Of a stretch of 64,000 nucleotides of DNA, positions 1-64,000 are shown piece by piece (positions within the stretch are counted from its first letter, which is position 1; each line of letters opens with the position of its first letter). The translations under genes were made by a program, and so were the position numbers. Below the pieces are notes generated by a model, which was not told the DNA's origin, searched no databases, and saw only the letters and a list, made by a program, of their open reading frames with translations. Source of the stretch: an uncultured Gammaproteobacteria bacterium (lineage in GTDB: Bacteria; Cyanobacteriota; Vampirovibrionia; JBFMGH01); the NCBI GenBank assembly GCA_964517135.1, contig CAZFBA010000002.1, forward strand, positions 89,267 through 153,266, in the 5' to 3' direction.

Positions 1-492
1 CTTGATCCGATGTTCTTTGCTGCTTACAGTAATCTTGGTCTGGCTTATACCAGAATCAAAAAATATAGAAAAGCTGTTGAAGCTTTTCGTTCAGCTTTAA
101 CATATAATTCAAGCCATATAACATCAATTAATGGCCTTGCAGACGCTCTTTATAGAATGGGTGAACCGGAGCTTGCTATTAAACAATGGAATGAACTTCT
201 TGAAATAGACCCGGATTATGCCCTTGCTTACTACAATATTGGGGTTGCATATCAGTCAAGAAAAAAGTTTGAAGAAGCTAAAGATGCCTATAAACAGGCT
301 ATCTCTATTGATACTGGTTTTTCTGAAGCATATTATAACCTGGCCTTGCTTTATGAACGTGATAAAGATATTGAAAAGGCAATGTTAATGTATCAAAAAG
401 CTGCCAGCACAAAACCCGGTGCTTCTTATGCTAAAAAAGCAAAAAAAATAGCTGAAAAATATCAGAAAAAGCTTCAAAAAGACAAAAAATAA
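1..492 (+). CDS. TPR-repeat protein, 5' end truncated by the window edge (the frame is open from position 1)
   Basis: Repeated 34-aa TPR signatures (AYxNLGxAY / ALxYYNxGVAY / AYYNLALLY) and a Lys-rich C-terminal tail. The ORF has no upstream stop inside the window. Confidence 0.7.
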   Translation, partial: LDPMFFAAYSNLGLAYTRIKKYRKAVEAFRSALTYNSSHITSINGLADALYRMGEPELAIKQWNELLEIDPDYALAYYNIGVAYQSRKKFEEAKDAYKQAISIDTGFSEAYYNLALLYERDKDIEKAMLMYQKAASTKPGASYAKKAKKIAEKYQKKLQKDKK

Positions 493-530
493 ACTTTTGT
501 GTATACCCTCAATAAGGTGGTGACAAGACG

Positions 531-1646
531 TTGCAAGTTTTAATGAATATTCAAAAAAACCTGGCACGGGTGGTCGTCTTCAACAGGATTTTTTCTATGG
601 CGATGTTCATCTGTTTAATGCTCTATATAGTACAGTTGAACCAAAATACCAGCTTGATACCCTTTGTGTTGCTGGTTTTTGCTCTGGTATTGCTTGTATT
701 TCATATTCTTTTGATAGAAGTAATAGGCCAGATAATAAGAAAAAAAGCTATTCTCACAGAAGATGTTTGTAGCTGGATAGCTAAAGTAGTTACAATCTCT
801 ATTGCAGTGGTAATAACATCCACCTGCCTGCTGACAGGAAACCTTTATATTGCCAGCTTTTATGCAATACCAATAATTATTGGTAGTTTTCTGGGTGATT
901 TTTGTCTCAAAAGAGTAGGTGTTATGGCTGTTGTATTTGTTTTATTATTTCAGCATTCAGGTCTTTTAACTTTTGATTTGTTAATTAACAATAATGTTAG
1001 CTATGAACCGTCTTCAATTATTCAGGCATTAGCAATAGCCTGTATAGTGTTTCTTGCAGGTGTGATTCTCAGTACTACCAGACAGGCCAGCCAGAAAACA
1101 AATATGCTTCAATCTATGGCAACAACTGATGTGCTAACAGGATTAATTAATCGTCGCTATTTTGACAGAAGACTTGCTGAAGAAATAGCCCGCTGTAACC
1201 GCCATAACTCAAATCTTGCCCTGGCTCTATTCGATATTGATCATTTTAAAAGAATTAATGATACATATGGACATACAATCGGTGATAAGATATTAAAAGA
1301 ACTCGGTGAATTGATACTCTCTAACACAAGAGAATGTGATATTTCTGCCCGCTATGGTGGTGAAGAATTTGCACTTATTCTTCCTGAAACAACACAGATC
1401 GAAGCCTCTGAATTGCTGGAAAGAATCAGGCAGCTGATTGAACAGCATACCTTTGTGAAAGAAGAGATGCCTGTAATGGTAACGATCAGTGTTGGCATTG
1501 CCCAGTATGACCCTGAATACACGCCAATAGATTTTATAGAGCAAGCAGATGCCGCATTATACAGAGCTAAAAAGACAGGAAGAAACAAAGTTATTTATGG
1601 TACCTTTACAACACCGAAATTAAACCTTCAAAAGATAACTAATTAA
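531..1646 (+). CDS. Membrane-anchored diguanylate cyclase: ~5 N-terminal transmembrane helices plus a GGDEF domain
   Basis: A hydrophobic N-terminal half followed by a canonical GGDEF domain with the RYGGEEF active-site motif and the LTGLxNRR region. The TTG at 531 has the aaggtgg RBS upstream. The alternative ATG at 543 has none, being only 7 nt downstream of the TTG. Confidence 0.8.
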   Translation: MQVLMNIQKNLARVVVFNRIFSMAMFICLMLYIVQLNQNTSLIPFVLLVFALVLLVFHILLIEVIGQIIRKKAILTEDVCSWIAKVVTISIAVVITSTCLLTGNLYIASFYAIPIIIGSFLGDFCLKRVGVMAVVFVLLFQHSGLLTFDLLINNNVSYEPSSIIQALAIACIVFLAGVILSTTRQASQKTNMLQSMATTDVLTGLINRRYFDRRLAEEIARCNRHNSNLALALFDIDHFKRINDTYGHTIGDKILKELGELILSNTRECDISARYGGEEFALILPETTQIEASELLERIRQLIEQHTFVKEEMPVMVTISVGIAQYDPEYTPIDFIEQADAALYRAKKTGRNKVIYGTFTTPKLNLQKITN

Positions 1647-1672
1647 CAGTTTAAAAGAATTGAGGTAATGAA

Positions 1673-2047
1673 ATGCTCAGTAAAAGAGAAATTGTTTTAA
1701 TAGTATCCCTGGCTTTTTGCGCAGGTGTTATTGTATCAGATATGCTAAAGCCTGTTCCTCTTAAAGCAGAAGTAACTAACATTGTTTATGATACTCTGGA
1801 TAAGAAAATTCTAGAGCAGGCAAGGAGAATTGATAGTCTGCAATCAAGAGTGTCTTCATTGGAGAAAAATGCAGGGTCTTATGAGGCTGATATAAATAAA
1901 GTTGCACTTTCAGTGAAAAAGCTGGGCTCAGCTTTAAAAGATTCACTGGCTGATACTGCCAGCAAAAAAGATCTGAAAAAGCTTGAAGAAAAGGTTTCAG
2001 AATTACAAATGCTTATGAATACCTCTGGTGGAGCTTATCAAAGATAG
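1673..2047 (+). CDS. Hypothetical membrane-anchored coiled-coil protein (124 aa)
   Basis: ATG with a gaggt RBS. An N-terminal hydrophobic helix is followed by heptad-like Leu/Lys/Glu-rich sequence. No recognisable catalytic motif. Confidence 0.5.
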   Translation: MLSKREIVLIVSLAFCAGVIVSDMLKPVPLKAEVTNIVYDTLDKKILEQARRIDSLQSRVSSLEKNAGSYEADINKVALSVKKLGSALKDSLADTASKKDLKKLEEKVSELQMLMNTSGGAYQR

Positions 2048-2182
2048 TGTTTCTTTAAAAGTTTCTCTTTATTTACTCAAAAACTTGCTAATATTAAGTT
2101 GTTCAGGTTTTTTTGTTCTGACTGTTAAGAATTATAAAAAAATAGACCTCTTTAGACATGAAATATATGATTATCATGTAGT

Positions 2183-2569
2183 TTGAGAGGGTTAATGTCA
2201 GTTTCTATGCAAAATTCATACGTTAGCCGGCCGGTAAATCAAAAAAACCTGGCAGTAGAAAAGAATACTATTGAAATAACCTGCAAAGAGTTAGCTTTAG
2301 AGCATAGGCAGATAAAAAATACTATTAATAGCCTCTTTTTCGAGGTCAATAAAAAAGAAATATTACTTCAAGATGATTCTTTAGATACTGCACAGAAGTC
2401 TATGTTAAAATATGATTATGCTCTCTCTCAAAAAGAGCTTGAAAAGGCAATCTATCAAAAAGAATTGTTAAGAAAAGATATAGCGATCCTTCAGCATAGA
2501 ATAAGATATCTAGAACATGAAGTTAGAAAAACAAGGCCCTGGTGGCAAAGAATTATCCCTTTTGTATGA
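2183..2569 (+). CDS. Hypothetical coiled-coil protein (128 aa)
   Basis: Open frame with a TTG start at 2183 and an alternative ATG at 2195. It overlaps the next ORF by 53 nt in a different frame. Function unknown. Confidence 0.35.
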   Translation: MRGLMSVSMQNSYVSRPVNQKNLAVEKNTIEITCKELALEHRQIKNTINSLFFEVNKKEILLQDDSLDTAQKSMLKYDYALSQKELEKAIYQKELLRKDIAILQHRIRYLEHEVRKTRPWWQRIIPFV

Positions 2570-3320
2570 TAAGTTAGGTTTGATGCCAGATCAAAAGATT
2601 GTTGCTATGTGGGGATACCCTGATCCGGAGGTTCTTGCAGCTGTTAGGGCTCAATATCCTAGCTGTAATGTAGTTGATATTGATATAGATTATTGTGCTC
2701 CTGAAAGTAAAATACTTCCAGATAATTATTGTCAGATAATTACTAATATAATTGATAATGCTGTTTTCTTAAAGGATAAAATTGAAGTTATAGTTGCATC
2801 TACAGGTGAAGAAAAGTGTGATCAGGGTCGTTTTGCCGCCTATGTGCTGGAAAAATTAGGCTTTAACCTTGTAAAAACAAGATACACTGAATATAAAAAC
2901 CTGCCACAGGAGCCTTTGATATCTGTAAGCTCCTTACCTTTAAAAAAAAAGTTTCTGCTTATTATGGATTCTCTGTTACAGCCGGAACTCATCAAAGAAT
3001 ACAAAATAGAAAAGGTCATACCAACACATGGTTTCTGGGGTGTGCCTCCAAATGACCTGAGTATTCTGGAGCTATTCCCTGACACAACGCATGTTTTTGG
3101 CTGGACACGTGCCGTAGAAATGAAAAGACCTGCTGATCTTGATATTGAAATGTATGTTGAAGATGGCCTTCCGACGGTATTTTTTGCCCAGACGTTTTGT
3201 GCCAAGATGCAACTGGCTAAATTTCTGGCGAAAAAATATGATGGGCTTTATGTTGATGTTGATGATTTTATGAGTGTCTCAGTGAGGGCCAAGATAGAGG
3301 CTTTTTTAAGGTTCTCTTAA
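2517..3320 (+). CDS. Hypothetical protein (267 aa), no recognisable domain
   Basis: Long ORF with AT-rich codon usage consistent with its neighbours. The start is uncertain: ATG at 2517 or ATG at 2583. It contains an A9 homopolymer at 2942-2950. Confidence 0.45.
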   Translation: MKLEKQGPGGKELSLLYDKLGLMPDQKIVAMWGYPDPEVLAAVRAQYPSCNVVDIDIDYCAPESKILPDNYCQIITNIIDNAVFLKDKIEVIVASTGEEKCDQGRFAAYVLEKLGFNLVKTRYTEYKNLPQEPLISVSSLPLKKKFLLIMDSLLQPELIKEYKIEKVIPTHGFWGVPPNDLSILELFPDTTHVFGWTRAVEMKRPADLDIEMYVEDGLPTVFFAQTFCAKMQLAKFLAKKYDGLYVDVDDFMSVSVRAKIEAFLRFS

Positions 3321-3322
3321 AC

Positions 3323-3338
3323 TAACACATATGTGTTA
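3323..3338. repeat. Copy 1 of a dispersed palindromic 16-mer TAACACATATGTGTTA at the convergent junction of 2517..3320(+) and 3336..3920(-)
   Basis: Perfect 16-bp palindrome. It starts 2 nt after the plus-strand stop codon and contains the minus-strand stop codon. Confidence 0.8.
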
Positions 3339-3920
3339 ACACTTCTCTATACACCTGAGAATTTCTTTTTTCCAGTCGTCATTTTTTTCTACGAAGGTTC
3401 TGGCGCCGTTGTTGAGGCAATATTCTACACTGGAGGCATTTGCAGTTCCTGACATAACAATAATTTTAGTTGGCAGGTTTTCCATATCGATTTTATTTTT
3501 GAGTGAGCTTAAAAGAAATAGCCCGTCTTCTTTTTCTGGCAGGTATAGATCCATCAGCACATGGGAAAACAGATGTGATTTAAAGTGTGAGATGGCTTCT
3601 GGTGCGCTTCTTGCAAGTGTTACTTTGTAGCCCATTTTAGAGAGTAAGATGCTTAATTGATAGGTTACCATTACCAGGTCGTCGACCACCAGGATGTTGT
3701 TTTTTACTTTTTCGTCTCTTTCGATGGGGTCAAGTGCGAGAAGGTTTCGTATAGGCTCAAAATGGTCTTTTTCTATGGTTGATAATTTTTCTCTTATTGT
3801 TAATACGAGTTGTTGCAATTCTTCTTCTGTTGGTGGTATAGAGTTTTTAATTCCTGCGCTGAGGAAAAGCTCTTTTAAAAGGTTATAGTTGACGTTTACT
3901 TTTTCTGGAATGTTATCCAT
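3336..3920 (-). CDS. Single-domain response regulator: CheY-like receiver domain preceded by an ~80-aa N-terminal region of unknown function
   Basis: C-terminal receiver-domain signatures: the acidic pocket ILVVDD, the phospho-acceptor region VLMDLYLPEKDG and the T/K motifs IIVMSG ... K. There is no DNA-binding output domain. Confidence 0.7.
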   Translation of the reverse strand: MDNIPEKVNVNYNLLKELFLSAGIKNSIPPTEEELQQLVLTIREKLSTIEKDHFEPIRNLLALDPIERDEKVKNNILVVDDLVMVTYQLSILLSKMGYKVTLARSAPEAISHFKSHLFSHVLMDLYLPEKEDGLFLLSSLKNKIDMENLPTKIIVMSGTANASSVEYCLNNGARTFVEKNDDWKKEILRCIEKC

Positions 3921-4015
3921 TCTTTTTTAACCCGTATAATAAAAAATTATTCTATGACCTGTTTATAGTATAGATGATTCTGTTTTGTTATGGAAATAGA
4001 AATTGTGAATTTAGT

Positions 4016-4044
4016 AAAAGCCCTTCTGAAAAGAGAGGGCTTTT
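4016..4044. terminator. Bidirectional rho-independent terminator hairpin between rpmA and the response-regulator gene
   Basis: aaaagccct..agggctttt: a GC-rich 9-bp stem flanked by an A-tract on one side and a T-tract on the other. Confidence 0.6.
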
Positions 4045-4102
4045 ATTAGTTTTTTAGTAATTTTTTAGTGTATTTTTTCAATATTAGCCTGAATTAAGCA
4101 GA

Positions 4103-4366
4103 TTAATTTTCTGCTGTTTCGTACACGCTAACTTTTTTACGATCTTTTCCATAGCGTTCAAAAGTAACTATACCGTCGATGAGAGCAAAAAGTGTGTCGT
4201 CTCCGCCTCTTTCAACATTGTTGCCCGGGTGTATTTTGGTTCCACGCTGGCGTACAATGATGTTGCCTGCACGGACGACTTCGCCACCATATTTTTTAAC
4301 GCCGAGACGTTTTGATGCGCTATCACGGCCGTTTCTTGTTGAGCCTACACCTTTTTTGTGTGCCAT
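4103..4366 (-). CDS. rpmA: 50S ribosomal protein L27
   Basis: [24 protein letters not shown]...[18 protein letters not shown] is the canonical bL27 sequence pattern. Confidence 0.95.
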
Positions 4367-4390
4367 TTATCTTTACCTCTTGTTATCGGG

Positions 4391-5062
4391 TTATGACTCT
4401 TTTTCTTCTTTTGTTTCTTCTGTTTGGTCAGTGGTCTCAGCGGTCTCAGGTGTCTCAGTTGTTTCCTGTGTTTGTGTTATTTCAGTATTTCCGGTTGTTT
4501 CAGCTGTTTCTATAGTTTCAGTTGTTTCGTCAATAATTGTTTCTTCGAGTTCTTCTGGTTCTGGTGTTTCAGTTTTCTCTGGTTTTTTAGTTTTTTCAGG
4601 TTTTGCTACTTTTTTTCTGGCTTCTTTTTTAGCTTCTTTTGCTGCCAGTTTCTTTTCGTATGCTTTTTTAATTTTATCTTCTTTTTCCTGTTGTTTCTTT
4701 TCAACTTGTTTTTGCTGTTCTTCGTCGTATTTTACGGTATCTTCTTTATTTGGAAATTCTATTTCTTCGATGAGTATTCTTGTATAGTCCTGTCTGTGCC
4801 CTTTTTTAAGGCGATAGCCTTTTTTACGTCTCATTTTATAGGCAATAACTTTTTTGGTTTTGTCGTGTTTAAGAACTTTTGCTTTGACTGTTGCGCCATT
4901 AATGTAAGGTTGACCTATTTGAGAGTGTTCACCTGCTATTATGGCAACAACTTTATCAATATTTATATTGGTATCAGGGGTGACGTTTAAGAGATCGACG
5001 TCAATATATCTGCCTTCCTGAACCTGGTACTGTTTTCCACCTGTTTCAACTACAGCGTACAT
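4391..5062 (-). CDS. rplU: 50S ribosomal protein L21 with an unusual ~120-aa low-complexity C-terminal extension rich in Lys, Glu and Thr
   Basis: The N-terminal 103 aa ([23 protein letters not shown]...[18 protein letters not shown]) are canonical bL21. The tail is poly-K/E followed by TETxET repeats. Confidence 0.9.
4400..4560. repeat. Short tandem and near-tandem repeats (GGTCTCAG / GTTTC units) encoding the Thr/Glu repeat tail of rplU
   Basis: cagtggtctcagcggtctcaggtgtctcag and repeated gtttc motifs are visible in the nucleotide sequence. Confidence 0.6.
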
Positions 5063-5259
5063 TGTATTATTCCTTTGCTTCTAGTGATTATAAATTAATT
5101 GTACCAATATATCCCCTTCTCAGAGGGACGCAACCTAATATAACAACATAAAAATTCCTTGTCAACAAATAAACTCATGGCTCTTTTCTCTTTAAATAGG
5201 TAAAATAGATATAAGACAAAATGTTTCGTATTTTTAAGTGTGCATGAGTTTTTGTAATA

Positions 5260-5997
5260 ATGCGAGATAATTCTGTTATTTATCTGTCGGTTGTTATTCC
5301 AGCTTATAATGAAGAATTAAGATTGCCTCCAACTCTTGATTCAATATTTAATTATCTTGATTTAAGAGATTATGACTATGAAGTGATTGTTGTTGATGAT
5401 GGAAGCAATGATAGTACGGTTGATATTGTAAAGCGTAATCCACGTTATGGCAGTCAGTTAAATCTTATAGAGCTTAATAATAACTATGGTAAGGGTTACA
5501 CTGTAAAAAAAGGTTTTGAAGTTGCGAAAGGCGACTATATTATTTATACTGATGCGGATGGTGCTGCTCCTATTGAAGAGTTAGAGAAGCTTTTAAAGGC
5601 TATAAATGATGGAGCTGATATTGCAATTGGTTCTCGAGCTTTAAAAGATTCTCAGGTCAAAGATCTCTGGTACAGGAGAATCATGGGTATTACTTTTAAT
5701 ACAATGATAAAGATAATAGTCATTGGTGAGTATGATGATACACAGTGTGGTTTTAAGCTTTTTAAGGCTGAATGTGCCAGAAAAATCTTTGATAAATTGA
5801 AATTAAGAGGTTTTAGTTTCGATGTAGAGTTATTATTTCTGGCTAAAAAGCTGGGTTTTAGTGTATCAGAAGTCCCTATTGTCTGGAATTCTATACCAGG
5901 AACCAAGTTAAATCTTTTAATTGATTCACCTTTGATGTTTCTGGCTGTTTTAAAAATAAGAATAATGGCTCTTCTTGGCTGGTATCGATTCAAATAG
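5260..5997 (+). CDS. GT2-family glycosyltransferase, polyprenyl- or dolichyl-phosphate sugar synthase type (DPM1 / ArnC / GtrB-like)
   Basis: The VVIPAYNEE start, the VDDGSxDxT and YTDADG (DxD) motifs, and a C-terminal membrane-association segment. Confidence 0.8.
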   Translation: MRDNSVIYLSVVIPAYNEELRLPPTLDSIFNYLDLRDYDYEVIVVDDGSNDSTVDIVKRNPRYGSQLNLIELNNNYGKGYTVKKGFEVAKGDYIIYTDADGAAPIEELEKLLKAINDGADIAIGSRALKDSQVKDLWYRRIMGITFNTMIKIIVIGEYDDTQCGFKLFKAECARKIFDKLKLRGFSFDVELLFLAKKLGFSVSEVPIVWNSIPGTKLNLLIDSPLMFLAVLKIRIMALLGWYRFK

Positions 5998-6199
5998 TGC
6001 TTTATAAAATTTTTTTATTGATTCTACTCTATTTAATTGGTTCAATTTCAGTCTATTCGTTCTAAAATTTTTGTAAGAGTCAGTATAAACCTTAATCTTT
6101 TAATATGACTAAAAAGCTTGTTAAACGGGAGATAGTGAAGAAAAAAGTTCTTTTTTGCTTTTTATATAGCTTTTATCTGCAATTCATGAGGTGTTGTTT

Positions 6200-7498
6200 A
6201 TGAAACTTGCAGTTATAGGAGGGGGTTTCTCTGGCGTTATGCTAACCAGGCTCCTTCAGGAAAAAGGATATGAATGTCACCTTTATGAAAAGGAGTCATC
6301 TTTAGGTGGTTTGTGTCGCTCAAAGCGTATTAAAAACTTTATATATGATCTTTCCGGTGGGCATATGCTCTATTCAAAGAATGAAAAGACATTAGAATAT
6401 ATTTTTAACCTTACAGGAAAAGAGAACTGGAATAAAATTTCTTGCAATGCCAGAATATACTTTGAAGGAGATTATATAAGATATCCTTTTGAGGCAGGCT
6501 TAATTGATTTGCCGAAAGAATTGCATTATGAATGTTTGCTGGGTTACATTAATGCCAGTTATGAGCGCAAATATTATCACAGGGGAGATCCAAAAAACTT
6601 CTATGACTGGCTTTTGTATATGTTTGGCAAAGGTATTTCAAGTCATTTTATGATTCCGTTTAACCAGAAAAAGTGGAATTATAACCTGAAACATATAAAT
6701 ACCGATTGGGTTGAAGACAGAGTTCCGTCAATACCTGTAGAAGAGGTTATTAAAGCCTCTATTGGTATTCATACCTCTGCTTGTACAGATAAGCTTGTAC
6801 TTTACTATCCTGAAAAAGGCGGTTTTCAGTTTCTTATTGAAAAAACAGCCTCTAATCTCAAAGATATTCATCTTTCTACACCGGTTAATGACCTTAAGAG
6901 GCAAAAGAATAAATGGATTATAAATGATACTGAGGTTTATGATGATATCATATCGACGGTTCCTTTACGTGAATTGATTCATATAATAAAAAATACACCT
7001 CCATTTGTGACGAGTACCCTTGAATCACTGTGGTATAACGGAGTTGCAACTGTCTTTGTTGGTCTTAATAAACCCTTTGAGCATAATTATAGTTGGGTTT
7101 ATCTGCCGCATAAAGAAAATGGCTTGTGTGATACTGTTACTTTTTTGTCAAATTTCAGTCAATACAATGCTCCTGCAGGGGCTGGCTCGCTTGTAGCTGA
7201 AATTACATATAAAGCCAAAACATTGCCTGAAAAATCTGAAACTCTTGTCAATACGGTTTTGAGTTCACTTGAAACCTGTAAAATTATTGATAAGAAAGAT
7301 GTTATCGTAACTGATAGCTATTTTTCTCCCTATGGATACCCTGTGTATGGCCTTAAGTATAACGAATTTAAGCAGATTATAAATAATTATCTTAATGAAG
7401 TAAGGCTAAAACGCTTTGGCAGGCTTGCTACACATTCTTACTATAACGTGGATACTATTATAGAAAAGGCGTTTGAGTTTGTTGAACAGTGGTATTAG
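6200..7498 (+). CDS. FAD/NAD(P)-binding flavoprotein resembling UDP-galactopyranose mutase (Glf / UGM)
   Basis: An N-terminal Rossmann motif (MKLAVIGGGFSGVMLTRLL..YEKxxxLGG), a GGHMLYS region and a C-terminal GRLATHSYYNVDTIIEKA, all UGM-like. The ATG at 6200 has a gaggtg RBS; the track's start at 6191 is a TTG. Confidence 0.55.
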   Translation: MKLAVIGGGFSGVMLTRLLQEKGYECHLYEKESSLGGLCRSKRIKNFIYDLSGGHMLYSKNEKTLEYIFNLTGKENWNKISCNARIYFEGDYIRYPFEAGLIDLPKELHYECLLGYINASYERKYYHRGDPKNFYDWLLYMFGKGISSHFMIPFNQKKWNYNLKHINTDWVEDRVPSIPVEEVIKASIGIHTSACTDKLVLYYPEKGGFQFLIEKTASNLKDIHLSTPVNDLKRQKNKWIINDTEVYDDIISTVPLRELIHIIKNTPPFVTSTLESLWYNGVATVFVGLNKPFEHNYSWVYLPHKENGLCDTVTFLSNFSQYNAPAGAGSLVAEITYKAKTLPEKSETLVNTVLSSLETCKIIDKKDVIVTDSYFSPYGYPVYGLKYNEFKQIINNYLNEVRLKRFGRLATHSYYNVDTIIEKAFEFVEQWY

Positions 7499-7499
7499 C

Positions 7500-9350
7500 A
7501 TGGAATTATTGCTTAAATCTCAAAAAAGAAGACTTTATATATACCTGATTATTTTAATAATCGTTTCTTCGATGGCTCTTCGTCTTTATGGTATTAATTT
7601 GAGACCAATCTTTACAGATGAAGCTGTCCATTATAATTTTATTCATCAACTCTGGGAAACTCAAAAGTATCAATATAAAGATGTTATAACTCCTGTAAGT
7701 CTGGAATTTATAAACGATGGGCTTAATCTGTATTCCTCAATAGTGTTATCACCAGATTCAGAATCTTCCCTGGAAATAAATGATACAAAATACAGGTTAT
7801 TTCTTACAAAGTCTTTGTTTCTGAAGCCGGTTAATGATGCCCTTCAGTCATATTATTATTTTAAACATATTATAAAGAATCCTGCTTATGTTTATGACCC
7901 TGTTTATCATGGGCCTTTTCTTTATTACCTGGGAGATGTGGTTTTTAACCTTGCAAATGATCATAATTTATACCTTTTAAGGTTACCTGTCGTAATATCT
8001 TCTATTCTGGCTATATTTTGTCTTTTTCTTTTTCGTGAATCTCTCGGCAAATGGGGCTTTCTATTAAGTTTGCTTCTTGTTAGTCTTTCACCTGGCCTGA
8101 TTTACTTTTCTAATCTGGCTAACTATGAGAATTATTTTGCGACCGGGTCGATACTGGGGGTCGGGTTGCTTTTGATGGGTATTAAAAAACGCAGTCCGGC
8201 TATATTGTTTAGTTCTGGATTTGTTTTGCTGGCATTGATTACCATAAAAGAAACGGCTCTTGTGACCTGGTTTGCTATTGTTGTGGCTACGATACTAACT
8301 TATATTACTCTGTATCTGCCTAAAAGACCTTCAAGATGGTTAAAAAAGCTTGAAGATATGGTGCTTAATCTGGCTGAAGGTAAGTATACTGATTCTATAT
8401 TGCGTTATTTATTGCCTGCTCTTTTGTGTTTTGCTTTGTCTGGCCTGTTTTTTGTCTTGATGTATTCTTCTTGTGGCTCTAATCCGCACGGTATTCATGA
8501 TGGCCTGACCAGCTGGATGTACTGGAAAAACACAGGTGCACAGAGTGGTCACGTTAAACCTTTTGGCTTTTATACTGATATACTGTTGACATATGATTTT
8601 ATGCTGATATTCCTGTTTTTTACCGGTGCAATTTATACGTTGTATATGACTAAAGATAAATATAAGATTTTTATTGTCTACTGGGCTCTTGTAGTATGGT
8701 TAGTGTATGCTTTTATTCCTTATAAAACACCATGGCTCATAATAAACTTCATTTATCCTTTTGCTATTGTTGCTGGCACTGGCTGGGATATGATAATTAA
8801 AAGAATGAAAAACAAGTTATACAAATACTTAATGGCATTCTTTATTGCCCTGCTTGCTATGAATACAGTTTTTATAGCTGTTAAGGTAAAGTGGATCGAT
8901 CACGATAAAGAAGCCAATAAAATGGCATATGTTCATACTTATAGAGATTTTGAAGAAGAAATTAAGGCTCTTTATAGTCTTATTCTTGCATCACCAGATG
9001 GAGATAATACAGAGATTACTGTAGCAGCTCCAGAATACTGGCCCTTGCCAGCTTACCTGCTTGATTACAGGGCTGTTGGATATTTTGGAGGAGTTAAAGG
9101 TAGGGACCTCAACACTAAAGCCCCTATTATTATAAATGATAAACGTGATAATCCCGAGCTTAGAGAGCTTTTGCTGGAGTCTGATGTCAATGATTACTTT
9201 AAACTTAGAGACTTTGAAGTGAGACCCGGTGTCATACACTCAATTTTTGTAAGCCATCAGCTAATGAAGGCTTATCTTGAATCAGGTTATTACAAACTTT
9301 TGATTTCTCCCGGGCGGAGTTATCTACTTCAAGAACCCCCCTGGGATTAA
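7500..9350 (+). CDS. GT-C fold polytopic membrane glycosyltransferase (ArnT / PMT / dolichyl-phosphate-mannose-protein mannosyltransferase-like)
   Basis: More than 10 predicted transmembrane helices. An N-terminal RLYGINLRPIFTDEAVHY loop matches the GT-C first periplasmic loop (DE motif). The ATG at 7500 begins 1 nt after the upstream gene's stop. Confidence 0.7.
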   Translation: MELLLKSQKRRLYIYLIILIIVSSMALRLYGINLRPIFTDEAVHYNFIHQLWETQKYQYKDVITPVSLEFINDGLNLYSSIVLSPDSESSLEINDTKYRLFLTKSLFLKPVNDALQSYYYFKHIIKNPAYVYDPVYHGPFLYYLGDVVFNLANDHNLYLLRLPVVISSILAIFCLFLFRESLGKWGFLLSLLLVSLSPGLIYFSNLANYENYFATGSILGVGLLLMGIKKRSPAILFSSGFVLLALITIKETALVTWFAIVVATILTYITLYLPKRPSRWLKKLEDMVLNLAEGKYTDSILRYLLPALLCFALSGLFFVLMYSSCGSNPHGIHDGLTSWMYWKNTGAQSGHVKPFGFYTDILLTYDFMLIFLFFTGAIYTLYMTKDKYKIFIVYWALVVWLVYAFIPYKTPWLIINFIYPFAIVAGTGWDMIIKRMKNKLYKYLMAFFIALLAMNTVFIAVKVKWIDHDKEANKMAYVHTYRDFEEEIKALYSLILASPDGDNTEITVAAPEYWPLPAYLLDYRAVGYFGGVKGRDLNTKAPIIINDKRDNPELRELLLESDVNDYFKLRDFEVRPGVIHSIFVSHQLMKAYLESGYYKLLISPGRSYLLQEPPWD

Positions 9351-10046
9351 TTGATTAAGACTATAAGGGTCAAGAGGATCATAAGAGGCTTTTTGCTGGC
9401 CAGGATTTAAAGACATTGCGGCTTGATTTGCACGTGATGGAGCTGTCCCCGCAAATGGACTGAAGTGCGGGCTAGTTGAATCACCTATTCTATATTCTGT
9501 ATTAAAGCTGTTTAAAGCTGGTGTTAAATTATTTTTAGTGAAAAGCGGTACCACCTTTTGTTTTACAAAATGAGAAACGAGTGGACCTGCTACAGATGCA
9601 CCAACTGCAAAGGCACAAATACTCTGGAATGGCCCTTTAAGGTTCATTAGCTTAGCAGCACCCTGCGCAGCCATACCGCTGAACCACCATGTCGCATGAT
9701 TAATAGCGGTATCTCTTTTCTCCTGTGGAGTATTTTTCTGTGCTACCTGATAAAGCCCTATCGTACCTGCAATAGCAGGTAGTAAATAATATGGAAGTAC
9801 CTTATTTAAATGCATTGTTGCTAGTGCTGCACCTCCAGCCCAGCTAACAAGAGTGTTTGTAAGTAAATCATTTCTTTTTTGCGGATCCTTCTCAGTGCCA
9901 AGCTTATAAGCCATATTGCCAATAATCAGCCCAGGCAAGACAAGTCTGCCAGGAGGTATGTTATAAAGACCTGATGCTGCCTGTCTCACTGTTTGTGAGG
10001 AGGCAGTTAATCCTGCTGCTGCTGGTATCTTGCTTACACTGACCAT
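9324..10046 (-). CDS. Hypothetical protein (240 aa), Gly/Ala-rich with possible membrane segments
   Basis: ORF with an ATG start that overlaps the 3' end of the GT-C gene convergently. No recognisable motif. Confidence 0.4.
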   Translation of the reverse strand: MVSVSKIPAAAGLTASSQTVRQAASGLYNIPPGRLVLPGLIIGNMAYKLGTEKDPQKRNDLLTNTLVSWAGGAALATMHLNKVLPYYLLPAIAGTIGLYQVAQKNTPQEKRDTAINHATWWFSGMAAQGAAKLMNLKGPFQSICAFAVGASVAGPLVSHFVKQKVVPLFTKNNLTPALNSFNTEYRIGDSTSPHFSPFAGTAPSRANQAAMSLNPGQQKASYDPLDPYSLNQLIPGGFLK

Positions 10047-10158
10047 ATGAGAGAGAATTTCCTTTTACTCGTTTCAAGTATATAATGATTGTGAAACTAA
10101 AAAATTGCGCTAAATCGTTAATTCTTACCCGTTATTTTAACTTATTTTAACATTTGTT

Positions 10159-10806
10159 ATGAAAGAAGAAGCCTCTACAAACAAAAGAGAACAGCTTGTT
10201 AAGAGCCTGAAACTTAAAGGAATCAGAGATAAAACTGTGCTGGATGCCATGATGAAAGTTCCCAGACATGCTTTTATAGATGAAAGCATCTGGATTGATC
10301 CATATGAAGATGCCCCCCAGCCAATAGGAGACGGACAGACTATATCACAACCCTATATTGTGGCTTTGATGACTGAATATTTAAAACTAAAAGGCAATGA
10401 AAGGGTTCTTGAGCTCGGTACGGGCTGTGGATATCAAACAGCCATTTTATGTGAACTGGCAGCAGAAGTTTATTCCATAGAGAGGATAAATAATTTATAC
10501 AAAAAGTCTAAAATCAATTTAGATAAATTAGGGTACTCTAATTATTATCTTAAGCAGGATGATGGTACAACAGGCTGGGCAGAAAAAGCACCTTTTGATG
10601 CAATTATTGTTACAGCAGCTTCTCCTGAAGTGCCACCACCCCTTCTGGAACAATTAAATATAAATGGCCGGCTGATTATACCTGTAGGCAAAGGCTCACC
10701 ACAGGACCTTATAGGTATTATACGGCATTCTGATGGCTATAAGAAAGAATACATATGTGGTGTCTATTTTGTTCCATTGATTGGCGAACATGCTTGGAAA
10801 AAATGA
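10159..10806 (+). CDS. pcm: Protein-L-isoaspartate O-methyltransferase
   Basis: DGQTISQPYIVALMTEYL and VLELGTGCGYQTAIL (SAM-binding motif I) are typical of PCMT. Confidence 0.9.
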   Translation: MKEEASTNKREQLVKSLKLKGIRDKTVLDAMMKVPRHAFIDESIWIDPYEDAPQPIGDGQTISQPYIVALMTEYLKLKGNERVLELGTGCGYQTAILCELAAEVYSIERINNLYKKSKINLDKLGYSNYYLKQDDGTTGWAEKAPFDAIIVTAASPEVPPPLLEQLNINGRLIIPVGKGSPQDLIGIIRHSDGYKKEYICGVYFVPLIGEHAWKK

Positions 10807-11195
10807 ATACATCTCTTTTTAAAGTGGCTATTTTTTTGATACAATTAAAACTTAATTGATCTTATAGTTCTTGTTGTACGGGTTTTGTTTTCTGAGAAAA
10901 TTTTTTCACCTCCCAAACATTATTTTTAATATTAATAGCACTAAGATTGTCATATAAAATGGTAAAAATTTAATAATATTTTAATTTTTCCTCTTATAAA
11001 ACGGTTTAAAAATTTACTATTCTTAAAATCTACTAAATTTGTAAAAAATAATTAAAATTTTGTATAAATGTGGAATAGAAATTATCGTTTCAGATCATTT
11101 GGCTTTATACTAGATATAGATATCAAAATTTTGATAATTTTGAAAATCTCTTTAAAACAAACTGGTTTGAATTTTTTTAGGAGGTTTATAATAAT

Positions 11196-11564
11196 ATGGA
11201 GCTTAAACAGGGCGACCTTGAAAATATTATACTTAATGCACTCTGGTTAATGGAAGAAGAAGATCAGGAAAAGATCGATGTCAGAGATGTTCAGGAAAGA
11301 ATAAGAACTGAAGATCAAAGCTGGGCTTATACTACGGTGAAAACCGTCCTTGACAGACTCGTTGACAAAGAACTGGTTCTAAGAATGAAAGATGGTAAGA
11401 AATACCTTTACCGTACTGTGATTACACGTGAACAAGCTGGCGAGGATGCTATTAAAAAGCTCGTTAAACAATACTTCCGCAATAATTTTACAGACCTGAT
11501 TTCATGCGCTGAACGCGTGGGTTTTACTCAGGCAGAGGCTAAGTCATTAGTCTCTATGTCTTGA
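11196..11564 (+). CDS. BlaI/MecI/CopY-family winged-helix transcriptional repressor; orphan (no BlaR1-type sensor adjacent)
   Basis: The LExxIMxxLW ... AYTTVxTxLxRLxxKxxV ... GKKYLY pattern of the penicillinase-repressor family, and a length of 122 aa. A 14-bp perfect palindrome ATCAAAATTTTGAT lies 60 bp upstream. Confidence 0.65.
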   Translation: MELKQGDLENIILNALWLMEEEDQEKIDVRDVQERIRTEDQSWAYTTVKTVLDRLVDKELVLRMKDGKKYLYRTVITREQAGEDAIKKLVKQYFRNNFTDLISCAERVGFTQAEAKSLVSMS

Positions 11565-11629
11565 TAAAAGATAATTTTTATTTATTGTTCTCTTTCTATG
11601 ACTCAATTTAAAGGCTATTAACCGTTAAC

Positions 11630-11836
11630 ATGAAGCGTTATGTTAACAAAATGAGTTTATTACTGGGTATTCAGCATCCAGAAGCTGGATGTAGCTGTTA
11701 TAGTGACTTTGAAATGGAAGAAGAATTCCTATGTGATCTGTGTCTTGCCCGGTTAAAGAAACATAGAGCACGGGTTAAACATGAACTGCGTAGAGAGGCA
11801 AAACATAAGTATAAAAAGAGATTTTCTGAAAGCTGA
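11630..11836 (+). CDS. Small Cys-containing basic protein (68 aa), possible zinc-ribbon protein
   Basis: CSC..x14..CDLC spacing and a Lys/Arg-rich C-terminus. Confidence 0.35.
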   Translation: MKRYVNKMSLLLGIQHPEAGCSCYSDFEMEEEFLCDLCLARLKKHRARVKHELRREAKHKYKKRFSES

Positions 11837-12207
11837 TGTTGAATATACTTGTTATACCACCTGATGTAGCTTTTTATGCTAAAGATATTCTTTCTTTAAT
11901 TGAAGAAATTAAAGCAGTGTATCCTGAAAGTTCTGTATCTGTTGTAGTTAGCCTTTCTACGTATGACAGTTATTACAATAGTCAGTATGTGGATGGACTT
12001 ATAATAGAACCAGAGTCTTTACTTAAAAGGCTTAGCTGCATTTTGACCTCTCATTATCCGCTGGCTCTGGTAGCAAGAGATGATTTTATCTGGAAAATTA
12101 TTCTTTTTAAAGCCCGGATAAAGTACAGGTTAAACTTAAAGAGCTATCTGGATAATACCAACAAAAAAGCTGTTATTAATTCTATAACAGCCTTAAATCT
12201 TACTTAG
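11836..12207 (+). CDS. Hypothetical protein (123 aa)
   Basis: Translationally coupled to the preceding small ORF through an ATGA overlap. No confident homology. Confidence 0.35.
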   Translation: MLNILVIPPDVAFYAKDILSLIEEIKAVYPESSVSVVVSLSTYDSYYNSQYVDGLIIEPESLLKRLSCILTSHYPLALVARDDFIWKIILFKARIKYRLNLKSYLDNTNKKAVINSITALNLT

Positions 12208-12221
12208 TTCTTTTGATAGTG

Positions 12222-12815
12222 CTAGTATTGTGTAGCTTTTAAGAATTCTACTATTCTTTTCCCTAACAATGCAGCAGTATTAGAGGATATCTCATATTCA
12301 TTAGAGCCTATCTGTGAATTTGTTATGGTGTCGACACCTCCAAGGTATACCATATTACAGAATTTGGCGCTTTCTTCCATCATTTTGAACACAGGATAAG
12401 ACATTGAATAACTGGGGTTAGCATGTGATGTAACTATAGCAAGACCTTTGCCATCAAGGTTAAGTTTACCCTTGGTGTCTGAAAAGTCATACCAGCGATC
12501 CATAAAGTTTTTCATCATTCCACTGACGGTGAACCAGTAGATCGGTGTTGCCAGAATGACTACTCTACTGGTCATTATCATGGGTATAAGTTCTTTCATT
12601 CCATCATCTGGTATTGTTTGCTCTGTGCTTTCAACGAAACTTCTTGCCAGTGGCTTTATTTCAAAGTTATAAAGATCTACCCTGTTAAGGTTCATATGTT
12701 CTTCTTTATGTGCGTTGAAACCGTCTATGACTCTATTGAGCAGCCAGCTGGTTGAACCGCCTGATCTTGCTGAGCCAAGAAATGCTGTAACATTTTTTAT
12801 CGTGGAATCTGACAT
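12222..12815 (-). CDS. Flavodoxin-fold NAD(P)H-dependent FMN reductase / NAD(P)H oxidoreductase family protein
   Basis: The N-terminal FLGSARSGGSTS pattern and overall ~200-aa flavodoxin-like organisation. Confidence 0.6.
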   Translation of the reverse strand: MSDSTIKNVTAFLGSARSGGSTSWLLNRVIDGFNAHKEEHMNLNRVDLYNFEIKPLARSFVESTEQTIPDDGMKELIPMIMTSRVVILATPIYWFTVSGMMKNFMDRWYDFSDTKGKLNLDGKGLAIVTSHANPSYSMSYPVFKMMEESAKFCNMVYLGGVDTITNSQIGSNEYEISSNTAALLGKRIVEFLKATQY

Positions 12816-12900
12816 GTTTAAACCTCTCTTTTATTTGATTCTGTTTTCAATATGATACCATTGAACCTGTGATAACTAAAAAAACTTAACATTTTGCGGT

Positions 12901-13437
12901 TTAAAGAAAGAGTATCTGACATATGAATAAAGAAGCCAGTATGCCTGTTACATCAGCAATAAGCCCGGCCGGAACAGCATGCCTCGTTTTGTATATACCG
13001 ACAGCACCGAAATAAACAGCCAGAACGTAGAAAGTAGTTTCAGTACTGCCAGTCATAGTTGCGGCTAACCAGCCTATATATGAATCTTTAGGGTTAGATT
13101 CAACAATATGGCTCATTATAGCAAAAGATCCGTTGCCTGAAAGAGGTTTGACAATCGCCAGAGGAAGAGCATCTACTGGCATGCCTATAATACTAAGTAC
13201 TGGTGATAGCCATGTGGCAAGAAGTTCAATAGCTCCTGATGCTCTAAACATCCCTATTGCAACCAGTATAGCAACCAGATAAGGTATAATTCTTACAGCA
13301 ACATTAAAGCCATCTTTTGCACCTTCAACAAATGATTCATACACTTTTACTTTCATAAAAGAAGCATATATAAGAACGATAGTAATAATGAATGGTATGG
13401 CAAGTAAAGATATTGTATTTAATACTTCTCTAAACAT
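12901..13437 (-). CDS. spmB: Spore-maturation-protein-B-like membrane protein (nucleoside-recognition / Gate domain)
   Basis: A polytopic membrane protein that overlaps the upstream spmA-like gene. SpmB-like hydrophobic pattern. Confidence 0.6.
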   Translation of the reverse strand: MFREVLNTISLLAIPFIITIVLIYASFMKVKVYESFVEGAKDGFNVAVRIIPYLVAILVAIGMFRASGAIELLATWLSPVLSIIGMPVDALPLAIVKPLSGNGSFAIMSHIVESNPKDSYIGWLAATMTGSTETTFYVLAVYFGAVGIYKTRHAVPAGLIADVTGILASLFICQILFL

Positions 13438-14047
13438 TGGCTTTTTCTTCTGTATAATTTGAAACGCTAAATAAAGGTAGTTTTTCCAGTAATTTTACAG
13501 CTATAATAGCTGCTATGGTCGAAACTACACTGGCAAAAATAGTTGCTCCTATTAGCTGTGTAGGATTTGTGTAGCCTGCCTGTCTCAAAATACCTATGGC
13601 CATAATGGGTATTAGCTGAACACTGGATGTGTTAATAGCCAGGAAGGTACACATAGAATTTGTAGCTATGCCTTTATGCTTGTTAAGCTTGTTAAGGTCT
13701 TCCATGGCTCTGATTCCAAGCGGTGTAGCAGCGTTACCCAGCCCCAGCATATTGGCAGTGATGTTCATAACCATTGAGCCTATCGCAGGGTGATCAGAAG
13801 GGATATCGGGGAACAACTTAACAGCAATGGGTTTAACCAGTTTGCTTATAAGCGTTATGAGCTTTGCATCTTCAGCTATTTTCATTATACCCAGCCAGAA
13901 AGCCATTAACCCGATCAGCCCTATTGCCAGTGTGACTGCCGTTGATGCTGATTCAAAGGCGGCTTCTGTTACCTCTTCTATACGTCCGTTTAAGGCTCCA
14001 AAAATAATTGCGCTGAGTATAAAGAAAAGCCAGATATAATTGAGCAT
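13430..14047 (-). CDS. spmA: Spore-maturation-protein-A-like membrane protein (nucleoside-recognition domain)
   Basis: The MLNYIWLFFILSAIIFGALNG start and Gate-domain hydrophobic pattern. It forms the classic spmA-spmB pair. Confidence 0.6.
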   Translation of the reverse strand: MLNYIWLFFILSAIIFGALNGRIEEVTEAAFESASTAVTLAIGLIGLMAFWLGIMKIAEDAKLITLISKLVKPIAVKLFPDIPSDHPAIGSMVMNITANMLGLGNAATPLGIRAMEDLNKLNKHKGIATNSMCTFLAINTSSVQLIPIMAIGILRQAGYTNPTQLIGATIFASVVSTIAAIIAVKLLEKLPLFSVSNYTEEKANV

Positions 14048-14187
14048 TTCGTTTTTCCTGCTTTAATTTTTCAGGGCTTCATTATAATATACTAAAAAAT
14101 GATATTTGAAAAAAACTTTTTTTGATACCTTTTAAACAGTTTAATTTGAGGAGTTAAAAACTGTTTTCTCATTTCTGGAAATATGTT

Positions 14188-14790
14188 TTGCTGATTTTGT
14201 TTTTGCCGTTGATTATTATAGCGGCTAAAGGGCAGGTTCATATAGAAGTAACACCCTCTTCTCCCTTTGAAAAACAGCTTCCTGAGCTCAGTAGACCTGC
14301 TGAAGATATGGTATATGACCCGGAATACGTAAATTTAAAAAAGGGTGAAAAATTGTTGCAAGATCATCAGCAGGGCTCTAAAACATTTGTTTATCAGCCA
14401 AAAGAAGCTTTTAAACTTGTTGTTACTAAAAGAAAATATCCTAAAATATTGCCCGGCAAAGATATACAAGGTGTTGTTTCTTTGAGAATTACGCCTGATT
14501 ATCTTGCTACAAGTGAGGTTATCTTTCAACGCAAACCATACAGATTTGATAGACTTAGCTGGGCTATAAAAACTGGCTGGAACGATACAATACCATATTT
14601 TAGCAGGTTGTCATCCTTTAAAAAATATCTGAAACCATTTGATGTACCTGTATATGCTCATTTTTACATACGGGGAGTAAAAGAGTATCCTGAATATCCT
14701 GGCCAGTACTATCACTGGCCACGTGAGGCTCTTGAAGACTACTATCTGTACATATTAGAGAAAATTGATACCGTTGCATCTCAAAATTAG
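14188..14790 (+). CDS. Hypothetical exported protein (200 aa)
   Basis: TTG start followed by a hydrophobic signal-like N-terminus. Tyr/Pro-rich C-terminal part with no known motif. Confidence 0.4.
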   Translation: MLILFLPLIIIAAKGQVHIEVTPSSPFEKQLPELSRPAEDMVYDPEYVNLKKGEKLLQDHQQGSKTFVYQPKEAFKLVVTKRKYPKILPGKDIQGVVSLRITPDYLATSEVIFQRKPYRFDRLSWAIKTGWNDTIPYFSRLSSFKKYLKPFDVPVYAHFYIRGVKEYPEYPGQYYHWPREALEDYYLYILEKIDTVASQN

Positions 14791-14866
14791 TTTGTTTGTT
14801 AAGCGTAATAATCATGATATAATTTTTTTACGTATGGATACTATAGAAAGGGTTGGAATAACTGTT

Positions 14867-15709
14867 ATGAGAGGAATTAAAGACTTTTTGGTGCCTAACA
14901 GTCTTGACTATGCACTGAAACTTCTGGATATTAATCAGGGTAATGCTCTTGTCCTGGGCGGAGGAACTCATCTTGCACTTGTTAAAAACTCAAGCCATGA
15001 GATTATTATAGATATTAAAAGAGCTGGTTTAGGCTATATAAAAGAGGAAAACAACTACATATGTATTGGTTCGGCTGTCAGGGCTGTTGATATAATCAAT
15101 TGTGATCTTTTGAAAGACTTTGCTGGTGATATTTTACAGAATGCTGCTTCTAAGATTGGTTCTCCTTTAACGCAGAATTTGGTTACGGTTGGTGGAAATA
15201 TTTATAGTATGTTTCCATGGTCGAACCTGCCTCCGGCAATGCTTGTGCTTGGTGCTGAAGTTGTGCTGACATCACAGAGTGGTTCCAGAAAAGTCTCTCT
15301 GGAAGAGCTTTTAAAAGCAAACCCCCGTACGTTTGTTAAAAAAGATGAGCTTATTAAAGAGGTATTAATTCCTAAATCTGCTAAGAATATGAAAACAAGC
15401 TATAAAACATTCAGTACGACAGAAAATGACTACGATATGGCTATAGTTGCAGCTGGTTTAGACTTTGATGGCAAACAATGTAAGAAAGCCAGTATTGCGG
15501 TTGGGGCAGCTGTGTCTCCTGCTTCGCTTTTGAAAACATCTGGTGTTATTCTGGAAGGCAAAGAAATAACTTCTGAGCTTATTAAAGAATCTTCTGAAAA
15601 GGCTTTTTCAGATGTTAAACTTGTTAAAGATTTTAGAACATCTCAAGAACAGATTGAAGCAACTGTTAAAACTCTTGTAAAAAGAACGTTAGAAGAATGT
15701 AGCAAGTAA
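14867..15709 (+). CDS. FAD-binding subunit of a xanthine-dehydrogenase-family molybdoenzyme (CoxM / XdhB-like)
   Basis: MRGIKDFLVPNSLDYALKLL...LGGGTHL matches the medium-subunit N-terminus. The ORF is open from 14765, so the start is uncertain (14834 or 14867). Confidence 0.75.
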   Translation: MRGIKDFLVPNSLDYALKLLDINQGNALVLGGGTHLALVKNSSHEIIIDIKRAGLGYIKEENNYICIGSAVRAVDIINCDLLKDFAGDILQNAASKIGSPLTQNLVTVGGNIYSMFPWSNLPPAMLVLGAEVVLTSQSGSRKVSLEELLKANPRTFVKKDELIKEVLIPKSAKNMKTSYKTFSTTENDYDMAIVAAGLDFDGKQCKKASIAVGAAVSPASLLKTSGVILEGKEITSELIKESSEKAFSDVKLVKDFRTSQEQIEATVKTLVKRTLEECSK

Positions 15710-15720
15710 AGGTTTCGAAC

Positions 15721-16188
15721 ATGAAAGTTAAATTGAATATTAATGGTGTTGATAAAGACTTAACTATTGAACCTGGGGAAATATTATTACATACATTGAG
15801 GAATAATGGTTATTATGGTCCAAAGCATGCTTGTTCTACTGGTGATTGTGGTGCATGTACAGTAATTATGGATGGAGAAGCTGTTAATTCTTGTCTTGTT
15901 TTTACGGCAAGTGCTGAGGGCAAAAAAATAACCACTATAGAGGGCATTGGAACAGTCTCTAATCCTCATCCACTCCAGCAGACTTTTGTTGAAGAAGGTG
16001 CTGTGCAGTGTGGTTACTGTATTCCTGGTATGATATTATCTGCTAAAGTCCTTCTGGATAAGAATATTAATCCGTCAGAAGAAGAGGTTAAAACAGCTTT
16101 AAGCGGTAATCTATGCCGTTGTACAGGTTATGTAAAGCAGATAAAGGCTGTTATTAAGGCTGCTGAAACAATGAGAGGGGGGCAATAA
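15721..16188 (+). CDS. [2Fe-2S]-binding small subunit of a xanthine-dehydrogenase-family molybdoenzyme (CoxS-like)
   Basis: Cysteine motifs CSTGDCGACTV, CGYCIPGM and CRCTGY. Confidence 0.9.
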   Translation: MKVKLNINGVDKDLTIEPGEILLHTLRNNGYYGPKHACSTGDCGACTVIMDGEAVNSCLVFTASAEGKKITTIEGIGTVSNPHPLQQTFVEEGAVQCGYCIPGMILSAKVLLDKNINPSEEEVKTALSGNLCRCTGYVKQIKAVIKAAETMRGGQ

Positions 16189-18506
16189 TGCTAAACAAGT
16201 TTAAAGTTGTAAATAAAAGCGTTAAAAAGGTTGATGGCCTGTCTTTAGCCTGTGGGAAACCAGTATTTGCAGGAGATATGGACTCAAGAGGCTTGTTATG
16301 TGTTAAAATTCTCACATCAACAAAGGCTCATGCAAGAATAAAACATATTGATATTTCTAAAGCAGAGGCTTTACCTGGTGTTTATTGTGTTCTATGTCAT
16401 ACAAACGTTCCCCGTGTGCCAAGGACAACGGCAGGACAGGGTTATCCGGAGCCTTCTCCATATGATTCAGTTATGTTTGATAATAAAGTCAGGTTTGTTG
16501 GTGACAGGGTTGCAGCTGTAGCAGCAGAAACAGAAGAGATTGCAGAAGAAGCACTCAAGCTTATTGATGTAGAGTATGATATTTTAGAGCCTGTTTTAGA
16601 TCCAAAGAAAGCTATGGCTGATGGTGCACCTGTTATTCATGATCAGGATGACTGCAAGGTAATTATTCCAATTGCCTATGAGCCTCAAAAGAATATTTGT
16701 GCATACGTTGATGCCGTAGTTGGAGATACAGAAAAAGCATTTGCAGGGTCAGATTATGTTTTTGAAGGTGAATTTCATGCTCCTAAAGCCCAGCATTGTG
16801 CTACTGAACCTCATGTATCATCTGCACATCTCGATGATAAAGATAGAATAATTATTGTTACCAGTACACAGGTGCCTTTTCACGTTCGTCGTATTGTGGC
16901 ACAGACGCTTCAGCTTCCTATAAAGAAAATTAGGGTTATAAAACCCCGTGTTGGTGGTGCTTTTGGTAGCAAGCAAGAAATGTGTTTTGAGGATATTGTT
17001 GCCATGGTGACCCTGCGTACAGGGCGTTCATGTATGCTTAAATACACACGTGAAGAGGTTTTTGTTTCTTCTCGTATACGTCATGAGCAATATGTGACCC
17101 TTAAAGGTGGCCTTAATAAAGATGGTAAAATAACAGGCTTTGATATGTATGTTTTAAGTAACACAGGTGCCTATGGTTCACATGGTTTAACAGTTATGTG
17201 TAACTGTGGAAGTAAGGTTTTACCGCTTTATCCTGCTGAAAATCTGACTTTCAGGGGGCATGCAGTTTATACTAATTCTCCTGTTGCTGGTGCATACAGA
17301 GGGTATGGTGCTACACAGGCTGCTTTCGCTATGGAAGTTATAATTGACCAGATGGCTGAAAAGCTTGGTGTTGATCCTGTTGATTTCAGGCTGTCTCATC
17401 ACATTAAAGAAGGCCAGGGTTCACCTATTTTTCAGGCTCTAGGAGAAGGAAGAGAAGGCGTTGAGCAGAAAGTTAAATCTTGTGGTCTGCCAGATTGCAT
17501 AAAGCTGGGGGCAGAAGAGATAAACTGGAAACAAAAATACTATAAATCAAAAGATAACGGTACTATTAAACGAGGTATTGGTATGGCAGCCCTGATGCAG
17601 GGTTCATCAATACCTGAAATTGACATGGCTTCAGCTTCTATTAAGATGAATGAAGATGGTTCATTCAACCTGCTGGTAGGTGCAACAGATCTTGGTACTG
17701 GTAGTGATACTGTATTAGCGCAGATTGCTGCTGAAAATCTTGGTATAAGTGAAGAAGATATTATTGTTTATTCTTCTGATACAGATATGACGCCTTTTGA
17801 CGTTGGGGCTTATGCTTCTTCAACTACCTATCTCTCTGGTATGGCAGTTAAAAATGCTGCTGATATCGTTAAAGCACAGATTATTAGTGTTGTTAAAGAA
17901 ATGCTTAATGAAACTGACTCTGAATTTGAGTTTGATGATGGCATGATCAAGTCACTGACTTCAGGGAAAGAACTTGCGATGTCAGATGTAGCATTAAGGG
18001 CAATGTATCAAGAGAATCAGTTTCAGATTGGTGCTATTGGCTCTGCTATAAGTCATTCTTCACCCCCCCCATTTGCTGCGCACTTTGTAGAGGTTGAAGT
18101 AGATACTGAAACAGGTAAAGTAACGGTACTTAAATATGTTGCTGCTGTAGATTGTGGTACTGCTATTAATCCTAAACTGGCAGAAGGACAGACTGAAGGA
18201 GCTGTTTTAAATGGTATTAGTTATGCATTGACTGAAAATTACATATTGAATGATCAGGGCCGTATGTTGAATCCGAATTTCAGACATTACAAAACTCTAA
18301 GGTCAAATGATATTAAAGAATTAAAGACTATTATGGTTCCAACGTATGAGCCTACCGGGCCATATGGTGCAAAAAGTGTATCTGAAATTTCTATAAATGG
18401 TGCTATGCCTGCGATTTCAAATGCTATTTACCATGCGACCGGCGTAAGGCTTTATGACGCTCCATTTACACCTGATAAGGTGTTGAAAGCGCTGAATCAA
18501 AAGTAA
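16188..18506 (+). CDS. Molybdopterin-binding large subunit of a xanthine-dehydrogenase / aldehyde-oxidoreductase-family enzyme
   Basis: A 772-aa protein with the aldehyde oxidase / xanthine dehydrogenase a/b hammerhead and Mo-cofactor-binding regions (GGAFGSK, AYRGYG). Its ATG overlaps the stop of the preceding gene. Confidence 0.85.
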   Translation: MLNKFKVVNKSVKKVDGLSLACGKPVFAGDMDSRGLLCVKILTSTKAHARIKHIDISKAEALPGVYCVLCHTNVPRVPRTTAGQGYPEPSPYDSVMFDNKVRFVGDRVAAVAAETEEIAEEALKLIDVEYDILEPVLDPKKAMADGAPVIHDQDDCKVIIPIAYEPQKNICAYVDAVVGDTEKAFAGSDYVFEGEFHAPKAQHCATEPHVSSAHLDDKDRIIIVTSTQVPFHVRRIVAQTLQLPIKKIRVIKPRVGGAFGSKQEMCFEDIVAMVTLRTGRSCMLKYTREEVFVSSRIRHEQYVTLKGGLNKDGKITGFDMYVLSNTGAYGSHGLTVMCNCGSKVLPLYPAENLTFRGHAVYTNSPVAGAYRGYGATQAAFAMEVIIDQMAEKLGVDPVDFRLSHHIKEGQGSPIFQALGEGREGVEQKVKSCGLPDCIKLGAEEINWKQKYYKSKDNGTIKRGIGMAALMQGSSIPEIDMASASIKMNEDGSFNLLVGATDLGTGSDTVLAQIAAENLGISEEDIIVYSSDTDMTPFDVGAYASSTTYLSGMAVKNAADIVKAQIISVVKEMLNETDSEFEFDDGMIKSLTSGKELAMSDVALRAMYQENQFQIGAIGSAISHSSPPPFAAHFVEVEVDTETGKVTVLKYVAAVDCGTAINPKLAEGQTEGAVLNGISYALTENYILNDQGRMLNPNFRHYKTLRSNDIKELKTIMVPTYEPTGPYGAKSVSEISINGAMPAISNAIYHATGVRLYDAPFTPDKVLKALNQK

Positions 18507-18516
18507 TAGCAAGAAT

Positions 18517-18532
18517 AATACATATGTGTTAT
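18517..18532. repeat. Copy 2 of the dispersed palindromic 16-mer (TAATACATATGTGTTA) at the convergent junction of 16188..18506(+) and 18574..18813(-)
   Basis: Starts 10 nt after the plus-strand stop codon. 15 of 16 positions are palindromic. Confidence 0.8.
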
Positions 18533-18573
18533 GTTCGCCCGGACTGCTTTCGAGGTTCGGGCTTTTAGTTTAT

Positions 18574-18813
18574 TTAGCCTCCACCAGCAGGAAGAAACAA
18601 TGTAATGGCAACCTTGTTTATTAGCTTTGTTTCCAGTGTGGCCCGTTCTCCATTTATAGTTGCCAGTATGAACTTATGATGATCTTCTTTGTATCCGAGC
18701 TGTGTAAGAAGGTCTTTTACAGTTGCATTTTCTTCTATTGTTATCCATTCTTGCTTTTTACCAGAGTGCGATCTGATAACGCCTGAATAGTCTACAAGTA
18801 TCTTGGTGCTCAC
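18574..18813 (-). CDS. MoaD/ThiS-family ubiquitin-like sulfur-carrier protein
   Basis: A 79-aa protein ending in a Gly-Gly C-terminus (PAGGG). GTG start with an aagga RBS. Confidence 0.6.
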   Translation of the reverse strand: MSTKILVDYSGVIRSHSGKKQEWITIEENATVKDLLTQLGYKEDHHKFILATINGERATLETKLINKVAITLFLPAGGG

Positions 18814-19242
18814 TTGATTTATTCCTTTGCTGGCTACTTTATGTAAGTTGATGGTTCAAAACCTGATTTGGTGGTTTGTTTATCATATCACATTATCTAA
18901 AGAAATGTTAAGTTTAAGTCGTCATGTAGCAACAATTTCTTTTCTGGATGTTTTTTACAGTTAGATTTTCAATGTTTTTGTGTTCTTAAAATCTGATAAA
19001 AACCATTATAATCAACTTAATTATGGTTTTTTAATGGGGAATCAACTGTAATAGAACACCTTAGAAGTAATTTTTTAAATTTAATCTGGAGGAAAAAACA
19101 TACAGCTTTTGAATTTACTTTTTATCACTAGATTAAAGGATTAACGTTTTTTCAAGTCAGATAATTTTCTTAATCAGGTTATTTTCAAATATTTAATTTC
19201 TATTATGTACATGATATCAGTTTTACAGCAAATAGTTCATAT

Positions 19243-20766
19243 GTGGGGATCTTTATGAGTTTGAGTTTAATGAACGTGCATGGCTTAAAGATTAACTCTC
19301 AAAATAAAAGAAGTCAGTTAATTACTAAAAATGATTCATTTGTTGCATTTAGAGGAAATAGTGTTCCCTCCTTAACTCCTCAGCTTGATGGTGACGTAGT
19401 CCAGTTTTCTAATAAGGCTTCTTCAAAAGATAAATTAAATAAGATTACACCTGAATTGCACCAGTTATTTGAGAAATTGCCTAAGACAGAGCTGCATATG
19501 CACCTTAGTGGCTCTACTCCCTTGAGTACAATTAGAGAAATAATGCGTGAAAACGGTATGTCAGAAGAAGAAATCGCAGAAGCTACAGATATAGACCCTA
19601 ATTTTGAAGGTTTGGATGATTTCTTAAAGACTTATTACAAGGTTGCATGGGTTGTGCAAAAGCCAGAACACTTTAAAAAAGCTGCATATCAGATTTGTAT
19701 GGATGCAGCAGAAGAAAACGTACGCTATCTAGAGATTAGAACCAGTGCAATAGGCAAAGGCGCACCAGCAGATGATATTTTACAGGCAGTATCTGATGGT
19801 ATTAATCAAGCCAGAAAAGAACTTTCAGCAAAGGGTTTTGATCAGAAAGCCAGGATTATTGTATTGTCTCAAAGACATCATTCACCTTTGGAATCTATGA
19901 AACATGCTGTCCTGGCAGAAGAATGGGCGAAAAAACCGGGCAGCCTTGTTGTAGGCTTTGATGTTGCAGGTCCAGAAGATGGATATCCTATTAGCTTCCA
20001 CGAAATGGCAATCAAATATGCTGCTAATAGTCCACATCTCAAAGTAACTGTTCATGCTGGCGAAACCCCTGGTTCTAAACTGGTTGCACCAAAGAAAAAA
20101 CCTGGTGAAGAGCTTTCAGAAAAAGATCAGAAAAAGCTTGAAGCTTTTGGTAATCTGGAAGTAGCTACAATAAATGAGCTGGCAGGTGCTAATGATGCTG
20201 CAAGTGATATAAGAAAAGTTAATAAAGGTATAGATGTTCAGTATGTACCTTCAGAATCAATGAAAAAAGCTATTCAGTATGGCACAGATAGGTTGGGGCA
20301 CGGCGTTCATATATATGATGATCCTGAAGTTTTCAGAACGATAAAAGAAAAACAGATTCCAATTGAGTCTCCACCCTGGTGTAACGTGCAGCTGGGTAGT
20401 GTTGATTCTTATCAGGCCCACCCAATTAAGAAGATGCTGGATGATGGCATTAATGTAAGCCTTTCAACAGATAATAGAACGATTTCTTCAACTACTTTAA
20501 CCAGAGAGTATGAAGAGCTTTATGCTAATAAGGTGGTTACAGACTGGAATGATATTAAAAACCTCGTTATTAATGGTGCTAAATCAGTCTTCCTGCCACC
20601 TCATGAAAGAGAGCAACTGGTTAAAGACTTTGAACAGGACCTAGAAAATATAGAAAATAACCCTGTTTTCAGTGAAGCCATTGATAAATATTTATCACCA
20701 GCCAGAAAAGCTATTACATTTGCAGGTAGAAAGCTTGCTGATGCTATCAAAACAAAAGCAGCGTAG
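19243..20766 (+). CDS. Adenosine / adenine / AMP-deaminase-family metal-dependent hydrolase carrying long insertions
   Basis: PKTELHMHLSGS, VHAGE, LGHG and SLSTDN match the adenosine-deaminase-superfamily signatures. It is 507 aa long, with an N-terminal extension and a ~70-aa insert between the HAGE and LGHG motifs. The start is GTG at 19243 or ATG at 19255. Confidence 0.7.
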   Translation: MGIFMSLSLMNVHGLKINSQNKRSQLITKNDSFVAFRGNSVPSLTPQLDGDVVQFSNKASSKDKLNKITPELHQLFEKLPKTELHMHLSGSTPLSTIREIMRENGMSEEEIAEATDIDPNFEGLDDFLKTYYKVAWVVQKPEHFKKAAYQICMDAAEENVRYLEIRTSAIGKGAPADDILQAVSDGINQARKELSAKGFDQKARIIVLSQRHHSPLESMKHAVLAEEWAKKPGSLVVGFDVAGPEDGYPISFHEMAIKYAANSPHLKVTVHAGETPGSKLVAPKKKPGEELSEKDQKKLEAFGNLEVATINELAGANDAASDIRKVNKGIDVQYVPSESMKKAIQYGTDRLGHGVHIYDDPEVFRTIKEKQIPIESPPWCNVQLGSVDSYQAHPIKKMLDDGINVSLSTDNRTISSTTLTREYEELYANKVVTDWNDIKNLVINGAKSVFLPPHEREQLVKDFEQDLENIENNPVFSEAIDKYLSPARKAITFAGRKLADAIKTKAA

Positions 20767-20767
20767 C

Positions 20768-22159
20768 TTATTTGCCAACGCAAAATTGTGAAAAGATCCT
20801 GTCAATGATGCTTTCTGCTACTACCTCGCCAACGATTTCGTCGAGTGCAATCAGGGCTGCTTTTATGTCTATTGATATGAGATCATGCATTTCTTTGTGG
20901 TCTGTAGCTTCTATAGCTAATTTAATGTGCTTTAAAGCTGTTTGAAGGCATTCCTGATGTCTGAAGTTGATGTAAACCTCGTCTTTATTCGTTTTGAAAT
21001 CTTTTCCCAGAACAGTTTCTTTTATTTTTTGTTTTAATAACTCTATTCCTGTTCCTGTGGTGGCTGATATATTTATTTGCTGGCTGTCATGTTGGATGGA
21101 ATCCTTTAACAGGTCTATTTTGTTCCCTGCCTTAAGGAGTGGTTTACCTGTTTTTATGGCTTCTTGAAGGATAATGTTATCATCTTTACATAATTCTTTT
21201 GAGGCATCGAAGATAAATAAGATTAAATCGCTTTCAGTCATGCTTATTCTGGATCGTCCCACTCCTATTGATTCTATATAGTCGTTTTCTGACCCTGTTA
21301 GTATATCTCTAATGCCTGCTGTATCTGTTAGTATGACAGGTATACCATCTATATCTATAGTTTCCTGAAGTATGTCACGGGTTGTGCCAGGTATATCTGT
21401 AACAATAGCACGTTCGGACTTAAGTAGATAGTTAAAAAGCGATGATTTGCCGACATTAGGCTTTCCGATAATTGTAACTTTTATACCCTGCTTGAGTATA
21501 TTGCCATCTGTTGCCTGAATAAGGACATTTTGAATCGTTCTTTTAATTTTCATAAGTTTTTTATGAAGTTCCTTGTGGCTTATTTCGTCAACTTCATCAG
21601 GGAAGTCAAGGCTTGCTTCAATTTGTGCAAGAAGGTTAGTAAGAGAAATCCTTATTTTATTGATCATTTCTGAAAGTTTGCCAGACAGGTTATAGGCAGC
21701 AGCTGAAGAAAAGAGTTCTGTTTTAGCTGAAATAATGTCCAGGACAGCTTCTACCTGGGTCAGGTCGATTCTGCCACCAATGAAAGCCCGTTTAGTAAAT
21801 TCTCCCTGTTCGGCCTGTCTTGCGCCCTGTTGCAGGCATATTTCAAGTATTTTTTTAGTAACGTTAATGCCTCCGTGGCATTGAATTTCTGTTACATCTT
21901 CTGTGGTGTAACTTTTAGGGGCTTTAAATGCCAGAACAATTGCTTCGTCGATTAAACTTTGATCCTGTGGGTTTATAATCCAGCCATAGTAAAACTTTGA
22001 ATGTTCAAGTGACCTTACAATTTTTTTGTCAGCTGATCTGAATATTTTAAGTGTTATGTTCCAGGCTTCAGTGCCGCTTATTCTAATGATGCTTACGCCT
22101 GCTGTACCTGTAGGTGTTGTTATTGCAGCTATAGTATCCTGTTTTATAATTGTTTTCAC
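20768..22159 (-). CDS. mnmE: tRNA-modification GTPase MnmE
   Basis: MKTIIKQDTIAAITTPTG start, the G-domain motifs GKPNVGKSS and DTAG, and the C-terminal CVGK. Confidence 0.95.
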   Translation of the reverse strand: MKTIIKQDTIAAITTPTGTAGVSIIRISGTEAWNITLKIFRSADKKIVRSLEHSKFYYGWIINPQDQSLIDEAIVLAFKAPKSYTTEDVTEIQCHGGINVTKKILEICLQQGARQAEQGEFTKRAFIGGRIDLTQVEAVLDIISAKTELFSSAAAYNLSGKLSEMINKIRISLTNLLAQIEASLDFPDEVDEISHKELHKKLMKIKRTIQNVLIQATDGNILKQGIKVTIIGKPNVGKSSLFNYLLKSERAIVTDIPGTTRDILQETIDIDGIPVILTDTAGIRDILTGSENDYIESIGVGRSRISMTESDLILFIFDASKELCKDDNIILQEAIKTGKPLLKAGNKIDLLKDSIQHDSQQINISATTGTGIELLKQKIKETVLGKDFKTNKDEVYINFRHQECLQTALKHIKLAIEATDHKEMHDLISIDIKAALIALDEIVGEVVAESIIDRIFSQFCVGK

Positions 22160-22164
22160 CTTCT

Positions 22165-23373
22165 TTAGCTTTGTTTTTTGCCTCGTTGTTTTTTCTTTTT
22201 TCGTGCTTTGCGGCTCAGGTTTTTATTTTGTTTTGCTTGAAGTGTTTGTGAGTCTGGCTGTGTAACTTCTTTGCTTTCTATATCGATTATCTGATCTGAG
22301 TAATCTTCTTTTTCTAGGGGTTGTACTATTGCTGTTTTGTTTTTTGCGTCTTCTATTTCCAGGTATTTGTTTATAGCTACAGTTTGTCCGACCTGGAAGA
22401 TGTTGCTTATTACCATATATAGCAAGACACCAGCAGGTATAGGTATTATAATAAACATAGCCATAATCATAAAGGGCATCATTTTGGTCATAGATTCTTG
22501 CATGGCTTTTTGTTGGGGATCCATGGCAGCAGTTGATGCCATGCTTGTCATAATTTTCTGTGATCCATACATTGTAACGCCAAATAGTACAAGCAATAGT
22601 ATGACATCAAAGTTGAATTTTGTCTTGCCGTGTTTGGTGTTTACGGTTACGCTAAGTTCTTCTTTTTCTGATACGGGCTTAAATGTCAGGTGTTCAATTT
22701 CTTTTGTTGCATCATTTAAAACAGGTATAACAGCAGATATGATCTGGTTTTTATCCACTGTTTCATCGGGGAATTTAATTTCTTTAAAGGCTATTTCAAG
22801 CGTTAGAGGTTCTCCTGGTGTTATTTTTTCGGGTTCATAGGTAATTGCATTTCTGTAATTGTCTATTATTGCTTGAATTTCACCTGATGGCATTTTGACT
22901 TTTATTTTTTTACCGGTGATAAACTTGTCTTTTTCTTTGACGTTAAATGTACCATCGTCGATAGGGCCACCGTATGATTGCAGTGTTCCGTCCAGCCTGT
23001 GTATAAACATAAAGGAACTCTGACCGGCCACCTGTAGAAATGTTACGCTTATCAGAGTTGTATAAAGCAGTATAAATACAGGCATCTGGAGCAATAATGG
23101 TAGGCAGCCTCCCAGCGGGTTGAATTTATGCTCTTTATAGAATGCCATCATCTTTTGCTGGAGTTTTTGCGGGTCATTTTTGTATTTATTTTGTAGCTGT
23201 TTTAATCGGGGGGCGAGTTCCTGCATCTTTTTCATTGAGCGTTGCTGGGAGATGCTTAGTGGTAACAATGCAAGTCTGACAATGATTGTTAAGAGCACAA
23301 TTCCCATTCCCCAGCTTCCGCCGATATTTTTTAGAAATTCCAGTATGTCAATTGTAAATTGTGTCCAGTCCAC
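22165..23373 (-). CDS. yidC: Membrane-protein insertase YidC/Oxa1 with a Lys-rich C-terminal tail
   Basis: The conserved core LLPLSISQQRSMKKMQELAPRLKQLQNKYKND...GGCLPLLLQMPVFILLY, plus a ~100-aa insert between the core transmembrane regions and a basic tail. Confidence 0.9.
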   Translation of the reverse strand: MDWTQFTIDILEFLKNIGGSWGMGIVLLTIIVRLALLPLSISQQRSMKKMQELAPRLKQLQNKYKNDPQKLQQKMMAFYKEHKFNPLGGCLPLLLQMPVFILLYTTLISVTFLQVAGQSSFMFIHRLDGTLQSYGGPIDDGTFNVKEKDKFITGKKIKVKMPSGEIQAIIDNYRNAITYEPEKITPGEPLTLEIAFKEIKFPDETVDKNQIISAVIPVLNDATKEIEHLTFKPVSEKEELSVTVNTKHGKTKFNFDVILLLVLFGVTMYGSQKIMTSMASTAAMDPQQKAMQESMTKMMPFMIMAMFIIIPIPAGVLLYMVISNIFQVGQTVAINKYLEIEDAKNKTAIVQPLEKEDYSDQIIDIESKEVTQPDSQTLQAKQNKNLSRKARKKKKQRGKKQS

Positions 23374-23390
23374 AGCAAATACCTTTCATA

Positions 23391-23615
23391 TTATGCTTTA
23401 TGGTTGATGGGAACAGGGTCATATCCCCCTGGATGAAAGGGGTGGCAACGGCAAATACGCTTTATACCCATCCATGATCCTTTAAAAAAGCCCCATTCTA
23501 TTATAGCAACTTTTGTATATTCTGAGCATGTAGGCTCAAACCTGCAAGTACGTGGTTTAAAAAATACCAGCTTCTGATATATACGTATTAATGTTACTGC
23601 AATTGTTTTAAGCAT
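23391..23615 (-). CDS. yidD: Membrane-protein-insertion efficiency factor YidD
   Basis: [10 protein letters not shown]...[11 protein letters not shown]. Confidence 0.9.
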
Positions 23616-23988
23616 CGTTATTATCTATATATTTTTGTGCCTTTTTCAGGCATTTGTCAACACTTTTCTCTATTTCAAAATAGTCTTGTTCCAGAATAGG
23701 TGGCCTTGCAATAAATATTATATCCTTAAAGCTTATAACCAGGTGTGGTTTCTTGTCTCTTAATGATCGGTATGCCTCTCTTAATCGCCTTTTAACCTTG
23801 TTTCTTTTAGTAGCTTTTTTATGGATTTTTTTACCAACAACAAAGCCTATCCGGGGTAATGTGTTGTTATTAGTCTCCTTTTTTATAGCGATATAAGCGA
23901 CTAATAGTGGTGTTGATACAGAACATTTCAGCTTGAAGACTTTATTGAAATCTGTTTTTTTTCGCAAGCGTTCATGTTCTGGAAGCAC
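23608..23988 (-). CDS. rnpA: Ribonuclease P protein component
   Basis: The RnpA RNR-motif region [29 protein letters not shown]. Confidence 0.9.
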
Positions 23989-23992
23989 GTTA

Positions 23993-24130
23993 TTACCTGA
24001 TGCCTATTCTTTTGCGGCCTTTGGCTCTTCTGGACTTCAGTACTCTTCTGCCACCCGGTGTTGACATTCTTTCTCTAAAGCCACTTACTCGTTGTCTTTT
24101 CTTTCTGGTACCTTCAAGAGTCCTTTTCAT
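23993..24130 (-). CDS. rpmH: 50S ribosomal protein L34 (45 aa); not in the ORF track because it is under 60 aa
   Basis: Manual reverse-strand translation gives [45 protein letters not shown], the canonical bL34 pattern. It sits in the classic rpmH-rnpA order. Confidence 0.85.
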
Positions 24131-24295
24131 TGTTTTATCCTCTTTTTCATGTTTTGAAGTTTCTTTTAGCTTCTTACTATACTATAATCATGATTTATCA
24201 TCAATTAAAATTAACATCCGCTTAATGTAATAAAGATTTAAAGCAACTTTTAAGATACTATTATTAAGTTCAGGAAATTTCAACTTTTTTTAACT

Positions 24296-25618
24296 ATGTG
24301 GGATAAAATTGTAAATAATTTGTCAAATAAGCTGACACAGCCACAATATGAGAGCTGGATTAAACCAATAAAGTATGTTGGTTCAGATGAGCAGAAAATT
24401 TATCTGGCTGTGCCTAATGAATATTTTAAAAACTGGATATCAAGAAATCTTTCTGCCAATATTATTGAGGCTGCTGAAGAAGAATCGGGCCAGAAGTTTT
24501 TGATAGATATTCAAATAGATATTGATCTTGAACATAAAATACCATCAGTAGATGATAGTAGGTTTAAATCTTCTGAAAACCATTCTGATAAGGCAGTTAT
24601 GCCTGATCAACCAGTTAATCAGAATTTTAAATATACATTTGATAGTTTTGTTGTTGGGCCTAATAATACGTTTGCATACAATACTGCAATAGCAGCAGGG
24701 GAAAAGCCAGGCAGGGCATATAATCCTCTTTATCTATATGGAGGAGTTGGTCTGGGCAAAACACATTTGATGCGTGCTATTGGACACAGAGTTTTGCAAA
24801 AATACCCATCTAAAAAGGTACGTTATCTAAGTGTTGAGAAGTTTACTAATGAGCTTATTGACTCTATCAGAAGAAATACATCAAGTGAGTTTAGAATCAG
24901 ATACAGGGAAATAGATGTTTTGTTGCTTGATGATGTTCAATTTCTAGGGGGTAAACAGACAACCCAGGAGGAATTGTTTAATACTTTTAATACGCTTCAT
25001 GAAGAGGGTAAGCAAATTGTATTATCCAGTGATAGACCGCCGAAACAGATAAAAGGCCTTGAAGAAAGACTGGTATCAAGGTTTGAATGGGGTATTACAG
25101 TTGATATTCAACCACCAGAATTTGAAACCCGTATTGCTATATTAAGAAATAAAGTTCAGTATGATAATATGAATGTGCCATATGAGATTCTAGAGCTGAT
25201 AGCAGCAGCTTATCAGAATAATATTAGAGAACTTGAAGGAGCACTCAATAAAGTAGTAACTTATGTTGCTGTAACAGGCTGCCCTATGACAGCTGATGCA
25301 GTTAGAAACCTTATAGATTCTACCAGTAAAGTAAAAAAGCAATCACCGGATCAGATTATAGAGGCAGTATCAGAGTATTTTAAAGTATCTCCGGCAGAAA
25401 TAAAAGGTTCAAGCAGGATGAAAGAAATTTCACATGCCAGACAGATAGCGATTTATCTTACCAGAGAGATTACCAGGCAGAGTTTCCCCAATATTGGCGA
25501 AGCCTTTGGAAAGAAGCATTCCACTATTATTTATGCTTACGATAAAATCAAAGAAGACATAAAGTCGGATCCCTCTTTATCAGCTCTCGTATCGGATATT
25601 ATGCGCAAGGTAACTTAA
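24296..25618 (+). CDS. dnaA: Chromosomal replication initiator protein DnaA
   Basis: The N-terminal MWDKIVNNL...YESWIKPI, the AAA+ Walker A motif GGVGLGKTHL, box VII, and the C-terminal DNA-binding helix region (IAIYLTRE, HSTIIYA). Confidence 0.95.
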   Translation: MWDKIVNNLSNKLTQPQYESWIKPIKYVGSDEQKIYLAVPNEYFKNWISRNLSANIIEAAEEESGQKFLIDIQIDIDLEHKIPSVDDSRFKSSENHSDKAVMPDQPVNQNFKYTFDSFVVGPNNTFAYNTAIAAGEKPGRAYNPLYLYGGVGLGKTHLMRAIGHRVLQKYPSKKVRYLSVEKFTNELIDSIRRNTSSEFRIRYREIDVLLLDDVQFLGGKQTTQEELFNTFNTLHEEGKQIVLSSDRPPKQIKGLEERLVSRFEWGITVDIQPPEFETRIAILRNKVQYDNMNVPYEILELIAAAYQNNIRELEGALNKVVTYVAVTGCPMTADAVRNLIDSTSKVKKQSPDQIIEAVSEYFKVSPAEIKGSSRMKEISHARQIAIYLTREITRQSFPNIGEAFGKKHSTIIYAYDKIKEDIKSDPSLSALVSDIMRKVT

Positions 25619-25624
25619 AAAAAA

Positions 25625-25640
25625 CAATACATATGTATTT
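25625..25640. repeat. Copy 3 of the dispersed palindrome (CAATACATATGTATTT; 14-bp perfect core AATACATATGTATT) at the convergent junction of dnaA(+) and the MscS gene(-)
   Basis: Located 7 nt after the dnaA stop. The core contains TACATATGTA. Confidence 0.8.
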
Positions 25641-25646
25641 GTATCT

Positions 25647-27506
25647 CTATTCAAATTTATTGCTTTGCTGATTAGAATCATATCCGATGTATTGTGGCAT
25701 ATAGACAGTTCTGTGCGGGAATGGTATTTCGATGTTGTTTTGATCAAATGCATACTTGATTCTTCGCCTGTATTGTCTTTCTATAAACCACTGCTGGGCT
25801 GGTGCTGTGTTCATAATAAGTTTTATTATTACTGCACTGTCAGCAAATTCATTAACTCCGAGTACTTCAGGTTCAGCAATAATCTTCTCAGGGAACTCAT
25901 GCCACATCTTATCGGCTGTTTCTTTAATAATTTTAATAGCAGTATCAATGTCTTCTTTATATGCTATGCCGATATCGAGGTGAGCTCGTGCCCATGTTTT
26001 GCTGAGGACAGAAACCTGTGTTATTTGACCGTTAGGAATAATATGTGCTTTGCCTGAAAGATCTCGCAGCACAGTCACACGGAGAGTCATATCTTCTACT
26101 ACTCCTCCTGTGCCTCCGATGGAGACTATATCTCCTATGCCAAACTGGTTCTCTATAAGTATAAATATACCTGTGATGATGTCTTTTACCAGGCTCTGTG
26201 CACCAAAGCTAACAGCTAGGCCTATGATACTTGCACCAGCTATTATTGGTGTAACATCAATACCGATTTCGCTTAGTACCAGTATTACAGCAAGTGCTAC
26301 TACAGCTATTTGTACTGTTGTTTTAATGATTTTAGCGAGAGTCTGAACCCGTTTTTCTCTGGCTGGAGCTTTTTCAAGGAATACCTGAATGATATTTTTA
26401 ATAGCTGAAGAGATTATATTGATAGCTGTATTTATAAACATAGTTGCAAGAATTATAAGTAATATTATTCCTAAGCTTTGCCAGGTCTGTTTTGAGAGAA
26501 TCCAGCTTTTAAGTGATTCTTTAAGTACTTTATAAACACTGATTTCAAAGTGTGTTAAGTCTACTAAATAAGGGTGTGTTATAGGTAGTATATAGAGAGA
26601 ATAGTTAAAAAAAGCAACTATCAGGATTATTTGAATGGTTCCTATAATAATATTTGAAATTTTTGATGTTTCACTGGCCAGAATGTTTATTTTTTCATCA
26701 AGCCGATCGCTTTCAGGTTCTTCATCTTCTTTTTGCTTCTTTTTTTCATCTATTGGTTCTTCTTGATATTCACTGGTGATAATTTTCTTTTCTAATTCAT
26801 TATTTTCTATTGCTGTTTTTATGGCTTCTTCAGATTCTTCTGGCTGCTCTATAGCTCTTGTTTTGCTGAGTTCCTTGACTGTCTTATTAAATTTTTCAAT
26901 TATTCTGGTTGAGATGAGCATAATGAAGTTGCTAATTTGTTTTTTTAGTATTTCTATTATGATTAGTAGAATTATCAGTAAAGCAAGGGCAATACCGATA
27001 TCTATAAGTGGATGTTTCTCTGGTGTTATGGCTTTATCTTTTAATCTTGTATCTATAAGCTCTTTAATATTGTACTTCCATGTTTTTATAAGTTTTTCAA
27101 GTTCAACCTCATTGACTTTTGCATCTATGTCAGTGGCCTTTAATACTTCTTCTCCTGCTATTGTAAACAGGTAGTGGTCATCTTTAGCTATAATATCTAT
27201 TTTTACAGGATCAATGTTATTTCTAATAGCTTCTTTGATTGTATTATTGATAGTTGTTTTTATGCTCAATACCCTGTATTCTGAGGCAATAGAGTCTTTT
27301 GCTCCTATATAAAGTATTGTTTTACCGTCTATTATGACGGGTTTTTTCTCAAGTTTTATTTCAGGTTCAGTTTCTTCTGTATGTGTTTGTTCTTGATTTT
27401 CTTGCTCAGGTGGCATTTGTTGTGCATATACTGACTTAAAACAGCTCATTGAAAGCATTATAATTATCACAGTAATAATTATATATGCTGGTAAGAATCT
27501 TTTCAT
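25647..27506 (-). CDS. Mechanosensitive ion channel, MscS / MscK-like, with a large N-terminal periplasmic and transmembrane extension
   Basis: A signal peptide, a coiled-coil / acidic region, multiple transmembrane helices, and a C-terminal MscS core (pore-lining GAxSxxxG-type helix, then the beta domain). Confidence 0.75.
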   Translation of the reverse strand: MKRFLPAYIIITVIIIMLSMSCFKSVYAQQMPPEQENQEQTHTEETEPEIKLEKKPVIIDGKTILYIGAKDSIASEYRVLSIKTTINNTIKEAIRNNIDPVKIDIIAKDDHYLFTIAGEEVLKATDIDAKVNEVELEKLIKTWKYNIKELIDTRLKDKAITPEKHPLIDIGIALALLIILLIIIEILKKQISNFIMLISTRIIEKFNKTVKELSKTRAIEQPEESEEAIKTAIENNELEKKIITSEYQEEPIDEKKKQKEDEEPESDRLDEKINILASETSKISNIIIGTIQIILIVAFFNYSLYILPITHPYLVDLTHFEISVYKVLKESLKSWILSKQTWQSLGIILLIILATMFINTAINIISSAIKNIIQVFLEKAPAREKRVQTLAKIIKTTVQIAVVALAVILVLSEIGIDVTPIIAGASIIGLAVSFGAQSLVKDIITGIFILIENQFGIGDIVSIGGTGGVVEDMTLRVTVLRDLSGKAHIIPNGQITQVSVLSKTWARAHLDIGIAYKEDIDTAIKIIKETADKMWHEFPEKIIAEPEVLGVNEFADSAVIIKLIMNTAPAQQWFIERQYRRRIKYAFDQNNIEIPFPHRTVYMPQYIGYDSNQQSNKFE

Positions 27507-27742
27507 TTTTCAATATCCCTTATAAGCTTTATGTTTACGGTTTAAGTTAGTTTCGGATGTTTTATGATTATACATAAAGCAAGAATATATGTCTAATATA
27601 CTCTATTAAAGGTTATATAAATATTTTAAGCAAAACATCAGCTTTATTACTTATGATTAAAGCTTTTAAAAATTTGAAGACAAAACTAACCTGCTTTTAT
27701 TAATCCATAAAAGGATTTGATACAAATTAAAGCAAAAATAGG

Positions 27743-28180
27743 CTAATTTTTAGCGTTTTGACAATCTGAACAGAGCCCTGTGAAAACTATTTCACAGGAT
27801 ATATTAGTGTAGTTGTATTCTTTTTCTACATTATTTTTGAGCTTTTCCTGCACTTCGCATTCGGTAGAAGCAACTACATCTTCTATTTTGTGACAGTTAT
27901 AGCACATAATATGATGATGTTGATGTGTATTGGCATCATAGCGAGTGACGTTTGGTTGTAATGAGAGCTCTCGAATAATATTTTCTTCTGTAAGTATGTT
28001 CAGATTTCTGTATACAGTGCCCAGACTGATGTTAGGAACCTTTTTACTGACTTTTTTATAGATCCAATTTGCATCAGGATGAGTATAAGTGGTTTTTAAT
28101 GTTTCGAGAATAGCCTGTCGCTGTTTGGTAAAGCGTTTTGTTTTTCCTATAGGTTCTTTTTTCGTACTAGTATTTATCAT
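27743..28180 (-). CDS. fur: Fur-family metal-dependent transcriptional regulator
   Basis: A winged-helix N-terminus, then the metal-binding HHHIMCYNCHKIED and CxxC motifs. Confidence 0.85.
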   Translation of the reverse strand: MINTSTKKEPIGKTKRFTKQRQAILETLKTTYTHPDANWIYKKVSKKVPNISLGTVYRNLNILTEENIIRELSLQPNVTRYDANTHQHHHIMCYNCHKIEDVVASTECEVQEKLKNNVEKEYNYTNISCEIVFTGLCSDCQNAKN

Positions 28181-28677
28181 ACCTTTACCCTAATACCTTA
28201 CTTTATTATTATTGTTGAATTTTTATGATAGTGTTTTTTATTTTTAATTAATATTATCCATATAATAGAAAACTTTGTTATATTTTAAGAGAAGATGATA
28301 AAAAAATAAACAAATAGCAGATATAAAAGTTAACAATTAGAGTTTAAAAGCAAATTTATTTCTGGGTTGAGAATAAGAACTATTATTATTATATCTTGAA
28401 AAGCTTGAAATAGTGATCCCTAAATTTTAAAAATTTTATTTGTTGGTGATATTATAATCTTTATTAATAAATATTTTTGAAATATAAAATATATCAACAT
28501 TTATTAAAATTAATCATAGATCCGGATAAAAAAATGACTAATATTCATACTAAATAATTAAAAGGATTCTTTTAGTTGTTTTATAGACTTTATTTATAAG
28601 AGTTTCAATGGTAGAAAAGAGTCTTTTAACATTCTTCAGGGAGATAAAACATATTTGTATCGATGATTTTTCTTACT

Positions 28678-28800
28678 TCATCGTGTGTATATTCTTTGCA
28701 ATTGCATTTTTCCTGATAGATAGAGATGATAGAGAGTATATCATCAGTTGATAGTCTAATCATTCTGCGCCCCCTGGGATTTTCGATTATTTTAGCCATT
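28678..28800 (-). CDS. Small ORF (40 aa) with a strong RBS, inside the long non-coding region; doubtful
   Basis: GGGAG lies 8 nt upstream of the ATG. The product MAKIIENPRGRRMIRLSTDDYTLYHLYLSGKMQLQRIYTR ends at a TGA, and its SGKM..IY stretch is weakly reminiscent of IF-1. Confidence 0.2.
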
Positions 28801-29242
28801 TTCAACTCCCTGTTAAAATTTGAAAGATCTCTGAAACGCTTTCAGGTTGTATGTTTTATTAATCGGCAGTAATGTTTAATAGTTTAGTAAAATAATCTAA
28901 ATAAATGCAAACTTTTTTCCCCCTGTATTATCTGAATTTGAGTTTTGTTTAATACTTGAATTTACTCTGAATGGGTTCTTTTATAGGTATTTTTTTTAAA
29001 TTTTATTTTTCTTGCTATTGTTCAGGCATTTTAACCTCTTAAAGTGCTTTTAAGATAGAAAAACCATTTGAATCATGTTTAAATTCCCTGTGGGATTAGT
29101 GATAGAGCGTTTTTTTGATCTGTTTGAAATTTGCTGTAATATTCCTTTTAAAATGATTTCTATTTATGTTATAACCCTTGCTAAGAGATCTTACTTTTAT
29201 GATTAATTTTCCAGATATAGATTGTTTAGAGAGGTAAGAAAA

Positions 29243-31294
29243 TTGCTGCAAACCTACGTTCCTCTTTATAGAAAGTATCGTCCTCAAAGCTTTAAAGACC
29301 TGGTAGGCCAGGAAGCTATATCCAGAACTCTCTCTAATGCAATAAATCATAATAGAGTGGCTCATGCATACCTTTTTACAGGGCCACGTGGTACTGGCAA
29401 AACTTCTACAGCAAGGATATTAGCTAAATCTCTTAACTGTGAGAATGGACCGACAACAGAACCATGCGGCATATGCTCTAGCTGTCGTGATATTACAACA
29501 GGAAACGCTCTTGATGTTATTGAAATTGATGCTGCTAGCAATAATAAGGTAGAAGATGCCAGAGATCTTATTGATAGAGTGCAGTTTGCACCGGTGGCTG
29601 GCCGTTATAAGGTTTACATTATTGACGAAGTTCATATGCTAACTTCACAGGCTTTTAATACATTGCTCAAAACACTTGAGGAACCACCGCCAAATCTGGT
29701 CTTTATCCTTGCTACTACCGAAGCTCATAAGGTTTTAGATACGATTATTTCTCGCTGCCAGCGTTTTGATTTTAGAAGAATCTCTCAAGATGCCATGGTA
29801 AAAAGGCTTGAGGAGATTGCCATAAAAGAAATGATTGATATTAATCAGGAAGCCCTTAACCTTATAGCAAGACGTTCTGCTGGTGGACTTAGAGATGCTC
29901 TGGGCCTTCTTGATCAAATAAGTGTTCTCTCTAACGCAGGGCAAACTATAGATGCTAAAGATGTTTTAAACCTTATAGGTGCATTACCAGAAGATATGCT
30001 GGTTTCTTTGTCTGATGCTATAGCTCAAAAAAATGGTTCTCAGGTACTACAAATTATCAATGACCTTATGTCAATGGGTAATGAACCTCTTCAGATTATA
30101 AAAGAGCTTACAATACACTTCCGGAATCTTTTGATTGCCTCAACGGTTGATAAAAACCTGAAAGATGTTATCTATGCTTCTGAAGAGTTTTTTGATGACC
30201 TGAAAAGAATTGCTAAAGAGTTTAAAACTGTAGAGATAGCACAGATTATAGATAAACTCTCATACTCTGAAAGAATGGTAAGAAACTCAACACAGCCTAT
30301 TCTGTGGCTTGAAGTAGGTTTGGTATCTATTTGTTACAGGCATGAAATATTTGCAGTAGAAGAACTGCAAAAACGTGTGGATGATCTGGAGTGTATTGTT
30401 GCCACAGGTAAAGTGCCTCCTGAGATGACATTTGCCTGTCAAAAAGACACTGTAAGCAAAACAACTGTAATGCCTGCTAGAAAAGCACAGCCGCAAGAGA
30501 AAACACTGCCTGTACCAGATAAGAGTCTTGAAACTGCCACTTCCCCTTCAAAATCCAGGACTGAGACACTAAAGCCTTCTATGAATCTTTCTGAGCCTGA
30601 AGTAAAGCAGGAAAATACATTACCGGTTACTGAAAGTATCACCGAAAAGAATGAAAACGAGACAGAACTTTTAAGTAAACCTATAGAAAAAGAAAAAGCT
30701 GTAAAAACTGACCTAAAACCTCTGTCAGACAATGAAGAGACTAAATCTTATCCTGTTGATGCCACATGGCAGGCTATTGTAAATGCTATTGATAGTCCAT
30801 CTACAAAAGGAATCCTTACTAGTCTTGCTATTCCAATGGCTGTAACCTCTGAGGAGATAGTTCTGGGCTTCTCTCAAGAATGGATTATATCTGATATGAA
30901 TAAATCTAATAGAAAAGCTATTCTGGAAAGTGCTGTAAAACAGGCTATTGGGGCAACTCCACGTCTCGTTTATAAACTTATATCAGATAAAGAGTATAAA
31001 TCCTCACAAAAAGTTGCTGCTAAAGATATTTCTAGCAGTGAAAATACTTCAACGTCAACTTTAAAAACCAGCCAGAAAAATAATTTGTCTGCTTCTGTTG
31101 CAGTAAAAGAACCAGAGCAAAAGATAAATCAAGAAACTGTCTCTGAAAAAGAAGAAAAAATAACACCAGAGCTATCTGCTACGTCTTCAATGGATATGCA
31201 ACAGGCAATTCATAAACAGGTCACACAGGAATATTCCGAGCAGGCAAGACTGGTGATAGATATTTTTCAGGGGAAAATTCTTAATAATGATTGA
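29243..31294 (+). CDS. dnaX: DNA polymerase III subunit gamma/tau
   Basis: LYRKYRPQSFKDLVGQE, the Walker A motif GPRGTGKTS, a Zn-finger region CxxCxxC, and SRC. The TTG at 29243 has a gaggt RBS; the track's start at 29222 is an upstream TTG. The C-terminal half is long and low-complexity. Confidence 0.9.
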   Translation: MLQTYVPLYRKYRPQSFKDLVGQEAISRTLSNAINHNRVAHAYLFTGPRGTGKTSTARILAKSLNCENGPTTEPCGICSSCRDITTGNALDVIEIDAASNNKVEDARDLIDRVQFAPVAGRYKVYIIDEVHMLTSQAFNTLLKTLEEPPPNLVFILATTEAHKVLDTIISRCQRFDFRRISQDAMVKRLEEIAIKEMIDINQEALNLIARRSAGGLRDALGLLDQISVLSNAGQTIDAKDVLNLIGALPEDMLVSLSDAIAQKNGSQVLQIINDLMSMGNEPLQIIKELTIHFRNLLIASTVDKNLKDVIYASEEFFDDLKRIAKEFKTVEIAQIIDKLSYSERMVRNSTQPILWLEVGLVSICYRHEIFAVEELQKRVDDLECIVATGKVPPEMTFACQKDTVSKTTVMPARKAQPQEKTLPVPDKSLETATSPSKSRTETLKPSMNLSEPEVKQENTLPVTESITEKNENETELLSKPIEKEKAVKTDLKPLSDNEETKSYPVDATWQAIVNAIDSPSTKGILTSLAIPMAVTSEEIVLGFSQEWIISDMNKSNRKAILESAVKQAIGATPRLVYKLISDKEYKSSQKVAAKDISSSENTSTSTLKTSQKNNLSASVAVKEPEQKINQETVSEKEEKITPELSATSSMDMQQAIHKQVTQEYSEQARLVIDIFQGKILNND

Positions 31295-31994
31295 TAACCG
31301 TAAAGTATATGCCTTAATACCTGCCAGGGGCGGTTCAAAAGGTATACCTTATAAATCTATTGCACTGCTTAATAACAGACCACTTTTATCTTATGCTATT
31401 CATAATGCGCTGAAATCCTCTTATATAGATAGAATTATTGTATCAACTGATGATGAAAAGATTGCAGCAGTTGCGAAACAGTATGATGCAGAAGTTCCAT
31501 TTATGCGCCCTGCCTGTCTAGCTCAGGATGATTCATCAGCTTATGATTATATAATTCATGCATTAGAGTTTTTTAGAGATGAAGAGCTCTATTTGCCTGA
31601 TGTTATTGTTATATTACAGCCTACCTCACCTTTTTTATTGCCTGAAGATATTGATAATGCCTTAAAACTTTTTGTAGACAGGTCAGCTAATGCTTTAACT
31701 AGCCTGTATAAGCCTGATATCTCACCATACTGGTTTAAAAAAGTTAATGAAAACAACATTGTAAAAGATTTGATGCCGCAGCCGGCTTCTTACATCAGAA
31801 GACAGGATAATGAAGGTATTTTTCTCCTGAATGGTGCAATATATATTTATAACGTGAGTGCATTTTTAGAAAACTGTAGTAAAATAAATAATGAGAGGCT
31901 GGCTTATATTATGCCTTCCTCACGATCAATAGATATTGATACAGAAGAAGACCTGCAATTTGCAGAATTTCTGTTAAAGAAGGGTACAAATTGA
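31287..31994 (+). CDS. CMP-nonulosonic-acid synthetase (acylneuraminate / pseudaminate cytidylyltransferase, NeuA-like)
   Basis: The LIPARGGSKGIPxKxI ... IIVSTDD cytidylyltransferase motifs. Its start overlaps the dnaX stop (ATGATTGA). Confidence 0.8.
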   Translation: MIDNRKVYALIPARGGSKGIPYKSIALLNNRPLLSYAIHNALKSSYIDRIIVSTDDEKIAAVAKQYDAEVPFMRPACLAQDDSSAYDYIIHALEFFRDEELYLPDVIVILQPTSPFLLPEDIDNALKLFVDRSANALTSLYKPDISPYWFKKVNENNIVKDLMPQPASYIRRQDNEGIFLLNGAIYIYNVSAFLENCSKINNERLAYIMPSSRSIDIDTEEDLQFAEFLLKKGTN

Positions 31995-33040
31995 TTAAAA
32001 TAGGTAATAAACGAATAGGCCCCGGTAATCCGGTGTTTATAATAGCCGAGGCAGGCGTTAATCACAATGGAGATGTGGGTCTTGCCCGTAGGCTTATTGA
32101 TGCAGCCTACAATGCTGGTGCTGATGCTGTTAAGTTTCAAACCTTCAAGGCTAATAAGTTGATTAGTTCCAGAGCACCAAGCGGAGATTATAAATCTACA
32201 GGTGTGGATATTGCTCTTATAGAAAAGCTTGAGCTGTCATTGCAACATTATATTGAGCTTATTGCTTATTGTGATGATCTGGGTATTGAGTTTCTGGCTA
32301 CTCCTTTTGACTTTGGTAGTGTTAATTTGCTTGAAAAACTTCAGGCTAGGGCTTATAAAGTTTCTTCCAGTGACCTGAATAATATTCCCCTTCTCAGGCA
32401 TATTGCTTCAAAGAATTCTCCAATACTTCTTTCAACGGGTATGGGTTATTTAAGTGACATTGAAGAGGCTCTTATGGCGATCAGTGATACGATGAATACC
32501 CAGCTAATGGACCTTCCGCTTGTTTTAATGCACTGTGTTTCACGTTATCCTGCGCCGATGGAGCAGTTGAATCTCAATGCAATAAGAACACTCTATAATA
32601 CTTTTAAGCTCCCTGTAGGGTATTCAGACCATTCAATGGGGGTAGAAGCTGCCATGGCAGCTGTTGTTATGGGTGCATGTGTTATAGAAAAGCATTATAC
32701 ACTGAATAGAAACTTTCCCGGGCCTGATCATAAGTCTTCTATTGAGCCTGATGAGCTTGTGTTTCTTGTTGAATCTATAAGGAATATTGAATCTTCACTG
32801 GGTGATGGTATAAAAAGACCTGCTAAATGTGAGCTTAATACAATTGTGCTTAATAGAAAAAGTCTTGTAGCTGCTCAGGATATTAAAGCCGGACAGATTA
32901 TTACTGGAGAGATGCTTGAAATAAAACGTCCCGGATCAGGTATTGAGCCTAAATATTATGGGCTAATAATTGGAAAGACTCCGATAGTTGATATACCTGA
33001 AGATGAGATTATTACGTGGGATATGTTTCTTAAACATTAA
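31991..33040 (+). CDS. Nonulosonic-acid (sialic / pseudaminic / legionaminic acid) synthase, NeuB-like, with a C-terminal SAF domain
   Basis: The N-terminal IGNKRIGPGNPVFIIAEAGVNHNGD and the TIM-barrel NeuB pattern. TTG start that overlaps the end of the neuA-like gene. Confidence 0.8.
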   Translation: MIKIGNKRIGPGNPVFIIAEAGVNHNGDVGLARRLIDAAYNAGADAVKFQTFKANKLISSRAPSGDYKSTGVDIALIEKLELSLQHYIELIAYCDDLGIEFLATPFDFGSVNLLEKLQARAYKVSSSDLNNIPLLRHIASKNSPILLSTGMGYLSDIEEALMAISDTMNTQLMDLPLVLMHCVSRYPAPMEQLNLNAIRTLYNTFKLPVGYSDHSMGVEAAMAAVVMGACVIEKHYTLNRNFPGPDHKSSIEPDELVFLVESIRNIESSLGDGIKRPAKCELNTIVLNRKSLVAAQDIKAGQIITGEMLEIKRPGSGIEPKYYGLIIGKTPIVDIPEDEIITWDMFLKH

Positions 33041-33948
33041 CTCTTTAAAAGATTTTGTAGTGCTTGATCTAATGCAGGATACCTGAATTTATAATTTTCA
33101 GTGGTAAGCTTTTCCGGTATTACCCTTTGACCTTTAAGAATGACATCTCCAAGTTCGCCAAGTACTGGTTTAATAACAAATCCGGGAATAGCCGGTAATA
33201 TTACGGGTCTATTAAGTGCTTTTCCCAGTGCTTTTGAGAACTCTCTGTTCCTTACAGGTTCAGGTGCTGTGCAGTTTATGGACCCTGTTATATGTCTGTT
33301 TTCTATTAAAAAGCAGATAATTTCGCAGAGGTCTTCTATGTGAATCCAGCTGAACCACTGTCTGCCGCTGCCCAGTGCACTGCCTGCACCCAGTTTAAAG
33401 GCCGGTAACATGGTTTTTAATGCGCCACCGTCTTTTCCCAGCACTATGCCAAACCGGCATATTGTTACCTTTTTCCCTGTTTTTTCTGCTTGCAGGGCTT
33501 CAGATTCCCAGTCTTTACATACACTGGCAAGAAAGTCATTACCTGATGGGGCCTGTTCATTTAATATCAGGTCATTATCATGTGTTCCATAAAACCCTAT
33601 TGCAGAGGCGTTAATTAGATGTATATCCCTGTTTGTTTCCTGAAGAGTGTTGACAATATTTTTAGTCATGTTGATACGGCTATTTCGTATTTGCTGTCGG
33701 GCTTTTTTAGTCCATATTTGAAAAATAGAAGCTCCAGCGAGGTTAATTACTGCGTCATGGTTGATAAGTTCAGCCTGCCAGCTGTAAGGCTTGCCAGGGG
33801 AGCTTTGTATGTAATTGATATTGCTTGTCTGGCTACCAATACTTATGTATTGCCTTGTCAATATACTTATTTGATGGCCTTTATGGCTGAGCACTTTAAC
33901 CAGATTTGAACCAATAAACCCGGTACCACCGGTTATAAATATCTTCAT
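33037..33948 (-). CDS. NAD-dependent epimerase/dehydratase-family protein of the TIGR01777 (YfcH-like) type
   Basis: MKIFITGGTGFIGSNL Rossmann motif. Its length and C-terminal DUF1731-like region fit this family. Confidence 0.7.
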   Translation of the reverse strand: MKIFITGGTGFIGSNLVKVLSHKGHQISILTRQYISIGSQTSNINYIQSSPGKPYSWQAELINHDAVINLAGASIFQIWTKKARQQIRNSRINMTKNIVNTLQETNRDIHLINASAIGFYGTHDNDLILNEQAPSGNDFLASVCKDWESEALQAEKTGKKVTICRFGIVLGKDGGALKTMLPAFKLGAGSALGSGRQWFSWIHIEDLCEIICFLIENRHITGSINCTAPEPVRNREFSKALGKALNRPVILPAIPGFVIKPVLGELGDVILKGQRVIPEKLTTENYKFRYPALDQALQNLLKS

Positions 33949-34000
33949 AGTTGAAATACTACTTATATTCTTGTAAATTGATTACTTTGATAATAAAAAC

Positions 34001-34074
34001 TGCGCCCGGCGGGATTTGAACCCACGACCTACGGCTTCGGAGACCGTCGCTCTATCCAACTGAGCTACAGGCGC
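34001..34074 (-). tRNA. tRNA-Arg (anticodon CCG)
   Basis: Manual cloverleaf on the reverse strand: acceptor GCGCCTG / CGGGCGC, D-arm AGCTCAGTTGGATAGAGC, anticodon loop CTCCGAA, and the GGTTCAAATCC T-loop. Confidence 0.8.
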
Positions 34075-34214
34075 ATTCTTTAATATAAATCACTTTTAAA
34101 TTAACAGATTCTATCTTATAAAGCAATTCTTTGTGATTGATTGTTTGCGGGCATGTTAACTCTTTTGTACAGTTAAATTTGTCCGAACGCATTAAAAATA
34201 ATGCATCACGTCGC

Positions 34215-34250
34215 TAAAAAACAGGTTTACCCTTTGTTGAGAACCTGTTT
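34215..34250 (-). terminator. Rho-independent terminator downstream of tRNA-Arg(TCT)
   Basis: Inverted repeat AAACAGGTT...AACCTGTTT followed, on the minus strand, by TTTTT. Confidence 0.45.
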
Positions 34251-34283
34251 CAGAATTTTGATTGTGAATACTCTTTAAAGAAG

Positions 34284-34357
34284 CACCCTGGGTTGGACTC
34301 GAACCAACGACCTAACGCTTAGAAGGCGCTTGCTCTATCCACCTGAGCTACCAGGGC
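34284..34357 (-). tRNA. tRNA-Arg (anticodon TCT)
   Basis: Manual cloverleaf: acceptor GCCCTGG / CCAGGGT, D-arm GCTCAGGTGGATAGAGC, anticodon loop CTTCTAA, and the GGTTCGAGTCC T-loop. Confidence 0.75.
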
Positions 34358-34546
34358 CTAGAATTTATTTTTGCACATAAATTTTTAAATGGAAATATTC
34401 CAGGGGAAATTTTTATAACATTTGTTAACTATCCATGATTTATATTATCTCTGAGGCAATTATCGTTTGAGTTTATACCTATTGCAAAGCGTTAACATCC
34501 TTTTGTGAATGTTTAAATATTGCATTGAGATTATAAAATGTTTTTA

Positions 34547-36103
34547 TTAGCTAAACTGCATCATTTGAGTACCAAACATCTGTAGCATATTTGGTGTTTG
34601 GCCTGCAAAAGTGTTGAGTTGTTGCTGTGTTGCCATAACTTTTTGATAGGTTTCTGTATCACTGAGGTTATTTTGTCCTCTGGGGTTTGCACCTGTATTC
34701 ATTGATCCTGTTGTTGAGTTGTTGAGCTTACCTATCTGGTTAAAAGCATTTATATTAGAGGGGTTTGTTTTGTTAACTGCAATGTTAGAAAGAGTATTAA
34801 CAGCCTCTTTGGAAGTTGAACCTCCTTCTGATGCAATGTTGCCGAGTAAACTAACGGCGTTATTTCTTACTTTACCGTTAGTACCAGGATCCTGGGCTAC
34901 TGATCTGATAGTTTCCATACCTTCTTGAGCACTGGCACTGCCGGATTTGGCTATTTCTCCAAGCTCTGAAAGGGCTAACTGTGCTCTTGATGGGTTATTA
35001 TCTTTAGAGAGTTTCTGGAGTCCACTTAGTGCATGTCCATTACCATTAAGGGCAGCTTCTTTGAGCATTTGTGCAGCTCTGGTTGCAATTTCTACAGGTT
35101 CTGAGTGGACTGCCTGGGTGAGTCCTTTGGCGGCTTCTTTACTTCCTGCCCCTGTTGGAGATTCTTTTGCAATTTCTCCCAGTATATTGACTCCTCCCAT
35201 GCGGTCTTCTTTAGAAAGATTACCTCTTTTCATCAGTGTATTAATAGCTGATGCTGTTTGTGCAGGGTCTTTATCCTTGGCTTCGCTGGCAACTTTAGTA
35301 AAATTAATGGCACCTTTCTTTAACAGGCCTTCAAAGGCTTCCTGTGCTCTGGGGTTTCTATCTGTCAAATGTAGCAATTTGGTTGCAGCTTCACCTGATC
35401 GTTCTGTTGGAGTGCTGGCTATCATTTCCAGAACTTGAGGTCTACCTTCTGCTCCGGCAATTACCTGATCTATACCTTTTCCTGCGTTCTCTTGCAGCTT
35501 TTCAAAGGGGTTTTTGCTGTAGTCATTTAACTTGATAAATGCTTTTTTATTGCCCATTAAAGCCTGTTCAACAAGAGCATCAACGGCTTTTTGAGGATCC
35601 AGGAGGGCTTCTGGCTCAACTGTTTTCATCAGGTCTCCGATATCCGGTCTGTCCTTGAGGTCCTGTGGAAGTTGTTTAAAGAGTGGATCCTGTTTGACTT
35701 CTTCTGGTATCTGCTTTAGATAGGTTTGGTCAGGTTTTTTGTTAGATAAGCGTTTTTCATGCTCCTGTATTTCTGCTTGTGCCTGACTTATTTGAGGCAG
35801 TATATCAGGTTTTTGTGGGTTATTGTTTTGTGGTTGCAGTGATTGGAAAGCGGTTTGTTTTTGATCTTTTGATAAAGATTCGTTAGCATAAAGGTTATAG
35901 GCAGCAAGGTTATTTAAATTGTTTATGATCTTTGACGGATCTTGTGTTTGTTGTTGCTGCTGTTGTTGTGTTTGATTTTCCTTTTCATTGTCTGCTTCCC
36001 GGGGAGCCAATTGTTGTTGAAGTTTTTCAACACGACATTGAGCAGCTTTGAGTTGCTGCGTTATTAACATTTGTTGATTTTGAGAGTTTAGGTGTACTGT
36101 CAA
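34547..36103 (-). CDS. Gln-rich low-complexity protein (518 aa) with a C-terminal array of ~30-aa Ala/Leu-rich repeats (HEAT / PBS-lyase-like); unknown function
   Basis: N-terminal polyQ region (QQQQQQQTQ, encoded by CAA/CAG runs at 35940-35975) and repeated xxAxxALxxIAxxG units in the C-terminal half. No signal peptide. The start is uncertain: the track's start is a TTG, and the first ATG is 11 codons downstream. Confidence 0.5.
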   Translation of the reverse strand: MTVHLNSQNQQMLITQQLKAAQCRVEKLQQQLAPREADNEKENQTQQQQQQQTQDPSKIINNLNNLAAYNLYANESLSKDQKQTAFQSLQPQNNNPQKPDILPQISQAQAEIQEHEKRLSNKKPDQTYLKQIPEEVKQDPLFKQLPQDLKDRPDIGDLMKTVEPEALLDPQKAVDALVEQALMGNKKAFIKLNDYSKNPFEKLQENAGKGIDQVIAGAEGRPQVLEMIASTPTERSGEAATKLLHLTDRNPRAQEAFEGLLKKGAINFTKVASEAKDKDPAQTASAINTLMKRGNLSKEDRMGGVNILGEIAKESPTGAGSKEAAKGLTQAVHSEPVEIATRAAQMLKEAALNGNGHALSGLQKLSKDNNPSRAQLALSELGEIAKSGSASAQEGMETIRSVAQDPGTNGKVRNNAVSLLGNIASEGGSTSKEAVNTLSNIAVNKTNPSNINAFNQIGKLNNSTTGSMNTGANPRGQNNLSDTETYQKVMATQQQLNTFAGQTPNMLQMFGTQMMQFS

Positions 36104-36516
36104 ACTACCAACTCCAACAATTGTGGCAATTGTTTGTTGCCCTGAACCAGTTTTATCTTATGTGTCAGATATGCTCCAGTTTTCAGAGTCTTTGATAGTG
36201 GTTGTTTTAGTGTTTAGGCCGGTATACCCGGTAAAAGCATGCTAAAATGCTCTATTTTTATAAAAACACATGGTGCTGTCAAATTACCTGAAATTTTTTG
36301 TTTTGCAAATAAAATTTACAAATGTTAACTTTTTGTCTGTTGTGAGGCTTATTTTTTATGGAATCCCTATTGGGGTAATGTTTTTGCTCTGTCAGGTGCT
36401 TGAAGCTCTGTTATGAAATGATTTTGCTTAAATCTGAATTGGTGTGTGTTTGTAAACTCCTAGTTTTATAACATTTATCCTGTATAATAGATTATTAAGT
36501 AGGTTGTTTTGAAAAT

Positions 36517-37905
36517 TTGAGGAACAAAGAGGTGAATTACAAGGTTCTGAGTGCGATTTTATCTGTAGTAATGGTTATGTTGCTTTTGCCGCAAGCTGTT
36601 ATGGCACAGGGATCTGTGAATTCGTTAAACAGTGTTAAGGTACAATCAGCTGGTGATAATGCTGTTGTTGTTGATGTGTATGTGAATTCTAGTGATGCAG
36701 TGGCAAAGCCTCAGATAAGTTCCAGAAAATATTCTAAAGATAAGTTTATTATAGATCTAATCAATGTTCAGGATCAGGGTGGGGCAACTAAAGATACTTC
36801 AGGATCAGCAGGGCTCGTTAATAGTTCAAGTTTAAAGATTGGTAACCTTCCTGGAGGCTCATCTTCAAGGGTTTTAATTGATCTTGATAATCCTGATATT
36901 AATGTAAAAGAGGTCAGGTATCATGTTGTTAGTCAGAGCAGCTTACCTACTACAACCGTAGCAAGTAAGCCTGAAGAGAAAGCTTCTCAGGTACAGCCTT
37001 CAAAGCCAGAGCCTGTTGTTAAACCCGAGCCAAAACCGTCAGTAAAGCCTGAGCCAAAACCACAATCACAACCTAAGGCTGAACTAAAGCCAGAGACAAA
37101 GCCTGAACCAGAGAATCAATCTCAATCTCAACCTCAAGCAAAAGCGGAATTATCTGTAGTAAAATCTTCACCTGAAAAGAAATCCGGACCGGTAGTAGTT
37201 CATAAGACTGATAAGCCAGCTGTTACACCTGAAAAAACTTCGGCTCCTCCTGTAAAGCCTGAATCTAAGGATAAATCAGAGGCAAAACTTACAATAGATA
37301 AAAAGACCATAGTGCAGGCAAAGCCAGAAGAAAAGCCTGCTGAACTATCGTCAAAACCTTCTGAACCATCTGCCCCTGAAAATATTGAGCAGGTACCGAT
37401 TAATCTCGGGGATGATCCACCAGCAGGAAGAAATATCAGGTCTATAGATGTGAAAGATGATGAATTAGATTATGGTCAGATGATTACAACATTTGGCTGG
37501 GCTCTTTTGATTGTTATACCTTTGATTCTGGTAGTTATCTGGGTTATGAGTATGGTATATAAAGGTGGAGAGCCTATGGGGCTTAAATCACTTGCCGCAG
37601 GCGGTGGTAACAGGTTTAAGATCATATCTTCTACTTCACTCGGCCAGGGTAAAAGTGTTCATCTTGTTGAAATAAAGGGCAGGCAGCTTGTTATAGGATG
37701 CACAAATAATAGTATTAATATACTGACAGAGTTTGACGAGTTTGATGAATTTGTTGAAGATAATAAGTCTGTTGATACCCATACTGCTCAGTCTTCAAGG
37801 CACGATAAATACAGAAGATCAAGACCTCCTACAGGTAGTTTTTCTGATTTATACAAAGATTATAAGAAACGAATAGATGAAAACGACCTCGAAGACGAGT
37901 ATTAG
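36517..37905 (+). CDS. fliO: Flagellar-biosynthesis FliO-domain protein with a long N-terminal extracytoplasmic extension (signal peptide + AMIN-like domain + Pro/Lys/Glu-rich linker)
   Basis: The TM helix plus FKIISSTSLGQGKSVHLVEIKGRQLVIGCTNNSINIL matches the FliO core. E. coli FliO, recalled from memory, reads LKISASASLGARERVVVVDVEDARLVLGVTAGQINLL. The N-terminus has a cleavable-looking signal peptide and a beta-rich AMIN-like segment. Confidence 0.6.
   Translation: MRNKEVNYKVLSAILSVVMVMLLLPQAVMAQGSVNSLNSVKVQSAGDNAVVVDVYVNSSDAVAKPQISSRKYSKDKFIIDLINVQDQGGATKDTSGSAGLVNSSSLKIGNLPGGSSSRVLIDLDNPDINVKEVRYHVVSQSSLPTTTVASKPEEKASQVQPSKPEPVVKPEPKPSVKPEPKPQSQPKAELKPETKPEPENQSQSQPQAKAELSVVKSSPEKKSGPVVVHKTDKPAVTPEKTSAPPVKPESKDKSEAKLTIDKKTIVQAKPEEKPAELSSKPSEPSAPENIEQVPINLGDDPPAGRNIRSIDVKDDELDYGQMITTFGWALLIVIPLILVVIWVMSMVYKGGEPMGLKSLAAGGGNRFKIISSTSLGQGKSVHLVEIKGRQLVIGCTNNSINILTEFDEFDEFVEDNKSVDTHTAQSSRHDKYRRSRPPTGSFSDLYKDYKKRIDENDLEDEY
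37006..37150. repeat. In-frame PEPKP-type short tandem repeats (AAGCCTGAGCCAAAACC units) forming the linker of the FliO-like protein
   Basis: The repeats are visible in both the nucleotide and protein sequence. Confidence 0.6.
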
Positions 37906-37908
37906 TCT

Positions 37909-38577
37909 CTATTTTGAACATTTAATATAGAATGAGCAGAAATCGACGCCGCTGCTTTTGTTTGTTTCTATTTTGCAGTCGAGTTCAGCAGATTCAAGTA
38001 TTTTGTGGAGAATTTTAAGTGCAAATTTGCTTAAAAGGTTATATTTAAGGATAGAGTTATAGAAATCGCAGTTATACTCTCTGATAACGTAACTATAGTC
38101 ATCGATTTTTTCCCACTCTGCCATAGAACCCCAGGCCCTGACCAGTGAAGTCATTGTATCTACTTTTTCATCAAGGGTTTTATCTTCTAATTCATATTTG
38201 CAGAGGGCATAAATACGTTCTGCAATGTTGTCAAAGATTAGATCTACTTTTTCAGGGCCGTCAATTCTTTCTATTTCGTTTAGTATCATACTGAGAAGAA
38301 AGTCATATCTTTTAGGAAACAGGTTATTGGCCAGCTCTGTTAAAGAATAAAGTATTTTAGGCCTGCCTGCTCCGTGTCTAATGGTTATAGATTTGATTAA
38401 TTGGTCTCTTTCAAGGGCTGCAAGATGCTGACGTATACTTGTAGGCGCCAGTGACAGGCTTTTACTTATATCATCAACCGTGGCACCACCCTGCTTTTTG
38501 ATGATACGCAAGATCTCATTTTTAGGAGGCTTTAGTACGCTCCGGTTGAATATGTCAACTTGTTCTCTTTCCTGCAT
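37909..38577 (-). CDS. Winged-helix (ArsR-type HTH) transcriptional regulator with a C-terminal domain of unknown function
   Basis: ILRIIKKQGGATVDDISKSLSLAPTSIRQHLAALERDQLI...GRPKILYSLT is an ArsR / HTH_20-like recognition helix and wing. Confidence 0.55.
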   Translation of the reverse strand: MQEREQVDIFNRSVLKPPKNEILRIIKKQGGATVDDISKSLSLAPTSIRQHLAALERDQLIKSITIRHGAGRPKILYSLTELANNLFPKRYDFLLSMILNEIERIDGPEKVDLIFDNIAERIYALCKYELEDKTLDEKVDTMTSLVRAWGSMAEWEKIDDYSYVIREYNCDFYNSILKYNLLSKFALKILHKILESAELDCKIETNKSSGVDFCSFYIKCSK

Positions 38578-39524
38578 GAATATGGCCTGTTATATAGAAT
38601 TAAGAAGTTTAAATTTTTAAAGGGGTGTTTTTTTGCTTCTATCAATGAATAAATTTTAGTCTATCATAAAATGCAGTGCGTGCTTAATAATTCAATCAAC
38701 TTTGAAGTTTTGTTATTGAAGAAACTTAAGCTTCTGGTTTCTGAAAATACCTTGTAGTGTGCTTGTTTGCACTTTTTATATTTCCTTAACTTATCTTATT
38801 ATTGTTTATAGTATTAGTTGTTAGTTTTTTTTGCTTGAGCTATAAATTTATTATATTTTTTACGTAATTTAGCGTTAAAATAATCTAAACTCTTTTTAAT
38901 CTGTATTTTGAATTTTTTTGGTCGAAAAGATTATCTATGAGAGTAATATGTTGTTGAGTTCTACTGAGTATTCTCTCTAAATGTTATTTTATATTTATGT
39001 ATTGATTATAACTGAATATTGATCAAATGAAGGAGGTTGAGAATATATAAAATCCATGTTCTATCTTATTTTTACAGATTAAGCAGGTTGAAACTCCTTA
39101 AGCAGGATCTGTTTTCAATGTCAGGGCTATGCAAGTAGTACTTAAGAAAGAAGCATCATAAACAGTGATAAGACATGATACAAGAAAAATAAGAGCGTTG
39201 AAGTTTACCGGCAGTGTTTGGCTTTGCAGTAATTTGACTTCAAAACCTCTGAGCATACATGCTGTAAGTATGATGAATATTGAGCAAATTGAGAACAGTT
39301 TCTGTTAATTAATTTTAAGTTAAGTTTGTGAGGTAATTTTTAAGTTTAAATAAAAGGAAACAAGCCTATTTTAATATTCCTTAAATTTGACAGTTGCGTT
39401 TTTACCTGTACACTTTAGTTCTAGAAAGATAAAATCATCTGCACTGACTCCCCCAAAAGATTTATGCACAAATGAAACTTAAAAGTCGACTTAATGAAAC
39501 AATAATATGAGGAATGAATAAAAG

Positions 39525-40535
39525 ATGTCTAAAAAAGTTTTCTTAGGAATAGATGTAGGCAGTGTTACCACAAAATTGGCTTTGATAGACGAGAAAGCAG
39601 AGCATGTTGACAGCAATATGTTGCGTACGTCAGGTAGACCGGTGATTGCAATCCAGAAAGGTATGAATTATCTTATGGATAATGCAAATGAAGACTATGA
39701 AGTAATAGGCGTAGGTACAACAGGCGGCGGCAGGCAGCTTGCAGGCGCTGTAGTTGGGGCTGATATAATTAAGAATGAAATTACGGCACATGCTGTTGCT
39801 GCTACCCAGCATAATAATGACGTTCAGACTATTCTTGAAATAGGTGGCCAGGATAGCAAAATTATTATCTTAAGAGATGGTATTGTTACGGATTTTGCTA
39901 TGAATACTGTTTGTGCTGCCGGAACAGGAAGCTTTTTAGATCAACAGGCCAATAGATTAAACGTGCCTATAGAAGATTTCGGTGACATGTCTCTGGAATC
40001 AACTGCACCAGCAAGGATTGCAGGTCGCTGTGGAGTTTTTGCCGAAAGTGATTTAATCCACAAACAACAACTTGGCTTTCCTGTTCCTGACCTATTATAT
40101 GGCCTCTGTCAGGCACTTGTCAGAAACTATCTTAGCAATCTTGCTCTGGGCAAAGAAATTCTTCCTGAAGTAGCCTTTCAGGGTGGTGTTGCAGCAAATA
40201 AAGGAATGGTTAAGGCCTTTGAAGAGGCTCTTGGTGTACCTATTATAGTACCGGATAACTTCCAGACGATGGGTGCTATCGGCGCAGCACTGCTTGCACT
40301 GGAAAATTATGAGTTTACCCAGAAGCCTACCAATTTTCATGGCTGGGAAATAAGAGACCTCAAGTTTACTTCGCTGACTCACGAATGCGCTGATTGCTCT
40401 AATAACTGTGAAATTATTACAATCGTTGAGGGAGAACTTGAAAAAGAAGCCCCTAAATCACCTAAAGAAGTCAAAGGGCATATTGTGGCAAGATGGGGCG
40501 GCACCTGCGGCAAGTGGGATCAGGTCGTATCTTAG
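39525..40535 (+). CDS. BadF/BadG/BcrA/BcrD (HgdC-like) ASKHA-fold ATPase, i.e. a CoA-substrate-specific enzyme activase, with a short Cys-rich C-terminal segment
   Basis: An LGIDVGSVTTK phosphate-1 motif. Conserved bridging-cluster cysteines in the CAAGTGSFLD and RCGVFAESD contexts, as in HgdC. C-terminal CADCSNNC ... CGKW. Confidence 0.7.
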   Translation: MSKKVFLGIDVGSVTTKLALIDEKAEHVDSNMLRTSGRPVIAIQKGMNYLMDNANEDYEVIGVGTTGGGRQLAGAVVGADIIKNEITAHAVAATQHNNDVQTILEIGGQDSKIIILRDGIVTDFAMNTVCAAGTGSFLDQQANRLNVPIEDFGDMSLESTAPARIAGRCGVFAESDLIHKQQLGFPVPDLLYGLCQALVRNYLSNLALGKEILPEVAFQGGVAANKGMVKAFEEALGVPIIVPDNFQTMGAIGAALLALENYEFTQKPTNFHGWEIRDLKFTSLTHECADCSNNCEIITIVEGELEKEAPKSPKEVKGHIVARWGGTCGKWDQVVS

Positions 40536-40558
40536 GTTTCACAAGTAAAGGATAGTTT

Positions 40559-41608
40559 ATGCAAATTGGTATTCCCAGAGCTTTAGGCTATTACATGTAT
40601 TATCCATTCTGGTATGGCTTCTTTTCAGACCTGGATATAGATATTATTCTCTCAAACAGGTCTACTAAAAGAATTCTGGCTAATGGAAGTGCACTGGTAG
40701 TACCTGAAACCTGTTTGCCTGTTAAGGTGTATATCGGTCATGTTATAGATCTTCTGGATAAAAAGAAGGCTGAAAATATCTATTCTCCAAGTATTCAGTC
40801 TATAGCACATAAAATATACAATTGCTCAAAACTAAGAGGTCTGCCTGATCTGGCTAGAAACGTTGTAAAACGTGATTTTATGCTGATTGAACCAACCCTT
40901 GATAAGTCAGTGAAAAACCAGGGCCTTTATGAATATCTCTATGAGACAGTTCAGCCACTTGGTATAACTGATAAGAAGCGTATTAAAAAGGCTTCTAAAG
41001 CAGGTTGGGCAACTTATAATAAATTTAATGAGCTATGCCAGCAGGGTGTCAGATATAATGATGCAATAGATTTTATTACAGGCAAAAAACAGGATGTTCA
41101 ACCGGCAGAATTTGATAAACCAGTAACGGTAGCGGTTATATCTCATCATTATAATTTGTTTGACGAATATTTAAGTATGAGGTTGCTGCAAAAGCTTGAA
41201 AAACTTAATGTAAATGTGGTAACACATTTGTGTTTGTCAAGGGAACAGCAACTTGAGGGCATTAAGAATCTTGAAACTGTTTTATACTGGTCGAATGAGT
41301 ATGAGATGACAGGTGCCGCAGGGTATTTCCTGAAGTCTGATAATATTGATGGTATTATTACTCTTACTGCCTTTGGTTGTGGTCCTGATTCACTGGTAAT
41401 AGAACGTATTATCAGGTATGCCAAGTATAGCAAAGTACCACTACTTAACCTTACTATAGATGAACATACAGGTGAGGCAGGTATAGTTACCAGAATAGAA
41501 GCTTTTACAGATATGCTTGTCAGAAGAAAGCGTATTCAGAGTGGTTTTATACCGACACATATGCGTTCATCTTCTACCTCTAACCTTGAAAAGGAACTGG
41601 TGCAATAA
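40559..41608 (+). CDS. DUF2229-family partner protein of the activase (YjiM-like, 2-hydroxyacyl-CoA-dehydratase-related, uncharacterised)
   Basis: The N-terminus MQIGIPRALGYYMYYPFWYGFF...ETCLPVKVYIGHV matches the DUF2229 start pattern. It lies immediately downstream of the activase. Confidence 0.55.
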   Translation: MQIGIPRALGYYMYYPFWYGFFSDLDIDIILSNRSTKRILANGSALVVPETCLPVKVYIGHVIDLLDKKKAENIYSPSIQSIAHKIYNCSKLRGLPDLARNVVKRDFMLIEPTLDKSVKNQGLYEYLYETVQPLGITDKKRIKKASKAGWATYNKFNELCQQGVRYNDAIDFITGKKQDVQPAEFDKPVTVAVISHHYNLFDEYLSMRLLQKLEKLNVNVVTHLCLSREQQLEGIKNLETVLYWSNEYEMTGAAGYFLKSDNIDGIITLTAFGCGPDSLVIERIIRYAKYSKVPLLNLTIDEHTGEAGIVTRIEAFTDMLVRRKRIQSGFIPTHMRSSSTSNLEKELVQ

Positions 41609-41714
41609 TTACCCTGACAGAAGCTATGAGCTGTGTTACTATAGCTCAGATTACAGGTATTCTTAAAGTTTATAGTATAATGAACGAAGTTCTATTGTAA
41701 TAGAAGCTTAGCCT

Positions 41715-41999
41715 ATGCCACAATATATAAGAAATACAAATTGTGATATCGATTTTCTCTCTTCAGAAGGAGTTTATGAATACCTTGAAGATTCTCTTAC
41801 ATTACTACCACCGCCTGTTATGAATACTGAGGCCGCAAAGCTCCTTTTTGAATGCCTGAGAGAAAAAAATGTACCAGAAATTATTAAAAATAAAACACAA
41901 AATATCAGCTGGAAACACCAACCCTTTGAACTTCAATCTATTGCGGTAGGGTTAAAGTTGTATAAGCCAGAAAGTCAAAATATTGAGCAGGAGAATTGA
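41715..41999 (+). CDS. Hypothetical protein (94 aa)
   Basis: ATG ORF directly upstream of nnr. No recognisable motif. Confidence 0.3.
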   Translation: MPQYIRNTNCDIDFLSSEGVYEYLEDSLTLLPPPVMNTEAAKLLFECLREKNVPEIIKNKTQNISWKHQPFELQSIAVGLKLYKPESQNIEQEN

Positions 42000-42000
42000 C

Positions 42001-43566
42001 ATGAAAGTTTTAACTGGAACACAGATGGCAGATGTGGATAAGAAAGCCATACATGACCTGGGTATAGATGGCCTTATACTTATGGAAAATGCAGGTATAA
42101 AGATATTTCAGCGTATAAAAGAAATTATAAAAGACCTGACAGAAAAAGATAATATGCCGTTTAGTTATGTTTTGATCATAGCAGGCAAAGGAAACAACGG
42201 CGGAGATGGCTTTGTTATTGCCCGCCACCTTCTTTCTGAAGGTTATTCTGTTAAGGTTTATGCTATAGCAGAAGAATCTGAGTATAAAGGAGATGCCTTA
42301 AAGACTTATAAAGCACTGAAAAACTTTTGTGAAATTACGACAATTACTGAAGAAATTAAAGATGAGCTTGAGAACGATATTCAAGAAGCCAGTATAGTAG
42401 TTGATGCACTTCTTGGTACAGGCTTTAAAGGCCCGGTAAAAGGCTTTTATTATGATGTTATTGGCTTAATAAATGAATCTGATGGTATTGTTTTTTCTGT
42501 GGATATACCTTCAGGGGTTGAGGCTGATACAGGTAAGGTTAATAATATAGCTGTGGAGGCTGATTATACAGAAACTCTTGCTGCTCCTAAGCTTGGTCTT
42601 CTTGTTATGCCTGGTACTGAGTATACTGGTGAGCTTGGTATATCTGATATTGGTATACCTGATTATTTGATAAGGCAAAGTAAAAGTAATGTATATCTGA
42701 CAACTGATGACTATATTTGTGATCTGATGCCAATAAGGGTTGACGAAAGCAATAAAGGTACTTATGGTAAAGTTTTAACCATTGCTGGAAGTTATACAAT
42801 GACTGGTGCTGCCCTCTTAACTTCTTATAGTTCTCTCAAGATAGGTTCAGGTATGAGCATTCTGGCCTGTCCGGGGTCGATGGTTCCTTATTATGCAGGT
42901 ATTTATCCTGAATTAACCTATGTAGCATTGCCTGAAACTTCTGCAAAGACTATTGCTTCCAGTGCTTCAAGTATGCTTATTGATAAGCTTGAAAGCTATG
43001 ATGTTGTTGCTATTGGTCCGGGTATTGGTGTTGATGATGAAACAAAAAGACTGGTTAGTGATATTTGTATTGAGGCAAAGAATAAAGATATTCCACTGGT
43101 GATTGATGCTGATGGTTTGAACTGTCTTGCTGAGCTTAAAGGTGTAAAACTTTTTAATAATGCTATTTTAACACCTCATCCAAAAGAACTGTCAAGGTTG
43201 CTGGATGTTTCACTGGATGATGTTCTTGCTGATAGGCTTAGTATGGCTAATAAGGCAGCAGACCGGTTCGGTTGTAGTGTCGTTTTAAAGGGATCAAAGA
43301 CGCTTATTGTTTCAAAAGATGCAGTATTTATTAATCCGACAAGTACGTCTGCTCTTGCAACTGCTGGAACAGGTGATGTTTTAACTGGTATGATAGCAGG
43401 GCTTGTAGCACAGGGTCTTTCAGTCTATGATGCAGCTGTTTGTGCTGTATATATTCATGGTCTTGCAGGAGAACTGGCAGCTAAAAAGCTCACAGAATAC
43501 TCTGTAGTGGCGTCAGATGTTATGAATTGTATTCCTGAAGCACTTATAGAGTTAGGAGTTCTGTAA
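42001..43566 (+). CDS. nnr: Bifunctional NAD(P)H-hydrate repair enzyme Nnr (YjeF_N epimerase + carbohydrate-kinase-like dehydratase)
   Basis: LIIAGKGNNGGDGFVIARHL (YjeF_N) and the C-terminal GKVLTIAGS ... VLKGSKT ... GTGDVLTG motifs. ATG at 42001. Confidence 0.9.
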   Translation: MKVLTGTQMADVDKKAIHDLGIDGLILMENAGIKIFQRIKEIIKDLTEKDNMPFSYVLIIAGKGNNGGDGFVIARHLLSEGYSVKVYAIAEESEYKGDALKTYKALKNFCEITTITEEIKDELENDIQEASIVVDALLGTGFKGPVKGFYYDVIGLINESDGIVFSVDIPSGVEADTGKVNNIAVEADYTETLAAPKLGLLVMPGTEYTGELGISDIGIPDYLIRQSKSNVYLTTDDYICDLMPIRVDESNKGTYGKVLTIAGSYTMTGAALLTSYSSLKIGSGMSILACPGSMVPYYAGIYPELTYVALPETSAKTIASSASSMLIDKLESYDVVAIGPGIGVDDETKRLVSDICIEAKNKDIPLVIDADGLNCLAELKGVKLFNNAILTPHPKELSRLLDVSLDDVLADRLSMANKAADRFGCSVVLKGSKTLIVSKDAVFINPTSTSALATAGTGDVLTGMIAGLVAQGLSVYDAAVCAVYIHGLAGELAAKKLTEYSVVASDVMNCIPEALIELGVL

Positions 43567-44229
43567 TACAGCTTCTTTATTGTCTGATTCTGCTCGTGTC
43601 TCTTCTAAATCTTTTGATTTAAAGCCGGTAAGCTCTTCTATTGCTTCAAGCCATTGTGTTTTCATTTCTTCTGGCTTTAATGTATAGTCAATAGGCTTGC
43701 CAATCTTTACGGTGATTGGTCCCCTTTTTGTTGATGACCCTACAATGCCCAGTGGGAGTACTCTTGTTTTGGTGGTCTTTGCTAAATAACTTATTCCTTC
43801 GTGTATTTTTCCTATAGAACCTTCTGTTCCACGTGTGCCTTCAGGGAATAGTGATACATGCCATCCTTTTTGAATTATGCCTTTAGCTGTTTTAATGGTT
43901 GAAATCTCTAATTTCTTTCTGTCTACAGCAAAGGCTCCATACATTAAGATGAATTGTTTTAAAACAGGAATCTGGAAGAGTTCTTCTTTTGCCATATAGG
44001 CAACAGGTGCTAATGTAGTTAATGATATAATTGTAGGATCAAAGTATGAAAGGTGATTTGATGCAATCAGAAGGTTTTCTCCTTTAGGTATATTTTCTCT
44101 TCCATATATTTTAATCCTGAACCATATCTTATAAAAAGGATACAGGAAAAAATAAATTGTTATATAGTGTGGTATCTTTCTTAACCAGTTATATGTATTG
44201 ATATTTTTTTTAGAATACTTGCTTGCCAT
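43552..44229 (-). CDS. plsC: 1-acyl-sn-glycerol-3-phosphate acyltransferase
   Basis: The NHLSYFD (HxxxxD) and FPEGTRG acyltransferase motifs. Confidence 0.85.
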   Translation of the reverse strand: MASKYSKKNINTYNWLRKIPHYITIYFFLYPFYKIWFRIKIYGRENIPKGENLLIASNHLSYFDPTIISLTTLAPVAYMAKEELFQIPVLKQFILMYGAFAVDRKKLEISTIKTAKGIIQKGWHVSLFPEGTRGTEGSIGKIHEGISYLAKTTKTRVLPLGIVGSSTKRGPITVKIGKPIDYTLKPEEMKTQWLEAIEELTGFKSKDLEETRAESDNKEAVLQNS

Positions 44230-45535
44230 ATTCTTTTTCTCTTAAATCTGTTAAAATCATACCAAATTCAGGGAATGAAATTTTTATCCAGCTGGCGTTT
44301 TCAATAGTTACCGGGTTTTTAGCAGCCAGAGAAGCTATAGACAAAGCCATTGCTATTCTATGATCAAAGTGACTATTGCACATACAGCCGCCATCGATTT
44401 GTTCTTTTCCATTAATAATAAGCCCGTCTTCAGTTTCGGTGATATCAACTCCCATTTTTTTAAGTTCAGTAGATGTAGCTTTAAGCCGGTCAGATTCTTT
44501 ATGTCGGAGGTCCTGGGCGTCTTTGATGACAGTATTGCCTTCGGCGAGGGCAGCTGCAACAGCTATGATAGGTATTTCATCAATAAGAGTAGGTATTATT
44601 TCTCCTTCAATAGTTATGCCTTTAAGGTTTGATGATTTTACAATGATATCTCCAACAGCTTCTCCGCAGGTTTCTCGTTCATTTTCAAGTACGATATCAG
44701 CTCCCATTCTGGTTAATACAGATATTAGACCAGTTCTTGTAGGGTTGATACCGACATTTGTAAGTCTTATTTCAGATCCTTCTATTATTGTTGCAGCAAC
44801 AATAAAGAATGATGCAGAAGATATGTCTCCTGGTATCTTAATTTCTTTAGGTTGAAGTTCTGTTTGGCCTGTTATTTCAATTGTTAAACCGTCAACTTTT
44901 ATATCGACACCCAGGTATTTTAGGAATCTTTCAGTATGATCACGTGATTTTGCAGGTTCTATAATTCTTGAAGTGCCATTAGCATATAGCGAAGCCAGTA
45001 AAATAGCTGATTTAACCTGTGCTGATGCCAGAGGCATACTATATTCTATTGCATTTAGGTTTCCACCACAGGTTGTAATAGGTGCAACAGTGTTATTTTT
45101 GCGTGCATTAATCTGGGCTCCCATCATTTTCAGAGGCTTTATTACCCTTCCCATAGGTCTGTTTCTAAGGCTTTCATCACCTGTTAGAACACTGTAAAAT
45201 GACTGACCGGCTAGTATACCCATTATCAGTCTCATTGTTGTACCAGAATTTCCTGCATCCAGTATAAATTCTGGCTCTCTAAGTCCTTTTAATCCTTTGC
45301 CATTTACCAGTAAAGTTGATGAAGTTATAAATTCTATTTCTGCGCCTAGACTTTGCAGTATATTTACAGTGTTACGGCAGTCTGCACCAGAAGAAAAGTT
45401 CTTGATGTGAAGTTTACCATCGCATATAGCACCCAGTATGGCTGCTCTATGAGATAATGATTTATCTGATGGTATTTCAACAGAGCCTTTCAGGGGTGAA
45501 TTGGCGGGTATGATGTTTAATGTATCTATCGTCAC
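44210..45535 (-). CDS. aroA: 3-phosphoshikimate 1-carboxyvinyltransferase (EPSP synthase)
   Basis: LKGSVEIPSDKSLSHRAAILGAICDG and the overall 441-aa EPSPS pattern. GTG start. Confidence 0.9.
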   Translation of the reverse strand: MTIDTLNIIPANSPLKGSVEIPSDKSLSHRAAILGAICDGKLHIKNFSSGADCRNTVNILQSLGAEIEFITSSTLLVNGKGLKGLREPEFILDAGNSGTTMRLIMGILAGQSFYSVLTGDESLRNRPMGRVIKPLKMMGAQINARKNNTVAPITTCGGNLNAIEYSMPLASAQVKSAILLASLYANGTSRIIEPAKSRDHTERFLKYLGVDIKVDGLTIEITGQTELQPKEIKIPGDISSASFFIVAATIIEGSEIRLTNVGINPTRTGLISVLTRMGADIVLENERETCGEAVGDIIVKSSNLKGITIEGEIIPTLIDEIPIIAVAAALAEGNTVIKDAQDLRHKESDRLKATSTELKKMGVDITETEDGLIINGKEQIDGGCMCNSHFDHRIAMALSIASLAAKNPVTIENASWIKISFPEFGMILTDLREKEYGKQVF

Positions 45536-45859
45536 GTTATTCTATGCCTCAAATTCTCTGTATTAAATGTTAATCGGTGATTTATTTAATAGTTTGGCCT
45601 TGGTTGCCCTTATTTTAAGCTAAAAGAATATCTCTGTCTATTCATTTGAAAAAAAAGATAACAAAATGAATTAAATCTGTAAATTGTTGTTACAAAAGAG
45701 TTATCACTATTGTATGGCGTATATTCTGGTAAAAATTTGTAAAAAAAATCTTATGTGCTCTTTTAAACAGAGTCATGCTATACAATAATACCAATTGAAA
45801 GCTGTTTTTTATAGAAATCAGATAGTTTTCAAATTTTAAGCCCTAAAAACGCCATGTTG

Positions 45860-45888
45860 TTGACAGTAGATAATATTAGGGCTATTAT
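45860..45888 (+). promoter_or_regulatory. Sigma-70-type promoter upstream of rpmG (TTGACA-17-TATTAT)
   Basis: A near-consensus -35 and -10 with a 17-bp spacer, 34 nt upstream of the rpmG ATG. Confidence 0.5.
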
Positions 45889-45921
45889 TTAGTTCTGAAT
45901 TAGACCAAAAAGGTAAGAAAA

Positions 45922-46089
45922 ATGGCTGCTAAAAAAGAAAATAGAGTAGTAATTACTTTAGCTTGCGAAGATTGCAAACGCCGTAATTATTCTACGATGA
46001 AGAATAAAAAGAATACTTCAGGTCGTTTATCCGTTAAGAAGTATTGTCCCTTTGATAAAAGGCATACAGTACATAAAGAAACAAAGTAA
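45922..46089 (+). CDS. rpmG: 50S ribosomal protein L33 (55 aa); not in the ORF track
   Basis: Manual translation gives [55 protein letters not shown], a bL33 with its CxxC ... C Zn ribbon. Canonical position before tRNA-Trp-secE-nusG. Confidence 0.85.
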
Positions 46090-46100
46090 TAACCCTGCAG

Positions 46101-46173
46101 GCGTCCTTAGTTCAGTTGGTAGAACGTCGGTCTCCAAAACCGAATGTCGGGGGTTCGAGTCCTCCAGGGCGCG
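46101..46173 (+). tRNA. tRNA-Trp (anticodon CCA)
   Basis: Manual cloverleaf: acceptor GCGTCCT / AGGGCGC, D-arm GTTCAGTTGGTAGAAC, anticodon stem TCGGT / ACCGA with loop CTCCAAA, and the GGTTCGAGTCC T-loop. Confidence 0.8.
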
Positions 46174-46212
46174 ATCCTTTGTGTAGAATGATAAAATCAA
46201 GGTAAAATAACT

Positions 46213-46473
46213 GTGGTAGCGAAAAGTAATAATTCTCAATCAATCAGTAAAAAGCAAAAGAAAGATAAAGTGCAGGAGGTTTCTTTTCCGGAGCAAGTTG
46301 TAACTTATTTTAAAGGTGTGCGTTCAGAGTGGCATAAAGTTACATGGCCGGATAGACAACAAATATTAAGGGAAACTTTAGTAGTCATCGCTGTTACTAT
46401 TTTTGTTACGGTTTTGATCTATCTAATAGACATCATTTTAAGATTTCTACTGGGGTTTATTACGGTTAATTAA
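46213..46473 (+). CDS. secE: Preprotein translocase subunit SecE
   Basis: An 86-aa protein with a single C-terminal TM helix and an FxxGVRSEWHKVTWP region. GTG start. Canonical position. Confidence 0.85.
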   Translation: MVAKSNNSQSISKKQKKDKVQEVSFPEQVVTYFKGVRSEWHKVTWPDRQQILRETLVVIAVTIFVTVLIYLIDIILRFLLGFITVN

Positions 46474-46482
46474 TAGATAGGT

Positions 46483-47250
46483 ATGAGCATGGTAGAAGAA
46501 GAATTAAAGAAAGATCAGCAAGAAAACATAGTTGATGATATAAATGATCAGTCTGACCTGGATAATACACTAGTAGATGATGCTGAAAGCCGTTCAGATC
46601 AGGATGAAATGCTTGAAGAAGAATTCTCTGAATCTCCAGATGCTTTTGAAGAACCAGATTTAGAGGCCAAGGATAAAAAGTTTAAAGAAGAGGCTAAAGA
46701 AGCCAGAGAGAAAAAAGAAAAACCTAAAAAGAAGCGCTGGTACGTTGTTCATACGTATTCAGGGCATGAAAATAAAGTAAAAGTCAATCTTGAGAAACGG
46801 ACAGAATTTATGAATATGGGGCACAAGATTTTTCGTGTCGAAGTGCCTGAAAAAACTGTTTCTAAAGTTAAAGACGGAAAACGGGTTGACAGAGAAGAAA
46901 GACTGTTCCCGGGTTATGTTCTGGTAGAAATGATTATGGATGATGATAGCTGGTATGTTGTCAGACATACTCCTGGAGTTACCAAATTTGTCGGTGCTGC
47001 CAGAAAACCAATACCTGCAAGAGATTCTGAAATAAAGAAAATTCTGCGTCGCTCACAGACGAAAGTCTCTAAAGTAGAGATTGATATACAGGTGGGTGAT
47101 AAAGTAAGAATCATTAGCGGGCCTTTTGCTGATTTTGTTGGTGATGTTACTGAAGTATACCCGGATAAAGAGAAGTTACGTGCGAATGTTTCTATATTTG
47201 GCAGGGATACCCCTGTTGAATTAGAATACAGTCAAATACAAAAAGTCTAA
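46483..47250 (+). CDS. nusG: Transcription termination/antitermination factor NusG with an ~85-aa acidic N-terminal extension
   Basis: WYVVHTYSGHENKV (NGN domain) and the C-terminal KOW region GDKVRIISGPFADFVGDV. The N-terminal extension is strongly acidic (D/E-rich). Confidence 0.9.
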   Translation: MSMVEEELKKDQQENIVDDINDQSDLDNTLVDDAESRSDQDEMLEEEFSESPDAFEEPDLEAKDKKFKEEAKEAREKKEKPKKKRWYVVHTYSGHENKVKVNLEKRTEFMNMGHKIFRVEVPEKTVSKVKDGKRVDREERLFPGYVLVEMIMDDDSWYVVRHTPGVTKFVGAARKPIPARDSEIKKILRRSQTKVSKVEIDIQVGDKVRIISGPFADFVGDVTEVYPDKEKLRANVSIFGRDTPVELEYSQIQKV

Positions 47251-47275
47251 GCTGATTTAGGAAGGAATAAAAACC

Positions 47276-47701
47276 GTGGCTAAAAAAGTACTGGCTAAAA
47301 TAAAATTACAAATAGATGCAGGTAAAGCAAATCCATCTCCGCCAATTGGCCCTGCCCTGGGTCAGCACGGTGTAAACATAATGGATTTCTGTAAACAGTA
47401 TAATGCTAAAACACAGGATCAAGCAGGCAGTGTTATACCGGTTGAAATAACTGTTTTTGAGGATAGGTCATTTACTTTTATCCTTAAAACTCCGCCTGCT
47501 GCCGTTTTAATAAGAAAGTATGCCGGCCTTGAAAAAGGATCTTCCAGACCAAATACAGAGAAAGTCGGCAAACTGACCAAAGCACAGGTGGCAGAAATAG
47601 CTAAAATTAAAATGCCTGACCTTAATGCTACAACTCAAGAGGCTGCCGAGCAAATGATCCTTGGTACAGCAAGAAGTATGGGCGTAACACTAGCAGAATA
47701 G
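47276..47701 (+). CDS. rplK: 50S ribosomal protein L11
   Basis: [30 protein letters not shown] start with a ggaagg RBS. Confidence 0.95.
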
Positions 47702-47747
47702 CTATAATAAGGGGAGTCGTAAGGCGTTAATACCCTGAGGAGGAAAG

Positions 47748-48476
47748 ATGTCTAAATTAACAAAAAGAAAACAGGTAATACTGGAACTTCTGGAAGAAGT
47801 TGAACAGCCATGTAACCCTTTAGATGCTATTAAATCTTTGAGAGCAATCAGTGAAAAGGTTTCAAAATTTGATGAAACAGTTGAAGTGCATATGCGTCTC
47901 GGTATAAATGTTAAGCATGCTGATCAGCAGGTAAGAAGTACCGTCGTCCTGCCTGAAGGAACCGGTAAGGTGATACGTGTAGCCGTTGTAGCAAAAGGTG
48001 AAAAGGTTAAAGATGCTGAAGCTGCAGGCGCTGATGTCTCGGGTGGAGAAGATCTGATCGAAAAAATTAAAGAAGGTTTCCTTGACTTTGATACTTTGAT
48101 CGCTACACCGGATATTATGGGTCAGCTCAGTAAATTAGGTAGAGTTCTGGGGCCTAAAGGCCTTATGCCCAGTCCAAAAACAGGAACTCTAACTTTTGAA
48201 ATAGCAAAAGCTGTTAAAGATGCCAAGGCCGGTAAAGTCGAGTTTAGAGCCGATAAACAGGGTATGATCCACGTACCTATAGGAAAAATGAGTTTTACCG
48301 ATGATTCTTTAATCAAAAACTTTGCTGCTTTAACAGATGCTGTTATCAGGGTTAAGCCATCAGCAGCCAAAGGTACCTACATGAAAACGGTTTATCTCAC
48401 AACTACAATGGGCCCCGGTATTAAAATCGAGACAAACCAGCTGGCAAATGAAATTAAGCAATATTTAATTACTTAA
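47748..48476 (+). CDS. rplA: 50S ribosomal protein L1
   Basis: The uL1 pattern ([10 protein letters not shown] ... GKVIRVAV ... [13 protein letters not shown]). An aggagg RBS. Confidence 0.95.
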
Positions 48477-48479
48477 AAT

Positions 48480-48495
48480 TAATACATATGTGTTG
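48480..48495. repeat. Copy 4 of the dispersed palindrome (TAATACATATGTGTTG) at the convergent junction of rplA(+) and the sugar-transporter gene(-)
   Basis: Starts 4 nt after the rplA stop. Over its first 15 nt it has the same sequence as copy 2. Confidence 0.8.
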
Positions 48496-48551
48496 TTTGC
48501 TGAAAGGCTGCCATAATAGCAGTCTTTCTTGCTGGTTTCAGGAACTATAAG

Positions 48552-50597
48552 CTATGAATTGATCCCGGTATTCTTCTTTTTAAAGTGTTTATAAAGGATG
48601 CACTGTTCATCTTTTATGAATTGGAAGGCTATAATGGATAATAGTATGGATCCGGCACCGACTAAAAAGGCTATTGACCAGTTATGTGTTTCTCCAAGCG
48701 GTGTCATCATTGGTAACTGTGATATTATCCATCCTACAATGGTTGCAGATATGAGTTGTGGCCCTGCTATGAATAGGTTAAATATACCCATAAAGGCACC
48801 TTCTTCACCTTCGACCATGTGATCACATAGATATGAGTAAGGTATTGACAGTATAGTTGCCCAGGCCACGCCGGCGAAAGCCATCATCGTTATAACTCCT
48901 GTGTGACTTTGTACCAGTGGTGCGCATGCAAAGGCACCAACCATGAAAAGCAATGATACAGAATAGACAATCTTTTTACCTGTTCGTAAACAAATGTATC
49001 CTATAGGTATTGACAGGATAAGGCTTATCAGATTAAAGGCTACCAGGCCTGATTGAGCTGTATTTGTTGCTTCAAGATCCAGTATTCTGATTTTTCTGTA
49101 GTTATCTATTGTGAGAAACTTTTTAAATATGGCTGGCAGGGTTGTTATTGAATCTTTCTGGTATTTGAAGATCTGTTTTTTGACTAATTTTTCACTGATT
49201 TTTTCCTTCATCTCTTTTTCTAGCGTTCTGTTCATTGTTGAAAGTTTCTGAAGATCACTGGATTCGCTTTCAAAATTTATTTTTCCTGCCAAAGTAATAT
49301 TATTATTTTTAAAAGTGTTGCTCAGTGCTGAATATTGGATTAGCATTGTTTGGTAGTCGAAAAGTTCTTTTGCTTCAACTAGATTCAGAAGACTTTTTTG
49401 TGTTTTATTGTCCAGAGTTGATGTTTGTATCTTATTGGTGAGTGTAGATTTTTCAGTGGACTTTTTAGCCAGAGATTTAATTTCTTGTCGGTACTTATTC
49501 TGGTAGATTTCAGGATCGGTTAATAATCCTTTTATCAGTATATTAAGCTCTTTATTATGATTATTAAGTGTTGTTTCTTCTGAATTAATCATTTTACGTT
49601 GCGTTTCTGATATTTTGCCTTTTGATAGAGTGGTTTTGATAGTTTGTTTTACATCAGGTACATTATTGAATCTGTTTGTTATGGTGTTTAACTGCTTAAA
49701 AGTATTATCTGACAGCTTATCAGATGAATTGATCTCGTTAATTATCGGGTTTAAAGTTTCATATTGGTGTTCAATTTGTTTATATTCTTTAGTAGATAGA
49801 TCTGGTATGTGGTATACATAGTGAACTGTATATGGCGTAAGGTATATGAACATACACATGATACCCATCCATGTTAATAGCTGTATCAGGCATATTTTAT
49901 GTATCTCTCTATCAGCTTTGAGAAACTTTTTATAGAATGTTAATATTGATTCTTTTTTCTTTGAGTCTTGAATAGCTTTTGATTTTGGATATTCTCTTAT
50001 TGTTAGTGAAGTATATATAATGAAGAATAGGAAAGCAATAGCAGCCATTATGTATTGCTGGCCAATAGTCATCTGAATATCGAAAAAACGGAGGATTGGT
50101 GCTACTGAAAGAGCGATAACGCTTCCTGCGCCGAAGGCAAAGTTTATATAAGCGTTGGCTACAGGGTGCTGCTCAGGTGGAACGTTATCAGGCACAAGGG
50201 CTCTGTATGGGCCCTGTGAGATATTTACGCATGCGTCGATGATCCATATGAAGAGAACAGCGACCCATAGATAAGGCGAAAAGGGGAAGAATATAAGTGC
50301 TATAGCTCCTAAAAATGCACCAACAAGCAGAAATGGTCGTCTTCTGCCTATTCGTGTCCAGGTTTTATCTGATATAGCCCCTACTATTGGTTGTACCAGC
50401 AAGCCTGTAATTGGTCCTGCACACCATATAAGGCCATATAAAAATGGGTTGGCTCCTAGTGGTTCTAAGACTCTGTTAGATAGTGCTATTTGCATGCTCC
50501 ATGTGAACTGGATACCTATGATGCCAGCACATAAATTAAAGAGTTGAAAAGTTGTTAGACGTGGAAGCCTGGTTTCTTTCTCCTTAGAATCGCTCAT
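48552..50597 (-). CDS. MFS / GPH-family sugar:cation symporter resembling sucrose transporters (SUT / SLC45-like), with a ~260-aa coiled-coil-rich insertion in the central cytoplasmic loop
   Basis: The N-terminal six TM helices carry a TWTRIGRRRPFLLVG motif (RxGRR in the loop between TM2 and TM3). A long hydrophilic Lys/Asn/Gln/Glu-rich insert is followed by six more TM helices. Confidence 0.65.
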   Translation of the reverse strand: MSDSKEKETRLPRLTTFQLFNLCAGIIGIQFTWSMQIALSNRVLEPLGANPFLYGLIWCAGPITGLLVQPIVGAISDKTWTRIGRRRPFLLVGAFLGAIALIFFPFSPYLWVAVLFIWIIDACVNISQGPYRALVPDNVPPEQHPVANAYINFAFGAGSVIALSVAPILRFFDIQMTIGQQYIMAAIAFLFFIIYTSLTIREYPKSKAIQDSKKKESILTFYKKFLKADREIHKICLIQLLTWMGIMCMFIYLTPYTVHYVYHIPDLSTKEYKQIEHQYETLNPIINEINSSDKLSDNTFKQLNTITNRFNNVPDVKQTIKTTLSKGKISETQRKMINSEETTLNNHNKELNILIKGLLTDPEIYQNKYRQEIKSLAKKSTEKSTLTNKIQTSTLDNKTQKSLLNLVEAKELFDYQTMLIQYSALSNTFKNNNITLAGKINFESESSDLQKLSTMNRTLEKEMKEKISEKLVKKQIFKYQKDSITTLPAIFKKFLTIDNYRKIRILDLEATNTAQSGLVAFNLISLILSIPIGYICLRTGKKIVYSVSLLFMVGAFACAPLVQSHTGVITMMAFAGVAWATILSIPYSYLCDHMVEGEEGAFMGIFNLFIAGPQLISATIVGWIISQLPMMTPLGETHNWSIAFLVGAGSILLSIIAFQFIKDEQCILYKHFKKKNTGINS

Positions 50598-50758
50598 TTT
50601 AAAAATTACCTTCTGGTTACTTTTTTACAGAGGGCTTTTTGTTTATGCCCATAACGAAATCTATTTTATATTCCTTATTAACACTAACACCTGCTGTTCT
50701 GGAATGAAAGTAAGCTTGTTGAGAAATTTACATTTTTATTCAATAGTGTTAAAACACT

Positions 50759-52105
50759 TTATTCAAGGTAGAAAAAAGGTTTTTGTGTATCTTTAAAAAC
50801 TTCCAGTGCCATAAGGTAGGTTGCTGCGCTCCATGTTTGATTAGCGTTAGAGATATTTTCTACGAATTGACCGCTATTCCCATCTACCCATTCGGGCATG
50901 TTATCTTTTAAGCTTTCTGTAATTACTTTAAGCTTTTCGTATGCGTCTTTAGTGTTCTTGTTTTTTATTAGAATAGTTATGTATATGTTTCCGATGAATG
51001 GCCAGATCCCGCAGTTCTGGTAATAATATGGATCGGAGGTTTCATCGGCTGGTACTAGCTCTTGCAGTTCATATTTTGATAGTGCTGGCCATAGTATCTT
51101 CATTGGATATGGCTTATCAATATCGTTTATTTCTATATAATTTAGTATTTGTTCAGTTTCTTTATCTGTTGTAATACCAAATGCTATAGCCATGAGGTTG
51201 GCAAGACTGTCAAACCTGTAATCATAATAGCCTGTTCTGACTGATGCTATAAAATAGCCACTATTTTTGAGTGTTCCTCTGTGTTCACTTTCTGTTGTTT
51301 TGATGTTAAAGGGGTTTTTCTGTCTGTATGAAAATTCATCGTTGCGGTGAAAGCTTTTTGGTATTATGGTATTTAACTTATCCAGTTTTGTCTGGTTGAT
51401 CCAGAAGTATTCTTTAATAAGAGCTTTAATTTTAGAGGCATAATCCTGGTATATTTTTCTGCTATCCTCAGAAAAAAACTCTTTAAGGTCTGAAGCAATT
51501 CGTAAAGCTCCGTAGAGTAAGACCTGGTTATATGCAACATATCCATAAAGCTTGTGCGGCCTGTCAATATGAGTAGTACAGTCTATTGAAGCTATAAGAG
51601 GACATGGATCAAACAGATTATTTTCTATTGAAAGGTTTAATGCGGCTTTATAGGCGGTTTTGATATTGTCATAAAAATCTTTGTTACTGGTTTTTTTAAG
51701 AAATTCACCAGTTAGAATCAGGTAAAGAAGAGTTGAATCGATAGAATGTATATGTCCTATAGTACTGGTTGTACCTTCAATAAGGTTATCGTTATCTGGA
51801 TTAATAGAAATAGGAACTCTTCCACACTGGTTAATTTTTTTTGATAACATCAGGAGGTAGTTTTCAGGATGTTCGTACGTTCCTGCTGTCAGGTCATACA
51901 GCAAAGAGTATATGTTATCCCTTGTCCATAAAAACTTATAGTCAGGATGTTTGATTTCACTAGTACCTAGTGCCATATATCCCTGAAAATTACCGTTTTT
52001 AGTGAAGATAGTTGCATTATTTAAAACCTCTCTCGCTTTTTGTGCTGTTTTATCAAATATACTAAGGTCTAGATGCTTTGTATAATGCTTATATTGTCTG
52101 TTCAA
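50759..52105 (-). CDS. Six-hairpin (alpha/alpha)6 glycosidase-like protein, probably GH100 (neutral/alkaline invertase-like)
   Basis: TIGHIHSIDSTLLYLILTGEF resembles the GH100 IGRVAPVDSGLWWIIL motif as recalled from memory. It also has a C-terminal QNCGIWPF. TTG start with an aaggag RBS. Family assignment is tentative. Confidence 0.45.
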   Translation of the reverse strand: MNRQYKHYTKHLDLSIFDKTAQKAREVLNNATIFTKNGNFQGYMALGTSEIKHPDYKFLWTRDNIYSLLYDLTAGTYEHPENYLLMLSKKINQCGRVPISINPDNDNLIEGTTSTIGHIHSIDSTLLYLILTGEFLKKTSNKDFYDNIKTAYKAALNLSIENNLFDPCPLIASIDCTTHIDRPHKLYGYVAYNQVLLYGALRIASDLKEFFSEDSRKIYQDYASKIKALIKEYFWINQTKLDKLNTIIPKSFHRNDEFSYRQKNPFNIKTTESEHRGTLKNSGYFIASVRTGYYDYRFDSLANLMAIAFGITTDKETEQILNYIEINDIDKPYPMKILWPALSKYELQELVPADETSDPYYYQNCGIWPFIGNIYITILIKNKNTKDAYEKLKVITESLKDNMPEWVDGNSGQFVENISNANQTWSAATYLMALEVFKDTQKPFFYLE

Positions 52106-52269
52106 ATTTCAAATCTCCTTTATTTAAAGGTCTTTATGATCTTATCAGGTGTTTTCATTGATTAATATAATTCACTATCTTACCATAATTTATGAATAAT
52201 ATTAATAATAGAGCCTCCTTCATCTGTAAATCAGGAGGCTTTTCTTATTATAACCCTCATTTGCAGAAA

Positions 52270-54372
52270 TTATATTTTCAACCACATTTTCTGGTAAGGT
52301 TTAAGCATAATTTTAAGGCTGTTTTGATCTGATGTGATGCCTATTTGTTCCTTTGTTATAAGATCAATTGCTTTGTTATTATTCTTTTTAAGGTTTTTCA
52401 GGTTGTCAGGGCTAACATTAAAGCATGCTTCTAGTTTTTGATCAGACAGATTATTTATAACCAGAACTTTATCATCATCTTTTACTCTTATATAAGAAAG
52501 TATTTCAGGTTTATCAGATTCTACTTTGTTGAATGAGCCTCTTCTTAAAGCTATATTGTCTTTTCGGGCTTTGATCATGTCTTTAACCGTATAGAAAATT
52601 TTTGCTTTATAGGTATCTTTTTCTTCAAGAACTTTGTAGAATTCATCTTTTTCGATAGGGCCTCGGTTAATATCTCTGCTGTCATAGAAGCTAATGACTT
52701 CGATATCTTTATCTTTTTCTCTTTGAACACGTTCACGCTCTTCAGCTGCCATTTCAGCGTATTTAAGGTTGTTTTGGGCTCCGATTTCATCGCCATAATA
52801 GATTATAGGCATACCTGGCAGTGATAATAAAATAGAGTAGGCCAGAGTTATTCTGCTGGGGTCTTTATCAAGAAAATCTGCCATTCTTCCACTAACACCG
52901 AGGCCTTTTCTGAATTCTTTACCTTTTGAAATGAGCTTGTCATAAATGATTTTACGTGTTTCAATATCGACCATTTCAAGAGTAAGTTCATCATGAACTC
53001 TTAAAAACATTGCCCAGGTAGCAGATGGAGGTATTTCAGGTGTTATTTCATCAGCTTTCCAGAAAGGTTCGTTATTTTCTGTTATTAATGATGCCCATAT
53101 GGCAGGCATATATGGGAAGTGGTATCCTATTTGTACTTCATCTGTTCGAACAAGCTTTCTATCGGGCTGCACAAGTATCGAATTATCTTCTCCGTATTGT
53201 ATTTGAATGTTTCTTGGAGGCAGTGTATTTTCTGTTCCAAAGTATGGAAGAATATCTTCAGGCCACTGACAGGCTTCAGCCAGCATAATTGAACGAGGAC
53301 CTGTAGCCTGTAATGTAGAGCTGATAAGCTTAACTACTTCATGTGTTTCCGGTAAGTTCTCTGCATTAGTGCCTTCTTTCTTTATAAAGTAAGGTATAGC
53401 ATCGACTCTGAATATATCTACCCCAAGGTTATTCCAAAATGCAACTATTTTGAGTACTTCATACATTACTTCAGGGTTTTTCCAGTTGATATCAGGCTGA
53501 AATGGATAAAAAGTGTGGTACACATAGTAGTCTTTGTCGCCGATCATTATTTTTCTATAGTGGCTTTCAGCAATATCAGGGAATATAAGTCTTCTTGATG
53601 ATACTTTACCATCATCCTCATAATAATCAACGATAATACCTTTCTGTTCATCACGATATTTCTTATATTCCGGACGGTCTTCTCTGTAAACAAAATAATT
53701 TAGCTTGTCAAGGTCTCCGGCCAGTGCTTCCTGGAACCATTTATGCTGGTCAGAAAAGTGGTTCAGAATGAGATCTGCTTTAATTTTGAACCCTCTTTTG
53801 CGTGCTTGATAAATGAAATTTCTGAATTCTTCCATTCCGCCAAGTTCTTCACGTACATTATTGGGATCTCTAACGTCAAAACCTGCGTCACCCATAGGTG
53901 AATCCATAAAAGGCAGCATGTAAATGGTTGTTATGCCAAGCTCTTCCAGATAGTCAAGCATTTCAACCAGGTCGTTAAAAGTGCTGGGCTTATTATTGGT
54001 CCGGCCAAAGTGTTCGGTGTAAAACATATATACAATTTCATCTTTGTACCAGTCTGAAATTCTGTTGATATCGTTTTGATGAAGCTTTACCGGTCTTTTA
54101 TCTTTTGCGTTATTAATGATTTCCAGTACTTTTGGGTAGATTTCATCAACCTGGTTTTCTCCGTAAATTTTAGTCAGAGAGCTTTTAATATTCTCTTTTA
54201 GCTGGTCTGGTATTTCGGCAGATGGGTTAATAGAGATTTTTTGATCGGTAGTAATAGTCTCTTTTAAAGATTTCTGGGTAATTGTTTCTGCTATAGTGTT
54301 ATTAATGGTTAAGCAGGATACAATTAATAAACTTAAAATACTTGTAAGCAGGTGTCTTTTTTTAGTTTGCAT
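52270..54372 (-). CDS. Secreted GH13 alpha-amylase-family enzyme of the TreS / amylosucrase / sucrose-isomerase type (alpha-glucosyl transferase / hydrolase)
   Basis: A signal peptide (MQTKKRHLLTSILSLLIVSCLT). GH13 region I ADLILNH. Region II GVDIFRVDAIPYFIKKEGTNAENLPETH, which closely resembles TreS LFEREGTNCENLPETH as recalled from memory. Confidence 0.7.
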   Translation of the reverse strand: MQTKKRHLLTSILSLLIVSCLTINNTIAETITQKSLKETITTDQKISINPSAEIPDQLKENIKSSLTKIYGENQVDEIYPKVLEIINNAKDKRPVKLHQNDINRISDWYKDEIVYMFYTEHFGRTNNKPSTFNDLVEMLDYLEELGITTIYMLPFMDSPMGDAGFDVRDPNNVREELGGMEEFRNFIYQARKRGFKIKADLILNHFSDQHKWFQEALAGDLDKLNYFVYREDRPEYKKYRDEQKGIIVDYYEDDGKVSSRRLIFPDIAESHYRKIMIGDKDYYVYHTFYPFQPDINWKNPEVMYEVLKIVAFWNNLGVDIFRVDAIPYFIKKEGTNAENLPETHEVVKLISSTLQATGPRSIMLAEACQWPEDILPYFGTENTLPPRNIQIQYGEDNSILVQPDRKLVRTDEVQIGYHFPYMPAIWASLITENNEPFWKADEITPEIPPSATWAMFLRVHDELTLEMVDIETRKIIYDKLISKGKEFRKGLGVSGRMADFLDKDPSRITLAYSILLSLPGMPIIYYGDEIGAQNNLKYAEMAAEERERVQREKDKDIEVISFYDSRDINRGPIEKDEFYKVLEEKDTYKAKIFYTVKDMIKARKDNIALRRGSFNKVESDKPEILSYIRVKDDDKVLVINNLSDQKLEACFNVSPDNLKNLKKNNNKAIDLITKEQIGITSDQNSLKIMLKPYQKMWLKI

Positions 54373-54689
54373 GTTGTAATTCCCTTCTGTATGTGATTGA
54401 AAGTCATTTTGTATTTTTTGAGTATATCAATAATAACACAATCCGCATTACATTAAATTTAATGCAATACGCTTCTGTATCGACGTGGTCAATCCTGTAA
54501 ATGTAATTTTTACTAAAACAATAATAGTGTTTTACTTACCATGTTTTGATATGCTTAAATTCTTGCCTGGGTTTTTTATTTAGGGATGTTAATTTTTTAA
54601 AATTCTTGTGCTGTCTTGATTTACCTTTAAGAAACATTACACATCGTAACAATTAATAACTAAAATGATTCTTAATTGACAGGTAATAC

Positions 54690-54718
54690 TTGCATGGTCT
54701 TTTTCTCTTTGTTAATAT
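54690..54718 (+). promoter_or_regulatory. Candidate sigma-70 promoter for the rplJ-rplL operon (TTGCAT-17-TAATAT), followed by a ~160-nt leader containing stem-loops
   Basis: A -35 / -10 pair with a 17-bp spacer. The downstream leader has the inverted repeat TCTGTGA...TCACAGA at about 54822-54853, consistent with an L10 autoregulatory leader. Confidence 0.35.
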
Positions 54719-54881
54719 TACGCAAATAAACAGGAAAAGCCGCAGACAGCAGGTACTAAAAGTTTAATTGGTTTCCAAGCAGCCTGCCGAGGTAAATTTT
54801 AAAATTTAATCCTTGAATTCTGTGTTTCTGTGAGCTTTTCTTTTCACAGAAATTTTTTATGAAAGGAGGGTGATTAGCTGA

Positions 54882-55412
54882 ATGCCCATTACCAGAGAAC
54901 AAAAGGCGAATAAGATTGATAAAATTAAAGAAGAGATTTGTAAATCTTCAGTAGCTATAGTAACGGATTATCGTGGTTTAACAGTAGAAGAAATTACCGC
55001 TTTAAGACGTAGCCTTCAAGAAGTAGATGCTGAATATTCAGTGGTTAAAAATACTTTAGCTGATATAGCTGTAAAAGATACAAATTATGAAGCTCTTCAG
55101 GGCTTTTTAACAGGTCCTACGGCTTTAGTGCTTGGGCGTAAAGATCAGGTTGCACCAGCTAAAGTACTTACACAATTTATCAAAAAAGCAAAAAAAGTTT
55201 CTATAAAAGGTGGAGTTCTTGATGGAAGTGTGCTTAATGAAGATCAGGTTAAGCAACTTGCAGATATTCCATCTATTGAAGAGCTTTATGCCAAGATGCT
55301 CGGAAGTATTAACTCACCTGCTACTGGTATTGCTACATGTATAAACAACGTTATGAGAAATATGGTTGTTTGTATAGATGAAGTGAGAAAGCAAAAAGAA
55401 GCACAGGGATAG
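54882..55412 (+). CDS. rplJ: 50S ribosomal protein L10
   Basis: The uL10 pattern. A ggagg RBS. Confidence 0.9.
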   Translation: MPITREQKANKIDKIKEEICKSSVAIVTDYRGLTVEEITALRRSLQEVDAEYSVVKNTLADIAVKDTNYEALQGFLTGPTALVLGRKDQVAPAKVLTQFIKKAKKVSIKGGVLDGSVLNEDQVKQLADIPSIEELYAKMLGSINSPATGIATCINNVMRNMVVCIDEVRKQKEAQG

Positions 55413-55480
55413 TTAAAATCTCTGTAAAATCTGTGAATAAAAAGTAAGACATGTGATAAATAATAAGAGAGGAGTAAATA

Positions 55481-55861
55481 ATGAGCCCAGTTGTAGACGA
55501 AATCCTAGAAAAAATTGAAGGACTTACACTATTAGAAGCTGCAGACTTAGTAAAGAAAATGGAAGACAAGTTTGGTGTTAGTGCTGCTGCTGCTGCACCA
55601 ATGATGATGGCTGGCCCGGCTGCTGGAGCCCCTGCTGAAGAAGCTGAAGAGACAGATGTAGATGTAATTCTGGCTTCTGTCGGCTCACAGAAGATACCGG
55701 TTCTTAAAGAAATCCGTGCAATGACTGGCCTCGGACTTAAAGAAGCCAAAGAACTTGTTGATAATACTCCTAAGCCAATTAAAGAAGCTATTAAGAAAGA
55801 AGAAGCGCAAGAAATTAAGAAAAAACTTGAAGAATTGGGCGCAACTATTGAGATTAAGTAG
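55481..55861 (+). CDS. rplL: 50S ribosomal protein L7/L12
   Basis: The N-terminal dimerisation helix, an Ala/Pro-rich hinge ([20 protein letters not shown]), and the C-terminal domain [12 protein letters not shown]. Confidence 0.95.
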
Positions 55862-55878
55862 AGTCAATACTCTTTATT
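55860..55878 (+). terminator. Weak stem-loop (attenuator-like) immediately after rplL
   Basis: AGAGT-caat-ACTCT followed by a T-rich run. Only a 5-bp stem. Confidence 0.25.
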
Positions 55879-56135
55879 CTTTATGTTAAATTTTGTTTAA
55901 ATGGATTCTTGTCAATAAAATCCTAGTTTTAGAAAGCGCTTTATCCAATTAATGCTTGCTATATGCACCGTGCCTGTTATAATTCATGGGAATAATTTAT
56001 TATTCCCATGCATTGACTCTTTTGCTTGATGCTATAGTATGTAAATTAGTCGAATTTTACTTAATAATTAGTTATTTAATTGGATTATAATCAGTTACAT
56101 AGAACATAGTGCAGCACATATAGGCGAGGTAGGTA

Positions 56136-59100
56136 ATGTCTACTAAATTTAAACCCCGTGTAAACCCTTATGAAGGTATTACATTTTCTCATATTTCAGA
56201 ATTACCAGACTTGGCTGAAATCCAGAAGAATTCGTTCAACTGGTTTTTGACTGAAGGCCTGAAAGAAGAACTGCTTTCATTTTCACCTATTAAAGACTAT
56301 ACAGGTAAGCTAGAACTCCACTTCTTGCCCAGTTATACTTTTGATAATCCCAAGTATTCTATTGAAGAAGCTCGATTGCATGATGCCAGTTATACCAAAC
56401 AACTCAGGATAATGATGCGTTTGGTTAACCGTGATACTGGTGAAATTAAAGATCAAGAAGTTTATGTAGGTGATATACCTATGATGACTGATAAAGGCAC
56501 ATTTGTTATTAATGGTGCTGAAAGGGTTGTTGTCAGTCAGATTGTTCGTTCTCCTGGTATATACTATAAAAAGGATATTGCACCTAATGGTAAACGTATC
56601 TTTAATGCAACTCTTATACCTAACAGAGGTGCATGGCTTAAGTTTGAAACAGATGTTAATGATGTAGTTTTTGTTAAAATCGATAAAAACCGCAAGATTC
56701 TTGCTACAACATTACTTAAAGCTCTTGGTATCAGTACATCAGAGATGGGTAGCTTGTTCAGTCATTCTGAGTTTCTTAATAAAACCATTGATAAAGATGC
56801 TACAGAGACAATGGATGATGCCTTAATTGAAGTTTATAAAAAACTAAGACCGGGTGATCCTCCATCTGTAAGCGGTGGAAGAACTATTATTGAGAGCAGA
56901 TTTTTTGATGATAAACGTTATGACCTTGGCAGAGTTGGACGTTACAAGGTAAATAAAAAACTTGGGCTTAACCTCCCTGAAACTCAAAGAACGCTTACTG
57001 TTCAGGATATTGTTGCTTCAATAGACTATCTGATTGGCCTTTATTATGATGATGGTTATGTTGATGATATTGATCACCTTGGCAATCGTCGTATACGTTC
57101 AGTTGGTGAGCTTCTACAGAACCAGTTTCGTATAGGTTTAACTCGTCTTGAGCGTATTGTCAAAGAAAGAATGACACTGCAAGATTCAGATACATTGACA
57201 CCAGGTAATTTGTTGAATACTAAGCCTTTAGTTGCAGCTATTAAAGAGTTTTTTGGATCTTCTCAGCTTTCACAGTTTATGGATCAAACAAATCCGCTGG
57301 CAGAGTTGACACATAAACGAAGGTTATCAGCTTTAGGGCCTGGTGGTCTTGCTAGAGAAAGAGCAGGGTTTGCTGTTCGAGATATTCACCCCAGTCATTA
57401 CGGTAGAATATGTCCGGTAGAAACACCTGAAGGTCCAAATGCCGGTTTGATAGGTAGTCTTGGTACTCACGCAAGGGTCAACCCTTATGGTTTTATTGAA
57501 ACTCCTTATCGTAAGGTTAAAGATGGTATTGTAACTGCAGAAGTTCATTATCTTGCGGCTGATGAAGAAGATAACTTCAGGGTTGCACCCGGTGATGTAA
57601 AACTCAATGATGACAAGACATTTGCTGATGTCATTGTACCAAGTCGCTATAAATCTGAGTTTACACTTTCTGAAAGTTCAAGGGTTGACTATGTTGGTGT
57701 TTCTCCTATTCAGATTATCTCTGTGGGTACAGCATTAATACCATTTCTGGAACATGATGATGCTAACCGTGCACTGATGGGCTCAAACATGCAACGTCAG
57801 GCAGTTCCATTATTGCGTTCAGAAAGGCCTCTAGTTGGTACAGGTCTTGAAAAACGAGCTGCTCAAGATTCAGGGATGGTTATTGTCTCCAGAGACGAAG
57901 GCGAAATAATTAAAGTTACAGGTGAAGAAATCCATATCGACACAGGGATGGGTATTTCTAAATATCCATTAATGAAATATGTACGCAGCAATCAGGATAC
58001 CTGTTTGAATCAGCGTCCTATTGTATCAATGGGTGAAAAAATAAAAGTCGGAGATGTTATTGCTGATGGTGCCTCTACAGATCTTGGTGAACTGGCACTC
58101 GGACGTAATATACTGGCTGCTTTTATGCCCTGGGAAGGCTTTAACTATGAGGACTCAATATTAATCAGTGATAGATTGGTTCATGATGATGTATTTACAA
58201 GTATTCATATTGAAAAACTTGAAATAGATGCAAGAACTACAAAGCTTGGCCCTGAAGAAATTACCCGTGAGGTTCCTAATGTTTCAGAAGATAGCTTAAG
58301 ACATCTTGATGAGATTGGAATTGTAAGAATAGGTGCCAGAGTTTATGCAGATGATATCCTGGTAGGAAAGATTACACCGAAGGGTGAATCTGAACATCCA
58401 CCTGAAGAGAAGCTCTTAAGAGCAATATTTGCTGAAAAAGCTAGAGACGTAAGGGATAACAGTTTAAGAGTTCCTCACGGTGAAGGCGGGCGTGTGCTGG
58501 ATGTTAAAGTATTTGACAGAGAAAAAGGTGATGAGCTACCTCCTGGCGCAAATACAGTTGTTAGAGTGTATATTGCTCAAAAACGAAAAATCAGTGTAGG
58601 CGATAAAATAGCAGGCAGACATGGTAACAAAGGTATTATTTCTCAGGTATTACCAAAAGAAGATATGCCTTTCTTGCCTGATGGTACTCCTGTAGATATA
58701 GTTCTTAGCCCGTTAGGTGTACCCAGCCGTATGAATGTAGGTCAGACTTATGAAACAATGCTTGGTCTGGCTGCATATTTACGTGGTATTAGTTATGAAG
58801 TACCACCGTTTGATGAGATGTTTGGTGAAGAAGCTTCACGTAATATGGTCAACAAAGAGCTTAAAAAAGCCAAAGAGCAAACAAACATAGACTGGATACA
58901 CGATGATGGTAAGGTTGTATTATATGATGGTAGAACTGGTGAACCATTTGACTATCCGGTTTCTGTTGGTTATATCTATATGCTGAAATTAGTACACCTT
59001 GTAGATGATAAAATCCACGCTAGAAGTACAGGTCCTTATAGTCTTGTTACCCAGCAGCCGCTTGGTGGTAAGGCTCAGTTTGGTGGTCAGCGTTTCGGAG

Positions 59101-59447
59101 AGATGGAAGTATGGGCTCTTGAAGCTTTTGGAGCTGCATATACCTTACAGGAAATGCTTACCATTAAGTCAGATGATGTTCAGGGCCGCAGTAGAGCCTA
59201 TGAAGCTATTGTTAAAGGTGAAAACCTGCAACGGCCAGGTATACCTGAGTCGTTCAAGGTTCTGGTGAGAGAGCTTCAAAGTATAGGCCTTGACATTACT
59301 GTAGCCAAAAAAGGCGGTGTCGAGGTTGACCTTATGTCTGATACTGAAGAAGTTAAGAAAACTGCACCGAAGAGAACCCTGAGTGATATAGACTCTGAGC
59401 TTTTGAAGATTGATCTGTTCCCAACACCCCCTACTTTAGGTGAATAA
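56136..59447 (+). CDS. rpoB: DNA-directed RNA polymerase subunit beta
   Basis: A 1103-aa protein with conserved beta-subunit blocks ([35 protein letters not shown]). Confidence 0.97.
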
Positions 59448-59494
59448 ATTGGTGAAACTACTTCAGGGCAGAGATTAAGAAGGAGAAATAAGCG

Positions 59495-61213
59495 GTGAGT
59501 ACTAGCATAGATTATTTTGATTATATACGGATTGGCATTGCATCCCCAGAAAGAATACTTAAGTGGTCTTTCGGTGAAGTGACAAAACCTGAAACCATAA
59601 ACTATCGTACTTTAAAGCCTGAAAGAGATGGTCTGTTCTGTGAAAGAATTTTTGGACCTTCTAAAGACTGGGAATGTTACTGTGGAAAATATAAACGTGT
59701 CAGGCATAAAGGCATTATATGCGAACGTTGTGGTGTTGAAGTTACTGATTCTAAAGTAAGACGCCACCGGATGGGGCATATAAAGCTTGCAGCACCTGTA
59801 ACTCACATATGGTACCTTAAAGGTATACCAAGTTATCTAGGTCTGTTGCTTGATATGTCCTTAAGAGATCTTGAACAGGTTATCTATTTCAATGCTTACA
59901 TTGTTGTTGATGTTGGAAATACTTCTCTACAAAAGAAACAACTTCTTTCAGAAGAAGAATATGATAATGTTTATGAAGAAAACGAAGAAGCTGAATTTGA
60001 AGTAGGAATAGGCGCTGAGGCTATTAAAACGCTGTTATCTGAAATAGATTTGTCTCAATTAGCTGAAGAAATTAGAGATGAGCTTGATTCTACAGGTGGC
60101 TCAGTTCAAAAAAGAGCCAAGTTAATCAAACGTTTAAGGCTTTTAGAGGCTCTTGTTAATAGCAATACAGATCCTACCTGGATGGTGCTTGACGTATTAC
60201 CTGTTACCCCCCCAGATTTAAGGCCGATGGTTCAGCTGGATGGTGGACGATTTGCGACCAGCGATCTGAATGATCTTTATAGAAGGGTTATTAACAGAAA
60301 TAACCGTCTGCAAAGGTTGTTAGAGATGGGGGCTCCTGAAATTATTGTTAGAAACGAAAAGCGTATGCTTCAGGAAGCTGTAGATGCACTTATTGATAAT
60401 GGTCGTCGTGGCAGAACTGTTGTAGGGCCTAATAATAGACCTCTAAAATCGTTGAGTAACATTATAGAAGGTAAACAAGGCCGGTTTAGACAGAATCTGT
60501 TAGGTAAAAGGGTTGACTATTCAGGTAGAAGTGTTATTGTTGTTGGCCCCAAACTTAAATTACATCAGTGTGGTTTGCCTAAAGAGATGGCTATTGAATT
60601 GTTTAAACCATTTGTTGTAAATAAGCTTATTGAAAGAGGTATCGTTCAAAATATTAAGTCAGCCAAGAAAAAGATAGAGCGGGCTGAAACAGTTGTATGG
60701 GATATTTTAGAAGAGGTCATTGAAGGCCATCCGGTATTGCTTAACCGTGCACCTACTCTTCATAGGCTGGGTATTCAATCATTTGAACCTGTTCTTGTTG
60801 AAGGTAGAGCGATACAGTTGCATCCTCTTGTTTGTACTGCTTTTAATGCTGACTTTGACGGTGACCAAATGGCAGTACATGTTCCGCTATCTATTGAGGC
60901 TCAAACAGAAGCAAGAATGTTGATGATGTCTACAAATAATATACTCGTTCCTGCAACGGGAGCACCTATTATTACACCAACGCAGGATATGGTTCTGGGT
61001 ATTTACTATCTGACAATTGATAATCCAGTTTATGCTGATGATAATCCCAAGTATTTCTTCAGTTTTGAAGATGCTCTTGCAGCTCATGAAGCCGGGGTAA
61101 TTTCTATTCATAGCAAAATAATTGTCCGTACAGAAACGGGTGAAAGAGTCGAGACAACTCCAGGCAGGATTATTTTTAATCAAACTGTTAAAAATGCAGT
61201 TTTAAGTTCTTAA
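59495..61213 (+). CDS. rpoC1: DNA-directed RNA polymerase subunit gamma (N-terminal part of beta-prime, cyanobacterial-type split)
   Basis: The Zn finger [23 protein letters not shown] and the catalytic [12 protein letters not shown]. It ends at 572 aa, just after the active-site region. GTG start. Confidence 0.95.
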
Positions 61214-61259
61214 AACCTTTTTAGTTGTCAGATAATACAGATAAAAGAGGACTGTTTCA

Positions 61260-64000
61260 ATGAGCATGATTCCAAAAACACAAAAAAAATCTTTAGAATT
61301 TATAAATACTACAGTTAATAAAAAGGCCTTAAATCGCCTGTTGTCTGAAATATATTCAGAATTTGGGGCTGCTAAGACAGCATTTTTAGCCAATGCATTA
61401 AAAGATCTTGGTTTTAAATATGCTACAAAAGCAGGTGTAACCATTTCTATTGAAGATCTTAAGGTACCTGAAATCAAAAAAGAACTTTTATCAGCAGCTG
61501 AAGAAGAAATTGAAAAAGCTATGCACCGTTATTATAAAGGTGAAATAACTGAAGTAGAAAGATATACCAAGGTTATTGATACCTGGAGTGACACAACAGC
61601 CAGCTTAACAAGTGCAGTAGTAGAAAATTTTGACCGCTTAAACCCGATATATATGATGGCTTTTTCTGGTGCAAGGGGTAATATCAGTCAGGTTTCACAG
61701 CTGGTAGGTATGCGTGGCTTGATGGCTGATGCACAGGGACAGATTATTGACCTTCCTATTAAATCAAACTTTAGAGAAGGCTTGAGTGTTACAGAATACA
61801 TTATTTCCAGTTATGGAGCCCGTAAAGGCCTTGTTGATACAGCCCTTAAAACTGCAGACTCTGGTTATCTTACCAGAAGGCTTGTTGATGTTGCCCAGGA
61901 TGTTATTATTCAGAGCGAAGACTGCCAGACAGACAAATATATTGAGTTAACACCTATTTATGAGGGTGATAAAGAAATCGTTCATATTAATGAACGCCTG
62001 GTAGGCAGAACCTCATTTGAAGATATATATACAGATGATGGTGAGCTTATTATCGCTAAAAACGAGCTTTTTGACAGAAGTAATGTCAAAAAAATTGAAG
62101 CATATAACATAAAATCAGTAAAAGTACGTTCACCTCTGACTTGTGCTCTTGATTATGGTATTTGTCAGATGTGTTATGGCTGGGCTCTAACAAATAATAA
62201 ACTTGTTGATGTTGGTGAATCAATAGGTATTATTGCAGCTCAAAGTATTGGAGAACCTGGAACCCAGCTTACAATGAGAACATTCCATACTGGTGGTGTG
62301 TTTAGAGGCTCTTCTGCTAACCAGCAGATTAAAACGAATTTTAATGGAGAAGTTGTTGAAGTTGTTAAAACACGTGAATTTAGAACACGGCACGGTGATA
62401 TAGTTAATACGGCTGTTCGAGAAGGCAACCTTGTTGTAAAAACTAAAGATGATGAAAAGGTTTATCACGTACCTTACAATGCTGTAATCTTTGTTAAAGA
62501 AGGTGATCAGGTCGAAGAGGGTGCTGTTATCGCTGAATTTGACCCTACAGCTGCAAGAGGTGATGCCGGTCGTCTTACGGAGAAAGCCCAGAAAGATATT
62601 CAAGCAGATATTAGTGGGCAGATACTGTTTGAAGGGTTTGTAGCTGATGAAAAACGTGACAGGCAGGGTAACATTAGCAGGACAGCTACGAGAGGTGGTA
62701 TTATCTGGATATTGGCAGGAGATGTCTATAATTTACCGGCTGGTGCAACCCTTCGTGTCGAAAATGGAGATGAAGTCACTAATGGTGATATTCTGGCTGA
62801 AACGGTTACAGTTAGTGAACATGGCGGAGAAGTACGTGTTAACCCTGATATGGAAACCGAACTGATAGAAGAAGACGGCGAAGATATTAATGTTATTAAT
62901 GTTGGTAAAGAATTGACCGTTGTTATTGCTTCTATTAAGCCAGAAAATGCTCTTCTCGAAACAACTAAAAAAGAGCAAATGTGGATCTGTGAAGAAGAAG
63001 AAGAAACATACATTATTAAATCACCTGCTGGCACTGTTGTTGAAAATGGCATGATTATTGCTGAGCTTATAGATGATAAGTATTCTGTTCAATCCAGTGG
63101 TGAAATACGTTATGAAGATATAGAAGTTGATGAACGAAGAATAGTAACACATCCTGGCAAAGTACTATTTATACCTGAAGAAGTTCATCAGATAAGTAAA
63201 GACGTTGCTTTACAGCTTGTTGATTCTGGAACATTCGTTGAAGCCGGTACTGAAGTTGTTAAAGATCTGAAAACCCATATTGATGGTATTGTTGATATTG
63301 TTGTTGATAATGACATCATTCATGAAGTTATTGTGCGTCCTGGTGAGTTATATCGTGTTGATGATATAGCCAAGATTGAAGTGGAAGATGGTGAGATTGT
63401 TGAAGCAGGCACTAATGTAGCACCGGGAATTGTAGCACAGGATAAAAGGCTTATAAGCATTACCATTAAACACGATGTTGAAGACGATGAACTGGTTCTG
63501 GAAGACGATGATGACGATGAAAATGTTGATGTATCTGGAAAATACGCTGAAGTTCTTTTAAGACCGGTTCAGGAATATTTTATTGAACCTCAAAATGTTG
63601 CGATAAAGTTCAATTCTACAGAACCTGAAGATAATATGATCTCTATAGTTCCAGTTACTCAACTTCAATATAGAGATGGAGATAGAGTAAGACAGTTGAC
63701 GGGTGCAACACTGACAAGAGCTTCTCTTGTATTGCAGATGCATGGCTATTTATCACACTTAAAAGGTATGGTAGAACTTGATCCCAAGGAAGCTTCAGAA
63801 GAAGAGCAAAACCTTAAGATAGTAGTATTAGAAAATCTTATCGTTAGAAGAGAGGTTGTTGACCCGACCAGAGTTACAACAGCAACCAGAACACAATTGC
63901 TTGTCAAAGATGGAGACTTTATTGAGCCTAAAACTGCGGTTGCAAAAACACAGGTTCTGGCTGAACATACTGGTAAAATTTCATTTAACCTTTCTGAAGA
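61260..64000 (+). CDS. rpoC2: DNA-directed RNA polymerase subunit beta-prime (C-terminal part; cyanobacterial-type split), 3' partial at the window edge
   Basis: ATG with an aagagg RBS, 47 nt after the rpoC1 stop. MSMIPKTQKK...GARGNISQVSQLVGMRGLMAD (trigger-loop region). The frame is open to position 64000. It was not in the ORF track because no stop occurs inside the window. Confidence 0.93.
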   Translation, partial: MSMIPKTQKKSLEFINTTVNKKALNRLLSEIYSEFGAAKTAFLANALKDLGFKYATKAGVTISIEDLKVPEIKKELLSAAEEEIEKAMHRYYKGEITEVERYTKVIDTWSDTTASLTSAVVENFDRLNPIYMMAFSGARGNISQVSQLVGMRGLMADAQGQIIDLPIKSNFREGLSVTEYIISSYGARKGLVDTALKTADSGYLTRRLVDVAQDVIIQSEDCQTDKYIELTPIYEGDKEIVHINERLVGRTSFEDIYTDDGELIIAKNELFDRSNVKKIEAYNIKSVKVRSPLTCALDYGICQMCYGWALTNNKLVDVGESIGIIAAQSIGEPGTQLTMRTFHTGGVFRGSSANQQIKTNFNGEVVEVVKTREFRTRHGDIVNTAVREGNLVVKTKDDEKVYHVPYNAVIFVKEGDQVEEGAVIAEFDPTAARGDAGRLTEKAQKDIQADISGQILFEGFVADEKRDRQGNISRTATRGGIIWILAGDVYNLPAGATLRVENGDEVTNGDILAETVTVSEHGGEVRVNPDMETELIEEDGEDINVINVGKELTVVIASIKPENALLETTKKEQMWICEEEEETYIIKSPAGTVVENGMIIAELIDDKYSVQSSGEIRYEDIEVDERRIVTHPGKVLFIPEEVHQISKDVALQLVDSGTFVEAGTEVVKDLKTHIDGIVDIVVDNDIIHEVIVRPGELYRVDDIAKIEVEDGEIVEAGTNVAPGIVAQDKRLISITIKHDVEDDELVLEDDDDDENVDVSGKYAEVLLRPVQEYFIEPQNVAIKFNSTEPEDNMISIVPVTQLQYRDGDRVRQLTGATLTRASLVLQMHGYLSHLKGMVELDPKEASEEEQNLKIVVLENLIVRREVVDPTRVTTATRTQLLVKDGDFIEPKTAVAKTQVLAEHTGKISFNLSE

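Follow-up and report, generated by a model that had tools for sequence, protein, structure and literature searches.

RESULTS

A near-palindrome repeated between genes

What kind of element is a short palindrome that recurs past the stop codons of converging genes? The question is raised by the window analyzed here (the whole stretch of 64,000 nucleotides), which carries four copies of a 16-base near-palindrome, consensus TAATACATATGTGTTA, scattered between the genes of one uncultured melainabacterium. A pattern search of the window located the exact 14-mer AAYACATATGTRTT at positions 3324, 18517, 25626 and 48481. With at most one mismatch, eight matches to AAYACATATGTRTT were obtained against 0.14 expected, and none of 100 shuffled controls contained more than one. 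The motif is real and occurs far above chance.

All four copies listed in the first-pass annotation exist, although the second starts at position 18516 rather than 18517 (its range of 18517–18532 was off by one). Copy 1 (3323–3338, no strand assigned, TAACACATATGTGTTA) is a perfect palindrome that fills the convergent gap between the gene for a 267-aa hypothetical protein (plus strand, stop codon at 3318–3320) and a minus-strand response-regulator gene, and its final three bases, TTA, double as the stop codon of the latter. Copy 2 (18516–18531, plus strand) has the consensus sequence, in which T4 faces G13, and is located past the stop codon of a plus-strand gene for a xanthine-dehydrogenase-type Mo subunit and upstream of the terminator of that gene, and a ThiS-family gene converges on it from position 18574. 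Copy 3 (25625–25640, no strand assigned, CAATACATATGTATTT), with a palindromic core of 14 nt, follows dnaA and faces a converging MscS-family gene; in the minus-strand RNA, the A8 run that precedes it reads as U8 behind the hairpin. Copy 4 (48480–48495, plus strand, TAATACATATGTGTTG) follows rplA, upstream of a hairpin and a T-rich run, and an MFS transporter gene converges from position 48552. The distances of copies 1–4 from the plus-strand stop codon were 2, 9, 6 and 3 nt, and the convergent gaps that house them measure 15, 67, 28 and 75 nt, respectively.

Partial matches inside coding sequences, two of which had been pointed out before, were found at positions 10747, 15053, 33837 and 41220. 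They encode Y-I-C/S-I-type peptides and look like background, given that motif-free relatives have similar numbers of matches with two or three mismatches. No sign of restriction avoidance of CATATG was seen, the window containing 26 such sites.

Preference for convergent gaps

We extended the search to about 54 kb of further DNA from the same species, giving a sample of ~118 kb, all of which may be near dnaA. Three more exact copies were found, one each in a convergent, a tandem (contig L341, position 9760) and a divergent (L341, position 16972) gap. The sample accordingly holds seven near-identical copies, or about one per 17 kb, and all are intergenic (7/7). Since these copies are few and possibly all lie within ~75 kb of dnaA, a genome-wide copy number is an extrapolation. 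Convergent gaps make up 6.4% of the intergenic bases in this sample yet house five of the seven copies (binomial P = 2e-5), which confirms the enrichment at convergent 3΄ ends that had been suspected from the window. The flanks of the copies show no conservation, and k-mers of the motif are by far the most repeated non-trivial 12–14-mers in the ~118 kb. These observations support the suggestion of a repeat family dispersed at the 3΄ ends of genes. The copies are also stable across several assemblies of the species: copy 1 is retained in contigs L328, L347 and L348, and copy 4 is identical in contigs L001–L004.

The stronger proposal, that the palindrome follows the stop codons at every convergent junction with intergenic space, did not survive this comparison. 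Only 5 of the 10 convergent gaps in the ~118 kb that measure 14 nt or more are occupied. Within the window, the 14-nt gap at 12208–12221 contains no copy; in same-species DNA outside it, four more gaps of 40–217 nt are likewise empty, namely those between rpoC2 and a gene of 169 aa (128 nt), at L341 3823–3862 (40 nt), at L341 10703–10892 (190 nt) and at L347 19300–19516 (217 nt). Nor are convergent junctions the only ones marked, as the tandem and divergent copies demonstrate. The motif is not a universal gene-end mark.

Absence from relatives

Three syntenic relatives (L205/L206, L207 and L208), whose DnaA proteins are 60–65% identical to that of this species, were compared over 34 kb each, and no copy of the motif was found in these regions. 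In particular, the junctions orthologous to those of copy 1 (267-aa hypothetical gene and response regulator), copy 2 (Mo subunit and ThiS) and copy 3 (dnaA and the next gene) lack it in all three, so that the motif position, which the first-pass annotation had proposed to check in related genomes, is not kept in these relatives. The dnaA junction is again dnaA and MscS in L205/L206; dnaA is followed in L207 and L208 by a hypothetical gene on the plus strand, and hence the junction is not convergent there. L205 has ordinary terminators at two orthologous junctions, with a GC hairpin and a T-run at the dnaA junction. The dnaA regions of 80 other bacteria, 1.44 Mb in total, gave no match. An unrelated phage contig contains the same palindrome, placed in promoter spacers.

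Hairpin strength and strand asymmetry

We computed the folding energies of the copies as RNA and obtained values from –1.5 to –4.1 kcal/mol, for stems of 5–6 bp with 0–2 GC pairs. The consensus folds at –2.2 kcal/mol on the sense strand and at 0 on the opposite strand. As single-stranded DNA it does not fold, an argument against both exonuclease blocking and a single-strand DNA mechanism of the REP/RAYT type. The copies also differ between strands in sequence: T4 lies opposite G13 in five of the seven copies, one of which also has T1 opposite G16, and when the seven copies are read in the direction of the neighboring plus-strand gene, the mirror form, C4...A13, never occurs. Variants that are one step away bring back C-G or T-A pairs. 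The statistical support for this orientation bias is P ~0.03–0.06 only. The loop is conserved as strictly as the stem, a pattern that suggests recognition of the sequence, possibly in duplex DNA, over structure alone.

The position behind stop codons at convergent junctions invites the explanation that the motif is by itself a bidirectional intrinsic terminator, and at copy 25625 the transcript of the minus strand would have U8 behind the hairpin. This is the only copy with a U-run, however, and on the minus strand only; a U-tract is absent at the other six of the seven, and the weak stems described above are not the GC-rich stem followed by a U-tract of a Rho-independent terminator. Stronger and separate hairpins with T-runs moreover directly follow two copies: an ordinary intrinsic terminator on the plus strand at 18537–18572 (9-bp stem with six GC pairs, then TTTTAGTTTA) after copy 18516, and the hairpin GAAAGGCUGCCAUAAUAGCAGUCUUUC with a T-rich stretch on the plus strand at 48499–48535 after copy 48480. 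Both are context and lie outside the repeat. Copies are also found 181 nt past a terminator and adjoining a start codon. The motif, with a weak hairpin of about –2 kcal/mol on one strand, is not itself a terminator, as had been judged from the window, and an autonomous bidirectional terminator is a very unlikely explanation.

DISCUSSION

Candidate binding sites

Three further explanations regard the palindrome as a protein-binding site. One of them, suggested by the first-pass annotation, is that it is the operator of the BlaI/MecI/CopY-family repressor encoded at 11196–11564, a gene that proved to be real (PF03965, E = 4.5e-22). The resemblance is genuine: 12–13 of 16 bases are identical to the Bacillus licheniformis OP1 operator, AAAGTATTACATATGTAAGATTTA (PMC1935004), the central TACATATGT(A/G) core is shared, and the core TACATATGTA/TACATATGTG matches the family dyad TACANNTGTA at 10 of 10 bases in copy 25625, at 9 in five copies and at 8 in copy 3323. 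The flanks, however, do not fit the refined 16-base consensus of the CopY family, RNYKACANNTGTMRNY (PMC7253601), from which TAATACATATGTGTTA departs at positions 1, 3, 13, 14 and 16. Known operators of the family are located in the promoters of the regulated genes and of the regulator gene, whereas five of the seven present copies are at 3΄ ends. No copy lies in the 389 nt that precede the regulator gene or in the conserved counterpart of this region in the relatives; the conserved 170 nt there instead hold an invariant element, CTACTAAATTTGTAA, with a spacing that differs from that of the motif. The regulator itself is 74–89% identical and syntenic in the three relatives, which lack the motif over the 34 kb compared in each. 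Because the regulator is conserved in motif-free relatives and no copy lies upstream of its gene, the link to BlaI is not supported, and we consider this operator assignment highly improbable. Still less credible is the view that the 16-bp palindromes near dnaA form a parS-type array that resembles a centromere and is bound by a partition or nucleoid-occlusion protein. Sites of the parS, NBS and SBS type are likewise palindromes of 14–16 bp that occur in a handful to tens of copies and are bound by a dimeric protein; several copies of the present 16-bp palindrome, including one at dnaA, lie within ~100 kb, and as all the sampled DNA may be near dnaA, confinement to that region is possible. The motif nevertheless agrees with the canonical parS, TGTTNCACGTGAAACA, at no more than 8 of 16 bases by inspection, and the best canonical parS match in the window has three mismatches, no better than chance would give. 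Neither parA nor parB was found in the sampled 118 kb, and there is no GC skew switch at dnaA. The dnaA regions of the syntenic relatives contain neither the motif nor another repeated palindrome nor a canonical parS, and parS sites do not share the strong preference for convergent gaps.

More weight, while still on the doubtful side, is due to the possibility that the motif is a duplex-DNA site for a lineage-specific dimeric protein, such as a nucleoid-associated protein or a global regulator, whose placement at gene ends would block read-through between converging genes or organize local DNA topology. The 7-2-7 near-palindrome has a typical operator size, with loop and stem equally invariant and a hairpin that is too weak by itself. 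Two copies occupy gaps of 15 and 28 nt, which leave no room for a terminator; the divergent copy at L341 16972 lies inside the spacer of a plausible TTAAGA-17-TATTAT promoter, in the same kind of position as the palindrome of the phage contig. Against this stand the location of five of the seven sites at 3΄ ends and not in promoters, and the half of the eligible convergent gaps that lack the motif, including long ones with ordinary terminators. A homodimer site would need neither an asymmetric consensus nor a one-sided orientation. Furthermore, no lineage-specific DNA-binding gene was identified, and the relatives manage the same junctions without the motif.

A short extragenic repeat

The distribution of the copies is best compared with that of REP elements. 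In E. coli, all REPs are extragenic, with ~60% in convergent, ~40% in tandem and ~1% in divergent gaps, and they fill ~30% of the convergent gaps (bioRxiv 10.64898/2026.03.23.713779). REP families are in many cases species-specific; they are found downstream of coding sequences, and their transcription is plausible (PMC3733652). Like the REPs of Enterobacteria and Pseudomonas, the present motif is short, palindromic, strictly extragenic and mostly behind stop codons; it shares with them the stem imperfections of the G·T/G·U type, the bias among gaps (5/1/1 for convergent, tandem and divergent) and the partial occupancy of eligible convergent gaps (5/10). It differs from them in several respects. 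Described REPs are 20–40 nt long and carry GTAG or CGTC at one end (PMC3733652), whereas the present unit has 16 nt, and neither tag was found in or beside any of the seven copies. It is AT-rich in place of a stable GC-containing stem, its copies are all singletons, without the inverted doublets or arrays of REPs, and the genes called in the sampled 118 kb include no transposase of any kind, and thus no RAYT (IS200/IS605-type Y1) enzyme such as accompanies REPs. REPs number tens to hundreds over a genome; the sample of ~118 kb yielded seven copies of the present motif. Atypically short and AT-rich as it is, the motif has a distribution of an ordinary kind.

The dRS3 and DNA-uptake-sequence pairs of Neisseria are similarly short, lineage-specific and concentrated in intergenic 3΄ regions. 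Uptake sequences, however, occur about once per kb and often within genes, in contrast to the spacing of ~17 kb and the lack of any exact copy in genes observed here.

We see about an even chance that the copies make up a REP-like family of extragenic palindromic repeats, very short and specific to this lineage, which arose and spread after the split from the nearest relatives. On this REP-like reading, the repeat would have arisen and multiplied in this melainabacterial species once it had separated from its nearest sequenced relatives, its copies most likely having been inserted by copy-and-paste or templating and probably surviving at sites where they disrupt neither a promoter nor coding sequence. 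It would behave as REPs do, settling mainly behind the stop codons of converging genes, more rarely in tandem gaps and almost never in the promoter-bearing divergent gaps. Each upstream gene would carry its copy into the 3΄ untranslated part of the transcript, where the consensus could fold into a small hairpin of 6 bp, in the sense strand alone. As this hairpin is too weak by itself, RNA ends or read-through would be affected only modestly, and only with the help of a sequence-specific partner.

A more consequential role for such a partner appears improbable, namely that the 16-mer is recognized by a sequence-specific protein of this lineage which, through the DNA duplex or the RNA hairpin of the sense strand, would stop or process read-through transcripts at converging gene ends. 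If this were true, it would mean that a relative of the cyanobacteria has a factor-dependent, sequence-addressed gene-end system, which replaces ordinary terminators in gaps of 15–28 nt.

Copies of the palindrome in the window

We located the motif in the window and named its neighbours by calling genes and matching them to Pfam. There are four exact occurrences of the 14-mer AAYACATATGTRTT (at 3324, 18517, 25626 and 48481), and eight matches with ≤1 mismatch were obtained, compared with 0.14 expected from shuffled sequences. All four 16-nt copies sit between convergent genes. Copy 1 (3323, TAACACATATGTGTTA) occupies a 15-nt gap between a gene for a 267-aa hypothetical protein and a response regulator gene, starting 2 nt past the plus-strand stop codon, and its final TTA doubles as the stop codon of the minus-strand gene. 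Copy 2 (18516, TAATACATATGTGTTA) lies 9 nt past the stop codon in the 67-nt gap between the genes for a molybdopterin-dehydrogenase large subunit and a ThiS-family protein, copy 3 (25625, CAATACATATGTATTT) 6 nt past the stop codon in the 28-nt gap between dnaA and an MscS-family channel gene, and copy 4 (48480, TAATACATATGTGTTG) 3 nt past the stop codon in the 75-nt gap between rplA and an MFS transporter gene. The four copies of the first-pass annotation are thus all real, with the second starting one base earlier than was given there. At 18516 and 48480, a separate and far stronger hairpin with a T-run follows downstream on the plus strand; there the motif would be transcribed as part of the plus-strand gene's 3' UTR, ahead of the terminator. 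No structural variation at the rplA copy was found among strains.

The window contains 10 convergent junctions, of which five overlap or leave ≤3 nt. The statement that every convergent junction with intergenic space carries the motif fails at a 14-nt convergent gap (12208-12221), which is empty. Elsewhere in the window, the usual rplKA-rplJL order is split by three minus-strand genes (48552-54372; MFS transporter, GH100-family enzyme and alpha-amylase), and an L10 leader (RF00557, 70.5 bits) lies ahead of rplJ at 54722-54867. Two divergent gaps are unusually long (28181-29221, 1041 nt; 38578-39524, 947 nt) and contain no ORF of ≥80 aa and no Rfam match.

Distribution in further DNA of the same species

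One locus matched in the metagenome pattern scan (L262) was assigned to the species because the longest source contig of a protein it encodes equals in length (693,757 bp) the one given for the DnaA, L1 and BlaI-like proteins of the window. This locus, together with the flanking proteins, gave ~54 kb of additional DNA, in which three further exact copies of TAATACATATGTGTTA were found, all in metagenome locus L341. One (9760) lies in a tandem gap, 181 nt past a stop codon, beyond a terminator and 240 nt ahead of the next start; one (16972) lies in a divergent gap and overlaps the called ATG of an HGD-D-family gene; and one (20225) lies in a convergent gap, 87 nt past the plus-strand stop codon. 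The proposed start 2-10 nt after a stop codon accordingly describes the window and does not extend beyond it. Four convergent gaps of 40-217 nt in the additional DNA lack the motif; one of these, between rpoC2 and a 169-aa gene, contains two ordinary terminators.

In total, seven copies were found in ~118 kb, all of them intergenic (7/7; five in convergent, one in tandem and one in divergent gaps). Convergent gaps make up 968 of 15,019 intergenic bases (6.4%), and the probability of at least five of seven copies falling there is P = 2e-5; this comparison supports the suggested enrichment at convergent 3' ends within the ~118 kb covered. Among convergent gaps of ≥14 nt, 5/10 are occupied. The preference for convergent junctions is thus real and strong, yet neither exclusive nor complete, and the original junction rule was an over-generalisation from four cases, although the observation behind it is statistically solid.

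L341 and L345, another locus of this species, may adjoin the window in reverse orientation, as the ends that would face each other both carry flagellin paralogues, although no sequence overlap is present. Just to the right of the window there are at least six flagellin paralogues with 66-70% DNA identity (L333 17184-21128, L345 19505-21008), and assemblies break there. Other intergenic repeats of the species (L345 12801-13480; L347 14600-14700) comprise a hairpin and T-run unit, AAAACTACCGGAG...CTCCGG, and a 55-nt sequence, AATTCAGGYATTCRAYAAACTCTTGTCATTACRAGGAGGGCTCTTAGCCCGACGT, which occurs twice, flanking a ~300-nt GC-rich stretch in a 680-nt gap. The paired 55-nt structure may belong to a small mobile element or encode a non-coding RNA.

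Sequence anatomy and folding

The flanks of the seven copies share no sequence, and the repeated unit is therefore the 16 nt themselves. Motif k-mers head the repeat list of the ~118-kb sample, with no comparable repeat. The consensus is an imperfect palindrome, with T4 opposite G13 in 5/7 copies (the copy at 48480 additionally has T1 opposite G16) and C-G or T-A at this pair in the two variant copies; when each copy is read in the sense of the neighbouring plus-strand gene, the mirror form C4...A13 occurs in 0/7. The orientation bias is no more than suggestive (P ~0.03-0.06, n = 7). This asymmetry hints that the element may be strand-specific, acting in the sense transcript, or that all copies derive from a single asymmetric ancestor.

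Read in this same direction, the consensus RNA folds into a 6-bp stem with a 4-nt loop at -2.2 kcal/mol, whereas the opposite strand is unfolded; the best-folding variant reaches -4.1 kcal/mol, and single-stranded DNA of the consensus shows no fold. A stem of this kind is too weak for unaided transcription termination or exonuclease blocking. A U-run adjoins the motif at only one copy (25625), and there on the minus strand only. The motif was rightly judged a poor intrinsic terminator, and a role as a terminator is very improbable. No Rfam family matched any copy at the gathering or E ≤ 1 thresholds. An extended -10 promoter reading (TGTGTTAnnnT) was rejected as not general, fitting only the copy at L341 16972 and, weakly, that at L341 20225.

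Absence from related genomes

The split rpoC1/rpoC2 and the source names of homologues place the source organism among uncultured Cyanobacteriota/Vampirovibrionia. Among 5.8 billion proteins, its closest DnaA homologues are 57-65% identical, and none between 65% and 99% identity was found besides same-species fragments. We compared the neighbourhoods of dnaA and the BlaI-like gene in three syntenic relatives, which share gene order over ~34 kb (GGDEF, response regulator, L21, pcm, BlaI-like, XDH genes, ThiS, mnmE, yidC, rnpA, dnaA and dnaX). At ≤2 mismatches, the motif is absent from every junction in this ~34 kb in all three, and no other repeated palindrome was found in the same region. The orthologous junctions contain unrelated short spacers and, in a locus from one relative (L205), ordinary GC hairpins with T-runs. 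A DnaA search of genome contigs returned, among the matches listed, mostly Clostridia, the best relative being 49% identical; as a negative control, 80 dnaA regions of other bacteria among these matches (1.44 Mb) gave 0 motif matches. The motif position is thus not conserved in the three relatives, and the absence of copies from the three relatives and the 80 other regions indicates that the family arose in this lineage.

In the same comparison, the L21 gene (4391-5062, minus strand) encodes 223 aa, of which only residues 1-101 form the L21p domain; the long C-terminal extension is also present in the three relatives (206-216 aa).

Occurrences of the palindrome in other DNA

Apart from the one same-species locus, the matches listed in viral and metagenome pattern scans were mostly single chance occurrences. 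Among them, an unrelated phage-like contig (L061, IMG/VR) carries TAACACATATGTGTTA twice (5311-5326 and 6396-6411), both times inside the spacer of a TG-extended TTTACA-17-TATAAT promoter that is itself repeated, a repressor-operator layout. At least ~17 short marine metagenome contigs among the matches listed (L223, L226, L228, L241, L244, L246, L247, L249, L254, L257, L267, L278, L279, L298, L299, L315 and L319) have TTAACTAGAATTT-TAACACATATGTGTTA-(A-rich)-AAGGAG immediately before a gene. The viral collection, too, contains at least one of these contigs, and the arrangement is a conserved regulatory site in a group of marine phages or hosts that is not related to the organism of the window. 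Four further contigs among the matches listed (L209, L219, L229 and L251; Ga0123341/Ga0123342) have AAAAGAAAATGGTGATTAGA-TAAYACATATGTGTTA-TATTTGGATTGTAGGCATGT in common with few long ORFs nearby, and represent a conserved non-coding locus.

Evaluation of alternative explanations

The main rival to a dispersed repeat is a binding site for a putative sequence-specific protein acting at gene ends, which we consider possible but rather unlikely. The only binder that had been proposed by name is the product of the BlaI-like gene (11196-11564), a Penicillinase_R family regulator without the CopY cysteine motif. BlaI, MecI and CopY recognise TACANNTGTA, and the OP1 operator of Bacillus licheniformis is AAAGTATTACATATGTAAGATTTA (PMC1935004); the operator sequence given in the first-pass annotation is correct, and the motif shares 12-13 of 16 bases with OP1. 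However, the regulator belongs to the conserved core of the group, being 89%, 76% and 74% identical and at the same position in the three motif-free relatives; no motif copy lies in the 170 nt that precede it, which the four species share at 78% identity; the motif departs from the refined 16-base BlaI-family consensus (PMC7253601); and its copies are located at 3' ends. The functional link is therefore not supported, and it seems most doubtful, judging from sequence, that the motif would serve as an operator of this regulator. The non-coding ~170 nt in question (10985-11150) is 78% identical where DnaA is merely 60-65% identical, and contains an invariant element, CTACTAA(A/G)TT(T/C)GTAAAAAAT (short form CTACTAA(A/G)TT(T/C)GTAA), with a spacing unlike that of the motif. 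It could be an operator or promoter for autoregulation, or else a small RNA.

All sampled DNA may lie within ~75 kb of dnaA, and the copies may hence be confined there, as in a parS-like array; we nevertheless regard such an array as highly unlikely, since a canonical parS search gave no similarity, the sample contains no partition genes, no GC-skew switch occurs at dnaA and nothing comparable is present in the relatives. GC skew is positive in 16/16 4-kb bins of the window and keeps its sign across the rnpA-dnaA gap (23989-24295), so that this dnaA may lie away from the replication origin, or skew in this DNA may be unrelated to replication. The suggestion of a restriction-type palindrome was dismissed, as CATATG is not avoided (26 sites in the window). 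A DNA uptake sequence was rejected for its too low density and lack of in-gene copies; a transposon-end junction, a Tc1-type target and an excision footprint, for want of any supporting element or flanking structure. The partial in-gene matches that had been noted can be put down to coding sequence and background.

Comparison with REP elements

Small dispersed repeats have, to our knowledge, hardly been described in Melainabacteria (Vampirovibrionia), and a literature search for the exact motif sequences returned no relevant paper. In E. coli, REP elements are all extragenic (~60% convergent, 40% tandem and 1% divergent), and ~30% of convergent gaps are occupied (bioRxiv 10.64898/2026.03.23.713779); REP families are frequently confined to one species, and their elements are found downstream of genes and are plausibly transcribed (PMC3733652). 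The distribution of the motif is a close match, being extragenic, convergent-biased and species-specific. However, REP elements are 20-40 bp long, about twice the 16 nt of the motif, and have a GTAG or CGTC tag and a stable stem, both missing here. With these differences in length, tag and stem, the motif is a new short AT-rich variant that behaves in a REP-like manner, and not a member of a REP family.

A lineage-specific family of REP-like extragenic palindromes is the most likely explanation, which we hold with moderate confidence, and it agrees with the dispersed repeat family among the originally suggested options, given seven intergenic copies in ~118 kb with 5/7 convergent. The REP-like pattern, combined with a half-size unit and near-zero hairpin stability, suggests that the pattern reflects where insertion is tolerated, or the action of a sequence-specific partner, and not a strong stem-loop. 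The motif is a sharp species marker, of practical use in binning and in following strains. Should a partner protein exist, the repeat would offer a compact system for studying gene-end marking in a cyanobacteria-related lineage; if not, it would represent another family of selfish or neutral intergenic repeats.

Follow-up and report, generated by a model that had tools for sequence, protein, structure and literature searches.

Known systems and the proposed module

In the described pentofuranose systems, PRPP is the source of the lipid-linked furanose, which is made by a UbiA-type phosphoribosyltransferase together with a phosphatase and epimerases; a MATE flippase and GT136/GT53/GT85 enzymes also take part (Kelly et al., 2024; PMC11127046). 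Hexofuranose and Galf are not mentioned in that paper. The studied member of the TIGR03663 family of GT-C proteins, Agl23 of Haloarcula hispanica, is described as a Glc/Gal-P-dolichol flippase, and the purified protein translocated M5GN2-PP-lipid in liposomes (PMC11182771). In the literature, no paper was found that describes a lipid-linked furanose route fed by a UDP-galactopyranose mutase (UGM).

The DNA analysed here (the window) is a 64,000-nucleotide stretch from a member of Vampirovibrionia, which are non-photosynthetic relatives of cyanobacteria. Positions 5260–9350 may encode a lipid-carrier-dependent extracytoplasmic glycosylation module with a flavoprotein that descends from UGM and has been remodelled, a reading to which we give about an even chance. 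By homology, the ALG5/GtrB-type GT2 would transfer one hexose from UDP-sugar to polyprenyl phosphate at the cytoplasmic face, and the TIGR03663/Agl23-type GT-C would handle the lipid-linked sugar at the outer face and move the sugar to an acceptor by means of its Asp-Glu loop. The GT-C may also help to translocate the sugar, since no GtrA- or MprF-type flippase gene lies near the module. We infer the identity of the sugar, the GT2 donor and the GT-C acceptor.

Organization of the locus

The original prediction of three co-directional genes was correct. Three open reading frames on the + strand encode a GT2 (5260–5997, 245 aa, ALG5/DPM1/GtrB-like), a predicted FAD flavoprotein (6200–7498, 432 aa, in a sister family of eukaryote-type UGM) and a membrane GT-C (7500–9350, 616 aa, TIGR03663 (Agl23) family), and the motifs previously quoted for each of them are all found in the translations. 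The flavoprotein starts at ATG 6200, with a GAGG Shine-Dalgarno sequence 8 nt upstream, although the mechanically called frame begins earlier, at GTG 6191. The genes had been described as tightly packed, which applies to the flavoprotein/GT-C pair only: the ATG of the GT-C at 7500 lies, as claimed, 1 nt past the flavoprotein stop (junction TAG-C-ATG), and is translationally coupled to it. The GT2 and flavoprotein genes, on the other hand, are separated by an AT-rich spacer of 202 nt (5998–6199), the corresponding gap in relatives being 98–164 nt. This spacer has no Rfam family at gathering score, no terminator-like site, and no strong promoter match on the + strand.

The same trio is found in the same place in relatives (loci L001/L002/L010, L093, and L094), and both there and in the window it is flanked by rplU-rpmA and a PCMT-type methyltransferase. 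Given that the trio and its flanks are kept at flavoprotein identities of 56–69%, the gene arrangement is not due to chance.

The GT2 and GT-C proteins

The GT2 was expected to be a polyprenyl-phosphate sugar synthase, and its nearest solved relatives are indeed of this kind, namely Pyrococcus furiosus DPMS (5mlz, 5e-19), ArnC (9hwj, 3e-17), and GtrB (5ekp, 9e-15). It matches Pfam Glycos_transf_2 at 1.7e-35, and its top NCBIfam matches are ArnC, AglJ, PgfS, Dol-P-hexose transferase, and PpgS, none of them reaching its equivalog cut-off. NCBI and JGI both name it dolichyl-phosphate beta-glucosyltransferase. The sequence contains a DAD motif at residues 98–100, the invariant motifs DADG[AS]xP, DTQCGFK, and FSFDVE, and a single C-terminal hydrophobic helix (residues 219–237), and its predicted role is that of a polyprenyl-phosphate hexose synthase. 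It has over 7312 relatives at scores below 1e-30. Those of about 50% identity adjoin a PMT_2 GT-C or an LPG_synthase_TM gene with no flavoprotein, and the generic core is therefore the GT2 together with a GT-C or flippase. The catalytic motifs are identical in these relatives that have no mutase neighbour, so nothing in the GT2 points to a donor site specific for a furanose.

The GT-C protein carries the expected catalytic-type loop, with an invariant Asp40-Glu41 in the first outer loop, where the sequence FTDEAVHY follows TM1. Its DE loop had been called ArnT/PMT-like; the GT-C fold and Asp-Glu loop agree with this, but the protein is neither ArnT nor PMT, scoring 174 bits against NCBIfam TIGR03663 (cut-off 126.25) and only 25.8 against Pfam PMT_2, under the cut-off of 26.1. 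The proposed 12 transmembrane helices are better given as an estimate of about 11–13, there being 10 strongly hydrophobic 19-mers plus further helices in the AlphaFold2 model (pLDDT 86), which also has a mixed α/β soluble domain at the C-terminus (residues ~480–600). Invariant in 37 sequences are D40, E41, Y136-H-G-P139, K250-E-T252, and Y408-K-T-P-W412.

The passing of the TIGR03663 cut-off raises an alternative, in which this protein is only a flippase for lipid-linked sugar, as Agl23 is described to be for hexose-P-Dol (PMC11182771), and the GT2 and Agl23-like protein feed outer-face transferases encoded elsewhere. It would also account for the window having no small flippase gene (GtrA or LPG_synthase_TM). 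Nevertheless, the protein has the GT-C fold, and every significant Foldseek match in the PDB is a GT-C enzyme (ALG12, AglB/STT3, ALG9, ArnT, Pmt4); the invariant Asp-Glu directly after TM1 and the other invariant polar motifs are as in catalytic GT-Cs; and clusters in other phyla fill this slot with PMT_2-type GT-Cs plus a separate flippase candidate. We therefore consider a role purely as a flippase to be possible but on balance rather unlikely.

Family and descent of the flavoprotein

A single-sequence search of PDB chains with the flavoprotein found the UGMs of Trypanosoma cruzi (TcUGM, 6e-32) and Aspergillus fumigatus (AfUGM, 1e-22), while the amine oxidase matches covered only the N-terminal Rossmann part. 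The family profile matched TcUGM over its full length at 312 bits (6e-92), as against 79 bits (4e-21) for protoporphyrinogen oxidase (PPO), which identifies the protein as a relative of UGM and not an amine oxidase, PPO, or CrtI. The AlphaFold2 model (pLDDT 93.9) was compared using Foldseek, and superimposes on UGM with TMq 0.89–0.91 and rmsd 2.6–2.9, and on PPO with TMq ~0.8 and rmsd ~5. The likeness to UGM that had been proposed is to the eukaryotic type and not to bacterial Glf: the TIGR00031 score is 41 bits, compared to a cut-off of 304, and there is no match to Pfam GLF. Judged from sequence and model, the flavoprotein is a member of a prokaryotic sister family of eukaryote-type UGM, and the descent of the middle gene from the eukaryote-type UGM family is shown at both the sequence and the fold level. 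Its motifs are a GGGFSG Rossmann motif at residues 7–12, GGH at 53–55, and GRLATHSYYNVD at 407–418.

UGM-specific residues are kept across the family. The equivalent of AfUGM R327 is found in all of the 89 other loci and that of R91 in 85 out of 85, while the equivalents of Y419, R447, and E373 are present in 89 of 89. The neighbours of these genes always include glycosyltransferases. In Vampirovibrionia, Desulfobacterota, and a Thermoplasmatales archaeon, genes for UGM-like proteins adjoin those for polyprenyl-P-type GT2s, GT-Cs, and candidate flippases, the GT2 and GT-C subtypes differing from one group to the next. One cluster (L005/L006) contains a GT-C, a Dol-P-hexose-transferase-like GT2, the flavoprotein, and GtrA, with gaps of 0–81 nt; a second (L004) contains PMT_2, GT2, LPG_synthase_TM, an epimerase, an NTP-transferase, and the flavoprotein; and a third (L063) contains a PMT_2-like GT-C, the flavoprotein, an ArnC/AglJ-type GT2, and LPG_synthase_TM. 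None of the GT-Cs in these clusters is a TIGR03663 protein, and a phmmer search at E<1e-5 that started from the window GT2 recovered neither the L004 nor the L005 GT2. Independent clusters in Desulfobacterota and in a Thermoplasmatales archaeon thus lend support to the originally proposed link of a UGM-like gene with a polyprenyl-P GT2 and a GT-C, and at the family level these gene neighbourhoods support a lipid-linked furanose route.

Because relatives keep the whole UGM catalytic set and have recurrent GT2, GT-C, and candidate flippase neighbours, the ancestral module is most likely to have provided a UDP-hexofuranose (Galf). This would most likely have been loaded on the carrier as polyprenyl-P-Galf and then transferred outside the cell. 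In most genomes (Planctomycetota and methanogens) the UGM-like gene is paired with other kinds of GT2, with no GT-C nearby, so the mutase would serve a lipid-linked route, if there is one, in only a minority of cases.

The remodelled substrate pocket

The mutase pocket is rebuilt in the window genome and in six close relatives from Vampirovibrionia, all of which lack the equivalent of R327; the window protein has Thr312 at this position. This Arg is catalytic and strictly conserved in studied UGMs, and in AfUGM the R327A mutant is inactive, while R327K retains ~1.4% of kcat (PMC3322874). Loss of UGM substrate-binding residues, which the original prediction had named as evidence against itself, is partial: R91 is replaced by Cys82 and Y162 by Phe154, and flap II is replaced, the remodelled pocket residues being Cys82, Ala99, Phe154, Ser193-Ala194, Asp197-Lys198, Leu201, and Thr312. 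The FAD-binding, uridine-binding, and Tyr/Arg residues are retained (in the pocket, H55, Y95, F97, N155, W159, R174, W299, Y301, Y380, R408, Y414, and N416). Out of 56 family-invariant columns, 12 are changed in the window protein, compared to 0–3 in 17 relatives (leave-one-out), and at least 9 of the 12 fall in substrate-binding elements named in PMC3322874. There is no excess change in the partner GT-Cs or in the window's GT2, and a mild excess in some other partner GT2s.

All seven proteins lacking the Arg are intact, at 432 aa, and the window flavoprotein looks to be remodelled rather than decayed; it is still under purifying selection. From the rebuilt pocket, the retained sites, and the selection, it is probably a derivative that still functions, with a substrate or activity unlike those of canonical UGM. 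Given the changes at Thr312, Cys82, Phe154, and flap II, it cannot be assumed that UDP-Galf or UDP-Araf is made here, as had been proposed, and it is doubtful that this organism makes UDP-Galf in the canonical way.

The inactivity of R327A implies that the protein may lack mutase activity altogether. It might then persist as a non-catalytic structural or regulatory partner in a module delivering a pyranose (Glc or Gal), in the manner of Haloarcula Agl22/Agl23. This suits the loss of R327 and R91, and also of R182 in four of the relatives (P0008, P0009, P0012, and P0013), the Dol-P beta-glucosyltransferase name of the GT2, whose 50% relatives work with no mutase neighbour, and the Agl23-like GT-C. 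However, within the clade lacking the Arg, the flavoprotein is conserved no less than the products of the adjacent genes (69% identity between the window and P0002 genomes, versus 64% and 60% for the other two genes), and the FAD and uridine sites are kept. In addition, pocket positions have repeatedly acquired basic residues (Q198K/R in P0001–3 and P0009; W299R in P0012), suggesting continued binding of an anionic substrate. A non-catalytic partner is thus unlikely.

The original prediction taken literally, with an active UDP-Galp/UDP-Arap mutase, a GT2 making polyprenyl-P-Galf, and a GT-C transferring Galf to a surface acceptor, seems to us distinctly unlikely. The protein retains the UGM fold and most of the pocket, synteny backs a functional link, and Lys198, which is new in the window protein at a position that contacts the sugar in AfUGM, could partly replace the lost Arg. 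Against this, every studied UGM and all of the 89 other loci have Arg where the window protein, an outlier, has Thr; even Lys is barely active at this position, and R91 and the flap II residues are replaced besides.

If the flavoprotein instead acted after the GT2 and formed the furanose on the lipid from polyprenyl-P-galactopyranose, the loss of the diphosphate-binding Arg (R327, and R182 in some relatives) would reflect a monophosphate substrate, and the gene would lie fittingly between the lipid-sugar synthase and its user. This is very improbable: the uridine-binding Y95, F97, N155, and W159 are conserved, a KD scan reveals no TM segment and no hydrophobic segment or groove is evident, a phosphate at C1 would still need stabilising, and relatives that keep the Arg share the same context. 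Finally, an ordinary oxidoreductase of amine oxidase, PPO, or phytoene-desaturase type with no sugar chemistry matches most of the database names (Pfam Amino_oxidase, 3e-19; JGI ‘protoporphyrinogen oxidase’) and the PPO superposition, but is hardly credible in view of the profile scores, the confinement of amine oxidase matches to the Rossmann part, the family-wide UGM residues, and the constant glycosyltransferase neighbours.

Comparison with known systems

The remodelled flavoprotein of the proposed module shares with the eukaryote-type UGMs of A. fumigatus, T. cruzi, and Leishmania (3ute, 3ukh, 4dsg) the three-domain flavoenzyme fold (TMq 0.9), the GGH histidine loop, the YPF and PxNxKxW uridine-site motifs, the W315/Y317 pair characteristic of eukaryotic UGMs, and equivalents of R182, Y419, R447, Y453, and N457. 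It differs in having ~22–24% identity to them, a length of 432 rather than 480–510 aa with no eukaryotic inserts, the substitutions R327 to Thr, R91 to Cys, N207 to Lys, Y162 to Phe, and Q107 to Glu, and a gene that sits in a bacterial host between a polyprenyl-P GT2 and a GT-C.

As in the Gtr-type three-component systems (GtrB/CsbB/GtlA GT2, GtrA/GtcA flippase, and GtrX/YfhO/ArnT GT-C), the GT2 adjoins a GT-C, and relatives of the module carry GtrA (L005) or LPG_synthase_TM (L004, L063). The window, however, has no small flippase gene, its GT-C is of the TIGR03663 family, and its operon includes a sugar-nucleotide mutase homologue, which Gtr-type systems as described do not. Agl22/Agl23 of H. 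hispanica, a Dol-P-hexose synthase and a putative hexose-P-Dol flippase, likewise combine a Dol-P-hexose-synthase-like GT2 with a TIGR03663 GT-C, but the window pair is bacterial, is distant from the archaeal members, to which it is likened via the TIGR03663 model, and has a UGM-like gene between its two members.

The pentofuranose systems (PMC11127046) and the mycobacterial decaprenyl-P-arabinofuranose/Emb-Aft system are similar in concept, in that a furanose on polyprenyl monophosphate is added by a GT-C outside the cytoplasm, whereas the candidate furanose source in the window is a flavin mutase acting on UDP-hexose, with lipid loading by the GT2. The glf-glfT2 and glf-wbbI pairs, of a bacterial Glf and a Leloir GT2 galactofuranosyltransferase, also place a mutase gene beside a GT2 that would consume its product, and this logic probably applies to the Planctomycetota and methanogen loci of the flavoprotein family. 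In the glf pairs the mutase belongs to Pfam GLF and the acceptors of the GT2 are soluble-face glycans, whereas the window has a GT2 of the polyprenyl-P monosaccharide synthase type, with a GT-C downstream.

Organization of the locus

All three genes are on the plus strand and encode a GT2 protein of 245 aa (5260-5997), a flavoprotein of 432 aa (6200-7498, starting at ATG, with a GAGG ribosome-binding site) and a polytopic GT-C membrane protein of 616 aa (7500-9350, also starting at ATG). The flavoprotein and GT-C genes meet at a TAG-C-ATG junction, while the GT2 and flavoprotein genes are separated by an AT-rich spacer of 202 nt. A search of this spacer found no Rfam family, terminator-like hairpin or strong promoter match, and a regulatory RNA or terminator at this position was therefore rejected. 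The original prediction, which described a GT2, a UDP-galactopyranose mutase (UGM)-like flavoprotein and a GT-C enzyme, is borne out at this level: every motif that it quoted could be located in the ORFs, and profile and structure comparisons confirm the kind of each gene.

Proteins identical to all three are present in public assemblies, and their near relatives come from Vampirovibrionia/Cyanobacteriota metagenome-assembled genomes. The trio is found at the same site in L001/L002/L010, L093 and L094, which are loci of relatives with flavoprotein identities of 56-69%, and the arrangement is therefore conserved and not accidental. A flippase gene was looked for among the ORFs of the window and was not found; none of them is a homologue of GtrA, LPG_synthase_TM or YfhO.

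Upstream of the trio the minus strand carries rplU-rpmA, both housekeeping genes. The protein encoded by rplU (L21; 4391-5062, minus strand) has 223 aa, including a C-terminal tail of about 120 aa rich in Lys, Glu and Thr; its orthologues (205, 216 and 153 aa in L002, L093 and L094) have tails of differing length. The downstream flank has a minus-strand ORF of 240 aa without family assignment (9324-10046), followed by a PCMT-type methyltransferase. This ORF and the GT-C gene are convergent, with an overlap of 27 nt at the 3′ end of the latter. The ORF has orthologues at the same site in L001, L093 and L094, likewise without a Pfam match. At the Rfam gathering score, the whole window contains a ribosomal protein L10 leader (54722-54867, plus strand) and three tRNA genes (34001-34074 and 34284-34357 on the minus strand, and 46101-46173 on the plus strand), and no other families.

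The GT2 and GT-C proteins

The GT2 matches Pfam Glycos_transf_2 (1.7e-35). Its closest solved structures are Pyrococcus furiosus dolichyl-phosphate mannose synthase (DPMS; 5e-19), ArnC (3e-17 to 1e-15) and GtrB (9e-15), so that polyprenyl-phosphate sugar synthases outrank the Leloir GT2 enzymes that act on glycans. The NCBIfam ranking agrees, with ArnC, AglJ, PgfS, Dol-P-hexose transferase and PpgS at the top, although the protein falls far below the cut-off of each of these equivalogs and so is a member of none of them (for ArnC, 80.6 bits against 529). In NCBI and JGI, this GT2 and related proteins carry the label dolichyl-phosphate beta-glucosyltransferase. They belong to a very large family, in which more than 7312 proteins fall below 1e-30. 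In the GT-A domain of the GT2 the DxD motif is DAD at residues 98-100, and DADG[AS]xP, DTQCGFK and FSFDVE are invariant in the family, the window copy included. The whole ALG5-like family has DADG[AS][TSA]P, a form that we take to be tied to the ALG5 motif. The window copy reads DADGAAP, and lacks the Gln of DADxQx, the signature of DPMS and GtrB (PMC9943897). A hydrophobic 19-mer (residues 219-237) forms a single C-terminal helix, which is a candidate membrane anchor. On these sequence comparisons the GT2 is classed with the polyprenyl-phosphate glycosyltransferases (DPM1/ALG5/GtrB/ArnC).

Relatives of the GT2 with about 50% identity from other phyla adjoin either a PMT_2 GT-C gene (Geobacter, L090) or a gene for an LPG_synthase_TM protein (L091 and L092), and none of these three has a flavoprotein neighbour. 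The GT2 together with a GT-C or flippase is therefore a generic module, and the flavoprotein is the special addition to it.

The GT-C protein scores 174 bits with NCBIfam TIGR03663 (Agl23), above the cut-off of 126.25, and narrowly misses Pfam PMT_2 (25.8 against 26.1). NCBI and JGI also name its relatives TIGR03663/Agl23. A sequence search of the PDB gave no match. The AlphaFold2 model has a pLDDT of 86, and all 16 of its significant Foldseek matches in the PDB are GT-C enzymes (ALG12, AglB, STT3, ALG9, ArnT and Pmt4), at modest TMq values of 0.40-0.50. Asp40-Glu41 directly follows the first transmembrane helix, in the first extracytoplasmic loop, and is invariant in 37 diverse homologues and 17 Vampirovibrionia orthologues; YxxxYHGP, KET and YKTPW are also invariant in the same 37 homologues.

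TIGR03663 now carries the name of Haloarcula hispanica Agl23, described as a putative flippase of the Glc/Gal-P-dolichol produced by the GT2 Agl22; purified Agl23 moved lipid-linked oligosaccharide across a liposome membrane (PMC11182771). On what is cited there, flippase activity within TIGR03663 is known only for the H. hispanica protein (PMC11182771). The suggestion of a GT-C enzyme with an acidic loop motif thus stands, with the reservation that the family is one whose only studied member is termed a flippase. The window protein may transfer, flip or do both, and the data bear on which of these roles TIGR03663/Agl23 proteins have.

The flavoprotein resembles eukaryotic UGM

Pfam assigns the flavoprotein only to Amino_oxidase/NAD_binding_8, and its database label is protoporphyrinogen oxidase (PPO). 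Searched as a single sequence against solved structures, it matches Trypanosoma cruzi UGM (TcUGM) at 6e-32 over residues 2-386, and Aspergillus fumigatus UGM (AfUGM) at 1e-22. Matches to amine oxidases and PPO reach no better than 1e-3 and are confined to the Rossmann N-terminus, those to amine oxidases spanning residues 2-57 only. A profile of 48 family sequences matches TcUGM (4dsg) over its full length with 312 bits (6e-92) and AfUGM with 302 bits, compared with 79 bits (4e-21) for PPO. The AlphaFold2 model (pLDDT 93.9) superimposes on AfUGM and TcUGM with TMq 0.89-0.91 and rmsd 2.6-2.9 Å, and on PPO with TMq 0.8 and about 5 Å. Model, Foldseek and profile all show the three-domain UGM fold with its FAD Rossmann domain. 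An amine oxidase, PPO or CrtI identity was rejected by the profile and fold comparisons; TIGR00562 gives 20.8 bits against a cut-off of 97.85, and crtI_fam 26 against 238. The likeness to UGM is thus real. The type is that of the eukaryotic enzyme and not of bacterial Glf, which was rejected because there is no Pfam GLF (PF03275) match and TIGR00031 gives 41.3 bits against a cut-off of 303.75.

At least 568 stretches in GTDB species-representative genomes, found with a 17-sequence alignment, encode a relative of the flavoprotein, the majority of them in Planctomycetota, Methanomicrobiales, Methanophagales and Thermoplasmata. We counted equivalents of the AfUGM active-site residues (PMC3322874, Table 2) in 89 loci. 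Those of R327, N163, W167, Y419, R447 and E373 are present in 89/89, Y162 and Y453 in 88/89, R182 in 86/89 and R91 in 85/85. The AfUGM set is essentially complete in the prokaryotic family (L010-L089), the eukaryote-specific W315 and Y317 included. At the level of the family, the protein would most simply be a sugar-nucleotide pyranose/furanose mutase. Our literature search found no paper on a family of prokaryotic homologues of eukaryotic UGM. The analysis exposes a large prokaryotic sister family of the "eukaryotic" enzyme, which bears on the origin of the latter.

An altered substrate pocket in the window protein

The catalytic Arg of UGM (R327 in AfUGM, R280 and R305 in KpUGM and DrUGM) is strictly conserved and contacts Gal O5 as well as the beta-phosphate; in AfUGM, the R327A mutant has no activity and the R327K mutant retains 7.5 of 523 min-1 (PMC3322874). 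This Arg is missing from the window protein, in which two independent alignments (phmmer to AfUGM, and a MAFFT family alignment) place Thr312 at its position. Much of the remaining site is retained. The mobile-loop Arg (AfUGM R182, KpUGM R174) is Arg174 in WVEDRVP, and the GGH His loop, the Tyr pair and the Arg at the flavin/sugar site are present as H55, Y380, R408, Y414 and N416, equivalent to AfUGM H63, Y419, R447, Y453 and N457. Flap II and the stabilizer (AfUGM R91, P206 and N207) are altered to Cys82, Asp197 and Lys198, where the family consensus is R, H and Q.

To compare the protein with its family, we used 56 columns that are invariant in 17 relatives that keep the Arg (bacteria and probable archaea, 32-63% identical to the window protein). 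The window protein alters 12 of these columns (L6I, G46N, R82C, N99A, Y154F, E193S, G194A, H197D, Q198K, F201L, R312T and F409L), compared with 0-3 when each of the 17 is left out in turn. At least nine of the 12 lie within named substrate-binding elements: R82C, Y154F and R312T correspond to AfUGM R91, Y162 and R327, N99A adjoins Q107, and flap II holds the five changes from E193S to F201L, including the P206 and N207 positions. F409L adjoins R447. GxGxxG, GGL, the His loop and R408 are unaltered. On this measure the window flavoprotein is an outlier in its family. The proposal that UDP-Galf is made here is not supported for the window genome, since the catalytic Arg is a defining feature of UGM.

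The Arg is also gone from six close Vampirovibrionia relatives, with Thr or Ser in P0002, P0003 and P0012, and Cys in P0008, P0009 and P0013; several of these Arg-less relatives also lack the R182 equivalent. In a neighbour-joining tree the Arg-less proteins group together, with the Arg-keeping P0004 and P0007 inside the same poorly split group. The series of residues is consistent with a single loss followed by drift from R to C to S/T.

We read the window flavoprotein as a remodelled enzyme under continued selection, in which the positive charge has moved and the sugar site has changed, because the seven Arg-less proteins are all intact at 432 aa with the trio context kept (L093 and L094), the flavoprotein is better conserved than either of its two partners, new residues are conserved, and basic pocket residues have been gained. 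In the P0002 genome, the flavoprotein, GT2 and GT-C are 69%, 64% and 60% identical, respectively, to those of the window. Ala99, Ala194 and Lys/Arg198 are conserved inside the P0001-3 clade. The change Q198K/R, found in P0001-3 and in P0009, is at the position of AfUGM N207, 3.5 Å from Gal O4 (PMC3322874), and P0012 has W299R where AfUGM has W315, the residue stacked on R327; neither position 198 nor position 299 is basic in any of the 89 other loci.

Alternatively, the window protein may be without catalysis. A decaying pseudoenzyme is less likely, given the intact length, the higher conservation than that of the neighbours and the repeated gain of basic pocket residues. P0012 (L094, 4001-5299), the most diverged of the Arg-less relatives with 15 of the 56 columns changed, also lacks equivalents of N163, W167, R182, W315 and Y453, yet remains intact and belongs to the same trio, and may have taken on a different function or be on the way to being lost. 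No clear excess of correlated GT2 or GT-C remodelling was found in the Arg-less genomes: changes in the window GT2 and in the GT-Cs are mostly conservative, and some partner GT2s of the other genomes show a mild excess. On the remodelling reading, the Arg-less clade would be a natural experiment, in which an "essential" Arg is lost while the gene is still selected, and which is useful for understanding UGM catalysis.

Related clusters and a proposed lipid-linked furanose route

Neighbours of the UGM-like genes were annotated by Pfam and NCBIfam scans at chosen loci, with many high-GC Planctomycetota loci left out because of crude ORF calling. Single-sequence phmmer and HMM seeds missed most partner GT2s and GT-Cs in synteny scoring, because these are not orthologous. 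In the annotated neighbourhoods the UGM-like gene usually occurs with a GT2, the kind of which varies. Some partner GT2s in Planctomycetota and methanogens are HpnB/CruG-like or TIGR04283/EpsD/MftF-like, as expected of Leloir Galf-transferases, and a more distant flavoprotein clade lies within Wzm/Wzt or GT4 polysaccharide clusters. Large ORFs downstream of Planctomycetota flavoprotein-GT2 pairs were considered as GT-Cs and rejected, as they encode histidine kinases, lactonases, sulfatases and similar proteins. At the Planctomycetota locus L051, a flavoprotein gene (8001-9290) is followed by an HpnB/CruG-like GT2 (9296-10441, plus strand; 202 bits for HpnB and 159 for CruG). Such a pairing in some Planctomycetota is a hint that lipids of the hopanoid or carotenoid type are furanosylated.

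In three further lineages the flavoprotein occurs with a GT2 of the polyprenyl-phosphate kind, a GT-C and a flippase candidate, which is GtrA or LPG_synthase_TM. The Syntrophorhabdus cluster (L005/L006) consists of a GT-C, a Dol-P-hexose-transferase-like GT2 (198 bits), the flavoprotein and GtrA, spaced 0-81 nt apart. That of Desulfarculaceae (L004) has PMT_2, GT2, LPG_synthase_TM, epimerase, nucleotidyltransferase and flavoprotein genes, and that of a Thermoplasmatales archaeon (L063, 1309-6083, plus strand) has a PMT_2-like GT-C, the flavoprotein, an ArnC/AglJ-type GT2 and LPG_synthase_TM. The four genes of this last cluster make up an archaeal equivalent of the bacterial module, arranged in a different order. 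Beside the Syntrophorhabdus cluster (L005, 5364-9809, minus strand) is a transaldolase-like gene with HAD, SIS, nucleotidyltransferase, GHMP-kinase and epimerase genes, a set that resembles a nucleotide-heptose pathway.

The GT-Cs of these clusters are not TIGR03663 proteins, and phmmer with the window GT2 (E<1e-5) did not detect the GT2s of L004 and L005. It follows that the clusters arose by independent assembly, and they provide good comparative support for a common pathway. In its simplest form this would run from UDP-Galp to UDP-Galf, then to polyprenyl-P-Galf, and finally to transfer by the GT-C. The idea of a lipid-linked furanose thus gains comparative support at the level of the family, but not its premise that the window genome produces UDP-Galf.

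Mammals lack galactofuranose, and the sugar is a target for drugs and vaccines. To our knowledge, in every described pathway Galf is added straight from UDP-Galf by cytoplasmic or Golgi Leloir enzymes, and lipid-monophosphate-linked furanose donors are known only for arabinose, ribose and xylose, made from PRPP. A literature search found no paper on Und-P-Galf or Dol-P-Galf, or on a GT-C galactofuranosyltransferase, and the searchable literature yielded no mention of polyprenyl-P-galactofuranose, a lipid-linked hexofuranose donor. The known systems with lipid-linked furanoses use pentoses derived from PRPP (PMC11127046).

Comparison with known glycosylation systems

It is possible, if on balance unlikely, that these clusters represent an undescribed bacterial and archaeal three-component system, in which a eukaryote-type UGM would feed UDP-Galf to a polyprenyl-phosphate GT2, and a GT-C would use the resulting polyprenyl-P-Galf outside the cytoplasm. 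In Vampirovibrionia, the mutase would have been altered further for a changed substrate, with the catalytic Arg relocated to Lys198, and the Agl23-type GT-C would both flip and transfer. If true, the GT-C would be the first galactofuranosyltransferase of the GT-C class; a polyprenyl-P-hexofuranose route fed by a mutase would carry the concept of lipid-linked furanoses over to hexoses, and would provide a new donor class for GT-C enzymes.

The module is allied to the known three-component glycosylation systems of the Gtr and Agl22-23 type, as a variant of them. Gtr-type systems have a dedicated small flippase (GtrA/GtcA) together with the GT2 and GT-C, whereas the window trio is without one.

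Follow-up and report, generated by a model that had tools for sequence, protein, structure and literature searches.

FliO is a near-universal component of the fT3SS, as was found in a survey of >30,000 genomes (Andrianova et al., 2025; PNAS, PMC12403147). According to this survey, the FliO core is built from a transmembrane (TM) helix and a cytoplasmic β-sheet, and the total length of the protein ranges from 80 to >500 aa. In Campylobacterota, Nitrospinota, Myxococcota, Deferribacterota, Bdellovibrionota and 'several other phyla' an N-terminal periplasmic AMIN domain has been acquired; Cyanobacteriota are not named in the main text of the survey. In Campylobacter jejuni, fliO is part of a fliNO operon, and FlhB stability, full amphitrichous and normal polar flagellation and the colonisation of chicks all depend on its AMIN domain (roughly codons 21-118). 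Singleton and non-flagellar FliO homologues exist as well (PMC12403147). With respect to the lineage studied here, it was described that gut Melainabacteria lack chemotaxis genes and in most cases keep complete flagellar gene sets, that fliP-fliQ-fliR are contiguous in genome ACD20 and that melainabacterial flagellar genes branch with those of Firmicutes (PMC3787301). Some Gastranaerophilales harbor flagellar remnants only (PMC4040986).

Here, a fliO gene was analysed within a window of 64,000 nucleotides, the term referring to the whole stretch of DNA. We favour the reading, with a probability of roughly 0.7, that the gene encodes the true flagellar FliO of a member of the Vampirovibrionia (Melainabacteria) that also encodes flagellin, and that this FliO is equipped with an AMIN-like, probably wall-binding domain. 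Profile scores, a structural model of the core, the linkage of orthologues to che genes and four flagellins in the same genome support a flagellar FliO.

Start site, protein modules and FliO core

The open reading frame runs on the plus strand from a TTG at 36517 to 37905 and comprises 462 aa, which is the residue numbering used throughout. Starting from a GTG at 36532, the coding sequence (36532..37905, plus strand) yields 457 aa. Because a GAGGA Shine-Dalgarno sequence (36519-36523) precedes this GTG by 8 nt and the stored public product (P0001) has 457 aa and is 100% identical to the GTG-36532 product, GTG 36532 is the likelier start of fliO, rather than TTG 36517. The upstream intergenic region of 414 bp is common to fliO and the divergent upstream gene. 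In this region a candidate extended -10 element, TGTATAAT (36481..36488, plus strand), was read from the sequence, and a promoter is inferred from it. It was not listed by a consensus promoter scan because a good -35 is missing. Apart from the extended -10, no sigma-28-type promoter was seen upstream of fliO when the sequence was read by eye. The gene is monocistronic, with a divergent gene on one side and a convergent gene on the other. Over fliO, the DNA of the window is identical to that of loci L001 and L002, so that no variants were available for dN/dS.

A hydropathy scan of the whole 462-aa protein detected just two hydrophobic segments, aa 6-30 and aa 322-348. The first corresponds to the N-terminal signal peptide that had been proposed from the sequence (36517..36606, plus strand; aa 1-30); it has a hydrophobic core at aa 10-28 and ends VMA/QG, and in the alignment the signal peptides of the orthologues end A-x-A/AED. 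It is followed by a conserved, AMIN-like all-beta domain (N-domain; 36607..36936, plus strand; aa 31-140) and by a low-complexity spacer rich in Pro, Lys, Glu and Ser (36937..37470, plus strand; about aa 141-318). The second hydrophobic segment is the peak of a single TM helix (37471..37560, plus strand; aa 319-348), which was also modelled as a helix by AlphaFold. Since there are only these two segments, signal peptide and TM helix, the predicted topology is N-out/C-in, which implies that the N-domain would be periplasmic and the FliO core cytoplasmic.

In the window protein the spacer measures 176 aa, and across the family it ranges from 138 to 342 aa. Its composition is biased (18% proline, 15% lysine and 12% glutamate), and the alignment revealed three small conserved islands (GPxVVHKTD, LxxQA and EQxPxNL). 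PEPKP tandem repeats had been predicted for this linker. Short imperfect KPEPKP motifs are indeed present, but Tandem Repeats Finder detected no DNA tandem array of substance in the linker, and the description as a tandem repeat was therefore rejected in favour of compositional bias.

The assignment of the C-terminal part to FliO was borne out by two profiles. With Pfam FliO (PF04347), a match to aa 357-417 was obtained (E=3e-13; 50.1 bits; gathering score, 22). NCBIfam FliO (TIGR03500) matched aa 330-406 over the whole model with 55.7 bits against a cutoff of 55.25, a margin of 0.45 bits only. A weak match to NCBIfam FliZ (E=2e-4) was obtained in addition. In 10 of 10 orthologues tested the FliO match scored 39-48 bits. 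In the core (37585..37767, plus strand), four antiparallel strands form a β-sheet (aa ~367-403), and an acidic helix (aa ~406-417) comes after it. In the AlphaFold model of the C-terminal alignment, a helix at positions 11-40 and strands at 59-68, 71-78, 81-87 and 92-95 (numbering of the segment) were obtained, so that the model shows the TM helix, the antiparallel sheet, the acidic helix and a mostly disordered tail. Confidence in this model was moderate (mean pLDDT 63; helix 82-91; sheet about 70). A TM helix together with a cytoplasmic antiparallel β-sheet is the structural core of FliO as defined in PMC12403147, and both are present in the model. Residues of the core are near-invariant across the family. 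A sequence-profile search of the PDB with the C-terminal part returned no relative, just a spurious TM-helix match to SERCA. The core is a genuine FliO domain.

The protein ends in a near-invariant cytoplasmic tail with the pattern RPPxGSFxDLYKDY...(D/E)LEDEY-COOH (37822..37902, plus strand; aa 436-462). F442, L445, Y446, K447, Y449, E459, D460, E461 and Y462 are invariant, and AlphaFold predicted a short helix over FSDLYKDYK.

Among 5.8 billion proteins searched with a word index, 16 full-length relatives of 401-636 aa were identified, all of which (16/16) carry precomputed FliO matches. The few that are named derive from Vampirovibrionia or Cyanobacteriota MAGs. Inspection of orthologue architecture, which had been suggested as a check, revealed that all 16 align in the same five modules: signal peptide, N-domain, spacer, TM helix plus FliO core, and C-terminal tail. 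N-domain, core and tail are strongly kept, the spacer varies freely, and every family-invariant residue is retained in the window protein. These conserved modules, and the retention of all invariant residues, argue for a functional protein that is probably under purifying selection. Scans with narrow back-translated patterns detected two loci in the genome collection and four in metagenomes.

With a profile of TM helix, core and tail, shorter FliO proteins of 197-287 aa were found as well. The short FliO proteins of related Cyanobacteriota/Vampirovibrionia-like genomes (P0019-P0024 and UBA9579; 213-330 aa) show 31-49% identity in TM helix and core. Six short FliO proteins resemble the long family in a periplasmic stretch of low complexity that contains an LNLxDFP-like motif, and of the conserved tail pattern they retain only YK(E/D)YL, within a tail that is acidic. 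The beta N-domain is absent from all six. The AMIN-like module was thus either gained in one sublineage or lost from others, and the che-linked fliO of sister genomes, which is without the AMIN-like domain, suggests a gain inside the class Vampirovibrionia.

Affiliation and possible role of the N-terminal domain

AlphaFold predicted an all-beta fold of eight strands from the alignment of the 16 N-domains (pLDDT 87, pTM 0.81), in which the mean column identity is 72%. The AMIN fold, as in AmiC (4BIN) and the B2 domain of PilQ (4AQZ), consists of two four-stranded β-sheets, which the eight predicted strands would fit. The original prediction of an AMIN-like segment was confirmed in part only: the beta domain was modelled confidently, but the window copy itself gave no Pfam match to AMIN (PF11741) even at E<=10. 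Scanned alone, six of the 16 orthologous N-domains matched Pfam AMIN and ten did not. Only one match, that of P0004 (62% identical to the window copy), passed the gathering score (24.7 against 20.5 bits); three further N-domains reached 17.6-19.3 bits and remained below it. All matches are in one register and cover the same part of the model. As yardsticks, AmiB and AmiC of E. coli were scored on the same model and obtained 20.8 and 76 bits, respectively, demonstrating that a genuine AMIN domain can score equally low.

Comparisons of structure and profile were less favourable. A Foldseek search of the PDB with the N-domain model yielded nothing at E<=0.001; the AMIN domain of PilQ (4aqz) was ranked ninth (E=1.2, TM 0.18), and AmiC was not ranked well. 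An hhalign comparison with an AmiC/AmiB alignment gave a probability of 2.6% (E=0.017), but the register was correct and the expected motifs were paired, VVVDI and RVGQ..VRMVFEL with FIIDL and KIGNL..SRVLIDL. A sequence-profile search of the PDB with the N-domain returned no relative, and an exhaustive HMMER profile search of 1.84 billion representatives retrieved only 12 clusters of the subfamily and no other AMIN protein.

This confinement to the subfamily, together with the missing AMIN matches in the window copy and in ten orthologues, the poor Foldseek ranks and the low hhalign probability, would also fit a different reading. FliO would be flagellar, but the N-domain would be a lineage-specific periplasmic β-sandwich unrelated to AMIN, with a different target such as an outer-membrane component, a component of a flagellar ring or disc, or another protein. 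It is compatible with a flagellar FliO, and we regard it as a serious but less probable alternative. The six orthologue matches in a single consistent register, the alignment of the same core motifs by hhalign, the low score of AmiB and the strand count speak against it. In addition, the domain is located directly after the signal peptide and before the sole TM helix, which fits the placement of AMIN-type domains in envelope proteins and is exactly the position found in published AMIN-FliO proteins. We conclude that the N-domain is probably a very divergent AMIN domain. For the window copy this call is plausible but weak, and it is the weakest link in the argument.

On the reading as a flagellar, AMIN-type FliO, the conserved task of FliO at the inner membrane would fall to the TM helix together with the four-stranded sheet on the cytoplasmic side, and these parts would chaperone the assembly of the FliP/FliQ/FliR/FlhB export gate, as judged from homology with Salmonella (PMC5542437) and C. 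jejuni. Once the signal peptide is cleaved, the N-terminal β-domain would reside in the periplasm, held flexibly by the Pro/Lys-rich spacer of 176 aa. It would most likely act as a divergent AMIN domain that binds peptidoglycan, and FliO, hence nascent export gates, could in this way be anchored or positioned with respect to the wall. A cytoplasmic partner is probably docked by the C-terminal tail, which is acidic and invariant. We infer that the protein works as a chaperone, binds peptidoglycan and uses its tail in this way, and also that fliPQR are present elsewhere in the genome. A more specific proposal is that the tethered AMIN-like domain reads a particular form of peptidoglycan, for example septal or polar, and so sets the site at which FliO nucleates FliPQR/FlhB export gates and flagella are built, with the DLEDEY tail recruiting a cytoplasmic partner that has become coupled to the che cluster in this lineage; we consider this a long shot.

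Genomic context of fliO

The window carries housekeeping genes (dnaA, rnpA, yidC, mnmE, dnaX, an rplKAJL-rpoB-rpoC1 block and a xanthine-dehydrogenase-like cluster), and the split of rpoC1 and rpoC2 fits a cyanobacterial lineage. No flagellar, pilus or chemotaxis genes were detected in the 64-kb window, so that the statement that fliO is encoded away from any flagellar operon holds inside it. Beyond its end the picture changed. A look-up with RpoC1 of the window led to a contig of 252 kb (L019), the first 14,506 bases of which are 100.000% identical to window positions 49495-64000. Past rpoC2, this contig carries four intact tandem flagellin genes, whose products are 285-286 aa long and canonical at both the N- and the C-terminus. 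Their window-equivalent position is ~66.7-70.6 kb, about 29 kb downstream of fliO and just past the window end. The FliO-bearing genome thus has flagellar genes as well. Beyond the left window edge none were found.

As had been noticed, fliP, fliQ and fliR are not adjacent to fliO, and none of them is present in the 64-kb window. E. coli probes detected no FliM, FliN, FliP, FliQ or FliR homologues in the window, nor at any of ~20 related loci up to 10 kb from fliO. A tblastn search with E. coli FliO gave no match to the window gene or to any locus, as expected for a fast-evolving family. In the 71 kb of the genome examined, fliP, fliQ, fliR, flhA and flhB were not seen. Unseen fliPQR and flhAB in these 71 kb and the flagellar remnants of some Gastranaerophilales count against a flagellar FliO. 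A second, canonical fliO may lie beside fliP elsewhere in the genome.

The two neighbours were described correctly in the original prediction. Divergent to fliO, a Q-rich, weakly HEAT-like protein of 518 aa is encoded (34547..36103, minus strand; HEAT_2 28.2 bits), which is a conserved neighbour that is also found at L001, L003/4, L005 and L008 and is 55% identical to the L005 copy. On the other side lies a winged-helix regulator (37909..38577, minus strand) with matches of ArsR/MarR type, the best NCBIfam match being SufR, below cutoff. Among the AMIN-form loci examined, L007 is the only one in which it does not converge with fliO, and it is 78% identical to the L005 copy. Further upstream, a neuA-like (CTP_transf_3) and a neuB-like gene (31287..33040, plus strand) are syntenic with fliO across the lineage. 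The conserved order of the locus is dnaX, neuA-like, neuB-like, (epimerase), 518-aa protein, fliO, winged-helix regulator and BcrAD-type ATPase, and in orthologues it is kept down to 43-49% identity.

In the P0009 and P0014 genomes and in the metagenome locus L021, a cheA-cheW-HDOD-cheC-cheD-cheY cluster is located directly upstream of fliO on the same strand. In P0022 and P0021 the short fliO gene likewise stands behind cheY, and downstream of it come neuB, a hydrolase gene and the gene of a Maf-type motility accessory factor; in P0022, on a contig of 2.58 Mb, two flagellin genes lie 8 kb upstream. The order cheY-fliO-neuB-hydrolase-Maf was also found in UBA9579/AMFJ01007738 and in L024. In this lineage fliO is part of a neighbourhood of che and flagellin-glycosylation genes and not of fliOPQR. 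The che cluster is missing before fliO in the window and in the P0002 and P0006 genomes, no remnants of che genes were found upstream of the window fliO, and the window locus represents a derived state in which che genes are absent. The neuA-like/neuB-like pair is likely the remnant of a flagellin-glycosylation island, with a putative functional link to fliO. The window fliO looks orphaned because fliO of this lineage ends a che cluster instead of standing beside fliPQR, and che is absent here. Its separation from fliPQR had been considered remarkable, but this is the normal order for the whole lineage, and fliO of Campylobacter is likewise outside fliOPQR.

The absence of the che cluster bears on the proposal that the FliO domain was co-opted for a non-flagellar job, for example as a membrane chaperone of another envelope complex. 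Such a protein would resemble the singleton and non-flagellar homologues of Chlamydiia, some Rhizobiales and virulence T3SS operons, and homologues of this kind are documented (PMC12403147). The monocistronic gene in a 64-kb window without any flagellar or che gene would agree with it, as would the full conservation of the protein in the window, P0002 and P0006 genomes despite the absent che cluster, the unrelated context of fliO in P0016 and the reduction of flagella to remnants in some Gastranaerophilales (PMC4040986). However, the same genome has four intact flagellin genes at a distance of ~29 kb, che, flagellin and Maf genes surround fliO in orthologues and shorter relatives, the loss of che with retention of flagella has already been described for gut Melainabacteria (PMC3787301), and no alternative partner system is evident nearby. 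We consider co-option improbable. A co-opted orphan FliO as the main reading was dropped after the flagellins had been found in the same genome. In a further, improbable reading, the protein would have taken on a role in the envelope that does not depend on motility, and this would account for its retention despite the absence of che genes. Between the two possibilities raised originally, the FliO variant that is anchored to the cell wall is the better supported one, given the genuine core, the AMIN-FliO-like architecture, the flagellins and the che/Maf context, and its weak part is the identification of the AMIN domain.

Comparison with known FliO systems

Through this protein the AMIN-FliO architecture is extended to Vampirovibrionia, the non-photosynthetic class that is sister to Cyanobacteria, and the documented lineage gene order cheY-fliO-neuB-Maf accounts for the orphan look of fliO. 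This is of help for annotation, as such genes could pass for co-opted FliO-like proteins. The natural variants, with spacers of 138-342 aa and an invariant tail, could be used for probing the effect of a periplasmic anchor on export-gate assembly.

With E. coli and Salmonella FliO (121-125 aa, encoded in fliLMNOPQR), the window protein shares a FliO domain on the cytoplasmic side of a TM helix, with profile scores above cutoff, and by homology the presumed function as scaffold or chaperone for FliP in export-gate assembly (PMC5542437). In contrast to them, it contains ~320 additional periplasmic residues and a cleavable signal peptide, and its gene does not adjoin fliP.

The singleton and non-flagellar FliO homologues (Chlamydiia, some Rhizobiales, Myxococcota vT3SS) are likewise encoded outside a flagellar operon. 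Their genomes are without flagellar genes, or fliO is located in other operons, whereas the window genome encodes four flagellins, and in related genomes fliO is linked with genes for che proteins, flagellin and Maf.

In Bacillus subtilis, FliO (annotated FliZ) is encoded in the fla/che operon, in which cheY is followed by fliO, and Bacillus FliO is not known to carry an AMIN domain. The cheY-fliO order is shared with the relatives of the window gene, and the window protein gave the weak FliZ match. In Bacillus fliP-fliQ-fliR follow directly, whereas in the window lineage neuB and Maf, or the regulator, are found at this position. The short FliO proteins (P0019-P0024, UBA9579) are similar in their slot after cheY, in TM helix and core, in the low-complexity periplasmic stretch and in the acidic tail, and differ by the lack of the beta N-domain.

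The closest resemblance in layout is to FliO of C. jejuni and other AMIN-FliO proteins: in both, a domain of AMIN type at the periplasmic N-terminus is followed by one TM helix and by a β-sheet core in the cytoplasm, and the predicted envelope anchoring of an export-gate chaperone is shared as well. As in C. jejuni with its fliNO operon, the gene lies outside a fliOPQR operon, but in the window lineage fliO follows cheY and not fliN. The protein further differs from the described AMIN-FliO proteins in its phylum (Cyanobacteriota, class Vampirovibrionia), in an AMIN-like domain too divergent for profile recovery of other AMIN proteins, in the Pro/Lys-rich spacer of 138-342 aa that precedes the TM helix in its family and in the near-invariant family tail ...DLYKDY...DLEDEY. 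Taken together, the window protein most likely belongs to the known AMIN-FliO architecture and not to a new system, with a long spacer, a conserved tail and a position linked to che genes as its lineage-specific features.

Conserved tail and immediate neighbours of fliO

The FliO protein ends in a near-invariant tail, RPPxGSFxDLYKDY...(D/E)LEDEY (aa 436-462; 37822-37902, plus strand), which has no known counterpart and of which only YK(E/D)YL is retained in the shorter relatives lacking the beta N-domain. This C-terminal tail may act as a docking motif.

On the minus strand, fliO is flanked by a gene for a 518-aa protein (34547-36103), for which no family was matched in NCBIfam. The protein contains weak HEAT-like repeats; its N-terminus is rich in Q and its C-terminus in Q, N and M. 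This gene was kept as divergent neighbour of fliO or of a chemotaxis cluster in L001, L003/4, L005 and L008. The most conserved neighbour of fliO is a winged-helix regulator gene (37909-38577, minus strand), of which the L005 copy is 78% identical. Its best match was cyanobacterial SufR, scoring 70 bits, far under the cutoff of 178.8. Apart from L007, the locus of P0016, the AMIN-form loci that were examined all have this gene in convergent orientation to fliO.

Chemotaxis and signalling genes

In some relatives, a six-gene cluster (cheA, cheW, HDOD, cheC, cheD and cheY) is located just before fliO, placed between the gene for the 518-aa protein (or neuB) and fliO. When positions 36104-36516 of the window were compared with two such loci (L005 4396-10000 and L006 3975-10000), the cluster was found to be cleanly missing from the window, leaving a 414-bp intergenic region without remnants. 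Signalling genes of the window were limited to a GGDEF diguanylate cyclase (531-1646, plus strand) and a response-regulator receiver (3336-3920, minus strand). The receiver protein is extended by 75 aa at its N-terminus and is only 29% identical to CheY of this lineage.

Nonulosonic-acid and glycosyltransferase genes

NeuA-like (CTP_transf_3) and neuB-like nonulosonic-acid genes (31287-33040, plus strand) are syntenic with fliO throughout the lineage. In the short-form relatives, fliO is directly followed by neuB, a hydrolase and Maf; this order suggests a flagellin-glycosylation island, of which the neuA-like and neuB-like genes of the window are the likely remnant. No Maf gene was present in the window. 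A trio encoding a GT2 glycosyltransferase, a flavin amine oxidase and a PMT_2-like membrane glycosyltransferase (5260-9350, plus strand) lies 27 kb from fliO; the same trio is found directly upstream of fliO in P0016 (L007 5217-8948), the most divergent orthologue.

Flagellin array and lineage features

Just past the window end, four intact tandem flagellin genes were observed on the minus strand of the overlapping contig L019 (17184-21128, window-equivalent about 66678-70622), where they are preceded by rpoC2. The flagellins comprise 285-286 aa and share pairwise identities of 42-59%. Small ORFs beside them (169, 74, 195, 70 and 151 aa) gave no Pfam match and could represent filament accessory genes.

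Cumulative GC skew climbs steadily over positions 1-64000, and no sign switch was detected at the dnaA/rnpA/yidC/mnmE region (about 20.7-25.6 kb). The rpoC gene is present in two parts, rpoC1 (572 aa, 59495-61213, plus strand) followed by rpoC2 (1289 aa), which extends beyond the window. A split into rpoC1 and rpoC2 is a hallmark of cyanobacteria, and the arrangement found here is consistent with a Vampirovibrionia origin of the window.
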